Below, one piece after another: positions 1 through 32,000 of a DNA stretch of 32,000 nucleotides. Both the position numbers and the translations under genes were made by a program. The notes beneath the pieces are model-generated. The model searched no databases. It was not told where the DNA came from and was given only the letters and a program-made list of their open reading frames with translations. This stretch comes from Patescibacteria group bacterium (GTDB taxonomy: Bacteria; Patescibacteriota; Patescibacteriia; UBA2591; UBA6264). How positions within the stretch are numbered: position 1 is the stretch's first letter; every line of letters starts with the position of its first letter. The stretch spans positions 30,001-62,000 of the forward strand of contig JAQTOB010000004.1 in NCBI GenBank assembly GCA_028713575.1, given 5' to 3'.

Positions 1-764
1 ATTGTCAGAATAAAAATTGTTTTGCCAGCCAGCAAAGAAAAATTAGTTATTTTGTTTCTAAAAGATGTTTTGACATTGAAGGTTTGGGCCCAAAAATTAT
101 AGGCAAACTTTTAGAAGCGGGATTAATATCAGATGCAGCCGATTTGTTTAAATTGCAAAAAGGAGATATTATTTTATTAGAAAGTCCGTCTGATATCAAA
201 CCGAAAGTTTTAGTGCGGGGGTTCGCGGAAAAATCGGCGGATAATTTAATCAAGGCCATTGATAAAAGTAAAGAGATAGAATTGTCGCGCTTTATTCAGG
301 CCCTGGGTATTCGTCACATTGGCGAACAAATGGCTAATGATTTGGCCGAGTATTTTAAAAGTTTTGAAAAATTTTCTCAAACCAAAAAAGAAGAATTGCT
401 GACCTTATCGGATATTGGTCCGATTGCCAGTCAAAGCATTGTTATGTGGCTTAAAAACAAAGAAAATCAAAAATTTTTGGGAAAATTAAAAAAATATGGC
501 GTGATTATAAAGAATCATTATTTATTAAAAGCAAAACAAATTTTAAAAGGAAAATCTTTTGTTTTAACCGGCGTTTTAACATCAATGTCGCGGGAAAAAG
601 CCAAAGAAAAAATTCAAAGTCTTGGCGGCAGGGTTTTAAACGCGGTCAGCACAAAAACCGATTTTCTTGTTAGTGGAAAAAATCCTGGAAGTAAATATAA
701 TACAGCGAAGAGCCTAAGAATTAACATAATCAACGAGCAGGAATTTTTAAAGATGGTTAGATAG
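1..764 (+). CDS. ligA: NAD-dependent DNA ligase LigA, C-terminal part (5' end lies outside the window)
   Basis: The frame is open from base 3. It reads CQNKNCFASQ (zinc-finger end), then GLGPKIIGKLLEAGLISDAADLF and ALGIRHIGEQMANDLA (HhH repeats), then a BRCT-like C-terminus (GKSFVLTGVLTSMSREKAKEKIQSLGGRV..STKTDFLVSGKNPGSK). The ORF track only reports 84..764. Confidence 0.85.
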   Translation, partial: CQNKNCFASQQRKISYFVSKRCFDIEGLGPKIIGKLLEAGLISDAADLFKLQKGDIILLESPSDIKPKVLVRGFAEKSADNLIKAIDKSKEIELSRFIQALGIRHIGEQMANDLAEYFKSFEKFSQTKKEELLTLSDIGPIASQSIVMWLKNKENQKFLGKLKKYGVIIKNHYLLKAKQILKGKSFVLTGVLTSMSREKAKEKIQSLGGRVLNAVSTKTDFLVSGKNPGSKYNTAKSLRINIINEQEFLKMVR

Positions 765-938
765 CGACACTATTGCTACAAATTAACATACTAATGCTAC
801 GAATACGAGAGAAGATATTATTTATCCAAATTCGTCTTATAAATTAGTTGGCATATTTTTTAATGTTTATAGAAATATGAAATTTGCATTAATCCTCAGC
901 ATTCGCATGCTGTTCGCATATAATTCGCATCGCTTTAT

Positions 939-1244
939 ATGATCTCAAAAGAAGAAGTCCAACATATCGCCAAATTAGTCCGCCTGCGTCTAAGTGAGGC
1001 GGAAATAAAAAAATACCAGAAGCAACTGGGGGAAATTTTAGATTATGTTAGCCAATTGAAAAAAATTTCCACAAAAAACATTATGCCCTTTTCTTTGTTT
1101 GGATTAAAAAACATTTTTCGTTTAGATAAACCAAAAGAAAAGAATCAAGAACAGACAAGAAAATTGGTCCAATCTGCGCCGGCGCAAAAAGAGGGGATGA
1201 TTAAAACAAAAGGAATTCTTAACATTAAAGCATTAAAGCATTAA
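939..1244 (+). CDS. gatC: Asp/Glu-tRNA amidotransferase subunit C
   Basis: 101 aa. The N-terminus MISKEEVQHIAKLVRLRLSEAEIKKYQKQLGEILDYVSQL is the typical GatC signature, and the gene lies upstream of gatA. Confidence 0.85.
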   Translation: MISKEEVQHIAKLVRLRLSEAEIKKYQKQLGEILDYVSQLKKISTKNIMPFSLFGLKNIFRLDKPKEKNQEQTRKLVQSAPAQKEGMIKTKGILNIKALKH

Positions 1245-1481
1245 AGTACACAATAAGTAATTGATTTTCCAGGCCCCGTTATTTTACATTACATTTTGAG
1301 GCTGCCGTCCTTTTTTGAAAGGACGGGGTCCGGCCCATTTGTAGATGGCCTGCGGTTTGAGTTTTGTATTCTGAATTTTTTAATGGAGCAGGCATTTTGA
1401 CCATGAAAGAAAAAAAATAATTTTAGATTTAAAAAGTAAGAATATTTTTTATAAAAAGAATTTACAGCATTTACATTATTT

Positions 1482-2915
1482 ATGAATTTAAATCAATTAA
1501 CAATTTTATCGGTTCATCAGGGTTTAAAAAAGAAAGAATTTTCCAGTCAAGAATTGACTAAAGATTGCTTAACAAAAATAAAAAAAAGCAATAAAGAAAT
1601 TAATGCTTTTATTACTGTTTTAGAAAAACAAGCTTTAAAACAAGCCGAGGAAATTGATAAAAAAATTAAAATTCAAGGCGTGGATAATTTTTTAACTGGT
1701 ATTCCCCTGGGAATTAAAGACAATATTTTAATTCAAGATGTTGTTTGTACTGCTGGTTCAAAAATTTTAGAAAATTATCAGGCTATCTATGATGCCACGG
1801 TAATTAAAAAATTAAAAAAAGCTGGAGCGATTTTTTTAGGCAAAACCAATCTTGACGAATTCGCCATGGGTAGCTCTACTGAATCGTCTGCCTTTGGTCC
1901 GACCAAAAATCCTATTAATTTATCTTATATTCCCGGTGGTTCTTCTGGCGGTTCTGCCGCCGCAGTCGCGGCTAATATGTGTTTGGCTGCCCTTGGTTCT
2001 GATACTGGCGGTTCTGTCCGTCAACCGGCGGGATTTTGTGGCGTCGTTGGACTAAAACCAACCTATGGGCGGGTTTCTCGCTATGGCTTGATTGCCATGG
2101 CTTCTTCTCTTGATCAAATCGGACCATTGACCAAAAACATTGAAGACGCGGAAATTTTATTTAAAACAATTAAGGGCAAAGATGATTTTGATGCCACTAG
2201 CGTTGAGGTAAAAGATGAAGACCCAGGGAAAATGAAAACAAAAAAAATAAAAATTGGCCTACCTAAAGAATATTTTATCCAAGGGCTTGACTCGCAGATA
2301 AAGGAAGTCATCAATAACTTAATTAAAAAATGGCAGAAGCAAGACGCTGAATTTATAGAGGTTAGTTTGCCCCACGCATCGCTCGCTTTGGCTTGCTATT
2401 ATATTATTATGCCCGCGGAAGTTTCTTCTAATTTGGCTCGTTATGACGGCATTAAATACGGATTTTCCACCAATGGGGAAAATAAAAATTTATTAGATGT
2501 TTATTTAGATTCTCGAACCACGGGTTTTGGCGAAGAAGTCAAACGCCGAATTATGCTCGGCGCCTATACTTTGTCTGCCGGCTATTATCAGGATTATTAT
2601 TTACAGGCGCAGAAAGTAAGAACTTTAATCAAAAAAGATTTTGAAAAACTTTTTCAAGAAAAAGATATAGATTGTTTATTAACCCCAATTAGCCCAACTT
2701 TGCCCTGGAAATTGGGAGAAAAAATAAACAACCCTTTAAGTATGTATTTGGCGGATGTTTATACCGTTTCCGCCAATCTGGCTGGTTTGCCGGCGCTTTC
2801 ATTGCCTATTGGTAAAATTGATGATTGGCCGGTCAATGGGCAATTAATCGGTAATTATTTTCAGGAAAGCAAAATTCTGCATCTCGGAAAAATGATTGAA
2901 AAATTAGGACTTTAA
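1482..2915 (+). CDS. gatA: Glu-tRNA(Gln)/Asp-tRNA(Asn) amidotransferase subunit A
   Basis: 477 aa with the amidase signature GGSSGGSAAAVAANMCLAALGSDTGGSVRQPA and GatA-typical flanks (LGIKDNI, GKTNLDEFAMGSS). No gatB follows in this window. Confidence 0.95.
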   Translation: MNLNQLTILSVHQGLKKKEFSSQELTKDCLTKIKKSNKEINAFITVLEKQALKQAEEIDKKIKIQGVDNFLTGIPLGIKDNILIQDVVCTAGSKILENYQAIYDATVIKKLKKAGAIFLGKTNLDEFAMGSSTESSAFGPTKNPINLSYIPGGSSGGSAAAVAANMCLAALGSDTGGSVRQPAGFCGVVGLKPTYGRVSRYGLIAMASSLDQIGPLTKNIEDAEILFKTIKGKDDFDATSVEVKDEDPGKMKTKKIKIGLPKEYFIQGLDSQIKEVINNLIKKWQKQDAEFIEVSLPHASLALACYYIIMPAEVSSNLARYDGIKYGFSTNGENKNLLDVYLDSRTTGFGEEVKRRIMLGAYTLSAGYYQDYYLQAQKVRTLIKKDFEKLFQEKDIDCLLTPISPTLPWKLGEKINNPLSMYLADVYTVSANLAGLPALSLPIGKIDDWPVNGQLIGNYFQESKILHLGKMIEKLGL

Positions 2916-2967
2916 GGTTTTTGGAGACCAGGTCTCCAAAAACCTTTTGGAGACCAGGTCTCCAAAA
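2916..2967. repeat. Tandem pair of perfect palindromes starting directly after the gatA stop; possible bidirectional terminator
   Basis: GGTTTTTGGAGACC-a-GGTCTCCAAAAACC spans 2916-2944 (14-bp arms). TTTTGGAGACC-a-GGTCTCCAAAA spans 2945-2967 (11-bp arms). The core GGAGACCAGGTCTCC repeats with a 26-bp period. Confidence 0.9.
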
Positions 2968-2969
2968 AA

Positions 2970-3029
2970 GGTATTCAAAAAATGGCTGCTAAAATTCTGT
3001 ATCTCGGAAAAATGCTGGAAAAAATATAG
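2970..3029 (+). pseudogene. Displaced, diverged copy of the last ~20 codons of gatA
   Basis: 2991-3024 (aaaattctgtatctcggaaaaatgctggaaaaaa) matches gatA 2871-2904 (aaaattctgcatctcggaaaaatgattgaaaaat) at 30 of 34 positions. The offset is exactly 120 bp and in the same frame. It encodes GIQKMAAKILYLGKMLEKI* versus gatA GNYFQESKILHLGKMIEKLGL*. Confidence 0.6.
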
Positions 3030-3030
3030 A

Positions 3031-3062
3031 AAAACGTACGGAACAAAGCTTTGTCGTTTTTT
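3031..3062. terminator. Hairpin plus T-run after the fossil gatA end (candidate original gatA terminator)
   Basis: AAAAACG (3031-3037) pairs with CGTTTTT (3055-3061) around the inner palindrome ACAAAGCTTTGT. The hairpin is followed by tttta. T-rich sequence flanks it on both strands. Confidence 0.35.
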
Positions 3063-3266
3063 ATCTATGCGCAAGTCCACCCATAGCATTACACCTGTCT
3101 GTTTGAGTAGACGAGAGGTTAAAAGGATAGCGGTCGCCGCCTTGGTATCGGCTACTCTGCCTACGGCGGGGCCTCGCACGTTGTTGACGTTTATCTCGAC
3201 CACTCCAACGACAACGGGGGCTTTCGGCTCGCGGTCGTGTTTAAAATCAAGTCCTGACCTTTGATT
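3063..3266. ncRNA. Unassigned GC-rich island, candidate structured RNA (strand unresolved, slight lean to minus)
   Basis: About 200 nt that is much more GC-rich than any neighbouring intergenic DNA. Both overlapping ORFs translate to implausible proteins. Several local hairpins are present. A long-range helix, read on the minus strand, pairs gagtggtcgaga with tctcgtctactc (11 of 12 positions pair; one of those is a G-U pair that would be a C-A mismatch on the plus strand). I could not match it from memory to RNase P, tmRNA, SRP or 6S RNA. Confidence 0.35.
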
Positions 3267-3457
3267 CCTAATTTCTAATTGATTTGGAGGACTGAGGACT
3301 GAAAACTGAAGACTAATTTTAGGGAGCATTAATGATAGATGGAGATGGCAATACTTTTTATTTCATTTATCCACATCCTTTGAATGAGCGGGTATGTTGA
3401 CAAAAATTTTGAAGACTATAAACTAAATAATATTAATTTGTAATTTATTTTATTCTT

Positions 3458-4480
3458 ATGGAAGAAGTAAAAAATTTAGAAATGGCGAAAAAGCCTTGCC
3501 GTTGTAAATTCGGCCTTTGGCAAATAATTGCCGCGATTTTACTTATTATTACTGTTGTTTCGGTTTTAACCGGAGGGTTTGGTTTAAAATTGTTCGGAGC
3601 TTCTCCTGATAAATTAGCCAAACAAACAGTAGAATTTATTAATCAATATTTATTACAGGCAGGCTCTACTGCTTCTTTGATTACCTCTGAATGTAATCAT
3701 AAAGTTTCTCTTTGTAAATTTAAAATTGATGTTTCTGGCGCCGAATATGATTCTTATGTGAGCAGTGACGGTCAAATACTTTTCCCCGACGCGATTGAAA
3801 TAGAGAAATTTAAAGAACAACAAATTTCGGCAAATCAGGAACAGCAGGTTTCTTTGGAGGATTTGCCCAGAGCTGAAAAACCCGAAGTAGACCTCTTTAT
3901 TATGTCCTATTGTCCTTATGGTTTGCAGGCGCAAAAGGCCATGTTGCCGGCAATGGATTTATTAAAGGATAAAGCGGATATTAAAATTCGTTTTGTTGAC
4001 TACATTATGCACGACAAACAGGAAATAGATGAAAATTTGAGGCAGTATTGTATTCAAAAGGAAGAACAGGAAAAATATACAGCTTATCTTAATTGTTTTG
4101 TAATTGCCGGTGAATTTGAAAAATGTTTAACCGAAGCGAAAATTAATAAAACAAAAATGAATAATTGTATTTCTCAAACAGATAAAGAATACAAAATTAG
4201 CGCCAATTATGAAGATAAGTCAACCTGGCTGAATGGAAATTATCCCGCTTTTAATGTGGAGGCGGATTTGAATGACCAATATAATGTTCAAGGTTCTCCC
4301 ACTTTAGTTATTAATGGACAAGAAATTAATGTTAATCGCACCCCTAATGATTACAAAGAAGCGATTTGTTTTGGCTTTGAATCAATGCCCGAAGAGTGCG
4401 CTCAAGAGCTTTCTGCCCAATCTTCAACGCCCAGTTTTGGTTTAGAGGCGGGAGAATCAACTGACGCTGAATGCCAATAA
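3458..4480 (+). CDS. Membrane-anchored thioredoxin-fold (DsbA/glutaredoxin-like) protein with a CPYG motif
   Basis: 340 aa with an N-terminal TM segment (WQIIAAILLIITVVSVLTGGF). The thioredoxin-like core includes DLFIMSYCPYGLQAQKAMLPAMDLL and a C-terminal GSPTLVINGQEI. The second Cys of the CxxC motif is replaced by Gly. Confidence 0.6.
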   Translation: MEEVKNLEMAKKPCRCKFGLWQIIAAILLIITVVSVLTGGFGLKLFGASPDKLAKQTVEFINQYLLQAGSTASLITSECNHKVSLCKFKIDVSGAEYDSYVSSDGQILFPDAIEIEKFKEQQISANQEQQVSLEDLPRAEKPEVDLFIMSYCPYGLQAQKAMLPAMDLLKDKADIKIRFVDYIMHDKQEIDENLRQYCIQKEEQEKYTAYLNCFVIAGEFEKCLTEAKINKTKMNNCISQTDKEYKISANYEDKSTWLNGNYPAFNVEADLNDQYNVQGSPTLVINGQEINVNRTPNDYKEAICFGFESMPEECAQELSAQSSTPSFGLEAGESTDAECQ

Positions 4481-4492
4481 ATAAATTTTAAA

Positions 4493-4720
4493 TTTTGGGG
4501 GCTGGGGTCTGACCCCCTAAACAGACCCCCCAAAACCATTATTAGATTTGCAAAGTAGAACGATTTTTCTAATTTGGTGCGATTTTGTTGAATTTATTAT
4601 ATCATACCACTACAACTTCTTGCAGGTCAGACCTGCAAGAAGTCTCTGCAAGAAGTACTGCAAGAAGTAGGGCAAAAATTTTGATTTGGTGTAATTTTGA
4701 CGGATTTTCATTTTTTTAAT
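4493..4720. repeat. Composite repeat after the thioredoxin-fold gene: two different palindromes, each followed by the shared AT-rich module
   Basis: GGGGTC-t-GACCCC at 4504-4516 is nested in TTTTGGGGG (4493-4501) / CCCCCCAAAA (4526-4535). A module tagaacgatttttctaatttggtgcgattttgttgaattt follows. CTTCTTGCAGGTC-a-GACCTGCAAGAAG spans 4616-4642 (13-bp arms), with the right arm ctgcaagaagt repeated three times (4633, 4646, 4658). A second module ttgatttggtgtaattttgacggatttt follows. Confidence 0.85.
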
Positions 4721-4797
4721 TTTAACTAAATTTATTTTGGTAATCTCTCAAAAAATTTAACCCAAGTTTTATTTTTTTGAGTTTATGTCTCTTAAAT

Positions 4798-5652
4798 ATG
4801 TTTGATTTGTTTTTTAATTTTTTACATAATTTTAAACCCCAGCCGATTATTTTACGGCTGGGATTTTTTAATGTCTATTGGTATAGTTTTTTAATTGTTT
4901 TGGGCCTTGTTTTAGGTTTGATTTTGGTTTTTAAATTGGCTCCGCGATTTAAAATAAAAAAAGAAAATTTGGAAGATTTGATTTTTTATTTAATTATTGC
5001 TGGTTTTATCGGCGCCAGGCTTTATCATGTTTTTTCCGAACTTCCTTATTATTTTAAAAATCCGTTAGATGTTTTTAAGGTTTGGAACGGAGGTTTGGGG
5101 ATTTACGGTGCGATTATCGCCGGTTTGCTTATTTTGTTTTTTTCCGCAAAAAAATATAAGATAAAATTTTTTGTTTTGGCTGATTTATTTGTGCCTGCTT
5201 TGGCTTTGGGTCAGGCTATTGGTCGCTGGGGAAATTATTTTAATCAGGAAGTTTTTGGCAGGCCGACTGATTTACCTTGGGGAATTTTTATTGAAGCGGC
5301 TAATCGGCCATTTGAGTTTTTTTCTGAACAGTATTTCCACCCGACTTTTTTATATGAATCAATCTGGAATTTTTTGATTTTTTTTGTTTTAATCTTAATG
5401 ATAAAATCTAATTTTTATAGAAATTTTTTTGGAGAAAATTTTTATGGAGGTCGGACCTCCAAAGAAAACCGTTCGGGTGTTATTTTTGGATTTTATCTTA
5501 TGTTTTATTCCTTCGGCCGGTTTTGGCTGGAGTTTATAAGAATTGATTCCCAACCAATGCTATTGGGACTGAGGCTGGCGCAGGTAATCTCAATTTTAAT
5601 GTTTATTGTCGGCGGAGTGATATTAATGAGAAAATATAAAATATTAGAATAA
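4798..5652 (+). CDS. lgt: Prolipoprotein diacylglyceryl transferase
   Basis: Lgt signatures GLGIYGAIIAGLL, GQAIGRWGNYFNQEVFGRPTDLPWGI and HPTFLYES. The ATG at 4798 is preferred over the TTG at 4777 given in the ORF track. Confidence 0.9.
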   Translation: MFDLFFNFLHNFKPQPIILRLGFFNVYWYSFLIVLGLVLGLILVFKLAPRFKIKKENLEDLIFYLIIAGFIGARLYHVFSELPYYFKNPLDVFKVWNGGLGIYGAIIAGLLILFFSAKKYKIKFFVLADLFVPALALGQAIGRWGNYFNQEVFGRPTDLPWGIFIEAANRPFEFFSEQYFHPTFLYESIWNFLIFFVLILMIKSNFYRNFFGENFYGGRTSKENRSGVIFGFYLMFYSFGRFWLEFIRIDSQPMLLGLRLAQVISILMFIVGGVILMRKYKILE

Positions 5653-5702
5653 AAGAGAATTTGTAATTTATGGTTATTTTTATGCTCCCATATTTTTATT
5701 TT

Positions 5703-6356
5703 CTACCCCCGCATCAGGACAATACCCCAAATTTCTTTAGCCCCGGCTTGATGCAATGATTTTGCCGCTTCCGCCAAGGTGGCGCCAGTGGTTAAAATAT
5801 CATCAACTAAAACCAAATTGGTTGGACAATCGGCTTTAATCCGGAAAACGTTTTTGACGTTATTTTTTCTTTCTTCAGGACTAAGATTTGTTTGAGAGCG
5901 CGTGTTTTTAATTTTTTTCAGAATTTTTGTATTTAGGTTTAAATTAAATTCCGTGGCTATTTCTTTGGCGATTAGTTCCGATTGATTAAATCCGCGTTGA
6001 GCTAATTTTCTTTTGGTTAGGGGGATTGGGATTAAAACAAAATTGTTTTTTTTCAAATAATCTATGGTCGTGGGCGAATATCTCAAAAATTCAATTAAAA
6101 AGGGGATAAGATAATTTAAAATATTTTGGTTAAAGGGCGGGTATTTAAAACTTCTAATAGCTTTTTTAATTAAGGGTTGATCATAGTCAAGAACGGTAAT
6201 GATTTTTTTTAGGTTGCCGAAAGAGGGAAGATATTGTCCAGTGAGAATGATTTCCGATAAACAGGTTGGGCAAATCAATTCTCCGGACTTGCCGCAGCCA
6301 AGGCAGTTAGATGGCAAAAAAATATCAAGCAATTTTTTTATTTTATTTATCCACAT
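5703..6356 (-). CDS. comFC: ComF family protein (phosphoribosyltransferase-like competence protein)
   Basis: 217 aa with an N-terminal double CxxC (CLGCGKSGELICPTC) and a C-terminal PRTase motif (LVLVDDILTTGATLAEAAKSL). Confidence 0.85.
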   Translation of the reverse strand: MWINKIKKLLDIFLPSNCLGCGKSGELICPTCLSEIILTGQYLPSFGNLKKIITVLDYDQPLIKKAIRSFKYPPFNQNILNYLIPFLIEFLRYSPTTIDYLKKNNFVLIPIPLTKRKLAQRGFNQSELIAKEIATEFNLNLNTKILKKIKNTRSQTNLSPEERKNNVKNVFRIKADCPTNLVLVDDILTTGATLAEAAKSLHQAGAKEIWGIVLMRG

Positions 6357-6600
6357 CGGGGTTGTAAAAATAAGATTTTATAGTATAATGATAACATAAA
6401 ATATAAGAACATTAAAACGCCAGAACACTAGAATATAGTGACAGAAATACAATAACTAATTATTCTAATTATTCCAATGAATACCCAATTTCCAACCCCC
6501 AATGTCTAAAAATTTTTGGTCATTCAGTCATTGGTTATTGGGATTTTGTTAGGTCAATTAGAAATTAGGTTAATTAGGTTAATTTTATCTTATTTGTTCC

Positions 6601-6651
6601 AATGTTCCTATGTTATAATGTTCTAATGTTCTAATATTAAAATGATTTATT
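6601..6651 (+). repeat. Array of 8-bp units (AATGTTCT type) running into the pilM start codon
   Basis: The register is aatgttcc|tatgttat|aatgttct|aatgttct|aatattaa|aatgattt|att-ATG. An inverted partner array lies at about 6397-6430, on the comFC side of the same intergenic region. Confidence 0.7.
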
Positions 6652-7695
6652 ATGGGGCTTTTTGGTATAAGAAAAAATAAAAGTTTTTTGGGCATTGATA
6701 TTGGGTCAACCAGCATCAAGTTGGTTGAATTAGGCAAAGAAAACGGTTTGCCGGTTTTATTGACTTATGGTTATGCCGAGAGGGCGATGAGCGATATTGT
6801 TAACGGTGATGCCAAAGAAATTTTGAGTAAAGTGGCAGTTTTGCTTAAAAAGTTATATACGCAGGCCGGAGCGGACAGCTATCAGGCAGTCACGGCTTTG
6901 CCGAATTTTTCAGTTTTCAATTCCGTGATTACCCTGCCGATGATGAGCAAAAAAGAACTTGATTCTGCGATTCATTGGGAGGCAAAAAAATTTATTCCTA
7001 TGCCCATTGAAGAAGTAATTTTAGATTGGCGAATTATTGATGTTATTGATGTGGATAAAAAAAGAAAAAATTATCGCATTCTTTTAACCGCCGCGGCAAA
7101 AAATTTGGTTAAAAGATATGTGGAAATTTTTAAACAAGCCGACCTGCAACTTCTTTTTTTGGAAACAGAAGCTTTTGCCTTAGTTCGTTCCTTGCTTGGT
7201 AAATCGCAAGCCACTACCATGATTATTGACACCAGTGCCGTCACCACGGATATTATTATTATTGAAAAGGGCGTGCCCGCGCTTAATCGTAGCATTGATG
7301 TTGGCGGGATTACTATTTCTCAGGCCATTGCCAATGGATTGAGCATTGATTTTAAAAGAGCGGAGCAATTTAAAAGAGACATTGGGATGAGCGGTCCTTC
7401 AAAAATTTCCCGGGTGATTGAAGAAATTTTAAAACCAGTAGTTGATGAGATGAGTTATTCTTTAAGGCTTTATCAGGATCAATCGGGTAAAAAAGTGGAA
7501 CAAATTATTTTGTCTGGCGGTTCGGCTTATTTGCCGGATTTATCCGATTATTTTTCAAAAATTATGAATATACGCGTTATTGTCGGCAATCCTTGGGCCC
7601 GTATTTCTTTTAACCAAGAATTAAAGCCGGCCTTGGATGAAGTGGCTCCGCGTTTTGCCGTTGCCATTGGTTTGGCTTTAAGGGAAATTATTTAA
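6652..7695 (+). CDS. pilM: Type IV pilus assembly protein PilM (actin-like ATPase fold)
   Basis: 347 aa with the N-terminal GIDIGSTSIKLVEL motif, internal motifs IIDTSAVTTDIII and DVGG, a C-terminal ILSGGSAYLPDL, and a position at the head of the pil block. Confidence 0.85.
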   Translation: MGLFGIRKNKSFLGIDIGSTSIKLVELGKENGLPVLLTYGYAERAMSDIVNGDAKEILSKVAVLLKKLYTQAGADSYQAVTALPNFSVFNSVITLPMMSKKELDSAIHWEAKKFIPMPIEEVILDWRIIDVIDVDKKRKNYRILLTAAAKNLVKRYVEIFKQADLQLLFLETEAFALVRSLLGKSQATTMIIDTSAVTTDIIIIEKGVPALNRSIDVGGITISQAIANGLSIDFKRAEQFKRDIGMSGPSKISRVIEEILKPVVDEMSYSLRLYQDQSGKKVEQIILSGGSAYLPDLSDYFSKIMNIRVIVGNPWARISFNQELKPALDEVAPRFAVAIGLALREII

Positions 7696-7699
7696 TAAT

Positions 7700-8401
7700 A
7701 TGGATTTGCAAAAAGATTTGGGAAAAGATAATTCTTCCGATACGGTTAAAAAAACCGGCTTGTTTAAATCTCTTTTTAAAAAGAGAAAAACAGAAGAAAA
7801 GTTAAAAAAAGAATCGGTTTTGAAAAATCTTAAACAAACGTCGGATAACGGCGACTTGGGAATCAGCCTGATGCCGGCAAAGGCGATTATCATTCCCCGT
7901 ATTGTTCATTCAAGAAGTTTATTTTTAATCGCGGCCATTATTGTTATTATTAATATTTTTATCATTACTTGGCTTTATCTTGATTGGCATTTTGAAAAAA
8001 TAGAGAACGCGGTGGCAGAAATTGAAAGAGAAATTCAATTTATGAAAACGCAAAGTTTATCCTTGTTAAATGTCAGAGACGAGATAGCCGTTTTGGAAAA
8101 AAATGCCGCTCGGGCAGAAAGTATTTTAAACAATCATATTTATTGGACGAAATTTTTTAGTTTATTGGAAAAATATACTATATCGGATGTTTTTTTCAAT
8201 GATTTTACCGCCGACACAAGCGGCATTATTCGTTTAGATTCAGTTGGTCGTGACCTTATTTCCATTGCTAAACAATTTGTCATTTTTTCTCAAGCCCCGG
8301 ATTTTGTCAAACAAGTGGATGTTTCCGATGTGGTTAATACGGTAAACGGCATCAGAGCCACCTATACTTTAGTTTTAGAAGATAATGTATTTAAAAGGTA
8401 A
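7700..8401 (+). CDS. pilN: PilN-like pilus assembly membrane protein
   Basis: 233 aa. The ISLMP motif resembles the INLLP PilM-binding motif. It is followed by a single TM (LFLIAAIIVIINIFIITWLYL) and a coiled coil. The gene starts 5 nt after pilM. Confidence 0.55.
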   Translation: MDLQKDLGKDNSSDTVKKTGLFKSLFKKRKTEEKLKKESVLKNLKQTSDNGDLGISLMPAKAIIIPRIVHSRSLFLIAAIIVIINIFIITWLYLDWHFEKIENAVAEIEREIQFMKTQSLSLLNVRDEIAVLEKNAARAESILNNHIYWTKFFSLLEKYTISDVFFNDFTADTSGIIRLDSVGRDLISIAKQFVIFSQAPDFVKQVDVSDVVNTVNGIRATYTLVLEDNVFKR

Positions 8402-8587
8402 GATATGGCAACATTGTAATTAGAAATATTAAGATTAAAACAAACAAGATTAATTTTTCCTTATAAATTACAAATTTCTTCGTTCCTCACTCAAGAGCTG
8501 CACTTAGGAGATTTGTTCCTAAGTATTTCTGATGGGGGATGCACCCCATCAGTTTGCCCCTAACGTCAATTTTAAGTTGTATATTCC

Positions 8588-8623
8588 AATGTTAAGATGT
8601 TAGAATGTTAAAATGATTTTTGT
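8588..8623 (+). repeat. Second 8-bp-unit array, running into the start of the pilO-like gene
   Basis: The register is aatgttaa|gatgttag|aatgttaa|aatgattt|ttgt-ATG. It ends with the same AATGATTT unit as the pilM array. Confidence 0.7.
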
Positions 8624-9181
8624 ATGGCGCAAATAAAAAAAACAGAAACAAAAAAAACAAAACTATACAGAAATGTCATTATTAGATTTTATTGGTTAGT
8701 TATTCTTGTTATTTTTCTTTTAAGTTTTTCATTTGAATATTTTGTTATTATTAAGCCGAAAATCCAGCAGACAAAAAATAACGGACCACTGGATTTAGCC
8801 AGTCGTCAAGTCGTTTTAAATGAACAAAAAGATTATCTTGGAAAATTAAAGGTCTTAAAAAATGAAGCAGAGAACATTAATCGCGTTGAATTGGAAAAAA
8901 TAAATTATGTCTTGGCGGAAAAAATAAATGTTTCTGATATTTTAAAACAAATATCCATCATTTCTCAGCAACCAAAATTTAATCTGGAGGGTTTTAGCTA
9001 TAAATACGGAGAAGGCGTTTTAATCTTTAATTTTAATTTTGTCGGTGGGACTTATCAGGATGTAAAAAAATTCTTGGAAGAAATTGAAAAAAATATCCGC
9101 GTTATGGATGTTACCAATATCGCGATTAAAAACGCCGGCGACGGATTTTCTTTGGTTATAAAAAGTTATTATTTGGAATAA
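8624..9181 (+). CDS. pilO: PilO-like pilus assembly membrane protein
   Basis: 185 aa with an N-terminal TM (FYWLVILVIFLLSFSF), a coiled coil, then a small alpha/beta C-terminal domain. The call rests on position between pilN-like and pilB. Confidence 0.5.
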   Translation: MAQIKKTETKKTKLYRNVIIRFYWLVILVIFLLSFSFEYFVIIKPKIQQTKNNGPLDLASRQVVLNEQKDYLGKLKVLKNEAENINRVELEKINYVLAEKINVSDILKQISIISQQPKFNLEGFSYKYGEGVLIFNFNFVGGTYQDVKKFLEEIEKNIRVMDVTNIAIKNAGDGFSLVIKSYYLE

Positions 9182-9182
9182 T

Positions 9183-9485
9183 ATGGCCAAAATAGGGAAA
9201 CAATATCTATTTTTAACAACATTTTTCCTTTTGATTTTAGTTATTGGTTTTATTGTTTTTAAAAATAGCGATGTTTTTTTAACCCCGGAAATTGAGGTTT
9301 CCGGTTTTGAAAAACCGGCTTATTTAAGTCAGCCGATTCCTAAAATAGATAAAATAAAAACAATTGTTGATAATCCGAAATTTAAAGAATTGAAATACAT
9401 TAAAAGTTTTTTTGAGCCGGTGGAGACAACTGTTTCCGGCCGGATTAATCCTTTTATTCCTTTTATAAATTTGGAAGAGAAATAA
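9183..9485 (+). CDS. Small single-pass membrane protein in the pil operon (function unknown)
   Basis: 100 aa with one TM (YLFLTTFFLLILVIGFIVF). Tightly packed: it starts 2 nt after the pilO-like gene and ends 12 nt before pilB. Confidence 0.5.
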   Translation: MAKIGKQYLFLTTFFLLILVIGFIVFKNSDVFLTPEIEVSGFEKPAYLSQPIPKIDKIKTIVDNPKFKELKYIKSFFEPVETTVSGRINPFIPFINLEEK

Positions 9486-9497
9486 TTTTTATAAATT

Positions 9498-11246
9498 ATG
9501 GCCGGACAGACAGATAACAATATTGTGCGTTTTTTAGCCCAACACGGGAAGATTTCTCAGGAGCAATTTCAGGAGCTTATTGCTGAAGCTCAAGAAGTTA
9601 ATATCTCTGCGGATCGGCTTTTGGAAACAAAAAAAATTCTTTCAGAAGAAGATGTCGCTTGGGCCAAAAGTCAGCTTTATAATATTCCCATTGCTGATAT
9701 TTATGGTATGGTGGTGGACAGAAAAGTTTTAGAAATAATCCCCAAAGATGTGGCCGAAAATTATAATGTTGTCGCCTTTGCCAAAGAAAAAGATATTTTA
9801 AAAGTGGCGATTCTTGACCCGAGTAATTTTAAGGCGCGTGAAGCGGTGGAATTTGTCGCCCGAAGAAAAAATTTAAAAGTGGAATTATGTACCGCCGCCA
9901 CAACAGCCCTGAAAAATATTTTGGCTCAATATGGCGGTTTGTCCGCGGAGGTTGAAGAAGTGGTTGGCGCGGTTGAATCAAGATTTGCATCAGTGGGCCA
10001 AGAGAAGAAAATAACCGGCGAAATGGACATAGAAAAAGCGGGACAAGAAGCACCCATTGCCAAATTGGTCAGTTCTATTTTAAAATATGCCGTGGACAAC
10101 CAAGCCTCAGACATTCATATTGAGCCGCTTTTAGATAAAACCAGGGTGCGTTACCGCTTAGACGGCATTTTAAAAGAGACCGCTCTTTTGCCCGGGCACC
10201 TTCATTCTTCTATTATTTCCAGAATAAAAGTGATGGCCAATCTTAAACTTGATGAAACTAGAGTACCCCAAGACGGCCGTATCCGAATTATGGCTGCCAA
10301 CAGAAAAATAGACCTTCGTATTTCTGTTCTTCCTCTTTTTGACAAAGAAAAAGTGGTGATGAGAGTTTTAGACCCGATGCGCAGAGTTTTTGATTTAAAG
10401 GATTTGGGGCTTTGGGGGAATGCGCTGGAAGTGGTTAATAAAAATTTAACGCGGCCGCACGGATTAATTTTGATTACTGGACCGACTGGTTCTGGTAAAA
10501 CCACTACGATTTTCGCCGCCATGAAAATTCTTAATCAGCCGGCGGTTAATGTGGTGACCCTGGAAGACCCGATAGAATATTTTTTGTCCGGGGCCAACCA
10601 GTCGCAAGTTAAGCCAAACATTGGTTATACTTTTGCTTCGGGCTTGCGTTCAATTGTTCGGCAAGACCCGGACATTATTATGGTGGGCGAAATTCGCGAC
10701 ACGGAAACAGCTGAATTATCTACGCACGCAGCCTTGACCGGTCATGTTGTTTTGTCTACTCTGCACACCAATGATTCTTTTGGCGCGATTCCTCGTTTAA
10801 TTGATATGGGCATTGAACCGTTTTTAATTGCCTCTTCAATGAATTTGGTTATTGCTCAGCGTTTGGTTAGAAAAATTTGTCCTCATTGCGCCGAACAAGT
10901 TGAACCCTCGCCACAGATTGAAGAATCAATTGAACAAAGCCTAAAAGACACTAAGGACATTGATTTGGATTATTATCGGGATAAAAAAACTAATCATTTG
11001 AAATTTTATCGCGGGCGCGGCTGTTCTCGTTGCAACAATGAAGGTTATCGCGGTCGTTTAGCCATTTTTGAAGCCTTGGAAATAACTGACGAAATGAAAA
11101 AAATTATTACTAGCGGCTGTAGAATAGAAGAAGTTAAAAATGAATTTTGCCGGCAAAAAATGATTACCATGCTTCAAGACGGATATATCAAAGTTTTGCG
11201 CGGAGAAACGACCATTGAAGAAGTTTTAAGGGCCGCCAGAGAGTAA
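9498..11246 (+). CDS. pilB: Type IV pilus assembly ATPase PilB (GspE family)
   Basis: 582 aa with Walker A GPTGSGKTTT, Asp box and Walker B (IIMVGEIRD), His box (TGHVVLSTLHTND), the tetracysteine motif CPHC..CSRC, and a GspE-type N-terminal domain. Confidence 0.95.
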   Translation: MAGQTDNNIVRFLAQHGKISQEQFQELIAEAQEVNISADRLLETKKILSEEDVAWAKSQLYNIPIADIYGMVVDRKVLEIIPKDVAENYNVVAFAKEKDILKVAILDPSNFKAREAVEFVARRKNLKVELCTAATTALKNILAQYGGLSAEVEEVVGAVESRFASVGQEKKITGEMDIEKAGQEAPIAKLVSSILKYAVDNQASDIHIEPLLDKTRVRYRLDGILKETALLPGHLHSSIISRIKVMANLKLDETRVPQDGRIRIMAANRKIDLRISVLPLFDKEKVVMRVLDPMRRVFDLKDLGLWGNALEVVNKNLTRPHGLILITGPTGSGKTTTIFAAMKILNQPAVNVVTLEDPIEYFLSGANQSQVKPNIGYTFASGLRSIVRQDPDIIMVGEIRDTETAELSTHAALTGHVVLSTLHTNDSFGAIPRLIDMGIEPFLIASSMNLVIAQRLVRKICPHCAEQVEPSPQIEESIEQSLKDTKDIDLDYYRDKKTNHLKFYRGRGCSRCNNEGYRGRLAIFEALEITDEMKKIITSGCRIEEVKNEFCRQKMITMLQDGYIKVLRGETTIEEVLRAARE

Positions 11247-11402
11247 AGATTTTTCCCAAAAAGAGTTAGAATTATTACTGAAAGAATTGATAGAAATGAC
11301 CAAAGTGATTGCTTTAAATATTTTAACCTTAAAAGGTAAAAATAATTTTATATTTTAAATTGTCATTTTAATTTTTGAGATTTGCATTTTACGCTTAATT
11401 TT

Positions 11403-12476
11403 ATGTCTACTCAAAATGAAATTATTTTAAATCGTATTTGTCAAAATAGCGCCGAAAAAAGGGCCTCAGAAGTTTATTTATTGCCAGCTCAGCCACCCTT
11501 TGTCAGAATTGACGGAAAAATGGGAATTTTGGCCGGCGAAAGCATTATCACCGCTTCTTTTATCAACGATTTTTTTAAAAATATTCTTGATGAAAGAGAG
11601 CAGTCCGTTTTAGAAAAAGAAAAGCAGATTGAAGTGATAAAAAATATCGGGAAAATGGGGGAGTGCCAAATAGATATTTATTATCAAAAAAATTCTTTGG
11701 CTTGCCGTATAAAATTATTGGCCCAAGAAGTTATTGACTTGGAAAAACTTGGCTTGCCTAAAATGGTTACTCGTTTTGCGGACTTTTTTAAAGGCATTAT
11801 TTTTATTGCCGGACCGCGCGATTCAGGTCGTTCCACTTTGGCAAATTCTATTTTAAATCATATTAATAAAAATCAAGCTAAATTTATCGCCACCGTAGAA
11901 AAACCCATAAAATCAATTTTAATTGGAAGAAGAAGCGTAGTTGAACAAAGAGAAGTGGGGAAAGATGTTCTTTCTTTTTTGTCCGGTCTCCGTTATATTC
12001 GGCAAAGAAATGCTGATGTCGTTTTTGTTTCGCAAATAGATGACGCAGCGACAATGGATGAAATTTTTGCTATTGTTGAGGCCGGAAGCTTGGTTTTTGC
12101 CATTATGGATACGGAATCAGCCATTAAAACAATTAAAAGAATTTTGCATTTTTATCCTACTGACAAAGAAGAAACCGCCCGTTATTTTTTAAGTGAAAAT
12201 TTAGCCGGCATTGTTGTTTCCCGTCTGGTTCCTAAAATTGGTGGTGGCCGAATTAGGGCTTTGGAGGTTTTGGCCGGTACGCCGGCGGTTCGTTCAATTA
12301 TCGCCAGTGGACGCTTTCATCAATTAGCCGGTGTTATCCAGGCGACAGAAGACCAAACCTCTGTTTCTTTAGACCAATCCTTGGTTGACTTAGTCACTTC
12401 AGGGAAAGTGGTTTCTGAAGAAGCCATAAAACATTGCAACAACGAAGAAATTTTTAGGAATTTGTTGAGAAAATAA
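11403..12476 (+). CDS. PilT-family protein with degenerate ATPase motifs (likely non-catalytic paralog)
   Basis: PilT-like N-terminus (ASEVYLLPAQPPFVRIDGKM) and C-terminus (GTPAVRSIIASGRFHQL, LDQSLVDLV). The ATG at 11403 is preferred over the TTG at 11382. The motif changes are listed in the findings. Confidence 0.8.
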   Translation: MSTQNEIILNRICQNSAEKRASEVYLLPAQPPFVRIDGKMGILAGESIITASFINDFFKNILDEREQSVLEKEKQIEVIKNIGKMGECQIDIYYQKNSLACRIKLLAQEVIDLEKLGLPKMVTRFADFFKGIIFIAGPRDSGRSTLANSILNHINKNQAKFIATVEKPIKSILIGRRSVVEQREVGKDVLSFLSGLRYIRQRNADVVFVSQIDDAATMDEIFAIVEAGSLVFAIMDTESAIKTIKRILHFYPTDKEETARYFLSENLAGIVVSRLVPKIGGGRIRALEVLAGTPAVRSIIASGRFHQLAGVIQATEDQTSVSLDQSLVDLVTSGKVVSEEAIKHCNNEEIFRNLLRK

Positions 12477-12480
12477 AGAG

Positions 12481-13195
12481 ATAATTAGATAATTGGGGTC
12501 GGAGATAATTGGGGTCTGACCCCATGAGCATCCCTTCTGAGATAATTGGGGTCTGACCCCATGAGTATCCCTTCTAAAACATACATGATAATTGGGGTCT
12601 GATAATTGGGGTCTGACCCCATGAGCATCCCTTCTAAAACATACATCAATAAAGGATTATAGAACGAAAATTTCAATTTGGCGCGATTTTGATTGATTTC
12701 CAATAATTTTTTATCAAAACAACGATTTTTGACACTAATTTTGGGGTCTACACTAATTTTGGGGTCTGACCCCATGAGCATCCCCTCTAAAACATACATC
12801 AATAAAGGATTATAGAACGAAAATTTCAATTTGGTGTGATTTTGATTGATTTCCAATCACTAATTTTGGGGTCTGACCCCATGAGCATCCCTTCTAAAAC
12901 ATACATCAATAAAGGATTATAGAACGAAAATTTCAATTTGGTGTGATTTTGATTGATTTCCAATAATTTTTTATTAAAACAACGATTTTAATTGAAAATT
13001 GATAATTATTTAATTTACATTTAATCACTAATTTTGGGGTCTGACCCCATGAGTATCCCTTCTAAAACATACATCAATAAAGGATTATAGAACGAAAATT
13101 TCAATTTGGTGCGATTTTGATTGATTTCCAATAATTTTTTAACAAAACAACGATTTTAATTGAAAATTGATAATTATTTAATTTACATTTTGCAT
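12481..13195. repeat. Array of composite repeat units (GGGGTCTGACCCC hairpin, body, shared AT-rich module, tail) filling the pilT-pilC gap
   Basis: Long units start at 12601, 12751, 12858 and 13026 (107 to about 170 bp, near-identical). Head-only or truncated copies start at 12488, 12504, 12541, 12587 and 12733. Confidence 0.95.
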
Positions 13196-13230
13196 TTTGA
13201 TTTTTCAGTTTTGAATTTAGCGAAGCGCTT

Positions 13231-14442
13231 ATGTTATTTGAATATCAAGCGAAAAATTTAAAAGGAGAAACCATCACCGGAACAATTGAATCCATTAATC
13301 AGAACGCCGCCCTTGAGATGTTGGCGCGCCGGCAAATGATTATTATCTCCCTGAAAGAAACAAGCGCTTTGCCCATTTGGCGCCGGCCGATTAATCTGTC
13401 TTTTTTAGAAAGAGTAACCGGCAAAGATATGGTTTTTCTTTCCCGCCAATTATCCGTAATGGTTATGGCGGGCTTGCCTTTGGTTGAATCTTTGGAAATT
13501 TTGGCGCGCCAAACAAGCAAACCGGCCTTAAAAAAGATTGTGGAAAGCGTTGCGGAAAATGTTCGTGGCGGTTCAAGATTTTCCAGCGCTTTAGCAAAGT
13601 ATCCCAAAGTCTTCAACAATTTTTATATTAATATGGTGCGCGCCGGAGAAACCGCGGGCAAACTTGACGAAGTCTTAGATTATTTGGCCAATGAACAGGA
13701 AAAAAATTATGATTTAATGAGTAAAATTAGGGGGGCTATGATTTATCCGATTTTTGTTATTTCTGCGGTTATTGGCGTGATGATTTTGATGATGGTTTTT
13801 GTTGTCCCTCAATTAACTGACATTTTAAAGGAATCGGGCGTATCATTGCCCTTGCCAACCAAAATTCTTATTGCCACTAGCGATTTTTTAGAAAATTATA
13901 CTTTATTAATCGTTTTGTTCCTTGTGGTTTTTGTTGTCGCTTTCAGGTTTTTTTTAAAAAGTAAAGCGGGTCAGATGATTTGGGACAAAACGCTTTTAAA
14001 AATGCCGATTTTTGGTGTTCTTTTTAAACAAGTTTATTTAGTTCGTTTTACTCGCAGTCTTTCTACTTTGATTATTGGCGGTATTCCTTTAACCGCGGGA
14101 TTAAAAATTGTTTCCGAAGTGGTAAGTAATTATGTTTTTAAAGAAATAATCCTTGACGCGATTATTGACGTGGAAGAGGGACGTTCGGTCAGCAATGCTT
14201 TTCTTAATTCTTCAGCCGTGCCTAAAATGCTTCCCCATTTAATGGCGATTGGAGAAGAAACCGGCAAGCTTGACGAAGTTTTGGGGAAAATTGCTGATTT
14301 TTATTCTCGGGAAGTGGAAAACATTTTAAGCAAATTAGTCACTTTGCTTGAACCGATTATTCTTATTTTTTTAGGAGTAGTTGTTGGCGGCATGGTTGCT
14401 TCTATTATTTTGCCAATGTATAAACTTGCCACCGCCTTTTAA
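13231..14442 (+). CDS. pilC: Type IV pilus platform protein PilC (GspF family)
   Basis: 403 aa with two GspF repeats (FSRQLSVMVMAGLPLVESLEIL and FTRSLSTLIIGGIPLTAGLKIV), three TM regions, and the C-terminal ILPMYKL motif. Confidence 0.95.
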   Translation: MLFEYQAKNLKGETITGTIESINQNAALEMLARRQMIIISLKETSALPIWRRPINLSFLERVTGKDMVFLSRQLSVMVMAGLPLVESLEILARQTSKPALKKIVESVAENVRGGSRFSSALAKYPKVFNNFYINMVRAGETAGKLDEVLDYLANEQEKNYDLMSKIRGAMIYPIFVISAVIGVMILMMVFVVPQLTDILKESGVSLPLPTKILIATSDFLENYTLLIVLFLVVFVVAFRFFLKSKAGQMIWDKTLLKMPIFGVLFKQVYLVRFTRSLSTLIIGGIPLTAGLKIVSEVVSNYVFKEIILDAIIDVEEGRSVSNAFLNSSAVPKMLPHLMAIGEETGKLDEVLGKIADFYSREVENILSKLVTLLEPIILIFLGVVVGGMVASIILPMYKLATAF

Positions 14443-14521
14443 TGCATTTTCCCTTAATGAAGTTTTTTTTGATGAGTTTTGATGAGGTGCGTTCCCATCA
14501 AGGGCGGGGAAAGTAAAATTT

Positions 14522-14596
14522 GGGCGCTTGGCTCAGTGGTAGAGCGTTTGCTTCACATGCAAAAGGCCACAGGTTCAAATCCTGTAGCGCCCACCA
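14522..14596 (+). tRNA. tRNA-Val (anticodon CAC), CCA encoded
   Basis: Hand fold gives GGGCGCT/AGCGCCC (acceptor), GCTC/GAGC (D stem), TTTGC-TTCACAT-GCAAA (anticodon arm) and ACAGG-TTCAAAT-CCTGT (T arm), followed by discriminator A and CCA. Confidence 0.9.
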
Positions 14597-14653
14597 GTAT
14601 TAAAATATTTTAAAAATAGGTCGACACTTTAATAATTTTTTAACTTAAACATT

Positions 14654-15376
14654 ATGAAAAACAAAATTTTAGTCGTCGGAGTTTTTGTCTTTATTTTTAT
14701 TCTCGCCACCAATATGTATGCCATTGCTCAAAATGGCGATACCGGAATGGGTAATCAAATGCAACAGCGAATTCAGATTGACAATCAGAGCGAGAATGAC
14801 CAAATCCAGACGCAAAACAGAGAACAAGTTCAATTAGAAATGAATGTTGAAATGGGCAATCAGGTGCAACAGCAAAATCAAGTGCAAAATCAAGGCGAAA
14901 CAAGTCAACTTCAAAACAGCGAACAACAACAAACACAAACTCAAAAGAATTTATCTTTAAACGAACAGAGAAGAAGTCAAGTTGCCAATGCTGTGCAGGA
15001 AATGTTGCAGGTAGCGGAAAAAGATAGTGAAATGGGTCAGCAAATAAGAATAATTGCTCAAAATCAAAATCAAAATCAGGAAAAAATTGAAGACAGTTTG
15101 CAAAAAGTCCAAAGCCGAAGCGGCTTTGTTAAATTATTTATCGGACAAAATTACGCAGAAATCAACAATATTAAAAAAATGTTGATGCAGAATAAAGAAC
15201 AGATTGAACAGTTAAACCAGATTAAAAATCAACTTGTTAATCAAGATGACCAGCAACAGTTAAATGAACAAGTTCAAGTTTTAGAGCAGACTAATTTGCA
15301 AGTTGGGAGTTCTTTGGAGGCGGCTCAAAAAGGATTCAGTTTATTCGGCTGGATGTTTAGAATGTTTGCCAAATAA
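14654..15376 (+). CDS. Secreted Gln/Asn-rich coiled-coil protein
   Basis: 240 aa with a signal-peptide-like N-terminus (MKNKILVVGVFVFIFILATNMYAIA). The body is dominated by Q, N and E. The C-terminus is hydrophobic (GFSLFGWMFRMFAK). Confidence 0.6.
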   Translation: MKNKILVVGVFVFIFILATNMYAIAQNGDTGMGNQMQQRIQIDNQSENDQIQTQNREQVQLEMNVEMGNQVQQQNQVQNQGETSQLQNSEQQQTQTQKNLSLNEQRRSQVANAVQEMLQVAEKDSEMGQQIRIIAQNQNQNQEKIEDSLQKVQSRSGFVKLFIGQNYAEINNIKKMLMQNKEQIEQLNQIKNQLVNQDDQQQLNEQVQVLEQTNLQVGSSLEAAQKGFSLFGWMFRMFAK

Positions 15377-15500
15377 TTTTTCGGCAGCGCATAACTCCGT
15401 ATAAAAGTGGCTTAAATTTGGCTAAATAATCATATTAATTTTTAAAGACTCGGTCTTCAAGGGGTCCTTTCGCTTGAATTGTAATTTTAATAAAATTTTT

Positions 15501-16334
15501 ATGCCTGAATTGCCCGAAGTGGAGACAATAAAAAGTCAGCTTAATCGTCGGCTTAAAGGGGGGAAAATAAAAAAAATAGAAATATTTTTGCCCAAAATTA
15601 TCCGGTTGGAGGCAAAATTTTTTATTAACAAGACCGTGGGGGCGAAAATAAAAAAAGTTTGGCGTCGGGCCAAGATGATTATTATTGACTTAGATAATGG
15701 TTATTCTTTGCTGATTCATTTAAAATTGACCGGACGGTTGATTTTATGTCACCGGCTTCGGGAAGATTACCAAAAGCATACGCATTTAGTTTTCCATTTT
15801 TTTGACAAAAGTGTCCTGATTTTTCAGGATATCCGGCAATTCGGATATTTTGACCTTTATCGTACTGAAAACCTGAAGGGATTTTTTCAGGAAAAGAAAC
15901 TGGGGCCTGAGCCCTTGAAAAAAAGTTTTACTTTAAAAAAATTTACTGAGTTATTAAGCAAAAAACCGGATAAAAAAATTAAACCCTTGTTAATGGAACA
16001 AAATTTTATTGCCGGCATTGGCAATATCTATGCTCAGGAAATTTGTTGGTCGGCCAAAATTTCTCCTCTTCGTCTCGCCAAAACTTTGAATAAAAAAGAA
16101 ATTCAAGAAATTTACCGCCACTTGCTCATGATTTTAAAAAAAGCCGTTAAACAGGGCGGAACCACAGCCGCGGATGAAGGGTATATTGATGCGCGAGGGA
16201 ATAAAGGAAAATACGGCTCGCAACTAAAAGTTTATCAAAGAGAAGGGGAAAAATGTTTTCGTTGCAAAGGGATAATAGAAAGAATTGTTTTGACCGGCAG
16301 GGGAACCGCTTATTGTCCTCGTTGTCAAAAGTAA
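15501..16334 (+). CDS. mutM: Formamidopyrimidine-DNA glycosylase
   Basis: MPELPEVETI is the catalytic N-terminal Pro motif, which fixes the start at ATG 15501 rather than TTG 15474. Also present are an H2TH region (GIGNIYAQEICWSAKISP) and a C-terminal zinc finger (CFRC..CPRC). Confidence 0.92.
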   Translation: MPELPEVETIKSQLNRRLKGGKIKKIEIFLPKIIRLEAKFFINKTVGAKIKKVWRRAKMIIIDLDNGYSLLIHLKLTGRLILCHRLREDYQKHTHLVFHFFDKSVLIFQDIRQFGYFDLYRTENLKGFFQEKKLGPEPLKKSFTLKKFTELLSKKPDKKIKPLLMEQNFIAGIGNIYAQEICWSAKISPLRLAKTLNKKEIQEIYRHLLMILKKAVKQGGTTAADEGYIDARGNKGKYGSQLKVYQREGEKCFRCKGIIERIVLTGRGTAYCPRCQK

Positions 16335-16427
16335 TCAAGAGTGATTGGTCGCGTTAAAAAACTCGCATGGAAATTTTTTAAAACAAATTTAATCACCCCG
16401 GAGGAAATATATGATTTTCTAACGAGG

Positions 16428-16455
16428 TTGACAGAATTCAAACTTTTGATATTAT
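16428..16455 (+). promoter_or_regulatory. Sigma-70-like promoter candidate upstream of the small membrane protein gene
   Basis: TTGACA at 16428-16433, a 16-nt spacer, then TATTAT at 16450-16455. This is AT-rich context, so the match is weak evidence. Confidence 0.25.
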
Positions 16456-16527
16456 AAATCAATAAAGGGGAGTTTTTCTCCTGTTTTTTAAATCTTTAAA
16501 ATTAAATAAAAATAAAAGGAGGAAAAA

Positions 16528-16995
16528 TTGATTTGGTCAGAAATTATTGCCGGAATTTTACTTGTTGTCCGGTCAGAATTTGCTATTATGCAGTTTCACC
16601 ATATTGGTTTAACAGCAATAATAGCTTTTCTGATTGTGACAATTTGGACCAATTTTAAAGTGGTCTTGATTTTTACGTCCACCGGCCTGGTTGACTGGTT
16701 GGTGGCGAAATTTGGAAAAAGGCACCGCCATCTGGGAGAGATGGCAGTTAATTGGCCTTGGTTAAAAAAAATAAATCAAGGGGTCAGGAGTGGCCGAAAA
16801 AAATTACTGGCTTGGCTAATCACTCATAATAAGCTGGCAATTTTCCTAATCTTGTTTGTTCCTTTTACGCCATTTATGGAAGATGTTGCCATTGTGGCGG
16901 CGCGTATCGCCAAGATTAAGGGAGCATTGCCGCTGTTGCTTATCGCTAACACGGCGCGCATGGCCTTGATGACCTTTGTCGTGTATTTGTTTTGA
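16528..16995 (+). CDS. Small multi-pass membrane protein (function unknown)
   Basis: 155 aa with about 4 hydrophobic segments. The TTG start is preceded by a strong AGGAGG 7 nt upstream. Confidence 0.55.
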   Translation: MIWSEIIAGILLVVRSEFAIMQFHHIGLTAIIAFLIVTIWTNFKVVLIFTSTGLVDWLVAKFGKRHRHLGEMAVNWPWLKKINQGVRSGRKKLLAWLITHNKLAIFLILFVPFTPFMEDVAIVAARIAKIKGALPLLLIANTARMALMTFVVYLF

Positions 16996-17078
16996 AAATT
17001 ATATAAGAGGACGTTGAGAAACGTTCTCTTGTTCGTTTAAAAACAAAAATCGGAATACCGAAATTTGAACTCGGGCTT

Positions 17079-17120
17079 CCGCCAAGGGCGGACCCGCCTT
17101 TGGCGGGAAATATTTTTTTA
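17079..17120. terminator. GC-rich hairpin plus T-run between convergent genes
   Basis: CCGCCAAGGGCG / CGCCTTTGGCGG forms a 12-bp stem (one G-U pair) with loop gacc at 17079-17106. It is followed by gaaatattttttt. It lies between the + strand membrane gene and the - strand tRNA-Pro. Confidence 0.5.
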
Positions 17121-17148
17121 GCGAGTCATAACGATATCAATTTTAAAA

Positions 17149-17222
17149 TCGGGATGGTGGGATTCGCACCCACGGTCTCCACGTCCCGAACGTGGCGCAT
17201 TAGACTACTATGCTACACCCCG
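17149..17222 (-). tRNA. tRNA-Pro (anticodon CGG), no encoded CCA, atypical D and T loops
   Basis: The reverse complement folds as CGGGGTG/CATCCCG (acceptor), GCAT/ATGC (D stem), CCACG-TTCGGGA-CGTGG (anticodon arm) and GTGGG-TGCGAAT-CCCAC (T arm), with discriminator A. Confidence 0.8.
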
Positions 17223-17342
17223 ATTGGTGTAAATAATATAGATTATTTATGAAGATTTGACAAGGTCGCGCTTGAAATGTTTTCAAAATACTTTACTATA
17301 AATCAGGATGCGAGATGTTTAAATTAACCAAAAATCATATCC

Positions 17343-18500
17343 ATGAAATTTTTTAACTTAACTCCCAAAATCAATCTTTCTAAAGATTTTAAAATGCTTT
17401 GCCTTTATCAAACCATTATTGCTTTGGCTGACGGTATGATCGGTTTATTTTTGCCGATTTTTTTATTTGAAAAATTAAATCAATCAATTTATCCGGTGAT
17501 TATTTTTTACGCTACCGGTTATTTGCTTTACGGCCTTTTAGTGCCTTTGGGCGCCATTTTAATGAATAAAATCGGCTTGGAAAAATCAATTCTCTGGGGC
17601 CGTTTTTTTACCATTCCCTTTTATCTTTGTTTGTTTTTTTTGAAAAATAATCCTTGGGTTTTTCTTGTTTTGGCCGGTTTGTTTTTGTTGTTTTTTCGCC
17701 TTCTTTACTGGGTGCCTTATCATGTTGATTTTGTTAGTTTTACCGAAGGCAGATATCGCGGTCGGCAAATGGCTTATTTGGCTATTTTGGGTTACCTTGT
17801 TGCCATTGGCGCGCCCTTGTTGTCTGGATTTTTGCTTAATAGCTTTAGTTTTGAATTTGTTTTTCTGTTAGTAATAATTATTTTAATAATTTCTTTGATT
17901 CCTTTAAAAAAATTAAATGACACTCAGGCCAATTTTCAATTTTCTTATTTGCAAACATTTAAGGAATTATTTAAAAAGCAAAATAGGTCAGCCTCTTTGG
18001 CTTATTTGGCTGACGGCGGACAAAATATGATTGGCGTTGTTATTTGGCCGCTTTTTATCTACCAAATTTTGGAAAAGCAATACTTGGCCTTGGGCGCGGT
18101 GGCCGCCTTAATTACAATTGGAACCGTCCTTTGCCGTTTGTTAATCGGCAGTTATACTGACAAGTATTCAAAAAAGAAACTTTTAAAAATCGGGTCCTTT
18201 TTTTACGCTTTAGGCTGGCTGGCAAAGTCATTGGTGGAAACCGCTTTTCAGATTTTTATTATCGGCACTTTTCACAGTTTTATGTCCATTATTATGCGTT
18301 CGCCCCTGGATGCTTTGACTTACGAAAGAATTTCCGTTCGCGATTCTTATATTGACGAATATACGGTTTTGCGCGAGATAAGCGTTAGCTTGGGTTATTT
18401 TTTAATGGGAATGATTGTTTTGCTTTTAGTCGGATTGGTTGGCCTTAAAATTACTTTTTTAGTCGCGGCTTTTTGTAGCTTATTTGTCAATAAATTATAA
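17343..18500 (+). CDS. MFS-type transporter
   Basis: 385 aa with about 10-12 hydrophobic helices in two halves separated by a basic loop (KKLNDTQANFQ..KKQNR). This is MFS-like topology. The substrate is unknown. Confidence 0.6.
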   Translation: MKFFNLTPKINLSKDFKMLCLYQTIIALADGMIGLFLPIFLFEKLNQSIYPVIIFYATGYLLYGLLVPLGAILMNKIGLEKSILWGRFFTIPFYLCLFFLKNNPWVFLVLAGLFLLFFRLLYWVPYHVDFVSFTEGRYRGRQMAYLAILGYLVAIGAPLLSGFLLNSFSFEFVFLLVIIILIISLIPLKKLNDTQANFQFSYLQTFKELFKKQNRSASLAYLADGGQNMIGVVIWPLFIYQILEKQYLALGAVAALITIGTVLCRLLIGSYTDKYSKKKLLKIGSFFYALGWLAKSLVETAFQIFIIGTFHSFMSIIMRSPLDALTYERISVRDSYIDEYTVLREISVSLGYFLMGMIVLLLVGLVGLKITFLVAAFCSLFVNKL

Positions 18501-18503
18501 TTT

Positions 18504-19049
18504 ATGCCGCCCAAATTATTGCTTCATGTTTGTTGCGCCAATTGCGGAATAGTTCCCATTGAATTACTAAGAGACCGGTTTGACCTGACTTTATTTTGGT
18601 ATAATCCGAATATTTATCCCCGAACAGAATATCAAAAACGCTTGGCAGATGTTAAAAAATTAGTTAAAATATATAAAAAGGATTTGATTGTTGAAAACAA
18701 TGATATTAAAAAGTGGTTTGAAATTACCAAAGAGCTGGAAAACGAGCCAGAAGGGGGTAAAAGGTGCGAAAAATGTTTTCAAATGCGATTAAGCCGAACC
18801 GCGCGGTTAGCCAAAGAAAAAAGTTTTGATTTTTTTGCCACTACTTTAAGTGTCGGACCGCAGAAAAGGGCGAAAATAATTAATAAATTGGGAGAAAAAT
18901 TGGCGAAAGAATGCGATTTGAAATTTTACCCGGCGGATTTTAAAAAACAAGATGGATTTAAAAAAAGCGTTGAACTGAGCAAAAAATACGGGTTTTACCG
19001 CCAGCACTATTGCGGTTGCGTCTTTAGCATTAGAACGTCAAAACATTAA
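18504..19049 (+). CDS. queH: Epoxyqueuosine reductase QueH (DUF208)
   Basis: LLLHVCCANCG, WYNPNIYP, KRCEKCFQMRL and YRQHYCGCVFS match the QueH cysteine motifs. Confidence 0.85.
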   Translation: MPPKLLLHVCCANCGIVPIELLRDRFDLTLFWYNPNIYPRTEYQKRLADVKKLVKIYKKDLIVENNDIKKWFEITKELENEPEGGKRCEKCFQMRLSRTARLAKEKSFDFFATTLSVGPQKRAKIINKLGEKLAKECDLKFYPADFKKQDGFKKSVELSKKYGFYRQHYCGCVFSIRTSKH

Positions 19050-19052
19050 AAC

Positions 19053-19409
19053 ATGAAAACAAGTAGTTTTAAAGAAAATTTAAAAAAGAAAATGGATGAA
19101 TATGTTCATTTTGTTTATAAAATTACTCTTAATTTTCCTAAAGCGGAAATATATGGAACTGTTTCTCAATTAAGAAGGGCGTCTTTGTCGGTGGTTTTAA
19201 ATTATATAGAAGGATTTGCCAGAAGAAAGAGACTTGTTCAATTGAATTTTTTAGAAATTTCTTACGGGTCGTTAAAAGAATCAAAATATCTTTTACATTT
19301 TGCTTTGATTGAAAATTATTTGGACACAAAAGACTATAAAATTGCTTTAAAAATGGCAGAAGAAATCGGAGCTATGCTTTGGACAGAAATATCTAATTTA
19401 GATAAATAA
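19053..19409 (+). CDS. Four-helix-bundle protein (23S rRNA intervening-sequence protein family)
   Basis: 118 aa. The motif SQLRRASLSVVLNYIEGFARR and the later SLKESKYLLHFA are typical of this family. Confidence 0.7.
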   Translation: MKTSSFKENLKKKMDEYVHFVYKITLNFPKAEIYGTVSQLRRASLSVVLNYIEGFARRKRLVQLNFLEISYGSLKESKYLLHFALIENYLDTKDYKIALKMAEEIGAMLWTEISNLDK

Positions 19410-19450
19410 TTAATTGTTTTTTAGCCAAAGGCTGATCCGTCTCCGACGGA

Positions 19451-19515
19451 AATGTTCTAATGTTCTAGTGTTTTAATGTTTTAATGTTTTTATGTTTTTA
19501 TGTTTTTATGTTTTT
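19451..19515 (+). repeat. Third 8-bp-unit array (8 units), ending at the ATG of the next ORF
   Basis: The register is aatgttct|aatgttct|agtgtttt|aatgtttt|aatgtttt|tatgtttt|tatgtttt|tatgtttt|t-ATG. Confidence 0.8.
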
Positions 19516-19860
19516 ATGAATCCTAATAAATGGGAAAATTTAATATTTATGGCTGAGGAAAAATTTGGTTTAGACAAGAAATACATGGAAGATTTTGAGG
19601 TTTCCGAACTTTCTACGGGCGAGAAAATTATGGGCCAAAAAGAAATTGTGGAATTTAAGAGTCCTTTGGGTCGGATAAAGTTAGAAAAAACTTCCCGGCC
19701 AAAAGTCATTGATAAAAAAGTTTTACACACCAAGAGAATTGGCGGCAGAACCGCCATTGATTTCGTTTATTCGCCGGACGAAAGAGTTGAAGAGCTTAAA
19801 ATTTATAAAGAAAATAAAGAAGGGGAATGGGAAGAGTTAACGGCATTGAAGGAATTTTAA
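19516..19860 (+). CDS. Hypothetical protein
   Basis: The ORF track starts at 19492, inside the 8-mer array. The in-frame ATG at 19516 (MNPNKWENLIF...) is the first one outside the array. No family was recognised. Confidence 0.45.
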   Translation: MNPNKWENLIFMAEEKFGLDKKYMEDFEVSELSTGEKIMGQKEIVEFKSPLGRIKLEKTSRPKVIDKKVLHTKRIGGRTAIDFVYSPDERVEELKIYKENKEGEWEELTALKEF

Positions 19861-19872
19861 TTTTTATTTTTT

Positions 19873-20550
19873 ATGAATAAGTCTTATTTTTATTTGCCGG
19901 CTATTTTTTGTTTAATTCTTTTTTTTATTTTTAAATTTCCTTCCGTTAAAGCAATAATTATTGGTTATGATTTGATTTTAGTTTTAACCATTTTTTTAGT
20001 TTTTTTCTTGATTAAAAAGAAGATAAAAACCCGCTGGATGTTTTTGGCTCAAAGCGCGGTTTTTGTTTTAAGCGGTCTGGGATTTTTCCTTTTTGTCGCC
20101 GATGTCTTTTGGCAATTTGTTTTCGGCCTGATTTTTATTCTCGGCTTGGGCTATTTTTTCTTTCATATTTTTAAATTATTTAATCAGCCCCGTATTTGCC
20201 AGCCGGATGCTTTGGAAAAAATGAGTTTTTGGCAAAATTTCATTATTATTTATTGGACTTTAAGCGTGATTGGCGCCACTCTCGGAGTTAATCCTTTAAA
20301 TTGGCGATTTTTTTCCGCTTTGCCTTTGGTTTTTCTTCTGTTTTATTGGTTGGGTTATTATTCTTTTTATCTTAAATCAGGAGAGCTCAAATTGATTAAA
20401 ATTGATTTGTTAATCATTGGTTTGGTTTTGACGGAAATTCATTTAGCCATAAATTTTTTGCCCTTAGGTTTTTATCTAAACGCTTTGATAATTTCTTCAT
20501 TATATGGTATAATTATTAACATATGGCAAAAGATAAAGAGTTTTGTTTAA
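19873..20550 (+). CDS. Multi-pass membrane protein (function unknown)
   Basis: 225 aa with about 6-7 hydrophobic helices. No motif was recognised. Confidence 0.5.
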   Translation: MNKSYFYLPAIFCLILFFIFKFPSVKAIIIGYDLILVLTIFLVFFLIKKKIKTRWMFLAQSAVFVLSGLGFFLFVADVFWQFVFGLIFILGLGYFFFHIFKLFNQPRICQPDALEKMSFWQNFIIIYWTLSVIGATLGVNPLNWRFFSALPLVFLLFYWLGYYSFYLKSGELKLIKIDLLIIGLVLTEIHLAINFLPLGFYLNALIISSLYGIIINIWQKIKSFV

Positions 20551-20675
20551 AATTTGGAGCCGCCAGTTGGCGGGGAACAAATTTTAGAAACAAAACCTTT
20601 ACCCCGCCCCCATTTTTTCTAAATTTTCTATAATATCCGACTATGTAGTATTATGTATATGTTCTACAAGATAAA

Positions 20676-20879
20676 TTGACAAAAGAGATATACATTGGTT
20701 ATAGCGAAAATTTAATTTCTAGAGCCAAAGACCACCAAAAGCAAAATAAAAATTGGGTACTTGTCTACTACGAAGCTTATCAATCAGAAAAAGCTGTTCA
20801 AGAAAGAGAAAAAAGATTGAAATATTATGGTACCTCGCTTTCTAATTTAAAACGTCGTATTAAAGATTGCTTTTTCTGA
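20676..20879 (+). CDS. Small GIY-YIG nuclease-domain protein; start unresolved and possibly a pseudogene
   Basis: EIYIGYSENLISRAKDH followed by WVLVYYEAYQSEKAVQEREKRLK is the GIY-YIG/URI fold. The conserved first strand YYVYVL is encoded in frame upstream (20649-20666), but between it and the only upstream ATG (20643) lies a TAG (20646). Confidence 0.6.
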   Translation: MTKEIYIGYSENLISRAKDHQKQNKNWVLVYYEAYQSEKAVQEREKRLKYYGTSLSNLKRRIKDCFF

Positions 20880-21017
20880 GAAAAAATGGGGGCTGGGTGC
20901 TCATAATTATAACGAAATTATTTCCCCAGCACATAATGGATTTTCTAAAAAAAGAATATCAATATTATTATGAAATTAAAATAAGATAATCAAAACTCAG
21001 CATAGCGCCATATATTT

Positions 21018-22301
21018 ATGTGCTGGGTCATAATTTTGATAATTATGGTAAAAAAAATTGATATCACCGATGATTTAGAAGAAAAAGAAGTGGAAATAAA
21101 AAAAAGCGAGAGGTTGAACGCTTTGGAAAACCGCCAAAACAAAGCAGAGAAAAAAATCTCGGAATTTTATCAGAACAAAGAGTTTTCTTTTGAAAAGCCC
21201 AAAGCTTCAACCAAGGGCCTTGTTTGGCTGATTATTATTTGGTCAATTGTTTTCGGTTTGGCTGGTGGCACTTTGGCCAGTTATTTTATGTTGACGCGCG
21301 AAAGCATTAACATTCCTTTTTTGAATAAAGAAATTAAATTAAATAAAATTTTTTCTCCCAAGGAGGTTAATACGGTAACGGAAAAAAATGTTACGGTTCT
21401 GGCCGAAACCAGAATGGCGGAATTAGTTGATGATTTATTTGTTAAAACCGTTAGAATTTTTAAAACCAAAACTCAAGACCAAACAAGTTTTTTAGAGCAG
21501 ATTTATGCTCCTTGGCAGGCCTTGGGAATCGGCGCTTTCGTCAGTCCTAATGGTTGGCTAATTACTGCTTATAACTTTGAGCCGGAGACAGATTATGTGG
21601 TCGTTGATTATAAAAATAATATTTTAAGCATTGAAAAAATAATCAGTGACCCAATCACTGATTTGAGTTTTTACAAAATCAATCAGGAAGAATCCCCCTT
21701 TTTTGAATTAGAAGAAAAAAAAGGAATAATCCCGGGTCAGCAAGCGATTATTTCGGACAAATTGCAGAATGTTCATTTAACTGCCATCAGTCAACCTTTG
21801 ACTAGAAACATTTTTAAAACCGAAGATTTGGTTTATTCCAGTGACAAATTTTCCGAATTTATGCGCTTGGAGTTTTCTGAGGTCGCTTTTCCCCAAAGTT
21901 TAATTTTCGGCTTAAACGGTAAACTTTTGGGATTTATTTCGCAAAAAGCCGTTCCGGCGTGGCAAGTGAGAGCTTTAATTGACCAGGTAGTGGCCACGGG
22001 TGAGATTAAGCGGCCGTTTTTGGGCATTGATTATTTAAGAATAGACCAAGCTCCCGGCTTAACCAGTCCCCGTTTTAAAGATTTGAACCAAGGGCTGATT
22101 GTTTATGGCTCGCCTTTGGCAAATAGTCCGGCAGAAAAGGCCGGGATTAAAAACGCGGATGTGATTGTTAAAATAGACGGCCAAATTATTGACAAAAATA
22201 TTGACTTGACTGAATTGGTTTTACAGAAGATACCTCAAGAAATGGAAATAACGGTTTTAAGAGAAGGAGAGCAAATAATTTTAAAAGTTGTCTTAGAATA
22301 A
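21018..22301 (+). CDS. Membrane-anchored HtrA/DegP-like protein with C-terminal PDZ domain and a degenerate catalytic triad
   Basis: It has a TM (LVWLIIIWSIVFGLAGGTLASYFML), a trypsin-like core alignable to HtrA (GIGAFVSPNGWLITAYNF, DLSFYKI, LIFGLNGKLLGFIS) and a PDZ domain (GLIVYGSPLANSPAEKAGIKNADVIVKIDGQII). The start is either ATG 21018 or ATG 21045. Confidence 0.7.
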   Translation: MCWVIILIIMVKKIDITDDLEEKEVEIKKSERLNALENRQNKAEKKISEFYQNKEFSFEKPKASTKGLVWLIIIWSIVFGLAGGTLASYFMLTRESINIPFLNKEIKLNKIFSPKEVNTVTEKNVTVLAETRMAELVDDLFVKTVRIFKTKTQDQTSFLEQIYAPWQALGIGAFVSPNGWLITAYNFEPETDYVVVDYKNNILSIEKIISDPITDLSFYKINQEESPFFELEEKKGIIPGQQAIISDKLQNVHLTAISQPLTRNIFKTEDLVYSSDKFSEFMRLEFSEVAFPQSLIFGLNGKLLGFISQKAVPAWQVRALIDQVVATGEIKRPFLGIDYLRIDQAPGLTSPRFKDLNQGLIVYGSPLANSPAEKAGIKNADVIVKIDGQIIDKNIDLTELVLQKIPQEMEITVLREGEQIILKVVLE

Positions 22302-22500
22302 AAAAGTGATAAAAGTGATAAAAGTGATATGAAAAATTTACTTAAGAGCAAGACTTCTAAGTAGTTTTTTTGTAAAAAGTTTTTCACAGGAGGTTTTAAA
22401 AAATAAAAATAAGTGATATAATACAATCAAGATATATAAAAAAATAGCATTTTATAAAATGAGTCATTAAAGAGAAAAAATAAATTTAATTTAAAATTTT

Positions 22501-25500
22501 ATGAAAATCAAAAACAAAATTTTTAGGAGGGTGAAACAAAAAATCACAAAAATTATTTTTGTTTTTTTAATGGTCGCGACGATGACGGGGAGTTTAACTA
22601 ACATTGCTCAAGCTTATTTATTAGACGCGGTTGATTTGTTAGGACAAATGGACACTTTAGACGAACCGATTTATACGCGAAGCACGCAAAACAATCCTTA
22701 TAGTACCATAGTCAGCAATGCGGTTTTCAACGGCGCGGAAGATGTGAAAATTGATACAGTTCATCACCGTTTATTCGTCGCCGACCGCAGTAACAATAGG
22801 GTTTTAGTTTATGATTTGGACGAAAATAATCAATTTGAACATTATGCCGCTGATTATGTTTTGGGTCAGCCGGATTTTACCACGGTCAGCGCCGGCACCA
22901 CGCAGAGCAAATTCAACGCTTCAAGATATATCGCCTATGATTCCAATCATCAGCGTTTGTTTGTTTCCGAAGAAGAAAATAAACGGGTAACGGTCTTTGA
23001 TTTATCCGAAGGAGTTACCACTGGTATGGACGCTTCTTATGTTCTTGGTCAGCCGGATTTCACCACCAGCGACACTACCACCACTTTATTTGGTTTTGAT
23101 TATTGTTGGGGACTGGCTTATGACTTAGATAATGATTATTTGTATGTGGCTGACGGATCTTCCCATAATCGTATTTTAATTTTTGATGTTGCCCCCGAAG
23201 AAATGTATAACTATAAACCGGCCTTTGCTCATTTGGGCTCTTTGATCGGCACTGCTTTGGACGATTCTCATTTTGAGGGTCCCCATGGCTTGGTTTTGGA
23301 CAAGACCAATGATATTTTATATGCGACCGACACCGACCATCATAGAATAATGATTTTTGATACAGAAGAAATTATCAATGGAGAAAGCGCGATTAATGTC
23401 CTTGGTCAATTAAATTTTACTTCAGATAGCACCAGCACTAGCAGCGTGGGTATGAATTACCCTTATAATGTTGATTTTGATGGAGTTGATGAGCGTTTAT
23501 TTGTTGCTGACGCTACCAATCATCGCGTAATGGTTTTTGACGTTTCTGGGGGAGTGACAGATGGCATGGAAGCCTCTTATGTTTTGGGTCAGATTGATTT
23601 TGACGCCAACAGTTCTGGCGCGACCCAATCTAAATTTAATAAGCCTCGCGGCGTGGCCTATAATTCCGTTACCAAAGAATTATATGTCGGCGATTCAGGC
23701 AATAATCGGATAATGGTTTTTGATTTATCCCAAGGTATTACTAACGGCATGAACGCTTCCAAACTTTTAGGACATACCACGCGCGGCGGCGTGCCGAATT
23801 GGACTTTTACCACTGCCAATCAAATGGGAGCACCTATTGACGACATCGGTTTGCACACGCCCGATAAAGTCCATTTTGATTCTGTCGGGCACCGTTTGTT
23901 CCAATCAGACCAGAACAATAGCCGTATCTTGGTTTATAATTTGGATGAAAATAATAATTTAATTGACCATGTTGCGGATTATGTGATTGGCAGAGATGAT
24001 TTTTTTACCGGCGGCTCGGACAATACCGGTGGCGGTCAAGCCGCTTTTAAATGGCAACATAATTCAATTCTTGATTCCGGGCGTCAGCGTTTATTCGTTT
24101 CTGATTCTTATAATAACCGGATTATGGTTTTTGACATTTCCGAAGGCATCGCCAACGGCATGAATGCGGCTTATGTTCTTGGTCAACCGGATTTTACTTC
24201 TTATGATGCGATTACTACCATTAGTGGCGTTAACGGGCCTCGCGGTTTTGCTTTTGATTCAAGCACTGACCGTTTATTTGTTGCCGACCGCAATAATCAT
24301 CGGGTTTTGGTTTATGATGTGGCGGAAATTGAAACCGGCGAAGACGCAATCAATGTTTTGGGCCAGTCCGACTTCACTAGCAACTCCGCAACCACTAGTA
24401 TCAGTGGCATGGACTATCCTTATGATTTAGCTTTGGACCAAACCAATCAACGTTTATTTGTTATTGACAAGAACAACAACCGAGTGGTTGTTTATGATGT
24501 GGCGGAAATTACTAACGGCGAAGACGCGGTGGCGGTTCTGGGTCAAGCTGATTTTAATTCTAAAATTGATACCGTTGAAGATGTTGAACAAAGGATTCAA
24601 ACCCAAGATAGATTATTTAACACCAGGGGAGTGGCTTATGATTCGGTTAATAATTGGTTATTTGTCGTGGAATACGCCGGTCATCGGGTAATGGTATTTG
24701 ATGTCACGGAAATTGAAAACGGCGAGCCGGCAATCAATGTTTTAGGAGACGAAACTTTTAATACGACTCTTTTGGAAACAATTGATGCCAATGAAAATAC
24801 GAATCGGGTCGCGACTGCCAGCAATTTTTGGACGCCCGAGACAGCGGAAATAGACGGAACCAATAGAAAATTATATGTTAGCGACCAAAATCATAACCGG
24901 ACCATGATTTTCCAATTGCCCAAAATTACGACTGCTTCATTAAGTAATGGCACTGTAGGCGAAGTTTATAGTCAAACAATTTCCGGTACTGGCGGCGCTG
25001 AGCCCTATGTTTGTTCTTTGGTCTCAGGCACTTTGCCCACTGGTTTATCCTTAAACGCTAATTGCACTATTACCGGCGCGCCATCAGCGGCCGGAACAGC
25101 CAATAATCTTGTTATTCGTTTTTCTGACAGTTCAATTACTTCGCCGGAAACAGTCGGCTTATGGCACAACAAAACTTTTAGTTTAACTGTTGACGAGTCT
25201 TTGGCTAACATTAAAATTTCAGCCAAAGCCGAATTAACCGCGGCCTTGGCGACTTATAATCAGGAGGATTACACCGAAGAAAACTGGACAGGTCTAAATA
25301 CTTATAAAACCGATGGCGACACAGCTATTGATGATGCCGAAGATACAGCCGGAGTTACAACAGCTAAAAATACGGCTATCAATGGAATGGCCGGAGTGGA
25401 AACCATTGCTCAAACACTTAAAACAATTACTGCTTTTTCTGTTCCTAATCAAGTTGGCGCGTCAACGATTAATCAAACCGACAAGACAATCAAATTAGTG

Positions 25501-27243
25501 GTTCCGTTTGGCACAGATGTTACTGACCTTGTGGCGTCTTTTACTACTACTGGCGCCTTGGTTAAAGTTAGCGGAGCAACACAAACCAGCGGTCAAACCG
25601 CTAATGATTTCACAAATTCTTTAATTTATACTGTTTCCGCCGTCAATGAGACAACACAGAATTATACGGTTAGTGTCACGGTCTTGACTAATACGCAAAC
25701 CGCCATAGATGATGAGGGCGCTGTTACCATTGATAACAGCACGCCTCAGGCGGTTATTATTAATCCAACTCAGGCAGTCACTGTTGATATTGCCGAAGAC
25801 ACGGAAGGCCCGAGCATTGATGTTAGTTCATTTATTAGTGCCGGAACAGGAACCATTCCTCAAATTACTATTACAGCCGCGAACGCGAATAATGTTAATG
25901 TAGCCATTCCCGCCTCCACCACTGTGACCAGTGCTGATTCGGCTTGGGATGGAGTAATTGCCGCGCCAGTCGTGACCACGGTCACTTTGCCCAATACTTC
26001 AGGAGAAATGAAAACATTAAGCACAGCCATTGAAGTCGGATTCTCCGGTGCCAAATTATCTTTTGATAAGGCGGTTAGGCTATTATTGCCGAACCAAGCG
26101 GGGAAAAGAGTAGGTTACATTAGAACAGGAATTGATTTTACGGAAATAACTTCGGTTTGTGACGCAGACAGCCAAGCGGTTGGCGACCTCTTGTCCGCTG
26201 ACGGTGAATGTAAAAAAGATGTGGGCAATGATTTAGTTGTCTGGACAAAACATTTTACTTCCTTTGCCACTTTTAGCGCGGTTCCTTTGTCTAGTGGCGG
26301 AGGAGGCGGCAGCGCTCCTGTTTTAGTGGGCCCCTCTGATTTAAGTTTAAAAATAAATAATGATGCATTGGAAACTTTTTCAAGAAATGTTGTTTTAAAT
26401 ATTAATGCCGCTAATGCCACGGAAATGTTAGTCGGCGATACTGTTGATTTTGCCAATGTTGATTGGGAAGAGTATGCGAGTTTGAAAAATTGGACCTTAA
26501 CTTCTGGCAATGGAGAAAAAATAATTTATATTAAATTTAGAGACAGCAGTCACAATGAATCTTCTGTAGTTTCCGACACGATTATATTAGAAGAAGAAAT
26601 AGTTGCGGTTGGCGAGGGAAGCTTGGTTAAAACTGCTGATTCTACTGCTTTGTATTTGATTCTTAATGCCAAGCGTCATGTTTTTCCGCACTTGGCCGTT
26701 TATCATTCCTGGTCTTATCCAAATGATTTTTCCACTGTTAAAACAATTACTACTGTTGAATTAAATCAATATCCGGAAGGCGATGCCGTTCCTTTCCGCG
26801 ACGGCTCAATGTTCAGGGGCACGACCCAATCCTTGTATGGTAAATCCGCTTCTGCTGTTTTTTATGTAGAAGACGGGAAATTAAGAGCAGTTAAATCAGG
26901 AGAAATTTATCAGACACTTTTTAATGACCCGAATTGGTCATTAGTCACTTGGGTTCCGGACGACTTGTTGGCCAAGTTTAATTATGAATTGTCTAATGAT
27001 TTAGATTCGTCAGATATCCATCCCAATGGTTCTTTGGTTAAATACCCTGATGCTCCTGCGGTTTACCTGATTAAAAATGGCAAAAAGCAACCCTTTTCTT
27101 CTTGGGACATTTTCGTCGCTAACGGTTATAGTCAAAGGAAGATTTTTGTCATTTCGGCTGAAGAGACCTATGAAACAGCAGAAATAATCAGCAGTTTAGC
27201 CGAATCCCTGACTACGCCAGTCATTGCTGCGATGTATCAATAG
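22501..27243 (+). CDS. Giant secreted surface protein: 12 NHL-type beta-propeller blades, Ig-like and other beta-sandwich domains, and a C-terminal ~190-aa domain shared with the S-layer-like protein
   Basis: 1580 aa with a signal peptide (..VATMTGSLTNIAQA). There are 12 repeats of the pattern hRLFVxDxxNNRvhVaDh followed by YVLGQPDFTS. A cadherin/Ig-like segment (GTVGEVYSQTISGTGGAEPYVCSLVSGTLPTGLSL) follows, then further beta-sandwich-like segments and a Gly linker (SSGGGGGS). Confidence 0.85.
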   Translation: MKIKNKIFRRVKQKITKIIFVFLMVATMTGSLTNIAQAYLLDAVDLLGQMDTLDEPIYTRSTQNNPYSTIVSNAVFNGAEDVKIDTVHHRLFVADRSNNRVLVYDLDENNQFEHYAADYVLGQPDFTTVSAGTTQSKFNASRYIAYDSNHQRLFVSEEENKRVTVFDLSEGVTTGMDASYVLGQPDFTTSDTTTTLFGFDYCWGLAYDLDNDYLYVADGSSHNRILIFDVAPEEMYNYKPAFAHLGSLIGTALDDSHFEGPHGLVLDKTNDILYATDTDHHRIMIFDTEEIINGESAINVLGQLNFTSDSTSTSSVGMNYPYNVDFDGVDERLFVADATNHRVMVFDVSGGVTDGMEASYVLGQIDFDANSSGATQSKFNKPRGVAYNSVTKELYVGDSGNNRIMVFDLSQGITNGMNASKLLGHTTRGGVPNWTFTTANQMGAPIDDIGLHTPDKVHFDSVGHRLFQSDQNNSRILVYNLDENNNLIDHVADYVIGRDDFFTGGSDNTGGGQAAFKWQHNSILDSGRQRLFVSDSYNNRIMVFDISEGIANGMNAAYVLGQPDFTSYDAITTISGVNGPRGFAFDSSTDRLFVADRNNHRVLVYDVAEIETGEDAINVLGQSDFTSNSATTSISGMDYPYDLALDQTNQRLFVIDKNNNRVVVYDVAEITNGEDAVAVLGQADFNSKIDTVEDVEQRIQTQDRLFNTRGVAYDSVNNWLFVVEYAGHRVMVFDVTEIENGEPAINVLGDETFNTTLLETIDANENTNRVATASNFWTPETAEIDGTNRKLYVSDQNHNRTMIFQLPKITTASLSNGTVGEVYSQTISGTGGAEPYVCSLVSGTLPTGLSLNANCTITGAPSAAGTANNLVIRFSDSSITSPETVGLWHNKTFSLTVDESLANIKISAKAELTAALATYNQEDYTEENWTGLNTYKTDGDTAIDDAEDTAGVTTAKNTAINGMAGVETIAQTLKTITAFSVPNQVGASTINQTDKTIKLVVPFGTDVTDLVASFTTTGALVKVSGATQTSGQTANDFTNSLIYTVSAVNETTQNYTVSVTVLTNTQTAIDDEGAVTIDNSTPQAVIINPTQAVTVDIAEDTEGPSIDVSSFISAGTGTIPQITITAANANNVNVAIPASTTVTSADSAWDGVIAAPVVTTVTLPNTSGEMKTLSTAIEVGFSGAKLSFDKAVRLLLPNQAGKRVGYIRTGIDFTEITSVCDADSQAVGDLLSADGECKKDVGNDLVVWTKHFTSFATFSAVPLSSGGGGGSAPVLVGPSDLSLKINNDALETFSRNVVLNINAANATEMLVGDTVDFANVDWEEYASLKNWTLTSGNGEKIIYIKFRDSSHNESSVVSDTIILEEEIVAVGEGSLVKTADSTALYLILNAKRHVFPHLAVYHSWSYPNDFSTVKTITTVELNQYPEGDAVPFRDGSMFRGTTQSLYGKSASAVFYVEDGKLRAVKSGEIYQTLFNDPNWSLVTWVPDDLLAKFNYELSNDLDSSDIHPNGSLVKYPDAPAVYLIKNGKKQPFSSWDIFVANGYSQRKIFVISAEETYETAEIISSLAESLTTPVIAAMYQ

Positions 27244-27264
27244 AATTAAGCCGAAATTCGGTTT

Positions 27265-27840
27265 AAATAAAGAAAAGTCCTCCTATTTTTGAGGGGGTCT
27301 TTTCTTTGTTTTGAGACTCGGTTTCCCGTTGGAAACCGAGTCTCTTCACTTCTTGGTTGTTTTGAGACTCGGTTTCCCGTTGGAAACCGAGTCTCTTCAC
27401 TTCTTGGCTTCCTGTTTAAAGTTCGGTTTCCCGCTTTGCTTCGTAGCGAGCTTTGCTCTGCTACTGGGGCTGGAAGCCGAACTTCTTTATTTTATAAAAA
27501 GCCACTTGGTCTTTAAAGTCCTCCTATTTTTGAGGGGGTCTTTTCTTTGTTTTGAGACTCGGTTTCCCGTTGGAAACCGAGTCTCTTCACTTCTTGGCTT
27601 TGATACTTTGGCGCAATCCCTGATTATGCCGGCTATGGCCGATTTAGCGCAATAAAGCTTCTATTATATATACACTTTGTTTTGAGACTCGGTTTCCCGT
27701 TGGAAACCGAGTCTCTTCACTTCTTGGCTTCCTGTTTAAAGTTCGGTTTCCCGCTTTGCTTCGTAGCGAGCTTTGCTCTGCTACTGGGGCTGGAAGCCGA
27801 ACTTCTTTATTTTATAAAAAGCCACTTGGTCTTTAAAGCC
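27265..27840. repeat. Composite repeat block after the giant gene
   Basis: The ~50-bp unit gttttgagactcggtttcccgttggaaaccgagtctcttcacttcttgg occurs four times (27308, 27358, 27548, 27678). The ~110-bp unit cttcctgtttaaagttcggtttccc...gccacttggtctttaaag occurs twice (27407, 27728). The unit tcctcctatttttgagggggtcttttctttg occurs twice (27278, 27518). Confidence 0.95.
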
Positions 27841-27938
27841 TTTTTTATAGGGAGGTTTGACCCCTTCCTCTTGTTATAAATATTATAAATGTTATAATAA
27901 TTTTCTACTATTTTCGTAAAATTTTCGTATTTCGTAGC

Positions 27939-28469
27939 ATGTTCCACCTCAGAGAGAAAATCCTTTTTCATCAAATTAAAAACGGTGACGAACAGGCCTT
28001 CACCGTCTTTTATAATACCTATAAAGACAGAATTTATCGTTTTATTTATTTTAAAGTTTCTGATCGTGAAAAAGTTTATGATTTGGTTTCCGAAGTTTTT
28101 ATTAAAATATATGATTATATTAAAGAGGGGAATGACATTGATAATTTTCAAGCTTTTTTGTATAAAATCGCTCGTAATTTAGTAATAGATTTTTATCGCA
28201 CTAAAAAAGAGGAAATTTCTTTAACTGATGCGCCGGAAACAGTTTCTCCTATCAATTTAGAAAAAGAAGTGGGAGATAAGGTTGCCGTGGAAAACGTCAA
28301 AAGATACCTTAATAAAATTAAACCAGAATACCGCGAAGCGGTTCATCTTCATTTTTTTGAAAATTTTTCTTTTTCCGAGATTGCGGATATTATCAATCAA
28401 TCCGAAGGCAATGTTAGGATTAGGGTTTATCGCGGCATTAAGCAATTAAAAGAGGTTTTAAGGGGTTGA
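27939..28469 (+). CDS. ECF-type RNA polymerase sigma factor (sigma-70 family)
   Basis: 176 aa with region 2 (YKDRIYRFIYFKVSDREKVYDLVSEVFIKIY, FQAFLYKIARNLVIDFYR) and region 4 (EYREAVHLHFFENFSFSEIADIINQSEGNVRIRVYRGIKQLKE). Confidence 0.9.
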   Translation: MFHLREKILFHQIKNGDEQAFTVFYNTYKDRIYRFIYFKVSDREKVYDLVSEVFIKIYDYIKEGNDIDNFQAFLYKIARNLVIDFYRTKKEEISLTDAPETVSPINLEKEVGDKVAVENVKRYLNKIKPEYREAVHLHFFENFSFSEIADIINQSEGNVRIRVYRGIKQLKEVLRG

Positions 28470-28985
28470 ACCCCTTCTATATGTAGGGGTTCAACCCCCT
28501 CCCCAATAATCGCCATCATAAACTTTTTACACAGGAACTTTTTACACATTTTTACACAGGACATTTTTACACAGGTTGAACCTGTGTAAATTTTCATTTG
28601 CATATTTCACAAAACAAATCCAAAATCCAAAACCCAAATTTTCATAATCACTTGGGAACCGAGTTTCTAAAAAGCAAGAAAGCAAGAGATGGATTCTACG
28701 CTAGAAACTCGGTTTCCCGTTGGAAACCGAGTTTCCTTCTCCCCAATAATCGCCATCATAAACTTTTTACACAGGAACTTTTTACACATTTTTATACAGC
28801 ACATTTTTACACAGCACATTTTTATACATTTTTACACAGGTTGAACCTGTGTAAATTTTCATTTGCATATTTCACAAAACAAATCCAAAATCCAAAACCC
28901 AAATTTTCATAATCACTTGGGAACCGAGTTCCTAAAAAGACATTTTTACACAGGTTGAACCTGTGTAAATTTTCATTTGGCATTT
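28462..28985. repeat. Composite repeat block between the sigma and anti-sigma genes
   Basis: GGGGTT-g-AACCCC at 28462-28474 overlaps the sigma stop codon, and GGGGTT-c-AACCCC lies at 28486-28498. A ~170-200-bp unit (ctccccaataatcgccatcataaac ... cacttgggaaccgag) occurs twice (28498, 28738), plus a partial third copy at 28940. The palindrome TTTACACAGGTT-g-AACCTGTGTAAA occurs three times. Confidence 0.95.
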
Positions 28986-29023
28986 AGTCATTTGATATTG
29001 ATTTGACATTTGACATTGGAAAT

Positions 29024-29053
29024 TTGACATTTCACGTTTTAATGGTGTATAAT
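29024..29053 (+). promoter_or_regulatory. Sigma-70-type promoter candidate for the anti-sigma-like gene
   Basis: Consensus hexamers TTGACA (29024-29029) and TATAAT (29048-29053) with an 18-nt spacer, about 60 nt upstream of the ATG at 29117. Confidence 0.4.
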
Positions 29054-29116
29054 TTTTCCCCTTTCTTCGTCTTATTATTTGTCATTTAGCCATCAAATAG
29101 TTAAATCTCAATTTCA

Positions 29117-30094
29117 ATGAAATTTAAAAATTTGACCCGACAATATAATTCAATAAAATTGGATACTGTTTCTGAAGATAAAATTCGGGAACGGGTTTTT
29201 GATTATTTTCAACAAACTCGTCCTGCTACGCCAACAATGAGTTATCATTTTAGTTTGTTTCTTAAACCGGCTTTAATAAGTTTGCTGGTTTTGTTTTTTA
29301 TTTTTACAACTGGTTTTGGAACAATAGCCGTGGCGAAAAAATCCTTGCCCGGTGATTTTTTATATTCTCTTAAAAGAGTTGTGGAAAAAAGTCAAATGTT
29401 TTTGGCTTTTAGTTCTTCGCAAAAAGTCGTTTTACGCGCGGAAATTTTAAATAATCGTTTTGATGAAGCCAAGGTTTTGGTTAAGAAAATGGAAACAGGA
29501 GACAAGGAGTCAGAATCAGATTTTAATATCTTGGCCGCGAATTTTAATCAGGAATTAAAAATTTTAAAAGAAGAAATTGGAGAACAAATTTTAGTAGAGG
29601 ATGGGCCTTTTCCGGCTGAGGACTTATTAAACACCGAATTATTGGACCAGGGTTCATTGCCGATTCAAGACCAACGCCAGATGTTTACTGTTTTGCCCAA
29701 TGAAGACATTGAAAGACTCTTGACTGAAACCAGAGAATTGCTGGCTGAAAAAAATATGGCTTTGGCCCTAGCTCGGATTGAGCAAGTAGAAAAAATAGTC
29801 AGCGGTGAAGAAAAAGTAGAACCCCAAGAGGCAGAATCTCAGGAAATAGAACTTCAAGAAATTCAGGAAAATGAAAAGAGGATTTTAGAATCAACAGAAG
29901 AAAATTTTCAATTTCCAGCTCTTCAACCGGCGGAACAATCTCCGAATTCCGAATTGCTTGAAACCCAATCCTTGAATTCCCAATTACCCAATTTAGGTTC
30001 AACAGGAAATCTTTCAAAAGAAAAACAAGATGATTTTAAAGTTAAAATAGAAAAGGATTCTTCAGCGCAAACCAGTATGATTCGGGAAGAGTAG
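29117..30094 (+). CDS. DUF5667-type single-pass membrane protein (anti-sigma-factor-like)
   Basis: 325 aa with a short cytoplasmic N-terminus, a TM (ALISLLVLFFIFTTGFGTIAVA), the motif LPGDFLYSLKRVVEKSQMFL typical of DUF5667, and an acidic low-complexity tail. It lies downstream of an ECF sigma gene. Confidence 0.65.
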   Translation: MKFKNLTRQYNSIKLDTVSEDKIRERVFDYFQQTRPATPTMSYHFSLFLKPALISLLVLFFIFTTGFGTIAVAKKSLPGDFLYSLKRVVEKSQMFLAFSSSQKVVLRAEILNNRFDEAKVLVKKMETGDKESESDFNILAANFNQELKILKEEIGEQILVEDGPFPAEDLLNTELLDQGSLPIQDQRQMFTVLPNEDIERLLTETRELLAEKNMALALARIEQVEKIVSGEEKVEPQEAESQEIELQEIQENEKRILESTEENFQFPALQPAEQSPNSELLETQSLNSQLPNLGSTGNLSKEKQDDFKVKIEKDSSAQTSMIREE

Positions 30095-30427
30095 TTTTTT
30101 AAAAAAGTATTCGCAATATTTAGATAAATTCGTAATTTAGAATTATTTAACTAACTAACCATTAATATAATTTTCCCCCTTGGTGAAAGTTGATTCTCTG
30201 TCGATAGTCAGCGATTAGCTAATCCTTCGCGGGAATTAAAGGTCGAGCTCAATTTTGAGAAATTTTCGGACATCGGGATATCCCCCGAGAGTTTCAAGAA
30301 AAGAGCGGGGTAAAAATAATAAATATACGAATAATCATGAATTATAAAACAAAATACCAATCGCGAATTCGTGATTAGTTAAAATTCGTTCAAAATTCGT
30401 GAAAATTCGTAATAATTAGAGGATTAA

Positions 30428-32000
30428 ATGAATAAACTTAAAAAATTGATTGCTTTGGGAACAACCGTTTCAATGCTTTTGAGTTTAGTAGTGGTGATGC
30501 CTGCTCGAGCCGTGACCATCGCCGATGGCGATTTGGTTATGACCACCAGCAGCTCTGCTGTTTACTATATTCAAGGAGCGTATAAACGCGTTTTTCCTCA
30601 TTATAATGTCTATCTTTCTTGGGGCTATCCTTCTGATTTTTCTACCGTTAAAACGGTCAGCACTTCGGAATTAGCCTCTTATACCGACGCCAATCCAATG
30701 CCGTTCCGCGACGGAGCGCTCTTCCGCGGCACTGCTGCCAGTTTAGGCGATAAAGATGCAACTGCTGTTTTTTATGTTGAAAACGCTCAGCTTCGCCCTG
30801 TTTTATCAGAGCAAGTTTATCAAGCGTTATTCAAAGATACAGACTGGGCAAAAGTTACTTGGGTTCCTGATGATTTATTGAGCAAATTCAATTATGAAAT
30901 GGGCTCAAATCTTTCTTCATCTTCAACCCATCCTGATGGCAGTTTGGTCAAGTATTCTAACTCAGACCAAATTTATGTCATTGAAAGCGGAAAAAAGAGA
31001 GCGATTTCTGCTACGGCTTTTGATGCCAACCGCTATAGTGTCGCCAATGTCATTACCATTGACTCAAGCGAAACTTATGCTAACGGTTCGGCTGTCACTG
31101 GCGTTGAATCCAGCTTATTAACACCAGGTTGGCTTGGAACCACTGTTGCTTCCGGTGCTTTGACCGCGAGTTTATATAACCCTCCGGCTGGCGCCACTAT
31201 TCCGAACAAAGCTACTAATGTTTCTCTTTTAAAAGTTAAATTAACCGCGGGTAATACCGCTGCCACTATTAGTGGTTTGACTTTTAAGAGGAGTGATTTG
31301 GGCGCAACCACTGATTGGGACACCCTTTATGTTTATGAAGGGAATGATTGTATTACTCCCAATGGCCGTAGCTTAAGTTCGGACGACCATACTGTTGAAT
31401 TCGCGGTAAACATTAGCGTTCCTGCTAATGGTTATAAAGTTCTTGAATTGCGCGGTGATTTGAAAGCCGGTGGCGCGACCGCCAACAACCGCCATGCTTT
31501 CCAAATAACTGAGGTAGCAACTTCAGCCACGGTTAGCGGCTTGCCTTTAACTGGCAATGTGATGATTGTCGGCTCGGTCAATGTAACCACTGCTATTATC
31601 AGCGCCGGCACCCTTCCGATCAATCCTTCGGTCGGTGCTCAGGACGCCGAAATCGCCAACTTTAAGATTCAGGCCGGCGATAACGACATTACTTTCAGCC
31701 AGATCGTCTTCACCTTTGCTGGCACTATGTCCAGAGGCGATATCACTAATCTTAATCTTTATTTGCTTGGTGAAACCGAATCTTTGGCGAGTGTTTCCGG
31801 TATCGCTTCCAACGACACCTTCACTTTGACTCTTGATTCTCCCTATGTCATTACTAAAGGACAGACCAAAAATTTTGTGTTAAGAGCTGATTTGACTGGT
31901 GAAGTCGGACGAACTTTGGAGATGTATATGGAAGAAACCTATCATTTGGCGGTTAGCGACAACGAATATAATTTCGGCGCCGCTGTCACCAATAGTTTTG
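30428..32000 (+). CDS. S-layer-like / cell-surface protein (3' end outside the window)
   Basis: It is absent from the ORF track because it has no stop in the window. The ATG at 30428 is preceded by GAGGA. The signal peptide is MNKLKKLIALGTTVSMLLSLVVVMPARA. A ~190-aa domain homologous to the giant protein C-terminus follows, then repeated beta-sandwich modules (ATNVSLLKVKLTAGNTAATISGLTFKR.., AEIANFKIQAGDNDITFSQIVFTF..). Confidence 0.85.
   Translation, partial: MNKLKKLIALGTTVSMLLSLVVVMPARAVTIADGDLVMTTSSSAVYYIQGAYKRVFPHYNVYLSWGYPSDFSTVKTVSTSELASYTDANPMPFRDGALFRGTAASLGDKDATAVFYVENAQLRPVLSEQVYQALFKDTDWAKVTWVPDDLLSKFNYEMGSNLSSSSTHPDGSLVKYSNSDQIYVIESGKKRAISATAFDANRYSVANVITIDSSETYANGSAVTGVESSLLTPGWLGTTVASGALTASLYNPPAGATIPNKATNVSLLKVKLTAGNTAATISGLTFKRSDLGATTDWDTLYVYEGNDCITPNGRSLSSDDHTVEFAVNISVPANGYKVLELRGDLKAGGATANNRHAFQITEVATSATVSGLPLTGNVMIVGSVNVTTAIISAGTLPINPSVGAQDAEIANFKIQAGDNDITFSQIVFTFAGTMSRGDITNLNLYLLGETESLASVSGIASNDTFTLTLDSPYVITKGQTKNFVLRADLTGEVGRTLEMYMEETYHLAVSDNEYNFGAAVTNSF

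Follow-up and report, generated by a model that had tools for sequence, protein, structure and literature searches.

A duplicated gatA gene end bracketing a palindrome block in a Patescibacteria-type genome segment

How does a gene come to be followed by a second copy of its own last codons, with palindromes lying between the two copies? This question is raised by gatA in the stretch of DNA analyzed here (32,000 nucleotides, referred to as the window), a Patescibacteria-type segment of low GC content in which ligA, gatC, gatA, a 340-aa gene, and lgt follow one another. The order is kept in relatives, and GatA is identified through PF01425 homologues named GatA that are 100% to 59% identical to it. 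Outside the same species the nearest other GatA is 76% identical, and a search of the collections returned no homologue between 76% and 100% identity.

The duplicated gatA end and the block between its copies

Positions 2871–2906 (copy A) and 2991–3026 (copy A′) constitute a direct repeat with 32 of 36 positions identical and a start-to-start spacing of exactly 120 nucleotides (Table 1). The initial annotation gave 30 matches in 34 positions for the core (2871–2904 versus 2991–3024) and a distance of 120 bp, and both values are exact. It also took the last 22 codons of the gene to be duplicated. However, 2850–2870 matches 2970–2990 at only 8 of 21 positions, which is chance level, and the duplicated part is 12 codons, that is 36 nucleotides rather than 66. 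An ungapped comparison of the gene tail with the 542-nt downstream region scores 24, while 1000 dinucleotide shuffles gave a mean of 8.6 (sd 1.1) and a maximum of 15, and the similarity is significant against these shuffled controls. Moreover, the repeat is recovered by blastn-short against the whole window with E=5.5e-7, and in a gene-end repeat scan of 25 window genes gatA has z=15. The sequence is A-rich and in part of low complexity (AAAAATG, GAAAAA), as a chance match would have it, but not one of the 1000 shuffles reaches two thirds of the score; together with the E-value and the z-score, this leaves a chance match with a negligible probability.

The copies bracket a block of 84 nucleotides (2907–2990) that consists of a two-codon tail, TAA, two full palindromes and one partial palindrome, and 7 nucleotides. 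A block between two gatA-end copies, as first described, is indeed the geometry of the locus, with an 84-nt block and 36-nt repeats. The two palindromes are perfect, again as described: they are identical to each other (24 of 24 positions, 26 nucleotides apart), and the 16-nt arms of palindrome 1 (2914–2929 and 2931–2946) are 100% complementary. The RNA of palindrome 1 folds at −21.4 kcal/mol (z=−4.6) and that of the pair at −35.4 kcal/mol (z=−6.6). On the + strand, palindrome 1 has the strong stem of a terminator but only TTTT after it; judged by these features, it is probably the present gatA terminator. In the terminator scan, palindrome 2 is terminator-like on the − strand only. The stretch at 2969–2983 is, in our reading of the letters, better taken as a degenerate right arm of the palindrome than as part of the gatA-end copy. 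It reads GTCTTCAAAAAATGG in one strain contig (L032), and analogous partial copies of arm plus flank are present at L047, L048, and L050. Neither the ORF list nor the sequence shows an ORF or an integrase within the 84 nucleotides. The Rfam scan at gathering thresholds returned two tRNAs only, and a permissive Rfam scan on the palindromes returned only hairpin-type microRNA noise.

The last two codons of gatA and its TAA come from the palindrome block, with the TAA partly inside the hairpin stem. This tail is not in the downstream copy, as 2907–2915 and 3027–3035 match at 1 of 9 positions. The direct repeats include the end of the gene, and the gene itself is kept intact. Beyond the stop, no further stop codon interrupts the gatA frame between 2916 and the TAG at 3027–3029, a point made initially and seen in the translation, and the frame reads GFWRPGLQKPFGDQVSKKGIQKMAAKILYLGKMLEKI before this second stop. 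A hairpin with a T-run at 3031–3062, also noted initially, does exist, but it is weak (Table 1): 7 of 200 shuffles fold as well, and it is not among the calls of the terminator scan. We read it as the decayed former terminator of gatA.

Table 1. Positions of the features discussed in the text, numbered from the first letter of the window
Feature	Position	Strand	Description
gatA CDS	1482..2915	+	477 aa, amidase family; from the ORF list
Upstream copy A	2871..2906	+	Codons for KILHLGKMIEKL; working C-terminal segment of GatA
Tail after A	2907..2915	+	GGA CTT TAA (Gly-Leu-stop); TAA overlaps the foot of the palindrome 1 stem, which starts at 2914
Palindrome 1	2914..2946		AAGGTTTTTGGAGACC A GGTCTCCAAAAACCTT, then TTTT
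Palindrome 2	2943..2970		Same 23-nt core, TTTTGGAGACCAGGTCTCCAAAA, at 2945–2967
Candidate degenerate extra right arm	2969..2983	+	GGTATTCAAAAAAT versus GGTCTCCAAAAAA; read from the sequence
Downstream copy A′, putative relic gatA end	2991..3029	+	KILYLGKMLEKI plus its own in-frame TAG
Weak hairpin and T-run after the relic stop	3031..3062	+	−9.5 kcal/mol, z=−2.15
Truncated C-type-lectin/FGE-like gene end	3120..3255	+	Ends in NDNGGFRLAVVFKIKS and a stop; 57% GC
Promoter-like site of the next gene	3397..3424	+	TTGACA-16-TAAACT; ATGTTGACAAAAA motif common to relatives
1580-aa gene	22501–27243		Ends in LAESLTTPVIAAMYQ and a stop
Second fossil end	27598–27655		Ends in LAQSLIMPAMADLAQ and a stop, at the same position as the stop of the gene

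The arrangement is fixed in the sampled population. Copy A, the palindromes, copy A′, and the weak hairpin are carried by all five full-length same-species intergenic sequences, namely the window and four contigs from other samples (L031, L058, L059, and L060). An assembly artefact is ruled out by the recurrence of the same arrangement in five full-length sequences, four of them from other samples. Three shorter same-species contigs break inside the palindromes. Between A and the weak hairpin, strains differ only by 14-nt and 17-nt tandem duplications of the left flank plus left arm, which marks the hairpin region as a hotspot where duplications still arise. An empty site, gatA without the palindrome block, was found in no same-species strain or relative searched. 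Similarly, duplicated gatA ends were sought in the loci of 16 relatives and none was found, and the exact 24-mer common to both gatA-end copies has no match in the JGI metagenomes.

The two copies differ at four sites. At all four, A matches the outgroups (L040, L037, L034, and L001; all or nearly all of them) and A′ is derived, with three non-synonymous changes and one synonymous change; the resulting protein differences are conservative (H/Y, I/L, and L/I). Both copies share lineage-specific codons, for example a CTC Leu codon where relatives have Ile. Since these shared codons are absent from all outgroups, the duplication arose within the lineage of the window, and since A keeps the state of the relatives at every differing site, A′ is the copy that decays as a relic. 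Most likely, a minor rearrangement of the local DNA left A′ behind as a dead remnant, and the substitutions in A′ look neutral rather than selected.

Could A′ instead be functional, as a 15-codon mini-ORF (ATG at 2982, reading MAAKILYLGKMLEKI and a stop), as a read-through extension of GatA, or as an RNA element? Such a role would agree with the frame that is open from 2916 to 3026 in phase with gatA, and with the identity of A′ in all five full-length sequences. However, the same-species sequences are 99.5% identical overall, so the invariance says little, and the stop-free palindrome explains most of the open frame. In addition, no Rfam family was found beyond hairpin noise, and the changes look neutral. 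We consider a functional A′ to be very improbable.

Origin of the arrangement

The reading that we favor, tentatively and with somewhat less than even confidence, is that one event put the 84-nt palindrome block at the end of gatA together with a 36-nt target duplication. A single rearrangement within the lineage would have placed the block (2907–2990) at the gene end and duplicated 36 nucleotides of the target. The upstream copy would still encode the last GatA helix, the Gly-Leu-stop would be supplied by the block, and palindrome 1 with its TTTT would serve as the terminator after the rearrangement. The downstream copy would be a silent relic that has acquired four substitutions since, and that still has the TAG of the ancestral gene as well as its terminator, weak by now. 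We infer that insertion and duplication were one event, for which the candidate processes would be replication slippage, template switching at the hairpin, or the action of a Y1/HUH transposase on hairpin DNA.

The junctions bear on this proposal: the sequence before A is ordinary gatA, while that before A′ is clearly new. Moreover, A′ is immediately followed by an in-frame TAG and then by a hairpin with a T-run, which suggests that A′ was once the end of the gene and has kept its original surroundings; had it been pasted into the spacer, these features would be a double coincidence. Also in favor of a single event are the duplications at the hairpin that differ between strains, the partial copies of arm plus flank at other sites, the gain and loss of the palindrome, and a second fossil end in the window (both below). 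The initial annotation pictured a cassette inserted into the end of gatA, with the original end displaced. The bracket geometry, the derived state of A′, and its former-end context speak for this picture, but the duplication covers 36 nucleotides rather than 66 and no empty site was found. The same lack of an empty site, in any strain or relative examined, weighs against a single event. So does the length of the repeat, as no known mechanism of transposition gives a target duplication of 36 nucleotides, and the polarity argument is one of four sites only.

The ages of the parts are a further objection. The palindromes are perfect and A′ is 11% diverged, meaning that the palindromes are either younger or kept uniform, and palindromes and relic need not share an age. 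This raises the possibility that the duplication came first, for example through in-frame slippage over the final 12 codons (36 nucleotides) or through a longer tandem duplication that decayed afterwards, and that the palindromes, which favor gene ends and hairpins, arrived or expanded between the copies later. Different ages are also suggested by the perfect palindromes varying in copy number between strains while the diverged A′ is invariant; palindromes are present at many gene ends without duplications, and the lengths of both repeat and block (36 and 84 nucleotides) are multiples of three. On the other hand, the palindrome block must in this case land exactly at the junction of the copies, what followed A has left no second trace (2907–2915 versus 3027–3035, above), and more steps are needed than in a single event. 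We regard this order of events as unlikely.

Comparison with relatives shows what follows gatA elsewhere. In relatives with the same gene order and 71–73% identity, the spacer from gatA to the next gene is 102–152 nucleotides long. In two of them (L037 and L040) a hairpin immediately adjoins the gatA stop and makes up the spacer together with the conserved ATGTTGACAAAAA promoter motif behind it; in L040 this motif follows the hairpin directly. The L040 hairpin, AAGTTTGGAAGCGAGGCTTCCAAACTTTT (TTTGGAAGC..GCTTCCAAA), folds at −18.2 kcal/mol, is followed by TTTT, and resembles palindrome 1 in form and position. In the lineage of the window, approximately 440 extra nucleotides, the relic included, lie between hairpin and promoter. 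A similar hairpin in the same position also counts against a single event, in that the palindrome may predate the duplication; going by this resemblance, the palindrome may be an older resident terminator and not imported cargo.

These spacers support a different course, in which a copy of the gatA end was pasted past a pre-existing palindromic terminator, for example by templated break repair, and only 2991–3026 is new. In L040 and L037 the promoter comes after the hairpin, with the additional ~440 nucleotides confined to the window, and of the two copies it is A that agrees with the relatives. Nevertheless, the in-frame stop and the hairpin with its T-run after A′ would then be there by chance, and the relic is in frame with gatA. 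Such a downstream patch appears improbable to us.

The extra DNA that this lineage has between gatA and the next promoter also includes the truncated lectin-like gene end at 3120–3255. Within it lies a hypervariable stretch, 3136–3216, the frame of which reads to HSNDNGGFRLAVVFKIKS and a stop. Among three strain haplotypes this stretch has 18 variable positions, 17 of them at codon positions 1–2, while the ~540 nucleotides around it differ at two positions. As judged by the codon positions affected, the pattern is the signature of a putative diversity-generating-retroelement (DGR) variable repeat. The ORF of the fragment is cut by conserved stops, and a Pfam search with this short fragment gave no match. 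No template repeat was found in 52 kb (the window plus the 20-kb L058 locus). An RVT_1 gene is located ~8 kb from gatA, and the part of it that was seen lacks, by our own reading, the DGR-typical SQ motif; among the homologues returned for the reverse-transcriptase fragment, those spanning the whole query do not exceed 48% identity, and a single match of 76% spans one third of it. Public records annotate a "hypothetical protein" of 141–144 aa on the minus strand at 2904–3329. It runs antisense through the variable repeat and the palindromes, and is probably spurious and not a gene.

Palindromes at other sites and a second fossil gene end

The palindromes belong to a scattered repeat family in Patescibacteria. 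The sequence TTTGGAGACC(A/T)GGTCTCCAAA is present at 27 sites in 16 other metagenome loci with a GC content of 34–42%. These palindromes are 21–33 nucleotides long and perfect, fold at −15 to −21 kcal/mol, and often come as tandem pairs with partial arm copies, with up to six copies in 3.6 kb. In the window species (~40 kb), only the gatA site carries a palindrome of the TTTGGAGACC type. The flanks beside the core tend to be complementary in a site-specific manner, with a mean extension of 2.15 bp compared with 0.70 ± 0.19 in permutations. A scan of viral contigs for the palindrome gave nothing.

According to the ORF context of all sites, most are located downstream of ORFs and a minority inside genes. 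About nine copies are in frame inside real genes and contribute peptides such as LETRSPK, FWRPGLQK, and FGDQVSK; the Pfam-confirmed hosts are a UvrA-like ABC ATPase, PriA, a MiaB-like radical-SAM enzyme, three glycosyltransferases, and Dus. The UvrB that bears a palindrome is intact (E=3e-235 to a solved UvrB), and its closest orthologues, 82% identical and below, are without the palindrome peptide, which makes the UvrB palindrome a lineage-specific gain. As the palindrome is dispersed and missing from these orthologues, the data argue that it is gained and lost. All six frames of the core are free of stop codons. A special design behind this feature was considered and rejected, as a short palindrome has only three independent frames and the absence of stops is not improbable. 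Also rejected were TIGR-type guide arrays (no Tas protein and no box C/D evidence) and contamination by vector or adapter sequence. Two BsaI sites lie in the core, but copies are in frame in conserved genes and come from several independent projects.

Do the other copies carry a target duplication like that at gatA? Flanking direct repeats were absent from 21 other clusters (24 of the 25 other sites), the exception being a tandem array in L055, in a test for which TSDs shorter than ~10 nucleotides are below detection. This result, which also weighs against a single event at gatA, shows that restoring the host gene, the logic that the initial annotation borrowed from integrative elements, is not a property of the element.

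A second fossil gene end is nevertheless found within the window, at 27598–27655, where the end of the 1580-aa gene recurs with 31 of 49 nucleotides identical (63%; own count) and z=6.3. Fossil ends thereby follow two of the 25 window genes, gatA and this one. The initial annotation proposed a search for other genes with a fossil end after these palindromes. The window does hold one, but it follows another palindrome unit, directly after a copy of GAGACTCGGTTTCCCGTTGGAAACCGAGTCTC. The second fossil is older than the gatA relic. Together with its neighboring units it is absent from L062 and L063, and L061 has an intermediate arrangement. Given its presence in some strains and absence from others, palindrome units here bound modules that are gained or lost between strains.

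A fossil that, at 63% identity to the gene, resembles a foreign allele and that some strains lack would be in keeping with yet another origin of the gatA repeat. The two ends could represent a pair of diverged gatA alleles that were brought together when DNA of a related strain recombined with the locus, by an illegitimate or a homology-facilitated route, with the end of one allele displaced downstream. The conservative protein differences between A and A′ point the same way. However, all four differences are derived on one copy, the codons shared by A and A′ are unseen in any relative, and the ratio of three non-synonymous changes to one synonymous change looks neutral and not selected. We judge that allele recombination has little likelihood, on a par with the pasting of a copy past a resident terminator.

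As mentioned above, a Y1/HUH transposase is one candidate agent for a single event. In L053 and L055, Y1_Tnp (HUH) genes have the palindrome both within and around them, and Y1_Tnp genes carry or are flanked by palindromes in L053, L055, and L058. In the window species, a Y1_Tnp gene is located directly upstream of ligA with other perfect palindromes on both sides, and a relative has a Y1_Tnp gene in the same place. The only NCBIfam match of the Y1 proteins is to the REP-associated tyrosine transposase (RAYT) model, at 33.7 and 23.9 bits with a cut-off of 80, and the PDB match of a Y1 protein to ISDra2 TnpA is marginal. The link between palindromes and Y1 transposase is circumstantial. Building on it, the palindromes might be a REP-like mobile family of Patescibacteria that is moved or processed by the conserved single-copy Y1/HUH gene beside ligA and that, on landing at a gene end, copies tens of target bases, so that the gene retains a functional end and the former one stays as a fossil. 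This extended proposal is doubtful. If true, it would represent a so far undescribed insertion mode with a long target duplication, of which the 32-kb window would hold two cases.

Comparison with known systems

By itself, the relic at gatA amounts to a small scar. Seen alongside the second fossil and the differences between strains, it suggests that hairpin repeats are a main source of small-scale rearrangement in these reduced genomes. Such repeats are able to alter the ends of genes, to provide stop codons and terminators, and to reside in frame within essential repair genes.

Integrative elements that target 3′ ends leave a similar picture through att duplication, in that repeats bracket the insert, the gene end works, and the displaced end lies downstream. 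Unlike these elements, the gatA locus has an 84-nt block and no integrase, and the repeat is not an att core common to the other copies. The initial appeal to the logic of integrative elements does not hold for a block that encodes nothing, and site-specific recombination by an autonomous element cannot be the mechanism unless nearly all of the element has since been deleted. Hairpin-ended tandem duplications are a class of event expected at stalled replication forks, and the 14-nt and 17-nt strain duplications, which have one end inside the hairpin, are like the slippage or template-switch duplications seen at hairpins. A simple tandem duplication would, however, read A-block-A-block, whereas at gatA the sequence after the second copy is unrelated.

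Rickettsia palindromic elements (RPE) are palindromic repeats that lie in frame inside the genes of working proteins (PMC3733652). The in-frame copies described here are like them, with the core that is free of stops in six frames adding the peptides listed above. RPE are 100–150 nucleotides long and Rickettsia-specific, whereas the core here is 21–33 nucleotides and belongs to Patescibacteria-type contigs.

A further likeness is to REP/REPIN sequences. REPs located inside replication and repair genes and REPs that supply stop codons have been described, and REPs feature a conserved GTAG or CGTC tetranucleotide at one end (PMC3733652). Like REP/REPIN, the palindromes analyzed here are short hairpins, often paired, and mostly located just downstream of genes. 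Some copies are intragenic in repair and replication genes, here uvrB, the gene of the UvrA-like ABC ATPase, and priA. Some Y1_Tnp genes carry or adjoin palindromes, which may be comparable to REP/RAYT systems. In contrast to REPs, the arms are perfect rather than imperfect and the tag is missing: GTAG/CGTC is absent from core and flanks of the 27 metagenome sites and the two window sites. The Y1 proteins differ from RAYT in falling far below the cut-off of the model, and in the window species other palindromes flank the Y1 gene. If the Y1 link holds, REP/RAYT-type systems would reach Patescibacteria in an untagged form with perfect palindromes. REPs are not known to duplicate 36 nucleotides of their target. 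The palindromes behave like REP elements that lack the tag, and the gatA locus would combine a REP-like family with a long duplication that is specific to this locus.

A variable gene fragment downstream of gatA

The truncated C-type-lectin/FGE-like gene end that lies 3′ of gatA (see the Table) differs among three strain haplotypes at 18 positions, all within its hypervariable part, while the flanks are identical. Seventeen of these 18 sites fall on codon positions 1 and 2. Judged by this pattern, the stretch looks like the variable repeat of a diversity-generating retroelement (DGR) that is still being diversified, or was until recently, despite the interruption of its ORF by conserved stops. 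A search of 52 kb found no template repeat for it. In the same species, a reverse-transcriptase gene lies approximately 8 kb from gatA (in L058, a 20-kb strain locus), and the visible part of its protein, cut by the locus end, lacks the DGR-typical motif. Because the minus-strand ORF crosses the variable repeat, the relic (the decayed copy of the gatA end) and the palindromes in antisense orientation, it is probably a spurious call.

Table. Coordinates of the features discussed (window positions unless L058 is named).
Feature	Position	Remark
GC-rich patch, 45-46%, with hairpin GGCTGCCGTCCTTTTTTGAAAGGACGGGGTCCGGCC	1296-1360	between gatC and gatA
141-144-aa ORF, "hypothetical protein" in public records (e.g., MDD4996388.1)	2904-3329	minus strand
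Truncated C-type-lectin/FGE-like gene end	3120-3255	hypervariable part 3136-3216
Perfect 29-nt palindrome ACTTCTTGCAGGTC-T-GACCTGCAAGAAGT	4615-4643	between 340-aa gene and lgt
Runs of 8-nt unit (AATGTTCT / AATGTTTT)	6593-6648, 8580-8619, 19443-19522	
Tandem array, 107-168-nt units	12499-13160	
Complex repeat arrays	27270-28980	both sides of ECF-type sigma factor gene 27939-28469
Second fossil gene end	27598-27655	parent gene end at 27195-27243
Y1/HUH (IS200-like) gene, 219 aa	L058 14651-15451	directly 5′ of ligA
Reverse-transcriptase gene, RVT_1, 412 aa	L058 19815-20435	cut by locus end

A second fossil gene end and the surrounding repeats

The last 16 codons and the stop of a large NHL-repeat gene have a diverged copy (31/49 nt) approximately 360 nt downstream, and this fossil lies directly 3′ of a palindrome unit. 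Two strain contigs (L062 and L063) are without the fossil module, and a third (L061) carries it in a different arrangement. The complex arrays combine five copies of the palindrome GAGACTCGGTTTCCCGTTGGAAACCGAGTCTC, 83-nt and 162-nt units that are 100% identical, and TTTTTACACAG runs; over 114 codons the array also stays open in one frame, resembling an ORF.

The palindrome TGGGGTCTGACCCCA occurs in every unit of the tandem array, together with a 40-nt motif that is conserved (TAGAACGAAAATTTCAATTTGG..); one further copy of each is located near 4503-4707, a stretch that includes 4503-4536. The 8-nt runs occupy three intergenic regions, each 5′ of genes. The 29-nt palindrome recurs in L058 (8690-8718), and the GC-rich patch has no Rfam match.

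Palindrome-bearing contigs and the Y1/HUH gene

Four metagenome loci bearing the gatA-end palindrome (L047, L048, L050, and L055) come from sample Ga0172377, in which the window's species is also present, as L063 encodes an identical sigma factor. These loci may be parts of the same genome.

The Y1/HUH gene of L058, a locus of the same species, lies immediately 5′ of where the window starts, and its position is conserved in a relative with 73% GatA identity (L057). Perfect palindromes, TTGGAAGGTGCTCACCTTCCAA and TTTTCTTTTTGGCAGGTGATCACCTGCCAAAAAGAAAA, border the gene on its two sides. This arrangement resembles a REPtron; however, the protein of the gene scores far under the cut-off of the model for REP-associated tyrosine transposases (RAYTs).

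Follow-up and report, generated by a model that had tools for sequence, protein, structure and literature searches.

The GC-rich perfect palindromes of the 32,000-nucleotide stretch analysed here (the window), an AT-rich chromosome segment of a member of the Patescibacteria (CPR) in which they lie between genes and sometimes inside them, are probably REP-type repeats of the Patescibacteria RAYT-like Y1 HUH transposases that bracket it, a system of the known REP/RAYT type; we put the probability of this reading at about 0.72. It draws on the association of the palindromes with the transposase genes, the covariation of their arms, the fold of the protein and the hypervariability of the loci among strains. 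The initial annotation had likened the palindromes to the substrates of REP/RAYT and IS200/IS605-type HUH enzymes and had supposed a hairpin recognised by shape plus loop. The REP/RAYT comparison was largely right, given that HUH genes bracket the window and are flanked by palindromes of the window's types, but what the transposase-linked families conserve is the foot of the stem and not its apex.

All palindromes named in that annotation were recovered, either where it had placed them or a few bases away (Table 1), and their number far exceeds chance. Twelve palindromes with arms of at least 10 nt occur in the window, against 0.8 ± 0.7 in 60 dinucleotide-preserving shuffles, and 17 have a 1-nt centre and at least four G/C per arm (10 distinct sequences), against 1.2 ± 1.1 in 60 shuffles of the same kind. 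Since GGTCNGACC occurs 10 times, at five independent loci (0.12 expected), and GGTTNAACC five times (0.62 expected), the shared apex proposed earlier is real, and GGTY-N-RACC is enriched in the window; the part conserved in the transposase-linked families is nevertheless the stem foot. The enriched apex is tied to no enzyme, and recognition of the foot would not account for its enrichment. Nor do the palindromes make up a single family, at least two or three enzyme-specific families coexisting, whereas the compensatory nature of the arm changes was borne out: families A and F are one compensated base pair apart, the cores of B and C likewise, and arms co-vary among homologues. In computed folds the palindromes are stable as single-stranded DNA hairpins, and the family D doublet forms one long hairpin (-24 kcal/mol, z = -7.5). 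Over the whole window only two tRNAs reached an Rfam gathering score, and in the repeat regions permissive thresholds returned only eukaryotic miRNA hairpin models, all sub-threshold, known RNA families being absent. The roughly 60 kb of genome read contains about 45 palindrome copies and two divergent RAYT genes. The genome is also rich in further short tandem repeats.

Table 1. Palindromes, associated repeats and transposase genes in and next to the window (window positions unless a contig is given)
Feature	Position	Strand	Description
Palindrome in gatA	1893..1907		TTTGGTC-c-GACCAAA, TTTGG..CCAAA foot; one GGTCNGACC hit
Family D doublet	2914..2967		TTTTGGAGACC-a-GGTCTCCAAAA twice, 26-nt period; overlaps gatA stop codon
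Family D, first unit	2914-2946		AAGGTTTTTGGAGACC-a-GGTCTCCAAAAACCTT
Family D, second unit	2945-2967		TTTTGGAGACC-a-GGTCTCCAAAA
Family A, single palindrome	4504..4516		GGGGTC-t-GACCCC, downstream of ORF 3458-4480
40-nt T/G-rich module, copy	4556..4595	+	TAGAACGATTTTTCTAATTTGGTGCGATTTTGTTGAATTT
Family B	4615..4669		ACTTCTTGCAGGTC-a-GACCTGCAAGAAGT (4615-4643), then two partial right-arm repeats (CTGCAAGAAGT, twice)
40-nt module, second diverged copy	4668-4707
REP-like insertion in lgt, in frame	5410..5461		Three partial left arms (AATTTTTATGGAG-like), then TGGAGGTC-g-GACCTCCA (5445)
Family A array, pilT-pilC gap	12490..13157		TGGGGTC-t-GACCCCA, six full: 12510, 12547, 12607, 12760, 12867, 13035
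Family E	27313..27807		GAGACTCGGTTTCC-cgtt-GGAAACCGAGTCTC, four copies: 27313, 27364, 27554, 27684
Family F pair	28460..28498		AAGGGGTT-g-AACCCCTT (28460, holds ECF sigma factor stop codon); GGGGTT-c-AACCCC (28486)
Family C arrays	28521..28969		TTTACACAGGTT-g-AACCTGTGTAAA, three copies: 28566, 28831, 28945
CCAAA-foot runs in C arrays	28616-28640 and 28881-28905
E variant within C arrays	28704-28735
RAYT-3	L067:7064-7723		Ends ~1.3 kb before window start; Y1_Tnp 34.6 bits
RAYT-1	L001:16763-17479		Begins ~2.5 kb after window end; Y1_Tnp 30.1 bits

No HUH enzyme gene was found in the window, as had already been noted from its open reading frames, nor in the pil-operon loci of relatives. The two transposase genes were located by reading the flanking parts of a contig that is 99% identical to the window, and both score above the Pfam Y1_Tnp (PF01797) cutoff of 23 bits. 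Their products are 34% identical; in RAYT-1 the HUH motif reads NHYH and the tyrosine motif YINLN, in RAYT-3 they read NHFH and YIHFHNP, and H89 and Y147 do not vary among 85 sequences. Sequence-only PDB searches, with the protein or with a 14-sequence profile, gave no matches, and the NCBIfam model REP_Tyr_transpos (NF047646) gave 23.9, 33.7 and 17.7 bits, all below its cutoff of 80. The AlphaFold model of the RAYT-1 orthologue P0003 (pLDDT 85.8) has as its best PDB match 4ER8 (E = 6.7e-6), in which the REP-associated tyrosine transposase of E. coli is complexed with a REP hairpin; next in rank are 2VJV, 2A6M and 2XMA, which include the TnpA proteins of IS608 and ISDra2. The order DUF5667, a protein of ~1240 aa and RAYT-1 is common to L001 and L016, as would be expected of a domesticated RAYT passed on by vertical inheritance.

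The palindromes next to these genes are of the window's types. RAYT-1 has four family D palindromes within 360 nt upstream and two more in frame inside it (encoding FGDQVSK and FGDLVSK), about 32 kb from the doublet at 2914-2967. RAYT-3 is flanked by the arms TTTTCTTTTTGGCAGGTGA and TCACCTGCCAAAAAGAAAA, followed by graded partial right arms, and also by TTGGAAGGTG-ag-CACCTTCCAA, its palindrome type being TTGG-[C/A]AGGTG-NN-CACCT[G/T]-CCAA. Families A, E and F flank no transposase gene in the ~60 kb read, and no GTAG or GTGG, the unpaired 5' GT[AG]G tag, adjoins any palindrome family.

The association extends to other genomes. These Patescibacteria transposases have more than 3000 homologues at 90% clustering, and at 10 further loci from seven other genomes (L010-L017, L061-L063), including a second paralogue on L015/L017, a genome-specific palindrome stands 20-60 nt upstream and/or just downstream of the gene. 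At nine of these 10 loci it is also found within the gene, in frame, and matches the flanking copy; L062 has four upstream copies, and in L011 a copy lies 8 kb away. Each paralogue has its own palindrome type, with an outer stem conserved across genomes (TTTGG..CCAAA for RAYT-1 and RAYT-3, the latter as TTGG[C/A]AGGTG, and GTCTGTCG..CGACAGAC for RAYT-2), and the part of the stem nearest the apex varies. In more than 80% of 120 homologues an in-frame palindrome occupies two fixed positions, one before HuH and one after Y, and these two sites are already common to paralogues only 31% identical. Among the 120, codon x3 is the reverse complement of codon x1 in 104 of 110 cases at site 1 and in 95 of 96 at site 2 (null ~50%), while the arm codons are alike at both sites in 63 of 85 two-site proteins (null mean 14); the in-gene copies change in concert with the flanking ones.

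Family D, with the core GGAGACC-N-GGTCTCC and the full form TTTGG-AGACC-N-GGTCT-CCAAA, can on sequence grounds be assigned to RAYT-1. The lgt copy is a close variant of the same palindrome, and family A is probably another. The lgt insertion encodes NFYRNFFGENFYGGRTSK at a place where E. coli Lgt (5AZB) is ~10 residues shorter, and its peptide GGRTSK is also what the in-gene palindrome encodes in two RAYT-1 homologues, P0046 and P0065. The palindrome inside gatA may be a chance match, about three with 7-nt arms being expected per loop size. Families B and C would be linked to RAYT-3 only through their cores, the CAGGT..ACCTG of family B resembling the RAYT-3 flanks TTTGGCAGGTGA and TCACCTGCCAAA as well as TTGGAAGGTG-ag-CACCTTCCAA. 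Only the lgt-type (GGRTSK) and D-type (FGDLVSK) peptides were found in 240 RAYT homologues; none of the in-frame peptides predicted for A, B, C, E and F was matched there in a family-specific way, the E-frame words GNRVS and NRVSK being present but belonging to a RAYT-1-type palindrome. An assignment of A and B to RAYT-2, whose variable loop often reads x-S-D-x, was rejected, as three RAYT-2 loci show the foot GTCTGTCG, which is absent from A and B; a MITE reading, with the palindrome as two abutted terminal inverted repeats, was also dropped, target-site duplications and unit ends giving it no support.

Several families also include incomplete copies. In the pilT-pilC gap, where at least seven copies of family A had been counted at 12.5-13.1 kb, there are six full copies and three partial left arms that stop at the centre base, together with four copies of a 40-nt module, in units of 37, 107 or 168 nt; in relatives (69-83% protein identity) this gap measures 30-190 nt and contains other palindromes or none. 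Two of the three family C copies have two to four partial left arms (TTTTTACACAGG) in front, and the C arrays also contain the half-arms GGGAACCGAGTTYC. In the family E region, two 70-nt hairpins (27418-27487, 27738-27807) resemble an E-like stem whose loop contains an insertion of ~40 nt. The 40-nt module TAGAACGAAAATTTCAATTTGGTGYGATTTTGATTGATTT is genuinely repeated (six copies at two loci), but the idea of one module present in two orientations did not hold: its local score against the opposite-strand aaatccaaaatccaaaacccaaatt was 20, equalled or exceeded in 56 of 1000 shuffles and typical of unrelated spacers, and both sequences seem better read as successions of two words from the stem foot, TTTGG and CCAAA. 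A metagenome scan for TGGGGTCTGACCCCATGAG, aimed at a RAYT with family A beside it, gave 43 hits, one of them in a contig of the same species; the other 42 were in contigs unlike the window, 40 of them at 47-70% GC, and no CPR-type RAYT was found near these 42 hits.

The loci are actively changing, since partial-arm copies and array blocks vary even among near-identical strains. Four strains with identical GatA show four partial-arm arrangements at 2914-2967, and the blocks of the E array read T-E-E-L-T-E-X-E-L in the window, T-E-E-E-X-E-L in L001 and T-E-E-L in L002 and L003. The copy number of the family C unit is unequal among the window, L001 and L002, L067 and L068 are unlike in apex and arm count, and in L064 the 14-nt taaggtttttggag is duplicated, a perfect short tandem duplication. 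In several genomes and strains the partial arms stop at the centre base or 1-3 nt from it.

We propose that the hairpins form when the DNA is single-stranded and that the enzyme would bind the conserved paired foot during replication, cutting single strands at the element or close to it and rejoining them. Many such events, along with recombination from copy to copy, would carry the repeats to the ends of genes and, with the frame kept, into loops that tolerate them; they would also lead to gain or loss of individual arms beside a full palindrome and make tandem blocks longer or shorter. The hairpin would be preserved by compensated changes in the arms, and the copies would co-evolve with those inside the transposase gene. 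A more far-reaching version, which we think rather unlikely, is that this is a phylum-wide Y1 clade that keeps its own hairpin in frame at two fixed gene positions, reads the paired foot instead of an unpaired GTAG tag, and breaks and joins DNA at the apex. Apex breakage and joining is suggested by the partial arms that end near the centre base and by the E-like stem with ~40 nt in its loop; if true, it would be a mode unlike that of IS608 and E. coli TnpA_REP, which cleave on the foot side, and a source of hypervariable gene ends and promoter-proximal arrays in these tiny genomes.

The same changes could also arise without an enzyme, through template switching at quasi-palindromes, slippage and unequal recombination, with RAYT-like genes merely carrying or attracting such sequences. 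Perfect palindromes are expected from templated correction, and perfect tandem duplications such as that of taaggtttttggag in L064, whole-block array changes and the many other short tandem repeats of the genome fit such an origin; array growth and shrinkage could come from ordinary recombination or slippage between repeats. We nevertheless consider it improbable, as it leaves unexplained the specific foot conserved for each RAYT lineage across genomes, the two fixed in-frame sites in over 80% of the 120 homologues with their concerted change, and the identical palindromes at unlinked loci.

A slightly poorer case can be made for lineage-specific transcription terminators or mRNA-stabilising hairpins after stop codons, with the transposases nearby only incidentally. 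All palindrome clusters do lie downstream of + strand genes, D and F overlap stop codons, a terminator scan detected family C, which has T-runs on both strands, and a T-run hairpin stands in front of family E; some copies, chiefly of family C, also resemble bidirectional intrinsic terminators. Most copies lack a T-run, however, up to six stand in tandem, others are in frame within lgt and the transposase genes, and the flanking palindrome equals the in-gene one at nine of 10 loci from other genomes. The palindromes may, by analogy with E. coli REPs, have a secondary role as terminators.

Much harder to sustain is the view that a regulator or partition-type protein binds the units, which would act near promoters as operators or iterons built of direct half-sites and a single inverted one. 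The succession of several arms and then an inverted arm has this architecture, in several RAYT genes the promoter region and the palindrome overlap, and the C array has a perfect sigma-70 promoter behind it (29024-29053); yet arm sequences vary among loci in one genome, copies lie within coding regions, and no DNA-binding regulator gene goes with them, the Y1 transposase gene alone being consistently linked. Finally, DNA-uptake-type or methylation-related motifs can practically be dismissed despite the type IV pilus genes of the window (pilM, pilO, pilB, pilT, pilC), the inverted pairs that Neisseria uptake sequences form after genes and the over-represented GGTCNGACC core, as such a signal requires one conserved word in hundreds of copies, whereas here the arms vary, the shared core is only 4+4 nt and no linkage to uptake or methylase genes was seen.

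Taken as REP-type repeats, the palindromes are most readily compared with the REPtrons of Proteobacteria, that is, REP/RAYT (TnpA_REP) systems such as E. coli YafM, structure 4ER8 (PMC2817692, PMC3333891, PMC3479197). In both, a Y1 HUH gene is flanked by palindromes that are also scattered intergenically, each paralogue has its own family and the gene looks vertically inherited, and 4ER8 is the best fold match here. The differences are that the palindromes here are perfect, mostly with a 1-nt centre and a conserved paired foot TTGG..CCAA, without the unpaired GT[AG]G tag of the canonical REP definition (PMC6006769), that the Y motif is YINLN[H/Y/D] or YIHFHNP and not Y...NP, that the NCBIfam RAYT model stays below its cutoff, and that the host belongs to the Patescibacteria. 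TnpA_Y1 subclass 2.4 has "double-foot" REPs and REPs in frame within tnpA_REP (Quentin et al. 2018, PMC6006769), and shares with our elements symmetric palindromes and a copy of the own palindrome inside the gene, in a peripheral loop and with the frame intact; here, however, most of the 120 homologues have their copies at two fixed positions, one ahead of HuH and the other behind Y, and the motifs NHYH, FQ and YINLNH depart from the NH[IFV]H, WQ and YIxNNP of that subclass, so that RAYT-1 falls outside it.

In protein motifs the closest group is that of the TIRYTs (TIRtrons, subclass 2.1), which have NH[YF]H, FQ, Y[IV]HLNP, a C-terminal extension and flanking TIRs GGGGWSAS (Di Nocera et al. 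2013, PMC3733652). The shared pattern is NH[YF]H, FQ and Y[IV]xLN in a protein of ~240 aa with a helical C-terminal extension; RAYT-1 has NHYH, FQ and the C-terminal helices, its Y motif lacking P. TIRYT flanking repeats likewise differ from GTAG REPs and may form clusters and be self-complementary, and minus-strand family A (GGGGTCAG) matches GGGGWSAS, although it flanks no transposase gene in the ~60 kb read. The gene-flanking family D is without GGGGWSAS, the palindromes here are compact and not long terminal inverted repeats, and in-gene copies are not described for the TIRYT group. The D doublet, one long hairpin, is like the REP dimer of REPINs (Bertels and Rainey 2011, PMC3116915), as is the evolving copy population linked to a single-copy RAYT; unlike in REPINs, a head-to-head pair would be unnecessary because each unit is already a perfect palindrome, and the copies here mostly stand alone or in direct tandem arrays.

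Rickettsia palindromic elements and intragenic REPs also place in-frame palindromes in loops of housekeeping proteins, here Lgt and possibly GatA, but the present elements, at ~20-50 nt, are much shorter, and a transposase family that can be identified goes with them. With IS200/IS605 they share the catalytic fold (2VJV and 2XMA matches) and hairpin substrates, and differ in having neither multiple identical gene copies nor left and right ends that are unlike each other and form imperfect hairpins; no tnpB was found in the RAYT flanks, and the RAYT genes stand in conserved chromosomal contexts, with synteny kept in a relative.

Patescibacteria have genomes of ~1 Mb and are thought to carry few mobile elements. 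To our knowledge, work on REP/RAYT systems has been almost confined to Proteobacteria and Cyanobacteria, and our literature search found no paper linking them to Patescibacteria. The present data point to a large, apparently vertically inherited RAYT-like clade in this phylum with atypical, perfectly symmetric substrates, which would have shaped intergenic regions, rewritten gene 3' ends, inserted peptides into housekeeping proteins and produced differences between strains otherwise 99% identical. The in-gene copies form a ready covariation data set, the substrate being readable from each protein, and could reveal how Y1 enzymes read hairpins. The repeats also account for contig breaks in CPR assemblies and for spurious ORF calls over arrays; one contig, L042, breaks at the family A array.

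Full enumeration of perfect hairpins in the window recovered every palindrome listed in the initial annotation, whose observation of them was essentially right. Relative to dinucleotide-preserving shuffles, both palindromes with arms of at least 10 nt (12 observed, 0.8 expected) and GC-containing palindromes with a 1-nt centre (17 observed, of 10 distinct sequences, 1.2 expected) were in excess; GGTCNGACC was found at five independent loci (0.12 expected matches) and GGTTNAACC occurred 5 times (0.62 expected). The units were computed to fold as stable ssDNA hairpins (z-scores -2.4 to -7.5), and the family D doublet as a single long one. Two details required correction: the array at 12.5-13.1 kb, credited with at least seven copies, holds six full copies and three partial left arms, and the module reported in both orientations is not one sequence, given that the 40-nt T/G-rich module is a genuine repeat (six copies, two loci) to which the opposite-strand sequence shows no significant similarity.

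The window has a GC content of 35% and carries nearly all of its genes on the + strand, namely ligA (3' end), gatC, gatA, lgt, pilM, pilO, pilB, pilT, pilC, fpg, an MFS transporter, queH, an Avd-like gene and genes for a 1580-aa NHL-repeat protein, an ECF sigma factor, a DUF5667 protein and two tRNAs. A PilC search identified Patescibacteria MAGs as relatives, and a 98.8-kb JGI contig, Ga0378408_0000398 (read as the pieces L001 and L067), matches it at 98.6-99.6% identity across a compared stretch of 14.2 kb (window 17802-32000).

Locations of palindrome families, enzyme genes and other features (window positions unless a contig is named)
Feature	Location	Detail
Family D	2914-2967	
Family B	4615-4669	
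lgt copy	5410-5461	
Family A array	12490-13157	
Family E	27313-27807	
Family F	28460-28498	
Family C	28521-28969	
RAYT-1 gene	L001:16763-17479	
RAYT-3 gene	L067:7064-7723	
gatA 3' end and diverged second copy	2870-2905, 2990-3025	32/36 nt
NHL-repeat ORF, weaker equivalent	27194-27217, 27606-27629	
E-like hairpins	27418-27487, 27738-27807	70 nt
pilT-pilC spacer features	L008:2990-3400	inserted gene
	L007:2860-2950	hairpin, partial arms
	L005:1057-1077	palindrome
141-aa ORF	2904-3329	- strand; GC-rich 3040-3330
Sigma-70 promoter	29024-29053	TTGACA, 18 nt, TATAAT
Tandem repeats	6595-6635	AATGTTCT x5
	8588-8615	AATGTTAA x3.5
	19451-19518	AATGTTTT x8.5
	28974-29032	CATTTGA x8.7
	1223-1246	CATTAAAG x3
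	22302-22329	AAAAGTGAT x3
Avd-like gene (23S_rRNA_IVP/bAvd)	19053-19409	
RT gene and Laminin_G_3 protein	L067:1356-6731	
RAYT-2 gene with RT and bAvd	L061:8210-10759	

The proposal that the palindromes are REP/RAYT-like substrates proved largely right, with the enzymes lying just outside the window, in which a search for a Y1/HUH ORF confirmed that there is none. The RAYT-1 gene, about 2.5 kb beyond the window end, encodes a 238-aa protein with the motifs NHYHFIL and SAYINLN, which is above the Pfam cutoff for Y1_Tnp (30.1 bits, cutoff 23) and gives a weak match to NCBIfam REP_Tyr_transpos. The 360 nt 5' of this gene contain four TTTGGAGACC-a/t-GGTCTCCAAA palindromes, and the gene itself has another two, in frame, coding FGDQVSK and (EDFGDL)x2-VSK; the family D doublet is made of the same palindrome, and this family belongs to RAYT-1. 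An AlphaFold model of a RAYT-1 orthologue, P0003 (85-sequence alignment, pLDDT 85.8), had as its best structural match 4ER8, the E. coli REP-associated tyrosine transposase with bound REP hairpin, followed by IS608 TnpA and ISDra2 TnpA, and its sole disordered segment is the palindrome-encoded loop. Since the neighbouring genes, for DUF5667 and then a ~1240-aa protein, are the same in L001 and in the relative L016 (RAYT-1 orthologues 67% identical), vertical inheritance of RAYT-1 fits. A second paralogue, RAYT-3 (219 aa, Y1_Tnp 34.6 bits, 34% identity to RAYT-1), lies just upstream of ligA and ends some 1.3 kb short of the window. It is preceded by TTTTCTTTTTGGCAGGTGA|TCACCTGCCAAAAAGAAAA and ever shorter right-arm copies, down to bare CCAAAA words, and followed by TTGGAAGGTG-ag-CACCTTCCAA and one partial arm.

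The RAYT-1 protein has more than 3000 homologues and, among the matches listed, all source names giving a taxon were Patescibacteria/CPR, a few being labelled RayT by JGI. At all ten further homologue loci fetched from seven other genomes, among them a third paralogue type, RAYT-2 (31% identical), the gene is accompanied by a genome-specific palindrome, 20-60 nt before it and/or immediately after it, which at nine of the ten is also present in frame within it. The proteins contain two variable segments with the pattern [F/L][G/R]-x1-x2-x3-[S/P/T/A][K/Q], with one segment preceding HUH and the other following the Y motif. Codons x1 and x3 are reverse complements of each other in 104/110 cases at the first site and 95/96 at the second (null ~50%), and 63 of 85 proteins have identical arm codons at both sites (null mean 14). 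These data directly show that arms change in a compensatory way, as had been claimed, and that the in-gene copies evolve in concert.

The initial annotation had also proposed a conserved apex. An apex GGTY-N-RACC is indeed common to families A, B, C and F and the lgt and gatA copies, and two further genomes, L004 and L011, have it as well, but in the enzyme-linked families it is the foot, or outer stem, that is conserved across the compared genomes (TTTGG..CCAAA for RAYT-1 and RAYT-3, GTCTGTCG..CGACAGAC for RAYT-2), while there is variation at the centre and in the inner 4-6 nt. No enzyme could be tied to the GGTY-N-RACC apex, and the gatA copy at 1893 may be a chance match. The lgt copy, TGGAGGTC-g-GACCTCCAAA, is two compensated pairs away from D, is accompanied by three partial left arms and sits where E. 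coli Lgt is ~10 residues shorter; other RAYT-1 homologues have its peptide, GGRTSK, as their in-gene peptide. The foot of family A (TTGGGGTC-t-GACCCCA) is TTGG..CCA; a single base pair per arm separates this family from the lgt type, and F is one compensated pair from A. The cores of B (CAGGTC-a-GACCTG) and C (CAGGTT-g-AACCTG), also one compensated pair apart, resemble the RAYT-3 flanks (CAGGTGA|TCACCTG, AAGGTG-ag-CACCTT). Family E resembles neither the RAYT-1 nor the RAYT-3 palindromes, and no enzyme was found for it. The stem of the E-like hairpins is AAAGTTCGGTTTCC..GGAAGCCGAACTT, and their loop holds a ~40-nt insert with GTAGCGAGC-ttt-GCTCTGCTAC, a small imperfect hairpin whose ends are GTAG..CTAC.

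The palindromes are hypervariable between strains. The D cluster is arranged differently in each of four strains that share an identical GatA protein, the differences being inserted left arms (e.g. ttttggagacct, ggtttttggagacca, taaggtttttggag); the E array is T-E-E-L in L002 and L003, T-E-E-E-X-E-L in L001 and T-E-E-L-T-E-X-E-L in the window; a unit of C, a CCAAA run and an E variant occurs once or twice among the strains compared; and the upstream RAYT-3 palindrome differs between L067 and L068 in its centre (at vs ct) and arm count. The pilT-pilC spacer is 755 nt long in the window, compared with 30-190 nt in four relatives, which carry other palindromes or none, and ~530 nt in L008, where it carries an inserted gene. 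This small gene lies between ATTCGTA repeats; the L007 spacer has a hairpin and three partial left arms (TTTGTCATCCCG..), and that of L005 a palindrome, TTGAGAGGC-cga-GCCTCTCAA.

Direct copies of the adjacent arm beside a full palindrome were found in some 14 cases, in at least five genomes, and stop at the centre or 1-3 nt before it. The most natural reading of the T/G-rich and CCAAA-rich modules is that they are arm feet in decayed runs, with the graded arm series at RAYT-3 as the likely transition from arm to foot run. Downstream of the D palindromes there is a diverged second copy of the gatA 3' end, with AAKILYLGKMLEKI* as its potential product, and a weaker equivalent for the NHL-repeat ORF lies within the E array, suggesting that palindrome-bounded duplications take gene ends along.

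The data demonstrate the association of gene and palindrome, the covarying arms, the fold and the strain-level hypervariability. By analogy with IS608 TnpA and E. coli TnpA_REP (PMC3333891, PMC3479197), the enzyme would act on hairpins extruded from ssDNA at the replication fork and would cut and rejoin strands. The block changes surely owe something to recombination and slippage between copies. The clustering of breakpoints at the apex suggests that breakage may occur there; this would be unlike those known enzymes and seems unlikely. Family C probably serves secondarily as a terminator, and the other families may do so too.

The present system works like a REPtron. Of the canonical REP/RAYT features it lacks two, namely the GT[AG]G tag and a score reaching the NCBIfam cutoff; subclass 2.1 (TIRYT) is nearest in protein motifs. 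Our literature search found no paper linking RAYT or REP to Patescibacteria. The sequence GGGGTCAG matches the TIRYT repeat consensus GGGGWSAS. Among metagenome loci (L018-L060), the 19-mer TGGGGTCTGACCCCATGAG was found in 42 contigs dissimilar to the window (GC content 47-70% in 40 of them), often with several copies of GGGTCTGACCC each, of which some stand behind TTGAYAC-like boxes; in these contigs no RAYT ORF of CPR type was found near TGGGGTCTGACCCCATGAG.

The 141-aa ORF, a candidate gene or RNA in an unusually GC-rich stretch, had no match in Pfam or Rfam; its C-terminus runs through the D palindromes (..FGDLVSK..), and a gene is called there in contigs L064 and L067. A perfect sigma-70 consensus promoter stands directly after the C array, upstream of the DUF5667 gene, itself 3' of the ECF sigma factor gene. 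Tandem repeats of 7-9 nt directly 5' of, or spanning, start codons seem to form another class of promoter-proximal repeats, unrelated to the palindromes. Finally, a reverse transcriptase (RT) gene adjoins that of a 1263-aa Laminin_G_3 protein ~6 kb upstream of the window, the window itself has the Avd-like gene, and in contig L061 a RAYT-2 gene lies directly 3' of an RT and bAvd pair, which suggests that diversity-generating retroelement parts may be present near RAYT genes.

Follow-up and report, generated by a model that had tools for sequence, protein, structure and literature searches.

The spacer between a ComFC-like gene and pilM in a Patescibacteria genome is framed by inverted arrays of an 8-nt unit, which raises the question of whether these arrays are sites from which both genes are controlled or parts of the transcript of one of them. 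The window, that is, the whole stretch of 32,000 nucleotides that was analyzed, corresponds to C4:30001-62000 of a 692-kb, 24-contig genome (G000) of the ultra-small Patescibacteria type, with 34% G+C and 86% coding sequence. An Rfam scan of the window returned two tRNAs and nothing else. The ComFC-like gene (5703–6356, minus strand) matched Pfam PF00156 (phosphoribosyltransferase domain) and PF18912 (double zinc ribbon), and pilM (6652–7695, plus strand), encoding a type IV pilus assembly ATPase-like protein, matched PF11104 with E = 5.5e-48.

The array on the pilM side (6593–6647, plus strand) consists of seven AUGUU-type octamer units. One weaker unit precedes those at 6600–6647, which read caatgttc, ctatgtta, taatgttc, taatgttc, taatatta and aaatgatt with tatt separating them from the ATG at 6652; the 8-mers that an earlier note, made from the sequence alone, had traced to this start codon are thus present. 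Tandem Repeats Finder (TRF) reported this array as 6595–6635, with period 8, 5.1 copies and 84% matches. The array on the comFC side (6393–6439), described on the plus strand, carries the AACAU-type octamers AACAT, AATAT, AACAT, AACGC, AACAC and AATAT and is far more degenerate than its counterpart. The reverse complement of 6399–6430 reads tagtgttct, ggcgtttt, aatgttct, tatattt and lies 43 nt from the comFC ATG, so the inverted array noted there earlier was recovered, in very degenerate form.

A scan with a promoter consensus identified a sigma-70-type promoter directed at pilM (6362–6389, plus strand; score 10/12), consisting of a −35 box TTGTAA (6362–6367), a 16-nt spacer and a −10 box TATAAT (6384–6389). 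The comFC start codon is 5 nt from the −35 box, and its context ttatccacat is kept in relatives. Orthologous comFC–pilM spacers were then taken from 11 related genomes and 24 metagenome contigs. A TTGTnn-N16/17-TATAAT promoter directed at pilM and hard by the comFC start was present in 12 of 12 genomes and in about 20 of the 24 metagenome relatives. Since this conserved promoter adjoins the comFC start and points toward pilM, the array on the comFC side is most simply the 5′ arm of the pilM leader. Transcription would start at approximately 6394–6397, where the left array begins, and from the placement of the promoter approximately 6396–6651 is most simply read as a pilM 5′ leader of about 255 nt; the left array may also overlap a promoter serving comFC. 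The earlier picture of a symmetric divergent control region framed by arrays of binding sites was not supported, as the conserved promoter would make most of the spacer a leader of pilM.

What follows the conserved promoter varies among relatives, with leaders of 34–256 nt. Three genomes (G004, G008 and G022) have short, unstructured pilM leaders, and three others (G003, G006 and G012) have leaders with pairs of AACAT and ATGTT arms. In a genome of the same genus (G001) and in the metagenome locus L123, the arms are AACAA/TTGTT instead of AACAT/ATGTT, and the unit of G001 therefore changed on both arms together. The arms of the G009 leader are built from 7-nt units. The closest relative found, L123 (88% PilM identity), has an identical promoter and shares the first unit, GATAACAT, and the ending AAAATGATTTTAT-ATG, and its leader is 75 nt long, with two to three units per arm and without the central insert.

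The region 6394–6665 was predicted to fold into one nested hairpin of −56.3 kcal/mol, in which the AACAU-type arm (6393–6439) is paired with the AUGUU-type arm (6593–6647). The predicted fold is only modestly better than shuffled sequences (z = −2.25 against dinucleotide shuffles, with 8 of 200 folding as well; z = −4.1 against mononucleotide shuffles), and orthologous array-bearing pilM leaders gave z = −3.1 to −4.6 against mononucleotide shuffles. Within 300 nt, the 5′ arm is the best complementary match to the 3′ arm, a score equaled by 5% of random intergenic segments.

The loop of the octamer hairpin holds a further repeat (6456–6585), a single copy of a dispersed palindromic element of about 125 bp that was identified with TRF and blastn. 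It is composed of 2.6 copies of CTAATTATT, a CCCAAT/ATTGGG hairpin (6484–6541) and 2.4 copies of AATTAGGTT, so that 9-mer arrays flank the hairpin. The central hairpin and the tandem aattaggtt units (6563–6584) described earlier are real and belong to this element. With blastn, at least six other copies of 86–92% identity were found in both orientations; copies lie on C8, C6, C21 (two copies) and C10, and there are partial copies in addition. The element is missing from the L123 leader, and it would represent a separate acquisition nested in the loop of the hairpin.

Base changes in the arms favor pairing, if weakly. Within a metagenome clade with a single-unit hairpin, L135 and L141 differ from L137 and L138 by a C-G to U-A double change. 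T-to-C variants occur in 15 of 121 upstream-arm units (12.4%) versus 4 of 149 start-side units (2.7%, p = 0.003); in the 5′ arm of the RNA these are A-to-G changes, which keep a G-U pair. Such pairing-preserving changes weakly favor a constraint at the level of the predicted RNA. The spacer triplets of the two arms differ systematically (GAG in the RNA 5′ arm versus CCA/AAA in the 3′ arm), which is unlike the outcome of simple selection for pairing.

Our preferred reading, to which we assign a probability of roughly 0.55, is that the comFC–pilM arrays are the arms of a co-transcribed, slippage-prone hairpin in the pilM leader and constitute one copy of a dispersed, polar repeat cassette. The promoter at 6362–6389 would transcribe rightward, giving an RNA that opens with AACAU octamers and closes with AUGUU octamers, and each octamer of one run would pair with one of the other, forming a long "beaded" hairpin whose 5–6-bp helices are separated by small internal loops. 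This hairpin would bury the seven upstream AUGs of the 3′ arm together with the 5′ end of the mRNA, whereas the true start codon and the ~10 A/U-rich nucleotides directly before it would remain single-stranded for initiation that does not depend on a Shine-Dalgarno (SD) sequence. That the arrays are transcribed, that the RNA takes this fold in the cell, and that stability or translation would be affected at all is what we infer here.

The distribution of such arrays was next examined in the whole genome of G000, an array being defined as at least three units with an ATGTT core. In all, 25 arrays were counted versus approximately 0.6 expected by chance (ten third-order Markov shuffles contained zero to two arrays each). 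Of these arrays, 23 are intergenic and 14 end no more than 16 nt from the start of an ORF on the same strand. Arrays of 7-, 8- and 9-nt units were all found by TRF to be common in the intergenic DNA of this genome. The loci before infA and between rpsD and rpoA (C9 18243–18529 and 20312–20431) were inspected as well and carry members of this element family. The genes preceded by arrays, five of which were identified by Pfam and the remainder recognized from sequence, encode PilM, a PilO-like protein, the prepilin peptidase (PilD), IF-1, RpoA, S8, S21, GroEL, RF2, RuvC, an IscU-like protein and others. As these are unrelated housekeeping and pilus genes, the arrays do not form a pilus or competence regulon.

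The window contains several further arrays, among them the two that had been noted previously before the pilO-like gene and before the ORF at 19516. The first is part of a 222-nt insert between the pilN-like and pilO-like genes (8402–8623, plus strand), which consists in order of a terminator-like hairpin (8502–8524), a GC hairpin (8531–8554), a single ATGTT array (8581–8617), AAAATGATTTTTGT and the ATG of the PilO-like gene at 8624. The second (19451–19518, plus strand) is the longest in the window, with 8.5 units of AATGTTTT/AATGTTCT at 93% by TRF, and leads into a small ORF through its in-frame ATGs at 19492 and 19516; a Pfam search with this ORF gave no match. Exact copies of AATGTTCT number 6 in the window versus 1.8 expected, a count reached in 1 of 100 shuffles. 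Two arrays are of the upstream-arm type, and each contains the stop codon of the preceding gene. One, of AACAU type (19026–19062, plus strand), spans a gene boundary, including both the upstream stop codon (ORF end 19049) and the AUG of the next gene (19053); the other, of AACAU/AGCAU type (1221–1246, plus strand), lies at the 3′ end of the ORF at 939–1244, with the stop codon inside the array.

The census bears directly on the possibility that the two arrays of the comFC–pilM spacer are DNA sites at which a regulator of competence or pili would control both genes divergently. Such sites could well be inverted around a divergent spacer, and arrays do also precede pilO and the prepilin peptidase gene; the same arrays, however, precede the genes for IF-1, RpoA, S8, S21, GroEL, RF2, RuvC and IscU, their orientation follows the direction of transcription inside operons as well, and they are not conserved at the orthologous comFC–pilM spacer or pilN–pilO junction. 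The 8-bp period also comes without helical phasing. Orthologous conservation, helical phasing and a single regulon, by which operators or iterons would be recognized, were thus not found for the octamer arrays, and we regard such operators as extremely improbable; the comFC–pilM spacer is not a dedicated pilus or competence switch. Neither do the arrays have the placement of a contingency locus, as they lie downstream of a conserved −10 box and upstream of the ATG, with an 8-nt unit that is not in frame. The preference of the earlier note for a meaning at the level of RNA or translation over a classical operator was strengthened, the arrays being non-random, tied to start codons genome-wide and strand-specific.

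A hairpin is not a feature of every array. A search within 300 nt of the 14 start-proximal arrays of G000 gave a significant partner arm for only 3–4 of them, so the hairpin cannot account for everything, although most arrays of an array-rich relative (G003) have one. Overall, of 20 genomes sampled from the family, 13 carry arrays, as do a few genomes from other families. A genome has between 0 and about 150 hits, with sharp differences inside genera, and a control search with the reversed pattern finds almost nothing. Different genera, and even other families, share the ATGTT core, and the 3-nt spacers vary.

The sampled spacers of G003 hold a stereotyped cassette of 105–200 nt. Its 5′ half reads, in order, stop codon, 0–10 nt, UCAU and (AACAU-GAG)n; its center is a GC hairpin, an A/T palindrome or both; and its 3′ half reads (AUGUU-CCA/AAA)n, AAUGA, 6–7 A/U-rich nucleotides and AUG. 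The ends of the cassette thus read TCAT...ATGA, with inverted octamer arms. These cassettes were predicted to fold unit by unit, with 5–6-bp helices and 2x2 or 3x3 internal loops; 15 that were folded gave z = −0.5 to −7.5, with 11 of the 15 between −4 and −7.5. Near-identical cassettes of about 150 nt are present at no fewer than five loci in G003. The pilM leader of G000 ends in the same way, with the terminal module AAAUGAUUUAUU and the pilM AUG at 6640–6654 (plus strand). The ending of AAUGA, 6–7 A/U-rich nucleotides and AUG recurs at most cassette ends (11 loci in G000), and an AAUGA-type ending is also found in the G003 cassettes and in array-bearing orthologous pilM leaders.

Polarity was assessed in co-directional spacers, for which the sense strand is known, from G000 and all fetched loci. 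Arrays reading ATGTT in the sense strand are nearer the start codon in 31 of 35 cases, 30 of the 35 lying no more than 20 nt from it, and arrays reading AACAT are nearer the stop codon in 23 of 26 cases, with 23 of 26 no more than 20 nt away. Fisher's test on this polarity gave p = 1e-9, which overstates independence because the repeat copies are related to one another. Between the final AUG of an array and the true start codon, the most common distance is 10 nt. The preferred reading extends to a family of cassettes in this Patescibacteria family: a polar cassette would fill promoter-to-start or stop-to-start spacers, its AACAU arm always upstream and its AUGUU arm at the start codon.

The main rival takes the arrays for promoters, the junction between two units (TGTTnnAAT) being an extended −10 element. 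The last unit, TAAAAT or TATAAT at 6–9 nt before the ATG, would drive a leaderless mRNA or one with a leader of 1–3 nt, and the upstream units would be slipped and decayed copies of the box; as these would not be transcribed, their AUGs would be harmless. Approximately 95 genes of G000 have a good −10 hexamer that begins between positions −16 and −11 relative to the ATG and is often preceded, at 17 nt, by TTGACA, and leaderless mRNAs are thus a major class in this genome; 11 of the 14 array-proximal genes fall into it. The start-proximal box typically reads aTGtTAnAAT, with a TA..AT peak at −12, and for this reason the octamer unit was first taken for an iterated extended −10 element. A perfect aTGtTATAAT (6610–6619) and a terminal TAAAAT (6638–6643) are present in the pilM-side array, and a box TGTTAAAAT lies 9 nt before the pilO ATG. 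The junction of ATGTTAAA with ATG carries two ATGs 8 nt apart, a natural seed for slippage. The essential A at −11 is mostly missing from internal units and usually present in terminal ones, the array at pilO comes after terminator-like hairpins, and a three-unit "array" on C2 is a plain TTGTCA-N16-TGTTATAAT promoter. Promoters would also explain the fixed distance of 6–9 nt to the ATG and the single arrays, most arrays of G000 having no partner arm.

The initial idea of an iterated extended −10 promoter was nevertheless demoted on three grounds. The AACAT-sense arms lie at the stops of co-directional upstream genes, where a promoter would give only antisense RNA. About one-third of terminal units read TCAAAT or TTTAAT, without the A at −11, including those of the G003, G006 and G012 pilM leaders. 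Finally, pilM is already served by the conserved upstream promoter. In addition, the terminal box of pilM, 8 nt before the ATG, has no TG, and the cassettes within ribosomal-protein operons are almost certainly read through by transcription. We therefore consider it unlikely that the arrays are primarily promoters. The two readings are compatible: by analogy with Correia elements (PMC2649163), the 3′ end of a polar cassette could hold a promoter that faces outward.

If the arrays are transcribed, their AUGs could also matter in themselves, as decoy starts or as Met-Phe-stop mini-ORFs that divert or load ribosomes and so tune translation, which the earlier note had suggested. For 47 array AUGs, 30 open ORFs of 2–7 codons that stop before the real start, and with a period of 8 nt any three successive units cover all three frames. 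The Met-Phe-stop reading accordingly stands for many internal units. The other 17 AUGs, about a third, would run for 10–23 codons out of frame across the true start and interfere with it; units such as ATGTTCCC, common in relatives, are wholly without stops; and the AUGs of paired cassettes would sit inside predicted helices. A function as decoys or mini-ORFs is thus very unlikely.

How ribosomes find these starts is a question in its own right. The 16S rRNA of G000 terminates in GGAUCACCUCAUUUA, the tail in its family being CCUCAUUUA, and its anti-SD core is CCUCA, not CCUCC. This change is common to every family member sampled, with or without arrays, and other families retain the tail CCUCCUUU. 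Genome-wide profiles of hybridization energy upstream of starts contained no dip that would mark an SD zone. In this setting, the repeated AUGUU/AACAU words, as (AUGUUCUA)n RNA, could serve as a platform for the ribosome or an RNA-binding factor (S1, a cold-shock protein or the altered 16S tail), replacing the SD sequence or regulating translation. The ATGTT core is conserved while the spacers vary, orientation and distance to the start are strict (mode 10 nt), the genome is without an SD signal, and the TAACTGA repeats offer a precedent by analogy (PMC4679880). The terminal AAAUGA(G) would pair with the 16S tail CCUCAUUUA at −4.1 to −6.7 kcal/mol versus −0.9 for internal units. A pairing of −4 kcal/mol is, however, no better than that of background zones, family members without arrays share the tail, and genomes with arrays from other families have the canonical one. 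AAAUGA as an SD substitute was therefore rejected, the tail being family-wide regardless of arrays, the pairing weak and the genome without an SD zone. Against a platform of any kind, close relatives express the same essential genes without arrays, TTGTT and various 7-mer units occupy the same sites in relatives, and none of the candidate factors was singled out. We judge a binding platform to be quite unlikely.

A related and rather doubtful reading is that the octamer "beaded" hairpins are a functional device of a lineage that lacks SD-based initiation, the anti-SD of the family being CCUCA. By folding, the RNA may bring the downstream AUG close to the stop codon of the preceding gene or to the mRNA 5′ end, so that upstream translation would unmask genes without an SD sequence or allow re-initiation on them. 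RNase III may instead cut the base of the hairpin and release near-leaderless mRNAs from operons, or a dedicated factor may recognize the AUGUU/AACAU words. Genes for RNase III and RNase J are both found in G000, and from gene content both processing of the hairpin and protection of the 5′ end would be possible.

Comparison of orthologous spacers points away from a device required by the downstream genes and toward the slippage-prone cassette. The pilN–pilO junction is 2–10 nt in G010, G009, G022 and G008 versus the 222-nt insert of G000, and the inserts in G002 and G003 are unrelated. The S14–S8 and S8–L6 spacers of the spc operon are 4–45 nt in most genomes; octamer cassettes occupy S14–S8 in G000 and G002 and S8–L6 in G003, and G014 has 7-mer arrays. 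These short and filled spacers indicate that the cassettes are recent, mobile or expandable, and dispensable for the downstream genes. The earlier proposal to look for conservation at orthologous pil loci thus yielded arrays that are conserved neither at comFC–pilM nor at pilN–pilO, while its proposed census relative to start codons gave the clear association described above. It had also held that arrays placed at random, or copy numbers varying freely between close strains with no positional constraint, would speak against a function. Half of this applies: position relative to genes is strongly constrained, and presence and copy number vary freely among close relatives.

In the preferred reading, the cassette would grow, shrink and be copied quickly, through slippage in 8-bp steps and dispersal, and would be a largely selfish or near-neutral repeat, tolerated because its fold and fixed 3′ end would keep the downstream gene expressible. 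It may stabilize the mRNA 5′ end or undergo RNase III processing, and any adaptive role would be hypothetical. An association with Y1 transposases of the REP/BIME-RAYT kind was considered and rejected, there being no flanking relation and no matching phyletic pattern: no arrays were found at three of four Y1_Tnp loci examined, the fourth (L120 of G009) has arrays about 0.6–1 kb away that do not flank it, and the array-free genomes G010, G013 and G008 carry Y1_Tnp. Comparison of filled and empty sites gave no consistent target-site duplication at the cassette flanks, where repeats blur the boundaries.

The nearest experimentally studied case is hmw1A of Haemophilus influenzae, in which an (ATCTTTC)n repeat in the 5′-UTR is transcribed and forms one arm of a long hairpin that RNase III cuts, with consequences for expression and for changes in repeat number (PMC12721329). 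It offers a precedent, by analogy, for a 5′-UTR hairpin built from repeats. As there, short tandem units in the space from the promoter to the start codon make up an arm of a (here predicted) leader hairpin; copy number, which varies between strains at hmw1A, differs between relatives here; and a gene for RNase III, the enzyme that acts on the hmw1A hairpin, is present here. The hmw1A repeat is confined to one locus, with a 7-nt unit and a single repeat arm that pairs with a G-rich stretch, whereas the unit here is 8 nt, both arms are arrays, and dozens of loci are involved, including stop-to-start gaps inside operons.

As a genomic parallel, the TAACTGA heptamer repeats of marine Beggiatoaceae and some Cyanobacteria and Bacteroidetes (PMC4679880) come closest. 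In both systems the arrays end a few nucleotides before start codons (here 30 of 35 sense arrays no more than 20 nt away), a canonical ribosome-binding site is missing, and the downstream genes have no common function and include some ribosomal-protein genes; both have a patchy phylogenetic distribution and long arrays in some genomes. The unit here is an octamer with an ATGTT core rather than the TAACTGA heptamer, and inversion is very rare among the TAACTGA arrays, for which no structure is predicted, whereas inverted partner arms at the upstream stop codon or transcription start are common here and hairpins are predicted.

The Correia elements of Neisseria and the pneumococcal BOX and RUP elements are small, dispersed, intergenic inverted-repeat elements that are transcribed along with adjacent genes; their ends can provide promoters, RNase III binds or cuts them, and the internal modules of BOX vary in number (PMC2649163, PMC3049150). 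Like such MITE-like elements, the cassettes have inverted-repeat ends and several dispersed similar copies. Their arms, however, are tandem octamer arrays and not unique terminal repeats, a fixed orientation relative to the gene is atypical of MITEs, and neither a transposase link nor a target-site duplication was found at the loci examined.

The STRR heptamers are intergenic, lineage-specific arrays of 7-nt units that can form hairpins between co-transcribed genes. The octamer arrays resemble them as intergenic, lineage-specific arrays of short units with hairpins, and differ in the units and the lineage; STRR arrays are not known to adjoin start and stop codons in any fixed manner. STRR sequences of heterocystous cyanobacteria are mentioned in PMC2670836. 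A literature search found no description of comparable arrays in Patescibacteria or the Candidate Phyla Radiation. The octamer arrays are real and unusual, a variant on known leader and intergenic hairpins built from repeats that is new in the literature searched.

As ultra-small uncultivated bacteria initiate translation almost without SD pairing, the cassette bears on how their operon-internal genes are translated: its location exactly between stop and start, even in ribosomal-protein operons, shows what mRNAs tolerate or need there. A functional cassette would be a new way to couple or stabilize genes, and a selfish one a new kind of intergenic parasite, polar and driven by slippage. Arrays of ATGs directly before true starts also call for caution in annotation, and the repeat explains assembly breaks at some spacers: a single array of more than 35 units breaks the assembly in G009.

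In the genome that contains the window (G000), the array of octamers with an ATGTT core that precedes the release-factor-2 gene adjoins an ATG from which the long ORF is still 75 nt away downstream (contig C1, positions 3743-4052). The prfB gene usually has a programmed +1 frameshift, and the position of this ATG is consistent with such a frameshift, suggesting that the array marks the true prfB start. At another boundary (window 19053-19055), a gene's stop codon and, 3 nt further on, the start codon of its downstream neighbour both come from an array of the upstream-arm type (AACAUUAAAACAUGAAAAC, AACAT-sense units). Because both codons lie within the array, repeat units can belong to coding gene boundaries.

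The 3' tail of the G000 16S rRNA (contig C3, 71786-71930; about 2990-3020 of locus L022) reads GGATCACCTCATTTAGAG, and the anti-Shine-Dalgarno core is therefore CCUCA, replacing CCUCC. Comparison of 16S ends showed this change to be common to all sampled genomes of the same family, while CCTCCTTT is retained in other families of the order, one of which has CCTCTTTT instead. A Shine-Dalgarno energy dip was not found across the whole G000 genome; AATGAGGT, which matches the altered tail perfectly, is present at Shine-Dalgarno distance in two genes. Because a -10 hexamer lies 11-16 nt before the ATG in approximately 95 of the 656 called genes genome-wide, in many cases with a proper -35 box, these genes are, judging from sequence, probably transcribed as leaderless mRNAs. 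An example is the locus at window 8402-8623, which was compared with the related genome G002. An AGCGAAG box, with a peak position of -12/-11, precedes 12 genes in the genome.

The first codons of comFC (ATGTGGATAA, window 6348-6356) read TTATCCACA on the opposite strand, an exact DnaA-box consensus that is kept at orthologous sites in most relatives. The match stands alone, with no second box, and probably just reflects the coding of Met-Trp-Ile/Lys.

Nested within the pilM leader is a palindromic element of approximately 125 bp (window 6456-6585), consisting of a CCCAAT/ATTGGG hairpin flanked by 9-mer arrays of CTAATTATT and AATTAGGTT. Further copies are dispersed in G000 at C8:3997-4118, C6:24310-24439, C21:1801-1889, C21:2664-2769, and C10:16964-17085, with 86-92% identity and in both orientations, a distribution that resembles that of a MITE. 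In the pilM leaders of relatives (G002 and the metagenomic loci L126-L128), the leader is filled by different unit families, namely GGGTAC/GGGTAT-type arms that pair with CCAATTAAC-type arms and tandem aaggttcttgagcaaagtgaaaggttcttac repeats of approximately 45 bp, whose copy number varies between near-identical contigs. In the related genome G009, very long ATGTT arrays exceeding 35 units occur at C9:3280-3690 (locus L023) and C16:10030-10323; a stretch of N splits one of them, indicating that the repeats break assemblies and that the true lengths may differ. At two further places in the window a palindromic unit is perfectly duplicated in tandem: a 26-bp unit (TTTTGGAGACCAGGTCTCCAAAAACC, 1.9 copies) at 2919-2968 and a 51-bp unit (containing GAGACTCGGTTTCC...GGAAACCGAGTCTC, 2.0 copies) at 27306-27407.

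Follow-up and report, generated by a model that had tools for sequence, protein, structure and literature searches.

A degenerate PilT encoded between pilB and pilC is a predicted pseudo-ATPase that most likely regulates the type IV pilus machine in a class of Patescibacteria

The pilus operon in the 32,000-nucleotide stretch of Patescibacteria DNA analysed here (the window) encodes a degenerate PilT, termed dPilT (11403..12476 with the stop codon included, + strand; 357 aa). Compared with canonical PilT from Aquifex aeolicus (2ewv/2gsz), Thermus thermophilus (5fl3), Geobacter metallireducens (6ojx), and Pseudomonas aeruginosa (3jvv), dPilT has the same length and fold and a collinear sequence with 25–32% identity, but it lacks the Walker A Lys, the Asp and second Glu of the Asp box, the Walker B Glu, both His residues of the His box, both N2D Arg fingers, and the AIRNLIRE Arg. 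dPilT is a predicted PilT-family pseudo-ATPase and not a new kind of system. Since its catalytic residues have been lost yet the protein is conserved, and a normal PilT is encoded elsewhere in the genome, the most likely role of dPilT is to regulate the pilus machine, not to drive it.

The dPilT ORF is intact and its ATG at 11403 agrees with the N-terminus of all orthologues (MSTQ.EIILNRIC). A TTG at 11382 was considered as an alternative start and dropped, as all orthologues begin at the MSTQ position. Neither a convincing terminator nor a Shine-Dalgarno sequence was found in the gap between pilB and dPilT, which is uninformative given the AT-rich genome. An earlier sequence-only reading of this DNA considered the overall PilT fold to be clear, and this is borne out by profile, sequence, and structure comparisons. 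The match to the PilT/PilU family model TIGR01420 scores 257.9 bits and spans model positions 2–340 of 343, a full-length match that nonetheless falls below the curated cut-off of 319.1 bits. T2SSE (PF00437) is the sole Pfam domain found, with 52.1 bits (E 5.4e-14) against a gathering score of 24.9, over residues 121–279 only. Searching PDB sequences with phmmer gave a near-gapless, end-to-end alignment to A. aeolicus PilT (2ewv, E 1e-59), with near-gapless alignments also to T. thermophilus PilT2 (5fl3) and G. metallireducens PilT4 (6ojx). An AlphaFold2 monomer model, made with an input alignment of 32 family members, has a mean pLDDT of 88.5 and a pTM of 0.74 and displays the two-domain PilT fold of an N2D and a RecA-like CTD. 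Foldseek matches the model over its full length to 5fl3 (E 1e-37, TM 0.88), to the PilT structures 6ok2, 6ojx, and 6okv (TM 0.90–0.91), to PilU 9n32 (TM 0.80–0.84), and also to P. aeruginosa PilT 3jvv.

The losses in dPilT extend across all of the nucleotide hydrolysis motifs (coordinates all on the + strand). The Walker A motif or P-loop (11811..11837) reads GPRDSGRST in place of the canonical GPTGSGKST, replacing Lys143 with Arg, the invariant Gly140 with Asp, and Thr139 with Arg. In the Asp box (11892..11912), TVEKPIK replaces TIEDPIE, with D167 and the Mg-contacting E170 both changed to Lys and the first Glu, E166, retained. The Walker B motif (12015..12044) reads DVVFVSQIDD in place of DVIFVGEMRD and the catalytic Glu has become Q211. 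Both His residues are gone from the His box (12081..12113), where AGSLVFAIMDT replaces TGHLVFGTLHT through T227A, H229S, and H236D. The PDB alignments therefore agree with the sequence-only reading, which had given GPRDSGRST at 11811–11837 with Arg for Lys, Gln for the Walker B Glu, and a His box without either His. On careful alignment, the catalytic positions are taken by Arg, Gln, Ser, and Asp, and no Lys, Glu, or His falls there. Two further changes add to that reading's list of motifs. The N2D Arg-finger positions (11661..11669) are E87-C88-Q89 instead of R-F-R, and the helix equivalent to AIRNLIRE (12285..12308) is AVRSIIAS with Ala301 in place of Arg.

Many of the replacement residues are themselves conserved. 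Within the subclade to which dPilT belongs the altered P-loop is maintained (R139 0.83, D140 0.97, R143 0.88), and GPRDSGRST is nearly invariant among orthologues down to ~55% identity. At the Arg-finger positions, which are R 1.00 and R 1.00 in canonical PilT, the subclade is variable at 87 and has Q at 0.85 at 89. The former catalytic-Glu position is free, being Q, R, K, E, S, H, or T with the commonest residue at 0.48. As the dPilT substitutions recur in dozens of orthologues, they are not chance drift in one sequence. Variation at the catalytic-Glu position alongside conservation of the altered P-loop would be predicted for a protein that remains necessary after losing catalysis. Having none of the catalytic residues, dPilT is predicted to be unable to hydrolyse ATP, and in its subclade ATP binding in the normal mode has probably been lost as well.

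McCallum et al. (2019) described the contacts that define closed (ATP-favoured) versus open packing-unit interfaces in G. metallireducens PilT (PMC6858323). These residues were transferred to dPilT through the 6ojx alignment, in which the less conserved positions are approximate. T133 corresponds to R139, D161 to K167, E164 to K170, R195 to Q201 (a variable position), T221 to A227, and H230 to D236, while the Arg fingers R81 and R83 are equivalent to E87 and Q89. All of the mapped nucleotide, Mg, and closed-interface residues are replaced in dPilT. Several other interface and packing positions are retained and highly conserved in the subclade, namely E166, I169, E184, G186, E226, R246, L275, P277, G282, and R283. 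The last of these is equivalent to R278 of G. metallireducens PilT, which lies beside the nucleotide site, and is invariant in the subclade. dPilT is read as a protein that would be able to build PilT-like assemblies but unable to cycle between open and closed states on ATP. In its nearest relatives the change of R81/E164 to E87/K170 is a possible charge swap that would keep the inter-domain contact without nucleotide, a reading limited by the N, D, or S found at position 87 in other subclade members. The conserved new P-loop residues (R139, D140, R143) might mean that the site binds a new ligand instead of standing empty. Residues implicated in PilC binding by McCallum et al. (equivalents of R123 and R294/R296) are unconserved, with Ala at the Arg296 equivalent, and because of this the docking of dPilT may differ from that of PilT.

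The dPilT gene sits within a pilus operon in the order pilM, pilN-like, pilO, small TM gene, pilB, dPilT, repeat array, pilC. On the + strand, pilM (6652–7695; PilM_2, E 5.5e-48) is followed by the pilN-like gene (7700–8401), pilO (8624–9181; a weak PilO match, E 8e-4), and a gene for a small TM protein 5' of pilB (9183–9485). These upstream genes occur in the same order in a relative, L006. The PilB assembly ATPase immediately upstream of dPilT (9498..11246, +) matches PF00437 with 414.7 bits and TIGR02538 with 542.7 bits. All of its motifs could be read intact (GPTGSGKTT, TLEDPIEY, IMVGEIRD, LTGHVVLSTLHT), as the sequence-only reading had stated for the neighbouring PilB. The platform protein PilC is encoded at 13231..14442 (+). 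The spacer between dPilT and pilC is filled by a hairpin-repeat array (12481..13195, unstranded) consisting of six copies of a 37-nt unit and four copies of a 168-nt unit, a feature that is separate from the protein described here.

The genome consists of 692 kb in 24 contigs, a size typical of CPR/Patescibacteria, and is 99.5% complete. The sequence-only reading had proposed checking for a canonical pilT elsewhere in the genome, and one is present on another contig (G000:C3:40485-41510), with 424.3 bits to TIGR01420 in a genome profile search and all motifs intact (GPTGCGKST, TLEDPIE, LVSEMRD, TGHLIFATLHT). This canonical PilT keeps an AIRNLIRE-like helix (PAIANLIRENK) and lies outside any pilus operon, with an M23-peptidase-like gene and efp as neighbours. 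A second PilB is also encoded, giving two intact PilB proteins in total. The PilC of the window is the only PilC and the sole T2SSF-domain gene of the genome. Hence two PilB, PilT, and dPilT, four PilT/VirB11-type proteins, must share one platform.

An intact orthologue of the degenerate type is present in 26 of 41 related genomes, and no frameshifts or internal stops were found in any of these 26. Flanking sequence is available for 24 order-level loci, and each of them has dPilT flanked by pilB and pilC. A second PilT-like match occurs in 25 of the 26 order-level genomes with dPilT, and all 21 of these second genes that were fetched and aligned, that of the present genome included, have canonical motifs. 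Nei-Gojobori dN/dS was calculated for genome pairs with unsaturated dS, comparing four genes on the same pairs. Values for dPilT (0.049–0.176) are comparable to those for canonical PilT (0.052–0.189), PilB (0.013–0.110), and PilC (0.088–0.129). At long range dPilT evolves somewhat faster, with 47–66% identity versus 64–70% for PilB. The sequence-only reading described a pseudo-ATPase retained inside the pilus operon and proposed that conservation of the degenerate form be checked. Intact frames throughout the carrying relatives, a fixed position in the operon, and dN/dS of 0.05–0.18 uphold that description, and dPilT as a pseudo-ATPase under purifying selection is supported at the sequence level. 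dPilT thereby shows the sequence-level features of a pseudoenzyme, namely clear homology, substituted catalytic residues, and purifying selection across species.

The origin of dPilT was traced with a FastTree phylogeny of 155 sequences and an IQ-TREE LG+C20 phylogeny of 83 sequences, which agree on the points of topology given here. All proteins lacking the His box form one clade (support 100). In other Patescibacteria classes, the canonical PilTs encoded within the operon group with this degenerate clade (support 96). A separate lineage is made up of the unlinked canonical PilTs from the class to which the present genome belongs. The slot between pilB and pilC holds a canonical PilT in eight of eight sampled genomes of other classes, and a degenerate PilT in the sampled members of the present class and order. 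Going by trees and gene order, dPilT descends, in its original position, from the pilT that the operon first carried, and the working PilT of the class comes from another lineage.

Degeneration looks to have been stepwise, with the hydrolysis residues lost first and the nucleotide-binding residues later. The second His is absent from all 107 proteins of the degenerate clade that were compared and the Walker A Lys has become Arg in 95 of them. The wider clade keeps RF(R/K), both Glu residues of the Asp box, and often the Walker B Glu. dPilT belongs to the most degenerate subclade, which is nested, strongly supported, and set on a long stem of 0.77 substitutions per site. In this subclade the Arg fingers are additionally gone, the Asp box is basic, and the P-loop contains an Asp.

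The degenerate copy is widespread in the class. With one genome sampled for each of 71 families, at least 32 were verified by motif to carry it, and a second PilT-like gene was present in 23 of the best-scoring 24 genomes of this class sample that carry it. A survey of the phylum with an HMM of the clade gave matches in 327 of 401 genomes, but the bit scores failed to separate dead from live PilT, and 17 of 20 sampled top matches were canonical PilT. As the scores do not discriminate, degenerate copies were classed by motif in the smaller class-level sample.

Regarding function, the sequence-only reading had suggested that the protein might be a structural or regulatory partner or a brake on a hexameric motor. 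We lean towards a reading in which a non-catalytic PilT-fold ring sits at the PilC/PilM base and tunes the exchange of motors, as a working part of the type IV pilus (T4P) that selection has retained. dPilT would form a PilT-like ring that attaches to the machine at its one PilC/PilM base, competing or alternating there with both PilB motors and the true PilT. Such a nucleotide-independent occupant could control whether pili extend or retract, for instance by keeping them extended or by dictating the frequency of motor access. The actual power for retraction would come from the separate, unlinked canonical PilT. We infer ring formation, docking at PilC/PilM, and a regulatory effect for dPilT. 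There is a precedent in Vibrio cholerae, in which the ATPase-dead PilT K136A still formed rings and kept its two-hybrid interaction with PilC (PMC6821130). This precedent supports a docking ring and the adaptor role considered below equally.

A further, tentative reading, which seems rather unlikely, is that the dead ring has a self-occupied P-loop, with Asp140 and Lys170 in place of phosphate and Mg, and clamps the single PilC. Pili would thus be locked in an extended, host-bound state until the true PilT displaces the ring. If true, the type IV pilus machine of this class would have, in the latch ring, a third motor-shaped state that is independent of nucleotide, and dPilT would act as an inbuilt clutch or latch in episymbiotic attachment. 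The losses seen step by step in the tree would then record evolution from motor to latch.

By analogy with the PilU-PilT pair of Vibrio and Acinetobacter, dPilT may instead be a docking adaptor, whereby the dead ring engages the machine and the unlinked canonical ATPase powers it through that ring. In V. cholerae, pilus retraction by PilU depends on the presence of a PilT, whether or not that PilT is active, and the pilT K136A, E204A, and double mutants allow near-normal PilU retraction while a pilT deletion does not (PMC6821130). dPilT is nearly always accompanied by an active paralogue from a separate PilT lineage and is the copy encoded within the operon of the machine. Nonetheless, it is the unlinked active copy that keeps the AIRNLIRE-like helix and dPilT that has lost it, the reverse of the PilT/PilU pattern. 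Moreover, some class members carry the same canonical lineage but no dPilT, such as G293, in which the order is pilT-pilB-pilC with the slot empty, indicating that this PilT can work alone. This role is considered rather unlikely.

It is distinctly unlikely that dPilT is a cofactor or inhibitor directed at PilB, either binding the co-encoded PilB or mixing into rings with PilB or PilT, as PilZ/FimX or CpiA act on proteobacterial PilB. dPilT is always encoded directly 3' of pilB, and the genome has two PilB paralogues between which such a factor could discriminate. Tandem PilT-PilT fusions with one degenerate and one canonical half also occur in metagenomes (P0131, P0174) and suggest that dead and live modules can share one assembly, although membership of these fusions in the CPR dead clade is only putative. 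In the single system examined, PilT and PilU each assemble into their own homohexamers, which speaks against mixed rings (PMC6821130).

A ligand sensor, for nucleotide or another phosphate compound, or a very slow, atypical NTPase using Arg143 would be consistent with the P-loop glycines, Ser/Thr, and Arg at the Lys position that are conserved across the clade (GxxxSGR[ST]T), and with the invariant R283. Nucleotide binding is plausible in the wider clade, which retains the Arg fingers and the two Glu residues of the Asp box and in many cases the Walker B Glu. In the dPilT subclade, however, neither Arg finger remains, Lys stands in for the Mg-contacting Glu, the invariant Gly of the P-loop has become Asp, and the catalytic-Glu position varies freely, leaving such a role highly unlikely for dPilT. 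Lastly, that dPilT is a decaying pseudogene whose frame merely happens to be open still is vanishingly improbable and is refuted as far as sequence data reach: the loss of all catalytic motifs and the faster divergence than PilB at long range would fit, but the gene is intact in all relatives, has a dN/dS of 0.05–0.18, belongs to a deep clade of single origin across many families, has conserved new residues at the former motifs, and has a confident predicted fold.

The docking ring favoured here has a conceptual counterpart in the archaellum. ArlH/FlaH is a RecA/KaiC-like, ATP-binding, non-motor ring partner of the motor ATPase ArlI. Like dPilT as proposed, it is a non-motor ring P-loop protein beside a PilT/VirB11-family motor at a PilC-like platform. 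It differs in belonging to an unrelated, KaiC-like fold lineage, keeping Walker A, and binding ATP. Within the PilT family, canonical PilT of other Patescibacteria shares the position of dPilT between pilB and pilC, and dPilT derives from that in-operon lineage. PilU, such as P. aeruginosa 9n32, is likewise a second PilT-family paralogue and lacks the canonical AIRNLIRE motif. Its ATPase motifs, however, are intact and its ATPase activity is needed for its function (PMC6821130).

A functional parallel is offered by the engineered PilT K136A and E204A variants of V. cholerae and Acinetobacter baylyi (PMC6821130, PMC6762196), which are similarly PilTs without ATP use beside an active PilT-family ATPase. 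These variants remain useful to the machine, as dPilT presumably is. They are, however, laboratory point changes with the other motifs intact, whereas the loss in dPilT is natural, ancient, fixed in a clade, and affects every motif. The active partner also differs, being PilU in V. cholerae and A. baylyi and a PilT-like protein with an AIRNLIRE-like helix in the dPilT genome. dPilT can hence be considered a natural counterpart of the laboratory alleles that exposed the non-catalytic role of PilT.

No description of a naturally dead PilT was found in full-text literature searches. Work on Saccharibacteria has reported well conserved Walker boxes, and in Geobacter the motifs are intact in all four PilT paralogues. 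Among the surface machines of CPR/Patescibacteria, type IV pili are the most conserved, and work on cultivated Saccharibacteria links them to host attachment, twitching, and DNA uptake (PMC12206443, PMC9894109). For the switch between extension and retraction on one shared platform, this whole class offers a natural experiment: two PilB, one PilT, and one dead PilT on a single PilC, with the dead copy selected as strongly as the live ones. The graded series from hydrolysis-dead proteins to those in which nucleotide-binding residues are also lost would show a hexameric motor becoming a regulator.

Proteins of this type are already present in databases under other names. In a library of 1.84 billion representative proteins, ~60 of the best 150 matches are single-domain proteins of the dPilT kind, with named sources including Parcubacteria, Buchananbacteria, Kerfeldbacteria, and 'Patescibacteria group' MAGs. 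The usual annotation is 'twitching motility protein PilT' or a generic T2SS/T4P ATPase, and retraction deduced from the former label would rest on the wrong gene.

The position of pilT relative to its neighbours is variable across the class, as shown by a member without the dead pilT, the catalytically degenerate gene lying between pilB and pilC in the source genome. At this locus (L083, G293:C5:91700-98700) the order is pilT-pilB-pilC, with a canonical PilT encoded upstream of pilB and the slot between pilB and pilC left empty.

The spacer separating the dead pilT from pilC is 755 bp long, versus only ~10–140 bp in orthologous loci. It is occupied by a repeat array (window 12481-13195) in which a 37-nt unit containing a GGGGTC-TGACCCC hairpin occurs six times and a 168-nt unit four times. 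Two tRNA genes, tRNA-Val(CAC) immediately 3' of pilC (14522-14596) and tRNA-Pro(CGG) on the minus strand (17148-17223), mark where the pilus operon ends downstream.

Further along the window lies a gene for a small bAvd-like protein of the 23S-rRNA-intervening-sequence type (19053-19409; PF05635, PF22296), 3 kb upstream of that for a 1580-aa NHL-repeat β-propeller protein (22501-27243). Diversity-generating retroelements are accompanied by bAvd-type proteins, but the ORFs scanned included no reverse transcriptase.

The source genome (G000) contains only one PilC. A second, fully intact PilB paralogue of 570 aa is encoded on its contig 1 (locus L003, 1144-2856, minus strand), outside any pilus operon and flanked by valS and the gene for a 288-aa protein of unknown function.

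Tandem arrangements of two PilT modules were found in metagenomic proteins of 660–1024 aa from the representative-protein library search (P0123-P0129, P0131, P0135, P0170, P0174, and P0191). P0131 and P0174 carry an N-terminal degenerate module (GNRGSGRSC / GSSSAVTVSE, lacking the His box) followed by a C-terminal canonical one. In P0170 and P0135 both modules are altered.

Follow-up and report, generated by a model that had tools for sequence, protein, structure and literature searches.

Here we describe a repeat array in a Patescibacteria genome, located at positions 12481-13195 of a 32-kb stretch of DNA (the window) between a gene for a PilT-like ATPase and pilC. The upstream neighbour (11382..12476, plus strand; Pfam T2SSE, E = 5.6e-14; start placed at the ATG at 11403 by other gene callers) encodes a 357-aa product that is identical on five other contigs, and the downstream gene, pilC (13231..14442, plus strand), matches T2SSF with an E-value of 4e-60. 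The array holds four long units together with shorter partial copies, a unit count that is given as assembled, with most short-read assemblies breaking inside the array. Repeat searches and TRF placed the starts of the long units at 12601, 12751, 12858 and 13026 (spacings of 153, 107 and 168 nt), as in the original prediction for this locus.

All parts of the array read on the plus strand. Long unit 1 (12601..12732) consists of a gataatt head, a 97-nt element and a tail that is cut off at ...caacgatttttga (12729-12732), while unit 2 (12751..12857) has a cactaatttt head and the element but is almost tailless, ending in ...ccaat at 12857. Unit 3 (12858..13025) carries a head and the element, followed by a complete duplicate of the native pilC upstream tail, and unit 4 (13026..13195) is a head and element that run into the native pilC upstream sequence itself, so that the last tail does merge into the pilC upstream region as had been proposed. 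The tail had been described as an optional part of the repeated unit; it is instead native DNA from upstream of pilC, duplicated together with the element.

The proximal block (12481..12600) is made up of (a)gataatt repeats, with GGGGTCG at 12495-12501, and of partial copies. These are a 16-nt partial head, gataattggggtcgga (12488-12503); a copy of the palindrome with 15 nt of body, ending in cccttct (12504-12538); a copy of the palindrome with 26 nt of body, ending in catacat (12541-12586); and a 14-nt head copy, gataattggggtct (12587-12600). Between units 1 and 2 lies an 18-nt tandem duplicate, cactaattttggggtcta (12733..12750; TRF period 18, 100% match), which stops at the palindrome centre. 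TRF identifies the 14-, 18- and 16-nt partial heads as simple tandem duplications with a 100% match; they lie exactly where truncated heads had been noted. The accompanying description of "head-only" copies holds for these heads but not for the copies at 12504-12538 and 12541-12586, which extend past the palindrome and break elsewhere.

A dispersed element at the core of the array

Each unit is built around a dispersed non-coding element of ~97 nt, which starts with GGGGTCTGACCCC, an invariant 13-nt palindrome, and ends with AATTTGGTGYRATTTTGA. In the reference copy (12868..12964, plus strand) the order is GGGGTCTGACCCC, 39 nt, TAGAACGA, 8 nt and AATTTGGTGYRATTTTGA, based on a gapless alignment of five diverged copies. 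Across the alignment of diverged copies the 13-mer is unchanged even though the bodies have diverged to about 60-75% identity, and nhmmer searches with the element family returned E-values of 1e-25 to 1e-27 for copies at other loci. The array holds six copies of GGGGTCTGACCCC and position 4504 a seventh; with near-matches and both strands included there are 16 matches, against 0.16 expected.

The second, diverged copy in the window (4497..4602, plus strand) has its palindrome at 4504, lies 23 nt past the stop of the gene at 3458-4480, and is preceded by a 7-nt left-arm half-copy, gggggct (4497-4503), which is strain-variable, the indel being seen in two of eight assemblies. It is followed at 4615..4711 (plus strand) by the palindrome ACTTCTTGCAGGTCaGACCTGCAAGAAGT, two or three right-arm copies, CTGCAAGAAGTA, depending on the strain, and a module-only copy at 4665-4711. 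Outside the array the family thus comprises the window copies at 4504 and 4665, a pair in L009 and a single copy in L024. The L024 copy lies directly 3' of pilC in a species whose PilC is 84% identical, a site that is empty in the window. In related species the pilT-pilC spacer is 140-175 nt long and free of the element, and the pilC-proximal upstream sequence is kept. In this species the element sits between the pilT-like gene and the upstream DNA native to pilC, where relatives have a plain spacer.

Further copies were sought by pattern. The strict module pattern had no match in the genome contig collection, and the pattern palindrome-N39-TAGAACG had a single match, in Acidobacteriota, which by our own estimate is about what chance would give. 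A scan of viral contigs with the element pattern found nothing, and in one metagenome scan the pattern was too stringent to bring up more than two contigs.

Strain variation and assembly

Independent assemblies of strains with more than 99% identity yielded four haplotypes, which hold between one and four long units: the window type (also in L034 and L035), L032, the L001 type (also in L033) and L005. What sets them apart is how many long units they hold and which of the duplications of 18, 37 and 24 nt they carry. The window, L032, L034 and L035 have the 16-nt and 37-nt duplications in common, while L001, L033 and L005 have a different, 24-nt duplication in the proximal block. The 18-nt duplicate at 12733-12750 is present in the window and L001 and missing from the NCBI MAG contig L032, and is therefore strain-variable. 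A 31-nt novel junction in L001 (gcgaggattgggatttactggtcttggagtct) had no match in any DNA compared. Comparison of unit number between genomes, which the original prediction had suggested, thus revealed real variation, and the array does not collapse to one unit everywhere, as independent assemblies hold multi-unit versions beside the single-unit one. Tandem duplications of 14 to 168 nt, together with deletions, have since reshaped the block, and some of these events took the pilC upstream tail with them.

It is very improbable that the array is a mis-assembled or chimeric path through the repeat graph of mixed strains. The array interior does form the contig end in five or six of eight contigs with an identical pilC and in four of five with an identical pilT, and the long units (107-168 nt) exceed the usual k-mers. 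However, the duplications of 14-37 nt are shorter than any assembly k-mer and are identical in independent JGI, ENA, NCBI and Logan assemblies, the units are told apart by SNPs, and an independent 98.8-kb contig carries a different four-unit arrangement. Furthermore, an assembly with k=141 spans the one-unit haplotype and shows a SNP combination that is absent from the other haplotypes. The array is not an assembly artefact. On a practical level, such arrays are a main reason for assembly breaks in this CPR genome, and they give rise to spurious ORFs, one being the 150-aa protein predicted across the array in L001.

Promoters and other candidate functions

A TTGATT-17-TATTAA promoter had been proposed within each unit. 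This reading is weak: the second hexamer is TATCAA, TATTAA or TAACAA in three units, without the final T, and is missing from unit 2. A promoter consensus scan picked out TTGAAA-18-TACATT in the native tail, at 12992-13021 in unit 3 and at 13160-13189 in unit 4; the latter would put a pilC start near 13196. The ATG-proximal region of pilC is conserved in related species, and pilC probably retains its own promoter in the last tail, in which case the array would be tolerated rather than required.

We consider it unlikely that the array is regulatory, whether as promoters, UP-like elements or protein-binding sites whose copy number tunes or phase-varies pilC, or as hairpins that stabilise the pilT transcript like the intercistronic REPs of E. 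coli. Such a role would suit an array that is directly upstream of pilC and strain-variable in copy number, in which every element ends in a -35-like TTGAnn, the tails carry the TTGAAA-18-TACATT sequence, and the conserved spacing of palindrome, TAGAACGA and 3' module suggests protein contacts. However, relatives express pilC from their element-free spacer, both L009 copies are antisense to neighbouring genes, and the L024 copy precedes a tRNA gene. Nor are promoter-like sites in excess, with 6 against 4.4 +/- 2.1 in shuffled controls, and the -10 hexamer originally noted is not conserved between units. Separately, TAGAAC-16-TGTGA can be read as a candidate ECF-type promoter, and is recorded here because a gene for an ECF sigma factor lies at 27939-28469.

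Several further identities were tried and set aside. At the Rfam gathering threshold only two tRNAs were found, with matches to the array at chance level, and a structured RNA was rejected on fold z-scores of -0.10 and -0.25, an RNAalifold consensus limited to a 5-bp hairpin and a covariation term of -0.2 kcal/mol. A small ORF or gene 3' end was suggested by the frame GGG TCT GAC CCC, which yields a 17-aa peptide (GSDP...KGL*), differs mostly at third codon positions between the array unit and an L009 copy, and shares the reading frame of the upstream gene in the 4504 copy; it was rejected because the L024 copy shows no third-position bias and nucleotide conservation continues past the stop. 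The minus-strand ORF at 12485-12856 (123 aa) belongs to no Pfam family and has no homologues among 5.8 billion proteins. The array hairpin has no T-run on its 3' side and a terminator scan of the array found no intrinsic terminator. Unit differences are C/T transitions rather than adenine-specific changes, unlike a DGR template or variable repeat, and there are no unique spacers as in a CRISPR-like array.

Break points at the hairpin tip

The array palindrome is 13 nt long, or 15 nt with a T/A extension, and belongs to a wider class whose other members are 17-38 nt long. The class has a common GGTYNRACC core, with 18 occurrences in the window where 1.24 are expected, spread over about 11 independent and mostly intergenic sites; in all, the analysis covered ~45 kb of this genome. 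Few such palindromes are found in the pilus loci (14-19 kb) of three related species.

Three of the partial copies in the array stop at the palindrome centre and two others, ending at 12538 and 12586, do not. At least three of eight break points lie within 2 nt of the centre in the 168-nt unit (P = 1.3e-3 under a uniform model, in a test picked post hoc). The gataatt-type junctions may share ancestry and possibly reflect one event, which leaves about three independent centre events: the gataatt type, the cactaatttt type and the separate 7-nt gggggct copy at 4497-4503.

Other palindromes, both in this genome and in relatives, also have half-palindrome copies with a boundary near the hairpin tip, namely left-arm copies of the palindromes at 28566 and 28831, right-arm copies at 4615, and copies on both flanks of a Y1 transposase-like gene (see below) in L019, L028 and L029. 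Their inner boundaries lie at -5..+2 or +2.5..+5 nt from the centre, and of about 14 partial copies not one has its end in the far arm of the palindrome. Half-arm copies are found far more frequently beside palindromes of the GGTYNRACC class than beside others (Fisher P = 4.6e-5; 5.5e-4 by distinct loci). The original prediction of break points clustered at the hairpin tip is borne out and extends beyond the array. Since the boundaries at these other palindromes scatter over several nt, structure-directed breakage followed by end processing fits at least as well as a site-specific nick. The interpretation as active, hairpin-directed copying is supported in part: the tip clustering is in its favour, while the boundary scatter and the two partial copies that break off the palindrome are not.

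Two specific routes to the junctions were rejected. Nested self-insertion fails in that the rest of the "interrupted" copy (gaccccatgag...) does not recur after the supposed insert. A cut-and-join at CT in the style of TnpA-REP is suggested by several junction left sides that end in CT, but at their source the right-hand partners have no CT before them, and a simple strand transfer between two sites therefore does not explain the junctions.

A Y1 gene surrounded by palindromes of the same class

The search for an HUH or Y1 protein that had been suggested for this genome led to a gene outside the window. In a sibling assembly ~99% identical to the window, a single-copy, syntenic Y1_Tnp gene of 219 aa (L019:7064-7723; Pfam Y1_Tnp, E = 2.4e-8) lies about 16 kb upstream. 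Residues H83 and H85 (the HUH motif) and Y145-I-H-x-N150 are invariant in 19 homologues. An AF2 model (pLDDT 83.7) matches the TnpA proteins of IS608 and ISDra2 as well as TnpA-REP 4ER8, the last with the best query coverage (TM 0.51), and the only NCBIfam match is to the REP transposase model NF047646, at 33.7 bits and under the 80-bit cutoff. The gene is found on one contig per assembly and, like its orthologues at 69-70% identity, lies between a gene for a giant Laminin_G_3 protein and a DNA ligase gene. This conserved setting indicates that the gene is vertically inherited, with no sign of mobility.

GGT...ACC palindromes with arm copies lie on both flanks of the gene in L019, L028 and L029, and L030 has three palindromes, on the upstream side only. 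Around the orthologues of three other Patescibacteria, GGTC-N-GACC palindromes flank the genes and also sit in frame inside the ORFs; the flanking core in these relatives is GGGTC-N-GACCC, as in the array. The flanking palindromes in this genome are GGCAGGTGATCACCTGCC and GGAAGGTGAGCACCTTCC (GGTGATCACC and GGTGAGCACC variants) rather than the array 13-mer. Characterised TnpA-REP and IS608 TnpA cut beside the hairpin and not at its tip (PMC8266576). We take the Y1 protein to be the likeliest candidate agent by which the palindromes would be spread and maintained, and possibly also of the nick.

Origin of the array

On balance, and with some reserve, we favour the interpretation of the array as a REP/BIME-like cluster of a RAYT-like system, formed in a Patescibacteria genome by a repeat with a palindrome at its head. 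Breakage at the hairpin tip and subsequent out-of-register repair probably gave rise to the short copies. The palindrome would extrude as a hairpin whose single-stranded tip is nicked or broken, the broken 3' end would lose 0-5 nt by trimming, and the trimmed end would then re-prime on or re-join a sister copy a few to a few dozen nt out of register. The expected outcome is a tandem duplication bounded on its inner side by the hairpin tip. Unit number could then change by unequal homologous recombination as soon as there are two long units.

A passive origin is possible, though we doubt it: an ordinary terminator or RNA-stability hairpin would have been reshaped by microhomology slippage and unequal crossing-over in an AT-rich, repair-poor genome, with the Y1 gene irrelevant. 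TGA microhomology does bracket the 14-nt duplication, the 168-nt and 107-nt units are plain tandem repeats, and whole-hairpin tandem duplications also occur at 2919-2968 and 27306-27407. However, hairpins that stall replication on the template predict boundaries at the base, whereas those observed lie at the tip and, as noted, avoid the far arm. Similarly, many palindromes lie 3' of stop codons beside T and A runs, as terminators do, but the array palindrome has no such T-run, and a shared core in this excess is unlikely for unrelated terminators. Break points at canonical unit positions 38, 49, 107 and 132 fall off the hairpin and would also suit a passive process. Against this, the 13-mer has stayed invariant within diverged bodies, and in four species palindromes of this class lie around the Y1 gene and interrupt it.

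The preferred reading of a REP/BIME-like cluster can be taken further, in a form that we regard as rather improbable. The array could belong to a distinct Patescibacteria REPtron in which a domesticated Y1/HUH protein recognises the conserved GGTC-N-GACC hairpin tip and nicks in the loop like a rolling-circle Rep, unlike the stem-side cleavage of TnpA-REP and IS608 TnpA. Fork collapse or strand transfer at the nick would leave tandem half-palindrome copies and drive rapid, strain-level remodelling of intergenic DNA, which would extend to the Y1 gene itself and to the pilus operon. The mechanism by which REPs spread is still unresolved, even in E. coli (PMC8266576). If the Y1 protein does the cutting, the half-palindrome footprints would map its sites of action and allow a direct test of the mechanism.

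Comparison with known systems

Pneumococcal BOX, ERIC/IRU and Neisseria Correia elements resemble the element described here in being ~100 nt long and modular, with a variable number of modules, as well as intergenic, strain-variable and able to carry promoter-like ends. They differ in having terminal inverted repeats or whole-element hairpins, and we know of none with half-palindrome copies or a cognate Y1 gene. The known outcomes of palindrome fragility are mostly deletions, inverted duplications and quasi-palindrome conversion, usually at much longer palindromes; to our knowledge, recurrent direct tandem half-copies at palindromes of 13-38 nt have not been described among them. Hairpin-tip cleavage by SbcCD/Mre11-Rad50 and quasi-palindrome template switching share with the array breaks at the palindrome centre that depend on structure and not on sequence.

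The non-autonomous elements of the IS200/IS605 family (PATEs), mobilised by TnpA proteins such as those of IS608 and ISDra2, are alike in the Y1/HUH fold, in hairpin-defined ends, in strand specificity, and in lacking terminal inverted repeats and obvious target-site duplications. However, PATEs have a hairpin near both ends, whereas the present element shows only the 5' hairpin and a 3' module without conserved pairing, and the Y1 gene here is syntenic, single-copy and outside any mobile IS.

Measured against the defining features of REPs and REPtrons (PMC8266576, PMC3733652), the array differs in several respects. There is no conserved GTAG/CGTC tag, the bases before the palindrome being TTTT, GGCT, ATCT, TCTT or ATCC, and the palindrome is 13-15 nt long in the array rather than 20-50 nt. 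It is also fused to a conserved non-palindromic body and 3' module of ~80 nt. Whereas BIMEs alternate REP and iREP, the units here are head-to-tail direct repeats, and because the array palindrome is perfect its own orientation is undefinable. The Y1 protein, at 219 aa, falls below the NCBIfam cutoff for RAYTs, and the ORFs of its relatives contain the palindrome. REP cleavage occurs at CT or CA beside the hairpin, and tip-bounded tandem half-palindrome copies are not described for REPs. Such visible footprints, their variation between strains that are more than 99% identical, and palindromes inside the Y1 gene itself go beyond the model REPtrons; no report of REP or RAYT in CPR bacteria was found in the limited literature searched. 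The likeness to the REP/BIME and RAYT systems of E. coli, Pseudomonas and Stenotrophomonas is nonetheless broad. Both have short GC-rich palindromes, over-represented here on the scale of the window, that lie mostly in intergenic DNA, often right after stop codons and occasionally inside genes, and that form tandem arrays of strain-variable copy number. Both also have a single-copy, non-mobile Y1/HUH gene, which in the present case is flanked by palindromes of the wider GGT...ACC class rather than by the array 13-mer and has a predicted fold nearest, by coverage, to TnpA-REP 4ER8.

Results

The array at 12481-13195 is built from tandem duplications that vary among near-identical strains. Repeat finding and TRF resolved four long copies, spaced 153, 107 and 168 nt apart and each comprising a head, an element of ~97 nt (palindrome, body and 3′ module) and a tail, together with shorter duplications in tandem (14, 18 and 37 nt; 97-100% identity). 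The array is flanked upstream by a gene for a PilT-like T2SSE ATPase (11382-12476) and downstream by a PilC/T2SSF gene (13231-14442), both part of a type IV pilus cluster that also encodes PilM, a PilO-like protein and PilB; a protein identical to this PilC is labelled Patescibacteria group bacterium in NCBI. The array contains six copies of the palindrome GGGGTCTGACCCC, a seventh lies at 4504, and a search of both strands allowing up to two mismatches, with near-matches counted, returned 16 matches against 0.16 expected. The positions of the three truncated heads described in the original prediction were confirmed exactly; its term “head-only” suits these and fails for two partial copies that extend beyond the palindrome, ending at 12538 and 12586. 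Two long units have shortened tails, at ~12732 and 12857. Gene callers also place a minus-strand ORF over the array (123 aa at 12485-12856 (-); 150 aa at L001:5266-5718 (-) in the contig of a near-identical strain), which has neither a Pfam family nor homologues and is almost certainly spurious.

Using exact protein identity, we retrieved the locus, at 99.0-99.9% identity to the window, from assemblies of JGI, ENA, NCBI and Logan. Most retrieved contigs stop within the array, which is therefore hard for assemblers, and four haplotypes were readable. The window haplotype recurs in two further contigs, L034 and L035, as far as both reach. L032, the end of an NCBI MAG contig, equals the window up to 12749 but has no 18-nt duplicate at 12733-12750. 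The L001 haplotype, shared with L033, arranges its four long units differently: a proximal 24-nt duplication replaces the 16-nt and 37-nt duplications of the window, and a 31-nt junction sequence, gcgaggattgggatttactggtcttggagtct (L001:5766-5806), occurs in no other DNA examined. This junction ends with three nested GTCT-terminated fragments (GGTCT, GTCT and GGGGTCT), and the module preceding it has the gatcaattttt ending found in a copy on another contig (L009), which hints at exchange with an element copy elsewhere in the genome. The fourth haplotype, L005, from a k=141 assembly that spans pilT to pilC, has a single long unit, so that unit number, which the original prediction had proposed to compare, ranges from one (L005) to four (L001 and the window) between close strains. 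Since the short duplications are below any assembly k-mer length and recur identically in independent assemblies, the array structure is real and quickly evolving, the number of long units in the window's sample being taken as assembled.

The long unit consists of two parts with different origins. In related species whose PilC is 79-84% identical, pilT and pilC are separated by only 140-175 nt. This spacer lacks the element, and its sequence adjoining the pilC start codon is the same as in the window. Hence the tail, previously regarded as part of the repeat unit, is DNA native to the pilC upstream region and was duplicated together with the element.

The element itself (GGGGTCTGACCCC, 39 nt, TAGAACGA, 8 nt, AATTTGGTGYRATTTTGA) is dispersed and differs between species. 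Copies aligning to it without gaps lie at 4504-4602, at two sites of L009 (a 3-kb contig whose metagenome also contains the window's organism) and in L024, the pilus locus of a related species, 3 nt past the pilC stop and directly ahead of tRNA-Val, a site with no copy in the window; the module alone is present at 4665-4711. Mean column identity in the alignment of element copies (A1) is 76%, with the GGGGTCTGACCCC 13-mer invariant, the body between the conserved blocks widely divergent, and the sequence 5′ of the palindrome unrelated. Orientation relative to neighbouring genes is variable (antisense in L009). The element is therefore a non-autonomous repeat that is gained and lost, and is not simply a promoter. 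The element matched no known RNA family, and its fold shows nothing beyond a 5-bp hairpin; a codon-like pattern in one pairwise comparison was lost in a third copy, and a coding role was rejected. After the TAA stop of the gene at 3458-4480, the frame stays open for 25 further codons, across the palindrome and the body of the element, until the TAG within TAGAACG (4478-4559), probably by coincidence; the pilT gene is out of frame with its array.

The TTGATT-17-TATTAA promoter earlier proposed for each unit is weak, its second hexamer being TATCAA, TATTAA or TAACAA, lacking the final T, and absent in unit 2. A consensus promoter scan found TTGAAA-18-TACATT in the native tail (13160-13189), duplicated at 12992-13021, and the number of promoter-like sites in the array region is not above that in shuffled controls. 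Every element ends with a TTGAnn hexamer, which may serve as an outward-facing -35 box. Most simply, pilC would still use the promoter native to it, with the array being tolerated.

Partial copies have their boundaries at hairpin tips. On a canonical 168-nt unit, with the palindrome at 11-23 and its centre at 17, partial copies end at position 17 three times in the window and in a variant in L001 and L005; other ends fall at 38, 49 and 107 (window), 96 (L001) and 132 (window and L001). If ends were spread uniformly along the unit, at least 3 of 8 would lie within 2 nt of the centre with P = 1.3e-3; this test was picked post hoc, with the data already seen. Six assemblies have a separate 7-nt copy of the left arm, gggggct, before the 4504 palindrome, and two lack it. 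Left-arm copies lie upstream of the TTTACACAGGTTgAACCTGTGTAAA palindromes (28566 and 28831) and, in approximate form, of TGGAGGTCgGACCTCCA (5445; identified by eye and missed by the exact-match scan), while right-arm copies lie downstream of ACTTCTTGCAGGTCaGACCTGCAAGAAGT (4615; two or three by strain) and of the palindromes at 6958 and 7737 in L019, a sibling assembly; palindromes in L028 and L029, two loci from other Patescibacteria, also have arm copies. In the exact-match scan, left copies had their inner boundaries -5 to +2 nt from the centre and right copies had theirs at +2.5 to +5 nt; all partial copies were bounded near the centre and none at the far arm, although whole-palindrome duplicates do occur. 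Arm copies adjoin palindromes of the GGTYNRACC class much more frequently than they adjoin other palindromes (Fisher P = 4.6e-5; 5.5e-4 for distinct loci). As the same signature recurs at other palindromes, the original observation that copies end at the palindrome centre is sound and wider than was recognised.

This palindrome class, whose core occurs at 18 sites in the window (~11 independent) against 1.24 expected, is associated with a domesticated Y1/HUH gene. The search for such a protein suggested in the original prediction yielded a Y1_Tnp (Pfam) gene of 219 aa in L019 (~99% identical to the window), ~2 kb ahead of the window start. Its best NCBIfam match is the REP-associated tyrosine transposase model, under cutoff; the HUH histidines and the tyrosine motif Y-I-H-x-N show no variation among 19 homologues, and the AlphaFold model (pLDDT 83.7) matches IS608 and ISDra2 TnpA, with E. 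coli TnpA-REP (4ER8) giving the highest query coverage. The gene is present once per assembly, and its neighbours, genes for a giant Laminin_G_3 protein and a DNA ligase, also adjoin orthologues that are 69-70% identical; such behaviour is that of a domesticated gene and not of an insertion sequence. Shortly before the window start (L019:1356-6731), a divergently oriented reverse transcriptase gene (RVT_1, 412 aa) adjoins that of a 1263-aa Laminin_G_3 protein, a pairing suggestive of a diversity-generating retroelement.

On its two flanks the L019 Y1 gene has TTTTCTTTTTGGCAGGTGATCACCTGCCAAAAAGAAAA, with right-arm copies after it, and TTGGAAGGTGagCACCTTCCAA, with one right-arm copy after it. 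The L029 gene has the doublet TTTGACAGGGTCcGACCCTGT / TGACAGGGTCgGACCCTGTCA on both sides, with truncated left-arm copies ahead of it; L030, a third such locus, has three (C)TGGAGGTCcGACCTCC palindromes upstream, and L028 has similar surroundings. The core GGGTC-N-GACCC of the array's GGGGTCtGACCCC is also the centre of the palindromes around the L029 gene. Flanking-type GGTC-N-GACC palindromes also lie in frame inside the orthologous ORFs (L028:3148-3228, L029:3148-3198 and L030:3145-3258), encoding peptides such as RWRSDL and DRVRPCW, and could be involved in self-targeting or autoregulation. The in-ORF position is conserved over the family, many homologues having an RWRSDL or RPCWES motif, and the L028 ORF also has half-arm copies giving a repeated peptide, DRV.PC.

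Other repeats lie elsewhere in the window. A repeat-rich 1.8 kb (27250-29100) surrounds an ECF-type sigma factor gene (27939-28469), with five copies of the 32-nt palindrome GAGACTCGGTTTCCcgttGGAAACCGAGTCTC (one with variant arms), three of TTTACACAGGTTgAACCTGTGTAAA with left-arm half-copies, duplicated blocks of ~130 and ~250 nt, and ATTTGAC-type short repeats right ahead of gene 29117. At 2860-3040, a 26-nt terminator-like palindrome after the stop of an amidase (GatA-like) gene is tandemly duplicated (2919-2968); downstream lies a diverged second copy of that gene's final ~50 nt (...aaaattctgtatctcggaaaaatgctggaaaaaa), so the duplication took the 3′ end along. An NCBI MAG contig breaks near this gene end, between 2719 and 2800. 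The stretch at 19020-19510, with a 23S-rRNA-IVP/bAvd-like gene (19053-19409), is variable among otherwise 99.8% identical assemblies and missing from one (L002); tandem (AATGTTTT) x8.5 (19451-19518) lies immediately 3′ of the palindrome TCCGTCtccGACGGA, and (TGTTCTAA) x5 lies at 6595-6644.

Discussion

We propose that the palindrome extrudes as a hairpin whose single-stranded tip would be nicked or broken. The broken end would lose a few nucleotides by trimming and then re-prime on, or re-join, the sister copy out of register, giving a tandem duplication with the tip as its inner boundary; given long units, unequal recombination could alter their number. Polymerase stalling at a template hairpin fits less well, as it predicts boundaries at the hairpin base whereas they are observed at the tip. 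That the candidate Y1 enzyme itself nicks the loop seems doubtful: its characterised relatives cleave beside the stem, at CT or CA, rather than within the loop (PMC8266576), and the boundary scatter would be explained equally well by a structure-specific nuclease, such as SbcCD, as the cutting agent.

In the literature searched, we came across neither half-palindrome tandem copies with a boundary at a hairpin tip nor palindromes inside a Y1 ORF, and no account of REP/RAYT systems in Patescibacteria. As in the REPtron (PMC8266576, PMC3733652), the Y1 gene is surrounded by palindromes of one class, which in this genome are variants other than the array's 13-mer; the arrangement resembles REPtron organisation, with several tests of REP/RAYT membership proving negative. 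Unlike REP/BIME sequences, the units have no GTAG tag, are direct and not alternating repeats, and combine a palindrome of only 13-15 nt with an attached non-palindromic body of ~80 nt; unlike RAYTs, the Y1 protein scores under the curated family cutoff. Allowing for these differences, the array behaves as a REP/BIME cluster accompanied by a RAYT-like gene would.

Follow-up and report, generated by a model that had tools for sequence, protein, structure and literature searches.

A decayed GIY-YIG mini-gene in the loop of a co-varying stem: probable remnant of a selfish cassette in a Patescibacteria genome

The closest known counterpart of the locus described here, likened to it by layout and size, would be the Ssn system, in which a small nuclease (SsnA in Neisseria meningitidis) is associated with NTS/SRM hairpin repeats (Chenal et al. 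2025, PMC11893778). Ssn nucleases bind hairpins in single-stranded DNA and cleave next to them, and the NTS-ssnA-NTS layout looks, according to the same authors, like an insertion sequence (PMC11893778). Both Ssn and the cassette comprise a single-domain GIY-YIG protein of less than 100 amino acids with no DNA-binding domain, and each gene is associated with hairpin repeats that have a GC core and are found dispersed in the genome as well. The geometry is different, however. Ssn has a complete small hairpin of its own on each flank, whereas the two arms that bracket the present gene form one stem and place the gene in its loop. Two further hairpins (H1 and H3) do flank the cassette, but the conserved repeat is a single stem halved around the gene. 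Unlike Ssn, moreover, the copy studied here is demonstrably an insertion and is decaying. The published SRM motif, HGTCWYN(0-2)YYVSBRHN(0-5)WNVSBRGN(0-2)RNCYNB, has two matches in the 692-kb host genome (0.35 expected), neither of them within 500 nt of any of its nine GIY-YIG genes. An association of the cassette with SRM was rejected, since this degenerate motif is absent near all nine.

Other known systems share single traits with the cassette. Like it, the GIY-YIG genes of the T-even phage Seg proteins (e.g. SegB) and the I-TevI domain are found between host genes or at their ends, and Seg-type homing endonuclease genes show presence/absence polymorphism at conserved sites; copying in the course of break repair is presumed for them as for the cassette. 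However, Seg proteins and I-TevI exceed 200 amino acids, carry a separate DNA-binding domain and act on double-stranded targets, whereas the cassette protein has 77 amino acids, no such domain and a conserved stem enclosing its gene. Mini proteins of the UPF0213/YhbQ type (BH0048, PDB 1zg2; EF2693, PDB 1ywl) and the Slx1 core have a small beta-beta-alpha-beta-alpha core in common with the cassette protein. The UPF0213/YhbQ similarity is weak (about 23% identity) and, to our knowledge, no report describes UPF0213/YhbQ-type or Slx1 proteins as mobile or as bounded by repeats. Small palindromic repeats, many of them gene-less and few gene-carrying, are likewise seen in REP/BIME with RAYT and in IS200/IS605, where the hairpin is again the likely recognition element. 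Their enzyme, though, is an HUH tyrosine transposase that forms covalent intermediates, which a GIY-YIG hydrolase cannot do. Terminal inverted repeats, as found here, are also a trait of insertion sequences; no transposase (DDE, HUH, serine or tyrosine recombinase) was found between the arms, the only ORF there being that of the GIY-YIG hydrolase. Finally, non-intron insertions with genes for GIY-YIG or 23S_rRNA_IVP proteins have been reported in rRNA genes of CPR bacteria, where they are placed at the top or the base of a stem-loop (Tsurumaki et al. 2024, PMC11270868). These come from the same organism group as the cassette and involve the same two mini-gene families, but they lie within rRNA genes, whereas the cassette occupies the start of a protein-coding gene. 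Beyond the Ssn paper (PMC11893778) and the CPR rRNA insertion paper (PMC11270868), no description of the layout of the cassette was found in the searchable literature.

The window, i.e. the whole stretch of 32,000 nucleotides that was analysed, corresponds to positions 30001-62000 of contig C4 in a host genome of 34% GC and 99.5% completeness, whose relatives are MAGs of the Patescibacteria/CPR type. Coordinates are collected in Table 1. A preliminary description of the window had reported two arms that pair at 19 of 20 positions, bracket exactly a GIY-YIG ORF and overlap, on the right, its TGA. It had also placed an ATG at 20643, a TAG at 20646, the in-frame YYVYVLQ at 20649, directly after the TAG, a TATAAT at 20629-20634, 8 nt before the ATG, and a TTG at 20676. 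On re-reading, all these coordinates are correct. The arms are separated by 258 nt, the first base of the right one being the last base of the TGA, and their single mismatch (C/T, 20605 versus 20894) is common to the window and two related loci, L034 and L227 (see below). Arms and mini-gene together make up a unit of 298 bp. A repeat search allowing up to three mismatches returned two matches in the window versus 0.00 expected (100 shuffles). With the 14-nt core of the arms, just these two places are found in the whole 692-kb genome; the search for other copies of the repeat that had been suggested thus finds the 20-nt arms nowhere else. Rfam recognises only two tRNAs in the window and nothing inside the element. 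The readings of the inverted repeat as a chance match or as an ordinary terminator stem are already refuted: the AT-richness of the inner half of the arms is all that speaks for them, while no match would be expected by chance, the arms are far apart, a terminator-like site was not found in the region, and conservation and covariation of the repeat hold across 101 loci, as described below.

Table 1. Features of the insertion and its surroundings, with the other framework copies of the host genome (window positions unless a contig is named)
Feature	Position	Strand	Remarks
Promoter-like site of host gene	20485..20513	+	TTGATA-17 nt-TATAAT with TG; 11/12 consensus matches
Relic start of HtrA-like PDZ gene	20523..20534	+	ATGGCAAAAGAT = MAKD; same start in relatives G002 and G004
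Hairpin H1	20534..20601	+	GC core CCGCC-AGTT-GGCGG at 20560-20573; holds TAA 20548-20550
Inserted segment, ~510 bp (boundaries +/- a few nt)	20535..~21044	.	Absent at syntenic site of relatives; made up of H1, H2 and H3
Hairpin H2	20601-20898		20-bp repeat as stem, nuclease gene as loop
Left arm of 20-bp inverted repeat, stem of H2	20601-20620	+	ACCCCGCCCCCATTTTTTCT
GIY-YIG mini-gene, now pseudogene	20643..20879	+	ATG 20643-20645, TAG 20646-20648, open frame 20649-20876, TGA 20877-20879
Putative nonsense codon TAG, from TGG (Trp)	20646..20648	+	TGG in L034; TAG in L227; MWYVYVLQ in closest intact homolog
Right arm of inverted repeat	20879-20898	+	AGAAAAAATGGGGGCTGGGT; reverse complement ACCCAGCCCCCATTTTTTCT
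Hairpin H3	20899..21050	+	Starts GCTCATAATTATAACGAAATT like other copies; ends in the ATG now starting the downstream gene
HtrA-like PDZ gene with replacement start	21045..22301	+	ATG 21045, MVKKIDITDD...; PDZ domains; L034 gene call
Framework copy	C2:1661-1800		Empty, 140 nt; outer 12 bp identical to the window's repeat
Framework copy	C5:52470-52553		Empty
Framework copy	C1:35430-35740		Other cargo
Framework copy	on C11		Frameshifted GIY-YIG gene

The cassette consists of one gene for a single-domain GIY-YIG nuclease of 77/78 residues within a 20-bp stem. The open frame matches the Pfam GIY-YIG family (PF01541) with an E value of 3.2e-10 (40.6 bits, cut-off 22.6) over positions 2-69 of the 78 of the profile. 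Apart from the TAG it is intact, the counterparts of the conserved family residues can be read in it, and it keeps nearly all of the residues that are invariant in alignment A2 (Y5, Y16, G18, R26, H30, Y41, E43 and E55). Intact homologs have 77 amino acids and match PF01541 only, the whole chain being the catalytic core; a DNA-binding domain was not found in this chain, and an NCBIfam search gave sub-threshold matches only, to models of group I intron endonucleases and UvrC. The AlphaFold model of an intact homolog of 88% identity, P0001 (pLDDT 92.7), has a predicted beta-beta-alpha-beta-alpha core (E2-9, E15-20, H23-33, E37-45, H48-76). In this model strand 1 comprises residues 2-9 (WYVYVLQD). 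The tyrosines of the GIY and YIG motifs lie on strands 1 and 2, and the Arg, His and Glu typical of the GIY-YIG core are conserved. The nearest solved folds to the model are UPF0213 BH0048, Slx1 and I-TevI, and 1zg2 is the nearest solved relative by sequence (E 1.2e-5). Between cassettes of close homologs (80-88% identity), dN/dS is 0.03-0.06. Such ratios indicate that the protein was under strong purifying selection and suggest that it was functional until recently.

The alleles of this locus indicate that its ATG-TAG is an ordinary nonsense mutation of TGG to TAG, a single G-to-A change present in two assemblies. A sister strain (L034), represented by a 98.8-kb contig from another metagenome, has the same gene order as the window and is 99% identical to it over 561 nt around the cassette, with three differing positions. 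One lies in H1, beside the stop of the upstream gene. The second is a G in place of the A at 20647, which gives TGG (Trp) instead of TAG. The third is a C missing at window position 20799, so that the L034 gene is frameshifted. The TAG allele recurs in L227, a 1.6-kb contig of an independent assembly from a different JGI metagenome. Intact 77-aa homologs in the database (76-88% identity) start MW/MF-YVY, so that codon 2, which the preliminary description had asked to be compared, is Trp or Phe in intact relatives. Taken with the lack of a CUA-anticodon tRNA among the 44 tRNAs of the host genome, the TGG of L034 and the TAG of the second assembly argue that the TAG is a real nonsense mutation. 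The comparison thus reveals what appear to be two independent inactivations of the nuclease gene, one by TGG to TAG in the window and the other by a 1-nt deletion in the sister strain. Among the options that had been left open for the ATG-TAG, it is the recently inactivated gene that survives. It is very improbable that a working protein is still made, either by read-through or recoding of the TAG or by initiation at TTG 20676, even though the frame past the TAG is fully open and retains nearly all family-invariant residues. Indeed, the absence of a tRNA with a CUA anticodon and the use of TAG as terminator of 38 of 266 long ORFs speak against decoding, as does the sister strain, which has TGG and is itself frameshifted, while a start at the TTG would, according to the P0001 model, remove strand 1 with the first motif tyrosine. 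An alternative genetic code or a suppressor tRNA was rejected on the same tRNA and stop-codon evidence, which supports the standard code in this genome. A 3-nt tandem duplication of GTA as the origin of the TAG (ATG-TAG-TAT-TAT) was likewise dropped, the sister strain having ATG-TGG-TAT-TAT and P0001 MWYVYV.

The cassette interrupts a conserved gene order comprising QueH, a 122-aa protein, a 225-aa membrane protein and an HtrA-like PDZ protein. The genes for QueH, the 122-aa protein and the HtrA-like protein are syntenic in all 19 relatives' loci. That for the membrane protein is visible in 15 of the 19, and there it abuts, overlaps or sits at most ~80 nt from the HtrA-like gene. None of the 19 loci has a GIY-YIG match at the syntenic site. 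In the two closest relatives (G002 and G004) the PDZ gene starts ATGGCAAAAGAT within the 3' end of the membrane-protein gene and, at the point where the homology resumes, the relative reads MAKDPTKKINIADN versus MVKKIDITDD in the window. Relative to these genomes the indel measures ~510 bp, not 298 bp, and is thus larger than the cassette first noted. It split codons 4-5 of the HtrA-like gene and brought a new stop, TAA 20548-20550, for the upstream membrane-protein gene and a new ATG, at 21045, for the downstream one. Both host genes remain intact, as the element provides this stop and this ATG. In L034, the gene caller places the start of the HtrA-like ortholog at the equivalent ATG (418 aa). 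The insertion itself is present in L034 with 99% identity, and the comparison dates its arrival to a time later than the divergence from the nearest other species.

In a consensus scan of the region, the promoter-like site at 20485-20513 scored best. It lies 9 nt before the relic start codon and its counterpart precedes the ATG of the HtrA-like gene in relatives. This host promoter probably now drives transcription into the insertion. The TATAAT at 20629-20634, on the other hand, cannot be upheld as a promoter of the cassette, having no -35 partner in the scan and being unconserved in L035 and L036, the two closest cassettes. An empty-hairpin allele was not seen at this locus, where the ~510 bp are either wholly present or wholly absent; the arriving unit may therefore have been either the cassette alone or the whole three-hairpin element. 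No clear target-site duplication was seen at the insertion. A candidate 9-bp duplication (ATGGCAAAA on the left, ATGGTAAAA on the right) lies in an AT-rich context, and other framework copies also end in ATG. A 10-nt direct repeat, TTTGATAATT (20484 and 21035), was set aside as a target duplication, being compatible with chance in AT-rich DNA. The window contains a further strain-specific insertion 1.2 kb upstream, a 23S-IVP gene.

The cassette is the middle hairpin of a three-hairpin repeat element. Folding of 20523-21060, either as RNA or as DNA, yields three adjacent hairpins (z = -6.1 and -8.0, respectively). H3 contains a second hairpin of the ACCC..GGGT type, devoid of an ORF (CCCAGCACATAA, 20925-20936; TTATGTGCTGGGT, 21016-21028). 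Hairpins of the form CCGCC-N-GGCGG number 34 in the genome versus ~1 expected. The host genome has five copies of the H1-H2-H3 framework, of which two hold broken GIY-YIG genes, two are empty and one holds other cargo, with a long ORF starting 52-146 nt after each copy. The motif at the H2/H3 junction has 139 matches, in 21 of the 55 genomes of the order, versus 3 for a reversed control. The central hairpins that could be paired in the loci fetched are mostly 39-116 nt long, and none has a recognisable GIY-YIG gene. Since central hairpins are mostly empty, the hairpin repeat appears to be common and only occasionally to hold the nuclease gene in its loop.

The preliminary description had envisaged that relatives might carry the gene without flanking repeats. 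On the contrary, an inverted repeat (score of at least 12) brackets the gene in 116 of 149 homologous loci drawn from metagenomes and genomes, versus 2 of 133 shifted controls. Arms in the family start ACCC(C/A)GCAC, ACCCCCACAC or GCCCCTCAC, they share an outer ACCC..GGGT motif, and the stop codon usually shares bases with the right arm. Among 101 distinct loci, complementarity between the two arms of a locus is 0.8-1.0 over positions 1-19 and at background after position 20. When the left arm of one locus is paired with the right arm of another, it is 0.27-0.47 at positions 5-19. The arms of L036 (ACTTTGTTT and AAACAAAGT) pair at 20/20 positions through compensatory changes with respect to the window. 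The left arm of L035 is identical to that of the window at 20/20 positions, and its coding DNA differs by 18%, with dS saturated. This pattern indicates that the inverted repeat is selected, a conserved feature of the GIY-YIG family whose two arms co-vary.

Mismatches in the arms of the same 101 loci are G.T in 26 cases versus A.C in 9. This excess of G.T on the sense strand is a hint that one particular strand folds. It also lends some support to a purely RNA-level role, in which the stem would be an RNase III-type processing or insulating structure in a read-through transcript, like rRNA intervening sequences, and recognition at the DNA level would be wrong. Further points in its favour are the host promoter upstream, the abutment of cassettes at other loci on the 5' ends of tRNA and RNase P RNA, and the many homologs whose left arm runs up to the ATG and whose right arm includes the stop, which requires transcription of both arms. 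The GIY-YIG and 23S-IVP insertions in CPR rRNA genes (PMC11270868) fit as well. We nevertheless consider this alternative improbable, for it explains neither the spread to new sites nor the strong purifying selection on the nuclease, and G.T pairs are tolerated in DNA hairpins too. RNA-level and DNA-level roles of the stem are not mutually exclusive.

Several observations bear on mobility. L035, whose protein is 88% identical, lies between unrelated genes. L036 (80%) separates pilM from the gene that follows it in a pilus cluster syntenic with this window, where these two genes are only 4 nt apart. The window thus lacks the insertion of L036, and each genome is empty at the other's site. Host proteins beside the L035 and L036 cassettes are 35-60% identical to those of this genome, a comparison of host and cassette divergence that is only suggestive, given that dS between cassettes is saturated and the age of the cassette relative to its hosts is uncertain. 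The host genome has nine GIY-YIG mini-genes. Of the copies bounded by inverted repeats, those on C4, C11 and C6 are broken and that on C17 is intact; the remaining mini-genes adjoin tRNA genes, with a partial tRNA copy. Such mini-genes occur in 36 of the 55 genomes of the order, with up to 17 per genome. The empty sites that were to be searched for have thus been found, in the relatives' loci (19/19) and, reciprocally, in the window at the site of L036. Presence/absence polymorphism at an otherwise conserved site, together with gene and repeat at other sites elsewhere and the covariation of the repeat, bears out the earlier suggestion of a small mobile cassette.

The suggestion that the cassette is invertible fared less well. 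Inverted repeats do flank a short segment and might, in principle, be recombination sites of a phase switch. However, the gene points in one direction with respect to H1 and H3, the asymmetric flanking hairpins, in all four copies that have them (C4, C11, L035 and L036), L034 and L227 are oriented like the window, with no opposite orientation seen among these, and inversion would switch nothing evident. We regard a phase switch as hardly credible.

A host-serving system of the Ssn type must also be weighed. The nuclease would cut single-stranded DNA that bears hairpins and so modulate transformation or recombination, the hairpins being regulatory or target motifs. A single-domain GIY-YIG protein of ~77 amino acids with flanking hairpins, as in Ssn, and the genome-wide abundance of hairpin repeats are what one would expect. 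The gene family is also found in 18 of the 21 genomes with the framework motif versus 18 of the 34 without it, a comparison in which kin are not independent. Conversely, the gene has been broken independently in two near-identical strains, and 3 of the four or five repeat-bounded copies in the genome are broken. It is missing at this site in all relatives examined and occupies different sites in different genomes, there is no SRM match near any copy, and nine paralogs in 692 kb would suit a parasite better than a housekeeping gene. A service to the host thus seems improbable, about to the same degree as the purely RNA-level role.

The reading that we favour is that the 298-bp unit is probably a dead copy of a selfish mini-cassette, a view that includes the nuclease-hairpin homing proposed below. 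Its descriptive part, namely an insertion that spared both neighbours, a co-varying stem, a selected protein, differing sites and present decay, is highly probable. The specific mechanism, i.e. hairpin recognition, nicking and copying by repair, is drawn by analogy and is put forward tentatively, as a scheme that may well prove wrong. According to this scheme, the arms would pair in single-stranded DNA or RNA and place the gene in a hairpin loop. The intact nuclease would recognise ACCC..GGGT hairpins of its own type in single-stranded DNA and nick them, by analogy with the Ssn nucleases. A candidate substrate would be the hairpin ACCCCGCCCCCA..TGGGGGCGGGGT with a short loop, such as the empty copy C2:1661-1800. 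Since GIY-YIG enzymes are hydrolases that cannot by themselves join DNA strands, copying must rely on host repair. The nick or break would be repaired by host recombination from a loaded copy, and the gene thereby copied into the loop of the empty hairpin, the stem, plus the H1 and H3 flanks where present, serving as homology. Conservation of the stem would reflect its role in recognition and perhaps a second one, in which it keeps the insert folded apart from the host gene in a read-through transcript.

A wider proposal, possible but on balance rather doubtful, is that these cassettes (~265-300 bp, one 77-aa GIY-YIG protein) are undescribed autonomous mobile elements, among the smallest known. 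Their nuclease would read the hairpin of its own arms in single-stranded DNA, and new copies would settle, across CPR bacteria, at gene starts, in the loops of hairpin repeats and at the 5' edges of structured RNA genes (tRNA, RNase P RNA, rRNA), with the stem keeping the host transcript usable.

The ATG-TAG itself is mundane, a single base change in a decaying gene, and its setting is more interesting. What the present analysis adds is the allele of the sister strain, the pair of mutually empty sites and the statistics on covariation of the stem. For annotation, it follows that inserted repeat elements can be the source of start codons and gene ends in these genomes, and the start of the HtrA-like gene is 21045, not 21018 or 20523. 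A 77-residue nuclease travels with a co-varying 20-bp stem and recurs by hundreds in genomes much smaller than 1.5 Mb, which have little room for junk. Should the stem be the recognition element, the family would offer many natural small nuclease/hairpin pairs of different specificities, of the sort that the authors of the Ssn study call for (PMC11893778). It would also provide a concrete model for the way in which hairpin repeats and mini-genes may spread in CPR genomes without a transposase.

A probable promoter of the gene interrupted by the three-hairpin insertion of about 510 bp can still be recognized. At 20485-20513, TTGATA-17-TATAAT with a TG agrees with the promoter consensus at 11 of 12 positions, and 9 nt separate it from the relic ATG downstream (20523). 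Presumably this near-consensus promoter is the one that the HtrA-like gene originally had, today reading into the insertion. At another junction in the window (7693-7702), the stop codon of pilM and the ATG of the next gene are separated by 4 nt; the same junction in metagenome contig L036 holds a three-hairpin element of about 420 bp with an intact GIY-YIG cassette.

The framework also occurs without a nuclease gene at three sites on other contigs of this genome, each copy terminating in an ATG that is the start of a long ORF. At the level of single hairpins, CCGCC-N(2-6)-GGCGG structures are found at 34 sites in the whole genome, against about one expected, often as adjacent twins. For four of the 34, the nearest GIY-YIG gene is no more than 250 nt away.

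In many loci homologous to the cassette, the right repeat arm (..GTGAGGGGC) continues directly into a tRNA gene at the 5' acceptor end. At L165 and L184 it passes into RNase P RNA, again at the 5' end, and the Rfam match of this RNA has its start in the nuclease gene's 3' end. In a further subgroup (L060, L128, L166, L178 and L187), the right arm, ending in ..GGGGT, overlaps a -35 box resembling TTGACA; about 17 nt further on comes a -10-like hexamer. Either the upstream edge of a promoter is exactly where these five cassettes sit, or they carry the promoter along.

Coordinates of the features (window numbering unless a contig is named)
Feature	Position	Sequence or remark
CCGCC-N(2-6)-GGCGG hairpin, example	17079-17110 (C4:47079)	
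15-nt inverted repeat around IVP gene	19040-19490	AAAACATTAAAACAT at 19040; ATGTTTTAATGTTTT at 19476
Twin small hairpins 3' of IVP gene		AGCCAAAGGCT, TCCGTCTCCGACGGA
Framework without nuclease gene	C2:1661-1800	outside window
Framework without nuclease gene	C5:52470-52553	outside window
Framework without nuclease gene	C1:35430-35740	outside window; about 270 nt of other cargo, GC-rich, structured
Right arm joined to tRNA 5' acceptor end	L084, L136, L139, L168, L176, L195, L196, L091, L158, L179, L106	

Upstream in the window, between the genes for QueH and the 122-aa protein, lies a gene (19053-19409) for a 118-aa 23S_rRNA_IVP or bAvd-like four-helix bundle. It is present in the sister strain L034 and missing from the syntenic site of relatives. 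An inverted repeat surrounds it, the right copy falling inside an 8-mer array. The IVP gene seems to be a second inserted mini-gene, of the sort reported from CPR rRNA genes (PMC11270868).

What the first reader, a model, noticed from the sequence alone, without database searches (positions are those of the whole stretch)
27244..27900. A 650-bp mosaic of three interleaved repeat units after the giant gene
The order is U3-U1-U1-U2-U3-U1-unique-U1-U2. U1 is the 14-bp-arm palindrome GAGACTCGGTTTCC-cgtt-GGAAACCGAGTCTC with fixed flanks. U2 is a ~110-bp unit containing a long imperfect hairpin, GTTCGGTTTCC (27421-27431) with GGAAGCCGAAC (27471-27481). U3 is tcctcctatttttgagggggtcttttctttg. A U1 variant (GAAACTCGGTTTCC-cgtt-GGAAACCGAGTTTC) reappears at 28704-28735 inside the next repeat block, which links the two blocks. 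The block separates the giant gene from the ECF sigma gene. A small stem, AAGCCGAA-a-TTCGGTTT (27248-27264), directly after the stop may be the actual terminator.
Basis: seen in the sequence. Interest (0 to 1): 0.6.

Follow-up and report, generated by a model that had tools for sequence, protein, structure and literature searches.

The report
Strain-variable cluster of REP-like hairpins
The 650-bp block after the giant gene is a real pile-up of hairpin-forming repeat units of the REP/BIME kind known from other bacteria; their number and order differ between near-identical strains of this ultra-small (Patescibacteria) bacterium, and the block most likely acts as a transcription stop and insulator, so it is a fairly ordinary thing in an unusual lineage.

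Summary
The order is U3-U1-U1-U2-U3-U1-X-U1-U2, and all copies are 100% identical. In this 692-kb genome the units occur only at this locus.

- **Not an assembly invention.** Three independent assemblies of about 99%-identical strains carry the same units in other orders: A-B-B-B-X-B-C, and A-B-B-C twice. Only the U2-to-U3 junction is private to this genome.
- **U1 is an inverted doublet.** Each 14-nt arm is itself a 5-bp stem with a 3-nt loop. Eight relatives keep the hairpin through compensatory changes.
- **U1-shaped families occur elsewhere in the class.** They are multi-copy. In two genomes they sit in frame inside a RAYT-like transposase gene, and one of those genes also has a copy just after its stop. 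They also sit in frame in housekeeping genes, as published for REPs.
- **U2 is a U1-type hairpin with a nested insert.** The 37-nt insert belongs to a second hairpin family found in 36 of 151 class genomes.
- **U3 is an intrinsic terminator.**
- **The "unique" stretch** holds a fossil of the giant gene's last codons.

Best reading: a BIME-like, recombination-prone cluster of REP-like palindromes that acts as a terminator and insulator. No RAYT cognate to U1 was found here. The scan had already noted this stretch and a nearby RAYT/palindrome unit.

The parts
27248..27264 (+). Small stem AAGCCGAA-a-TTCGGTTT directly after the giant gene's stop. It resembles the base of the U2 outer stem.
   Evidence: -8.7 kcal/mol. 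No T-run follows, and the terminator scan does not flag it.
27265..27312 (+). U3 copy 1 with its flanking A- and T-tracts. It looks like an intrinsic, possibly bidirectional, terminator.
   Evidence: Terminator scan hit at 27279-27297 followed by TCTTTTCTTT. Fold energy -22.3 kcal/mol, z = -5.8.
27306..27356 (+). U1 copy 1: a 51-nt unit with the 32-nt palindrome at 27313-27344.
27357..27407 (+). U1 copy 2, in tandem with copy 1.
27408..27518 (+). U2 copy 1: a U1-like outer hairpin (pairs from about 27419 to 27484) followed by a T-rich tail.
   Evidence: Fold energy -39 kcal/mol on the + strand against -33.2 on the - strand. The outer shell aligns to U1.
27434..27470 (+). Nested 37-nt element inside U2 copy 1. 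It belongs to the dispersed hairpin family CCCCGTAGTGAGC-TTT-GCTCTACTACTGGGG.
   Evidence: The covariance-model hit is at C4:57433-57471.
27515..27549 (+). U3 copy 2.
27547..27597 (+). U1 copy 3.
27598..27676 (+). Unique segment X. Positions 27608-27655 are a fossil of the giant gene's last 15 codons plus the stop.
   Evidence: 30 of 48 bases match 27196-27243 without gaps. This is the best 48-mer match in the whole genome; the next best are 29 and 28. X is also present in L188 and absent in L189 and L190.
27677..27727 (+). U1 copy 4.
27728..27838 (+). U2 copy 2, with the nested element at 27754-27790.
27857..27898 (+). Promoter-like sites for the ECF sigma gene, downstream of the mosaic.
   Evidence: TTGACC-18-TATTAT and TTGTTA-16-(TG)TATAAT.
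28704..28735 (+). U1' variant GAAACTCGGTTTCC-cgtt-GGAAACCGAGTTTC in the sigma/DUF5667 spacer. The G-C pair has become A-T on both arms.
   Evidence: Its copy number varies between strains, 1 or 2.

Best explanation
The block is a BIME-like cluster of REP-like palindromic elements in the 3' intergenic region of the giant NHL-repeat gene.

**Anatomy (shown).**
- U1 is an inverted doublet of a 13-nt mini-palindrome, [GARAC-NNN-GYYTC]-C-CGTT-G-[inverted copy]. This is REPIN-shaped.
- U2 is a diverged U1-type hairpin whose loop received a 37-nt member of a second hairpin family that is widespread in the class.
- U3 is an ordinary intrinsic terminator.
- The units are identical in sequence, and their number and order differ between strains that are about 99% identical.

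**Origin (inferred).**
- The palindromes entered as selfish, RAYT-type or REP-type mobile hairpins, or as copies of them.
- The array then grew and shrank by unequal recombination or slippage between the identical units.
- In the process a fossil of an older gene end was stranded inside the array.

**Function (inferred).**
- The array is transcribed as the 3' UTR of the giant gene.
- It stops transcription at U3 and U2.
- The U1 stems protect the 3' end of the mRNA.
- Together they insulate the ECF sigma gene, which has its own promoter just downstream.
For: **The units are real, and their number and order vary between strains.**
- Window: a-A-B-B-C-A-B-X-B-C-z.
- L188 (JGI, 98.8-kb contig): a-A-B-B-B-X-B-C-z.
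- L189 (ENA) and L190 (JGI): a-A-B-B-C-z.
- All four carry the identical sigma protein and are 98.5-99.7% identical in flanking DNA.
- Both window copies of U2 share four private substitutions, which points to a recent duplication or conversion.

**U1 is kept as a hairpin.**
- Among 8 distinct relatives, 99.1% of cells are paired and 5 of 14 pairs show changes on both sides.
- Three U.G pairs occur only on the CGTT strand.
- The orthologous sigma locus of a congener, G002, has U1 variants both upstream and downstream of sigma: GAGACT(C/T)AGCCTCC-CGTT-GGAGGCTGAGTCTC.
- G014 has one directly after the DUF5667 gene of the orthologous operon.

**U1 has doublet symmetry.** In 21 of 21 variants each arm is itself a 5-bp stem with a 3-nt loop (15 at 5/5 pairs, 6 at 4/5). 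Random 14-mers reach 5/5 in only 0.6% of cases.

**U1-shaped palindromes behave like REPs elsewhere in the class.**
- A covariance model of U1 finds multi-copy families of the same shape in 13 of 151 class genomes, the window's own included.
- In G093 the family sits in frame inside a RAYT-like gene and again just after its stop. G091 has a doublet of the same shape in frame in a RAYT-like gene.
- 10 of 16 copies examined lie inside long ORFs. Nine of those ORFs have Pfam assignments: NusA, IscS-like, ProRS-like, SMC, UvrB, RecG, pyruvate kinase, UvrC and an LTD protein. Published REPs do the same in repair genes and tRNA synthetase genes (PMC3733652).

**The host genome is rich in such elements.**
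- It has 90 long perfect palindromes against 6 expected.
- It has five Y1/HUH RAYT-like genes, at least two of them flanked by their own palindromes.
- 0 of 38 members of six palindrome families, U1 included, lie in ORFs, although ORFs cover 82.5% of the genome.

**Terminator role.**
- U3 is flagged by the terminator scan.
- In sister strains U2 is followed by TTTTTTTATTTT.
- REPs act as 3'-UTR terminators and mRNA stabilisers in E. coli (bioRxiv 10.64898/2026.03.23.713779).
Against: - None of the five RAYT-like genes of this genome carries or is flanked by U1. The same holds for those of G002, G014 and G017.
- In this genome U1 is confined to one locus, with 5 copies, rather than dispersed.
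- All five copies have the same orientation, unlike classical BIMEs.
- U1 has no unpaired GTAG or CGTC tag.
- The U1-shaped families in other genomes were found with a model built from U1. Similar shape may therefore reflect convergence rather than common descent.
- There are no expression data, so the terminator and stabiliser role rests on sequence features and analogy.
- U1 itself lacks a T-run.
- The C-to-A junction, and hence the exact copy number here, is unverified.
Confidence: 0.6

Rival explanations
1. The unit order and copy number are assembly artefacts. The true locus is the simple form A-B-B-C, and the extra C-A-B-X-B loop is a mis-resolved path through repeats longer than the read or k-mer length.
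For: - All copies are 100% identical, and the 162-nt repeat exceeds common k-mer sizes.
- Two independent assemblies give the short form.
- The orthologous spacer in G002 contains a 100-N scaffold gap flanked by duplicated sequence.
- Reads could not be consulted.
Against: - The B/X and X/B junctions, and X itself, are present in an independent 98.8-kb contig (L188), so X is real DNA.
- An assembler cannot invent the C/A junction sequence; it must occur in reads.
- The window's two C copies carry private substitutions that the other strains lack, so the window is not a chimera of those strains.
Confidence: 0.12
2. U1 is a cis-regulatory site of the ECF sigma / DUF5667 module. It would be an operator for a dimeric DNA-binding protein, or an attenuator in the RNA. 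That would explain why copies flank the sigma gene and co-vary within each genome.
For: - U1-type hairpins lie both upstream and downstream of the orthologous sigma gene in G000 and G002. The two copies within each genome share the same inner-stem sequence.
- G014 has one at the end of the same operon.
- G010 has a different palindrome family on both sides of its sigma gene.
- A solo 3'-arm-like motif at 28654-28669 can pair with the 5' arm of U1', giving an alternative structure (I20).
Against: - Of the 9 orthologous sigma loci (the window's own and eight relatives), only 3 have U1 (the window's own, G002 and G014); in the other six U1 was not found, and several of them carry unrelated palindromes.
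- U1-type elements also occur in SecA, between unrelated convergent genes, and inside housekeeping genes of other genomes.
- The element contains no convincing ECF -35/-10 motif on inspection.
- Copy number varies from 2 to 4 between strains that have an identical sigma protein.
Confidence: 0.1
3. The hairpins are attC-like recombination sites of the integron-like cassette systems that other notes of this scan report in Patescibacteria. The fossil gene end would record a cassette or allele replacement.
For: - The U2 core has two single-base bulges on one strand, like folded attC sites.
- A fossil of an older gene end lies between U1 copies.
- Earlier notes report integron-like arrays in this genome and in other CPR genomes. 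These are unchecked leads.
Against: - There are no RYYYAAC / GTTRRRY boxes in attC arrangement.
- U1 copies are tandem, with no cassette ORF between them.
- No tyrosine recombinase was found among the Pfam-scanned ORFs between 11382 and 31999; the short ORFs were not all scanned.
- The strain differences are fully explained by homologous recombination between identical units.
Confidence: 0.05
4. U2, or the U1 pairs, are genes for small structured RNAs with a function in trans.
For: - Strong folds, better on the + strand.
- The U2 core is conserved across 36 of 151 class genomes, the window's own included, with compensatory changes in its tip.
Against: - No Rfam family reaches its threshold.
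- There is no good promoter in front of the units; only weak 9/12 matches.
- Elsewhere the U2 core is a bare hairpin of about 35 nt in varied contexts.
- Copy number varies between strains.
Confidence: 0.05

Closest known systems
REP / REPIN elements with RAYT (TnpA-REP) transposases (Bertels & Rainey, PMC3337134; Di Nocera et al., PMC3733652)
   Same: - A short (32-nt) GC-rich palindrome.
- Organised as an inverted doublet.
- Extragenic, and located 3' of a gene.
- The host genome encodes five HUH/Y1 RAYT-like genes with their own flanking palindromes.
- U1-shaped families in related genomes sit in and next to RAYT-like genes.
- They also occur in frame in repair genes and a tRNA-synthetase-like gene, as published for REPs.
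   Different: - No unpaired GTAG or CGTC tag.
- U1 is not dispersed in this genome (one locus only).
- No cognate RAYT for U1 was found in four genomes that carry it.
- The halves are only 13 nt long, so the doublet is as small as a single classical REP.
BIMEs, the bacterial interspersed mosaic elements of E. coli (Gilson et al. 1991, cited in PMC3337134)
   Same: - An extragenic mosaic in which palindromic units are combined with other conserved motifs.
- Variable arrangements at the 3' ends of genes.
- Linked to transcription attenuation.
   Different: - In classical BIMEs the palindromic units alternate in orientation (from my own knowledge); here all U1 copies point the same way.
- The other motifs here are a terminator and a nested second hairpin, not the S/L/r-type linkers.
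- This particular mosaic exists only at one locus.
Rickettsia palindromic elements (RPEs) and intragenic REPs (PMC10969869, PMC3733652)
   Same: U1-shaped palindromes of sister genomes are inserted in frame in essential genes (NusA, UvrB, UvrC, RecG, SMC, pyruvate kinase, SecA) without breaking them.
   Different: - RPE-1 elements are about 150 bp long and encode a conserved peptide; these elements add only about 11-12 residues.
- In this window's genome the U1 copies are all extragenic.
Rho-independent (intrinsic) terminators
   Same: - U3 has a GC stem and a T-run.
- U2 has a long stem and a T-rich tail, which is a clean T7 run in sister strains.
- Both lie directly after a long gene and before the next promoter.
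   Different: - U1 has no T-run.
- Eight strong hairpins in a row is far more than termination needs.

Membership tests
REP/REPIN-RAYT | A short (20-40 bp) palindromic unit able to form a stem-loop | tested here: met
   U1 is 32 nt with a 14-bp stem, -25.5 kcal/mol, z = -5.3. Pairing is kept by compensatory changes in 8 relatives.
REP/REPIN-RAYT | Many copies dispersed around the genome | tested here: not met
   There are 5 copies, all within 1.4 kb on contig C4 of G000, and none elsewhere. U1-shaped families are dispersed and multi-copy in other class genomes, for example 14 and 22 model matches (some sites match on both strands) in G145 and G149.
REP/REPIN-RAYT | Predominantly extragenic and downstream of coding regions | tested here: met
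   All 5 copies are intergenic, after the giant gene and after sigma. 0 of 38 members of six palindrome families lie in ORFs, although ORFs cover 82.5% of the genome.
REP/REPIN-RAYT | An unpaired GTAG or CGTC tag at one end (PMC3733652) | tested here: not met
   The U1 flanks are TTGTTTT and TTCACTTC. The U2 core contains GTAG, but it is paired with CTAC inside the stem, so that case is inconclusive.
REP/REPIN-RAYT | A cognate RAYT gene flanked by the same palindrome | tested here: not met
   The five RAYT-like genes of G000, and those of G002, G014 and G017, carry other palindromes. The feature is met for U1-shaped families in G093, and in G091 for an in-frame copy only.
REP/REPIN-RAYT | Inverted doublet (REPIN) organisation | tested here: met
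   Each U1 arm is a 5-bp/3-nt mini-palindrome, so U1 is two inverted mini-hairpins around C-CGTT-G. This holds in 21 of 21 variants.
REP/REPIN-RAYT | Cleavage or mobilisation by the RAYT enzyme | not testable with these tools
   This needs biochemistry with the purified Y1 proteins and single-stranded U1 DNA.
BIME | An extragenic mosaic of palindromic units with other conserved motifs | tested here: met
   The order is A-B-B-C-A-B-X-B-C.
BIME | Palindromic units in alternating orientation | tested here: not met
   All five U1 copies have the CGTT loop on the + strand.
Intrinsic terminator | A GC-rich stem followed directly by a T-run | tested here: met
   - U3: stem followed by TCTTTTCTTTGTTTT.
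- U2: stem followed by CTTCTTTATTTT here and TTTTTTTATTTT in sister strains.
- Not met for U1 or for the small stem at 27248-27264.
Integron attC site | R''/R' core boxes (RYYYAAC ... GTTRRRY), cassette ORFs between sites, and an integrase nearby | tested here: not met
   - No such boxes in attC order, on inspection.
- The U1 copies are tandem, with no ORFs between them.
- No recombinase among the scanned neighbouring ORFs.
Diversity-generating retroelement (TR/VR pair) | Template and variable repeats that differ at adenines of the template | tested here: not met
   The 18 differences between fossil and gene end are of all kinds, and the match is only 48 nt long.

The most novel reading that the evidence does not exclude
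U1 and the U2 core would be two members of an undescribed, class-wide repertoire of mobile hairpins in Patescibacteria.

- One type is a four-fold-symmetric mini-REPIN: a doublet of 13-nt palindromes. In some genomes it is cognate to RAYT-like genes, and it inserts in frame into essential genes (NusA, UvrB, UvrC, RecG, SMC, SecA).
- The other type is a bulged CCCCGTAG...CTACTGGGG hairpin, present in about a quarter of the class.
- The spacers around the ECF sigma gene would be permissive sites where these elements pile up, nest inside one another and recombine. That would produce strain-to-strain differences in read-through from a giant surface-protein gene into a sigma factor gene.
Probability: 0.35. 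Interest if true: 0.6.

Novelty: new member of a known kind. Interest (0 to 1): 0.4.

Why it matters
- Patescibacteria (CPR) have tiny, streamlined genomes and, to my knowledge, are usually described as poor in repeats. A full-text search for Patescibacteria together with RAYT found no relevant paper.
- This locus shows that they carry REP/BIME-type palindromic DNA that is gained, nested and reshuffled on the time scale of strain divergence.
- It also gives a concrete pair of hairpin families that can be followed across the class.
- In practice, such arrays are places where metagenome assemblies break or collapse. They may also tune expression of neighbouring genes, here a giant surface protein and an ECF sigma factor, without any change to coding sequence.

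Tried and rejected
- **Rfam.** At E <= 1 over 26500-30000 there were only sub-threshold miRNA and leader look-alikes.
- **Exact U1 in JGI metagenome contigs.** No hit. A degenerate pattern gave one real relative (L129) and one chance hit.
- **First degenerate scan of genome contigs.** The pattern had too few fixed bases, so most of the 120 loci were chance matches. After filtering for stem complementarity, only L045, L015 and L110 remained as new family members.
- **U1 as an ECF promoter** (GGAAC...CGT motif). The spacing and the -10 region do not fit, on inspection.
- **Fossil and gene end as a DGR template/variable repeat pair.** The mismatches are not adenine-specific.
- **attC boxes.** Absent.
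- **ORF 27311-27655** (114 codons, open through the repeats and in frame with the fossil). It has no Pfam hit. U1 is stop-free in at least two of its three reading frames, so the open frame is incidental.
- **Link to the GIY-YIG cassettes of this genome.** There are nine genes, but their hairpins are different.
- **tRNA association of the U2 core.** Only occasional.

Full report
**1. What is there.**

The window is contig C4:30001-62000 of a 692-kb, 34% G+C genome in 24 contigs. The public titles of related records that name a taxon are mostly Patescibacteria; the congener's record is labelled Gammaproteobacteria, probably wrongly.

The gene order around the block is:
- 22501-27243: a 1580-aa NHL-repeat protein.
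- 27939-28469: an ECF sigma factor.
- 29117-30094: a DUF5667 protein.
- 30428 onward: a second giant gene.

The spacer 27244-27938 reads a-A-B-B-C-A-B-X-B-C-z. Every copy is identical to its siblings. The longest exact repeats are A+B (83 nt) and B+C (162 nt). None of the units occurs anywhere else in the genome, except the U1 variant at 28704-28735.

**2. It is not an invention of the assembler, and it varies between strains.**

Instead I looked up contigs that encode exactly the same sigma protein. Three independent assemblies came back. They are 98.5-99.7% identical to the window in flanking DNA. Their spacers read:
- L188 (a 98.8-kb JGI contig): a-A-B-B-B-X-B-C-z, 559 nt.
- L189 (ENA) and L190 (JGI): a-A-B-B-C-z, 378 nt.

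All junctions except C-to-A are therefore confirmed independently, and X is real DNA. The three forms differ by events that recombination between identical B or B+C copies would produce.

Both C copies of the window share four substitutions that the single C of the other strains lacks. The duplication, or a conversion, is therefore recent in this lineage. The next spacer, between sigma and DUF5667, varies in the same way and has one or two copies of a 265-nt unit that includes U1'. The exact copy number in this genome remains unverified.

**3. Anatomy of the units.**

- *U3.* This is a textbook intrinsic terminator: stem CCTCC/GGGGG and then TCTTTTCTTTGTTTT. It is preceded by an A-tract that lengthens the stem.
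- *U1.* It folds into a perfect 14-bp stem with a CGTT loop (-25.5 kcal/mol) and has no T-run.
- *U2.* With 37 central bases (27434-27470) removed, it aligns to U1 over 45 columns (score 42; shuffles 15 +/- 3; 0 of 2000 reach it). U2 is therefore a diverged U1-type hairpin with another element nested in its loop. It folds better on the + strand (-39 against -33.2 kcal/mol), because of G.U pairs. In the sister strains TTTTTTTATTTT follows it, so it too looks like a terminator.
- *The small stem after the stop.* It is weak (-8.7 kcal/mol) and is followed by A-rich sequence, so it is unlikely to be the main terminator.
- *X.* It contains a 48-nt stretch (27608-27655) that matches the last 15 codons and stop of the giant gene at 30 of 48 positions. 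The match has no gaps, is in the same frame and ends in CAA plus a stop. It is the best match to that 48-mer in the whole genome. It is a fossil of an older or foreign gene end.

**4. Relatives of U1.**

A BLAST search of relatives and two pattern scans found eight distinct U1 relatives. The patterns fixed only the outer six bases and CC-CGTT-GG. In all eight the free positions pair: 99.1% of cells are paired and 5 of 14 pairs change on both sides. At least two clear chance hits (L130 and G054) do not pair in this way. Three U.G pairs lie on the CGTT strand only.

Where the relatives sit:
- In the congener G002, variants with a re-written inner stem (CAGCCT/AGGCTG) lie both 339 nt upstream and 15 nt downstream of the orthologous sigma gene.
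- In G014, one lies 7 nt after the DUF5667 gene of the same operon.
- In G017, one lies in frame inside the C-terminal linker of SecA.
- In a Falkowbacteria genome, one lies between convergent genes, after a normal terminator.

Only 4 of 55 genomes of the order have U1. In six of the nine orthologous sigma loci (the window's own and eight relatives) U1 was not found; several of them carry unrelated long palindromes in the same spacers. U1 is therefore not a conserved part of the sigma operon.

**5. U1 is a doublet of a mini-palindrome, and such doublets behave like REPs.**

Each 14-nt arm is itself a 5-bp stem with a 3-nt loop, for example GAAAC-TCG-GTTTC. This holds in 21 of 21 variants, with co-variation among all four pentamers. 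U1 is therefore two inverted mini-hairpins joined by C-CGTT-G. That is the layout of a REPIN (PMC3337134).

A covariance model of U1 finds families of the same shape in 13 of 151 genomes of the class, the window's own included, with up to 22 model matches per genome.
- In G093, the genome's own variant lies in frame inside a RAYT-like gene, between the YHIYNRG and HUH motifs, and again six bases after its stop. G091 has a doublet of the same shape in frame in a RAYT-like gene.
- Of 16 copies examined, 10 lie inside long ORFs. Nine of those ORFs have Pfam assignments: NusA, a class-V aminotransferase, a class-II tRNA synthetase, SMC, UvrB, RecG, pyruvate kinase, UvrC and an LTD protein.

Di Nocera et al. 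describe exactly this for REPs. [quoted passage not shown]

One caution applies. These families were found with a model built from U1, so common shape is shown and common descent is not.

**6. The host genome is full of such elements.**

It has 90 perfect palindromes with arms of at least 11 bp, against 6 in a Markov control. They fall into families: TTTGGAGAC-cwg-GTCTCCAAA, GTTTGGTGGC-tcg-GCCACCAAAC, GCAGGT...ACCTGC, ACACAGGTTGAACCTGTGT and GGGGTTGAACCCC.

Five genes match the Y1 transposase family and have HUH and Y motifs.
- The gene at C4:64567-65277, 6.6 kb downstream of the mosaic, is preceded by its palindrome and contains it in frame.
- Another, at about C4:28000-28661, is flanked by inverted copies of its palindrome.

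None of the five carries U1, and neither do the RAYT-like genes of G002, G014 and G017. Six families, U1 included, have 0 of 38 members inside ORFs, although ORFs cover 82.5% of the genome.

**7. The U2 core.**

The nested element belongs to a family with the consensus (Y)TG-CCCCGTAGTGAGC-TTT-GCTCTACTACTGGGG. It has two bulged T residues, a conserved base and a variable tip that co-varies. A model of it hits 36 of 151 class genomes, the window's own included, with up to 22 copies per genome, and always on one strand. Contexts are varied intergenic sites. Adjacency to a tRNA is only occasional. A third, diverged copy is at C7:522-558 of this genome. Its partner protein, if it has one, is unknown.

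**8. How it most likely works.**

*Shown:*
- The structure of the units.
- Their conservation as hairpins.
- The strain polymorphism.
- The nested insertion.
- The REP-like behaviour of U1-shaped elements in the class.

*Inferred:*
- The array is transcribed behind the giant gene.
- U3 and U2 stop transcription.
- The U1 stems protect the 3' end.
- The sigma gene starts from its own promoter-like sites at 27857-27898.

This is the dual terminator and stabiliser role recently shown for an E. coli REP. The extra copies in this strain are probably neutral products of unequal recombination.

**9. Rivals.**

The rivals considered are an assembly artefact, an operator or attenuator of the sigma module, attC-like recombination sites, and small RNA genes. 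They are weighed in the rival list; none fits as well.

**10. Verdict.**

This is a REP/BIME-type repeat cluster, a known kind of element. It sits in a lineage for which my full-text search found no description, and some of its features are unusual: a minimal four-fold-symmetric doublet, a nested second hairpin, and confinement to one locus.

Earlier notes of this scan had already flagged this same stretch, the fossil and the nearby RAYT/palindrome unit. I had reached the RAYT link and the fossil from the sequence before reading those notes.

Noticed in passing
G000 contigs C4:64567-65277, C4:~28000-28661, C8:8982-9308, C1:55057-55386, C8:1-153 (all outside the window): There are five Y1/HUH RAYT-like genes in a 692-kb genome. 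The gene at C4:64567 contains its palindrome TTTGGAGACCWGGTCTCCAAA in frame twice (FGDQVSK and FGDLVSK). The gene at the C8 contig end carries CTACGAGGT-ctc-GCCTCGTAG in frame.
   Followed up: partly
window 28470-29116: The sigma/DUF5667 spacer is a second mosaic: Q-P-R-U1'-Q-P-R-P. Its 265-nt unit is present once or twice in sister strains (L188 has two U1' copies and an 806-nt spacer).
   Followed up: partly
L203, L193, L208, L194, L209, L198, L205, L199, L196 (genomes G145, G149, G066, G093, G178, G091): U1-shaped doublet palindromes lie in frame inside NusA, a cysteine-desulfurase-like protein, a class-II tRNA synthetase, SMC, UvrB, RecG, pyruvate kinase, UvrC and an LTD protein. Each adds about 11-12 residues, often E-T-x-F-P-x-G-N-x-V-S.
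   Followed up: partly
L015 / L005 (G017, Patescibacteria AH-259-L07), SecA 3' part: The C-terminal linker of SecA is read through three long hairpins without a stop. They are a U1-type doublet, GAAACCCGGTTTC...GAAACCGGGTTTC and a longer one upstream.
   Followed up: no
window 27433-27471 and 27753-27791; L224-L243: The U2 core hairpin family (CCCCGTAG...CTACTGGGG with bulged T residues) occurs in 36 of 151 class genomes, the window's own included, with up to 22 copies. In G097 (L236) one copy is fused to what looks like a tRNA 3' fragment (GGTTCGATCCC...ACCA).
   Followed up: partly
G000 C7:522-558: This is a third, diverged copy of the U2 core in this genome. It is flanked by ATTTTGATTTT direct repeats. 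Several copies in other genomes (L131, L133) also sit between short direct repeats, which could be target duplications or pre-existing tandem repeats.
   Followed up: no
L188 1-2441 against window 22501-27243: In the sister strain the giant gene is called as two ORFs (1274 + 305 aa), where the window has one 1580-aa ORF. This could be a frameshift, a stop or an assembly error.
   Followed up: no
L006 / L045 763-862 (G002, record CAZAGY010000047.1): The orthologous giant-gene/sigma spacer of the congener holds a 100-N gap flanked by duplicated sequence, so this spacer is hard to assemble there too. The record is labelled Gammaproteobacteria, which is probably a mislabel.
   Followed up: no
window 28654-28669 with 28702-28717: A solo 3'-arm-like motif (GGGAACCGAGTTTCTA) is 94% complementary to the 5' arm of U1', 32 nt away. 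It could form a structure that competes with the U1' hairpin.
   Followed up: no
window 28979-29035; L110: Runs of CATTTGACATT-like motifs lie in front of the consensus promoter of the DUF5667 gene. They recur in other contigs of this genome (C8, C6, C7) and in a Falkowbacteria contig.
   Followed up: no
window 19053-19409 and 20649-20822: A 23S-rRNA-IVP / bAvd-like four-helix protein and a small GIY-YIG nuclease gene (one of nine in the genome) lie a few kb upstream of the giant gene.
   Followed up: no

Follow-up and report, generated by a model that had tools for sequence, protein, structure and literature searches.

A stranded gene end of probable sister-lineage type within the hairpin mosaic downstream of a giant surface-protein gene in a Patescibacteria genome

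Immediately downstream of a giant surface-protein gene in a Patescibacteria genome lies a mosaic of repeated hairpins, within which a short unique stretch reads like a second end of the same gene. The question raised by this locus is where the second end came from, and what part the hairpin repeats played in placing it there. A sequence-only reading of the window, i.e. the whole stretch of 32,000 nucleotides analyzed here, had taken the second end for a fossil of the giant gene's own end, displaced by hairpin elements that insert into gene termini while supplying a replacement end. The source genome (G000) is an assembly of 692 kb in 24 contigs, and all features of the locus described below lie on the forward (+) strand. 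The giant gene (22501..27243), defined from its open reading frame and translation, encodes 1580 aa. Pfam labels of the protein are NHL, SGL and Lactonase, its body consisting of NHL repeats, and it is conserved with its orthologues only over the last ~270 aa, which constitute the C-terminal domain. The present gene end (27196..27243) reads LAESLTTPVIAAMYQ followed by a stop and, by comparison with orthologue tails, is of the family-consensus type. Downstream, the giant gene is followed in order by the mosaic, a sigma factor gene, a 104-aa ORF, a DUF5667 gene and a gene for a surface protein; by Pfam, the neighboring genes encode a PDZ protease, an ECF sigma factor and a DUF5667 protein. The ECF-type sigma factor gene (27939..28469) is the conserved downstream neighbor in all close relatives, and is preceded by promoter-like hexamers (27857..27898), assigned by consensus match only.

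The mosaic, which extends from 27244 to 27838, is built from a small set of units. It begins with u1 (27244-27273), a spacer with a small hairpin by its predicted fold that is unique in the genome, followed by T (27274-27306), a terminator-like hairpin and then a run of T. Two copies of unit A succeed it (27307-27356 and 27358-27407), each with a perfect 14-bp stem GAGACTCGGTTTCC and the loop CGTT. Unit B (27408-27518) is a long imperfect hairpin that overlaps the second copy of T (27515-27547) by four bases, AAAG. Copy 3 of A (27548-27597) then borders the unique stretch that contains the second gene end (27598-27677), and beyond it the mosaic closes with copy 4 of A (27678-27727) and the second copy of B (27728-27838). 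Within each of T, A and B, the copies show 100% identity. Elsewhere in G000, the search for these units yielded a single variant of the A hairpin (28704-28735, ~1 kb downstream) and no further copy. Because the units are confined to the giant-gene locus, they are local duplications and do not represent a dispersed mobile element, and the proposal that such elements insert into gene termini is not supported. Short A-like or B-like matches occur in 8 of 40 relatives. Rfam searches of the mosaic region and of the whole window returned chance hairpin matches far below the gathering scores, and two tRNAs elsewhere.

The A hairpin itself occurs in several forms. Within the window these are GAGACTCGGTTTCC/GGAAACCGAGTCTC at 27313-27344 and GAAACTCGG…CCGAGTTTC at 28704-28735, and in G002, which belongs to the same genus, the spacer after the giant gene carries GAGACTCAGCCTCC/GGAGGCTGAGTCTC (L002:2325-2356). 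The stem is maintained by paired changes and the CGTT loop is present in all forms, which suggests selection on the A hairpin itself.

The second gene end, hereafter termed the relic, occupies 27599..27655 and comprises 18 codons and a stop, reading FDTLAQSLIMPAMADLAQ, its 5' side being truncated at the border of an A unit. Its last 48 bases (27608-27655) read LAQSLIMPAMADLAQ and a stop, and an AT-rich spacer that is unique in the genome (27656..27677) follows the stop codon. When 27196-27243 is placed against 27608-27655, 30 of 48 bases are identical in an ungapped alignment with the stops aligned, both ends closing with CAA and a stop. The 48-mers as they had been quoted, their count of identities and their common close were all confirmed on the sequence. 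The core, earlier put at 17 of 20, is slightly weaker, the best 20-nt window holding 16 of 20 identities, and the longest identical run is the 9-nt AATCCCTGA. It was also correct that this is the sole unique stretch inside the mosaic: positions 27598-27676 lie outside all repeat units and are unique in the 692-kb genome.

It is necessary to establish that a likeness of this size is not fortuitous. The binomial tail for a 30/48 match is 4.6e-8 per offset, and among 5000 dinucleotide shuffles of the gene end, compared with the 695-nt downstream region, none reached 30. When ORF ends of G000 were paired with their stops aligned (123,256 pairs), at least 30 identities had a probability of 1.7e-4. 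The best partner of the relic among 497 ORF ends is the adjoining giant gene, with 30 identities, the runner-up having 22; and over 1,382,118 genome positions on both strands, neither 48-mer has any match of at least 30 apart from itself and its counterpart. A looser null, in which a gene end is compared with the 800 nt downstream of another gene, gives a probability of 0.0074 for at least 30 identities, a figure that is inflated by AT-rich low-complexity ends, of which kind the giant-gene query is not. In addition, a profile constructed from 10 orthologue ends, with G000 left out, ranks the relic 6th-30th of ~0.7 million six-frame positions. The resemblance of the two ends exceeds chance, and the segment 27599-27655 is a genuine 3' terminus of the giant-gene family that has been left stranded on the far side of repeat units. 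The relic is non-functional, displaying no sign of retained function. Its RNA structure does not exceed that expected by chance (z = 0.03), in which T, A and B differ from it, and neither the ORF list nor the neighboring genes contain an ORF alongside it. The 114-codon frame at 27311-27655 was considered as a gene and rejected, as it crosses hairpin units and varies in length by strain (82 codons in L032).

The relic was recovered in a second contig as well. L032 (JGI 3300037067, Ga0378408_0000398) is a 98.8-kb contig from another sample, assembled independently, which carries the same giant gene together with an identical 79-nt unique stretch between A units. The order of units is T-A-A-A-unique-A-B in L032 and T-A-A-B-T-A-unique-A-B in the window. 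Contigs L031 and L033 of other assemblies break inside the repeats. The relic is thereby shown to be present in a second, independent contig, which speaks for its being real DNA. In the near-identical strain represented by L032:1-3918, the giant gene is called as two products, one of 1274 aa and one of 305 aa, with their boundary at L032:3001, a split call that may reflect a frameshift, a stop or a sequencing error.

Which of the two ends is native to the gene can be considered with the aid of the orthologues. Over the C-terminal ~260 aa, orthologues were found in 40 of 41 related genomes, and the order of giant gene then sigma gene is kept. Tails of the LAE(S/T)LxTPVIAA type terminate the orthologues in G002, G004, G014, G009 and G018 and proteins P0004-P0021; all 10 genome loci and 18 database proteins that were collected carry this type, and the present end of the window is therefore taken to be the ancestral, consensus end of the family, its type being common to about 30 orthologues, including those of other genera. 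The present end is also unique sequence located outside every repeat unit, and thus no repeat unit supplied it. The claim that the elements furnish a replacement end is accordingly not supported on either count. A search downstream of the orthologues L002-L010, L034-L036 and L041 for something equivalent to the relic was negative, ungapped matches reaching 21-22/48 at best. Relatives with short spacers likewise lack such a sequence; in G004, for example, the spacer of ~120 nt contains a terminator and one small palindrome.

A counterpart was obtained at the end of a gene, in a single sequence. The metagenome locus Ga0172371_10031713 (L034) has the gene order giant gene, sigma, DUF5667 and is devoid of the mosaic; relative to G000 its C-terminal domain is 73% identical and its sigma factor 82%. 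The working end of its giant gene reads LAQSLVMPVMAALTR and a stop. Over the last 48 bases, the relic and L034 share 38 identities, the present end and L034 share 28, and the relic and present end share 30. The value of 38 exceeds the maximum of 36 over the 123,256 other ORF-end pairs of G000. Homology between the relic and L034 continues for three further codons (FDT vs IDS, 5/9 bases) to 27599 and stops at the border of the A unit. It can be observed that among the 20 sites at which the present end and L034 differ, the relic agrees with L034 at 13, with the present end at 5 and with neither at 2, a modest count given that the relic is only 57 nt long (one-sided binomial about 0.05). When decay of a copy of the present end was simulated by 18 random changes in 200,000 trials, identities to L034 averaged 20 and reached at most 32, against 38 observed. 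Differences between the relic and L034 are distributed over codon positions as 3/3/4, as even as expected of a dead copy, while those between the present end and L034 are distributed as 5/4/11, mostly at third positions. The identity of 79% between the relic and L034 is close to the nucleotide identity of the sigma genes of both genomes, 78.3%. On the strength of the 38/48 match, the 13-versus-5 sites, the decay simulation and the spread over codon positions, the relic is best read as the tail of an L034-type allele and not as a decayed duplicate of the present end. The idea of a fossil of the giant gene's end consequently stands in modified form: the relic is a true 3' end of the family, of 18 codons at 27599-27655, but of the L034 type and not a copy of the present end. 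Most orthologues do end in the upstream type, but one that lacks the mosaic, L034, ends in the fossil type and so provides the relic with its counterpart. Further L034-type tails were absent from a 5.8-billion-protein set, from 21 species genomes of the family and from the family and order relatives searched, and among all sequences searched L034 alone carries such a tail as a gene end.

Several other explanations were weighed against this assignment. One is that a downstream copy was made of the final 48-57 nt of the present gene, for instance by a long target duplication or by slipped hairpin repair, and then decayed to 62% identity. G000 does make such copies, as exemplified by the perfect tandem triplication of a gene end and its terminators at C8:29501, and units T, A and B have likewise been duplicated on the spot. 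A decayed copy of the present end would nevertheless be expected to resemble L034 far less than the relic does, the simulated copies averaging 20 and never exceeding 32 (200,000) where the relic has 38/48, and the flanking repeats are 100% identical where the relic is at 62%, so that the two did not arise from one event. Local duplication is therefore regarded as improbable. The two ends were also rejected as a target duplication, since of the 20 differing sites the relic shares 13 with L034 and 5 with the present end. Two related candidates were also discarded. As a diversity-generating retroelement pair, the ends would not fit, adenine standing in the downstream copy at only 3 of 18 mismatches and no reverse transcriptase gene being present in the neighborhood; as the product of a transposon or MITE with target-site duplication they fail likewise, there being no dispersed copies and the flanking ends not both being derived from the target.

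Phage 21 and e14 integrate at icd in E. coli, carrying a substitute gene end, and the locus could be viewed as the footprint of a comparable site-specific element in the 3' end of the gene, the relic being the original end at attR and the 364-nt mosaic the remains of the element. The geometry has that appearance: the present end is followed by 364 nt of hairpin DNA that looks foreign and then by the end of another allele type, and both ends contain the identical 9-nt core AATCCCTGA; and a pgk-like gene of the same genome has a similar geometry with a 29-nt identical core followed by divergence. Against this, the insert (27244-27597) consists of hairpin units only and the Pfam labels of its neighbors include no recombinase, the units of the insert occur at no other genome site, and the shared core amounts to only 9 nt. 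Moreover, a Q codon that the relic has in common with L034 is situated left of AATCCCTGA, the supposed core, by which the whole relic looks like one allele, and the supposed substitute end is the family consensus. An integrative origin is given about as little credence as local duplication. Least probable of all is a fortuitous likeness or an assembly chimera, in which a scrap of an L034-like population was spliced between identical A repeats. It is true that G000 is a metagenome-assembled genome, that L031 and L033 break inside the repeats and that at least one other duplicated end of the genome, on C9, is an artefact of scaffolding across a run of N. The shuffle, ORF-end-pair and whole-genome statistics are nonetheless opposed to chance, the identical 79-nt stretch between A units recurs in L032 from another sample, and the real gene end of another population would have coding sequence on its left in place of an A unit.

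The favored explanation is that the relic is the remnant of a second, divergent version of the giant gene, of L034 type, which was probably stranded by displacement recombination, the hairpin units being duplicated locally afterwards. The locus is indeed one at which versions are exchanged. The bodies of the giant proteins are <30% identical among G000, G002, L034, L035 and G004. Relative to G000, the sigma factor of L035 is 52% identical and its C-terminal domain 73%, a contrast that points to horizontal exchange of the C-terminal domain. With likeness confined to the last ~270 aa, unrelated bodies and such contrasting values for L035, the giant-gene locus shows swapping of gene versions by recombination. 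In a direct comparison of window positions 22501-26400 with L002, L003, L034 and L035, the bodies were unrelated and the last ~270 aa were 68-78% identical. The domains of the body differ as well, NHL repeats in G000 and, in most relatives, 2300-aa proteins with CarboxypepD_reg-like or SdrD-type domains. No recombination breakpoint was found, the sliding nucleotide identity being flat over the last 900 nt of the gene. For the sigma gene, G000, G002 and L034 form a trichotomy, with nucleotide identities of 78.3, 78.3 and 77.0% and 21, 15 and 14 informative sites.

As to the mechanism and direction of the recombination, we infer the following course. One version of the giant gene would displace another at the locus, with a homology anchor on one side and an illegitimate joint on the other, that is, by homology-facilitated illegitimate recombination or by an equivalent insertion and deletion. 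The illegitimate joint would be situated at the border of the A unit, 27597/27598, where at most 3 nt of microhomology (CTT) can be found, which is of no probative weight. After the displacement, T, A and B would duplicate locally to produce the present mosaic. A precedent is documented for polymorphic effector loci, in which homology-facilitated illegitimate recombination displaces effectors and shifted 3' ends remain behind (PMC5361080). Regarding the provenance of the relic, three possibilities are considered. It may well be the former resident end, which is tentatively placed foremost. That it is an imported scrap, anchored on the sigma side, is rather unlikely, and that it is the tail of a lost tandem twin is a little less likely again.

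Copies of gene ends occur elsewhere in the genome. A copy of the last 48 bases was sought within 800 nt downstream of 540 putative genes, and five cases were obtained: the giant gene, gatA, a pgk-like gene on C7, a triplication on C8 and a scaffold artefact on C9. A systematic search thus does return the two cases from which the earlier proposal had generalized, in a list of five out of 540 genes of which one is an artefact. The end of gatA (2871-2906) is copied 120 nt downstream at 2991-3026 with 32/36 identities, two TTTTGGAGACCAGGTCTCCAAAA palindromes being located between the copies. This second end is also found in assemblies L081 and L082, with a differing number of palindrome copies, and the palindrome family surrounds a RAYT-like gene at C4:64180-65092, ~6.5 kb downstream of the giant-gene locus. 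The giant gene had been described as following the same pattern as gatA; the geometry is common to both, but at the giant gene the repeats are neither agents nor suppliers of ends.

The pgk-like gene (C7:8803-9051, L057) ends in …GGGAMLEFMEGKVLPGIRPLLGK and a stop, followed by a 185-nt insert and a second copy of the end, …AMLEFMEGKILPGIRPLMKT and a stop. The two copies are identical at 35/48 bases, or at 56/75 with a 29-nt identical core and the stops aligned. In relatives, enolase directly follows pgk. A dispersed repeat with further copies at C1:35734, C2:1793 and C6:3155 makes up the final ~65 nt of the insert. Tails of gatA and of the pgk-like gene vary too much among relatives to place either copy nearer to them. 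At C8:29452-29840, a perfect tandem triplication (one mismatch) comprises the last ~50-65 nt of a gene and two terminator-like hairpins, showing that segments spanning gene ends have recently been duplicated in tandem in G000 or in its assembly. On the minus strand of C9 (9243-10046), an identical gene end and terminator stand on both sides of a run of N, most likely because a scaffold gap was left unmerged and not for any biological reason.

If the preferred reading holds, the relic would be direct physical evidence of an exchange of versions with a sister lineage in an uncultivated bacterium with a tiny genome. It would furthermore be a dated marker, the relic and the sister's functional end (79% identity) having diverged as far as the sigma genes beside them. 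The notion of hairpin repeats as insertion elements that bring new gene ends is corrected by the same results. Together with the second ends at gatA and the pgk-like gene, the relic suggests that intergenic DNA keeps more recombination scars than the reduced genome size implies. A bolder generalization is that hairpin arrays after stop codons mark the one-anchor splicing of DNA from related lineages, native ends being routinely displaced and left behind as relics, and that the giant gene, gatA and the pgk-like gene represent one recurrent process. It is speculative and is held to be unlikely. If true, turnover of gene ends could be one of the main ways in which bacteria dependent on DNA uptake exchange alleles.

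Comparison with known systems places the locus more precisely. Like REP/REPIN sequences mobilized with RAYT (Y1/HUH) transposases, the hairpin units gather just after stop codons. Unlike them, the A hairpin is not dispersed, having four copies and one variant 1 kb away and none elsewhere; REP insertion, moreover, involves no target duplication of tens of bases and leaves a relic of a foreign allele unaccounted for. Islands at the ends of tRNA and other genes duplicate the gene end at attL and attR, with a substitute end. As with such att-type elements (phage 21, e14), two non-identical ends bracket an insert and the upstream version keeps the gene intact. The present locus differs from them in having no integrase, a 364-nt insert of locally duplicated hairpins, a 9-nt core and a single site.

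The closest likeness is to displacement in Rhs, CDI and T6SS loci. The 'C-terminal displacement' of Rhs leaves orphaned 3' fragments (Jackson et al. 2009, PMC2935791, to the extent that it is cited in PMC5361080), and effector-immunity modules of the T6SS are sequentially displaced in Vibrio cholerae (PMC5361080). In all of these, a large variable gene for a surface or secreted protein is followed by a promoterless, 5'-truncated 3' piece of another allele. The allele type of the stranded piece is also in use elsewhere, here in L034, and the origin proposed is recombination with incoming DNA that is homologous on one side and illegitimate on the other. The systems differ in which part varies: Rhs and T6SS genes have a constant 5' part and a variable, selected 3' tip with an immunity gene, whereas in the giant gene the C-terminal domain is conserved and the body varies. 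Rhs and T6SS orphans are also hundreds of codons long, whereas the relic has 18 codons and is without a partner gene. The event is nevertheless of a kind already known from orphaned 3' fragments, of which the 57-nt relic is a small further example.
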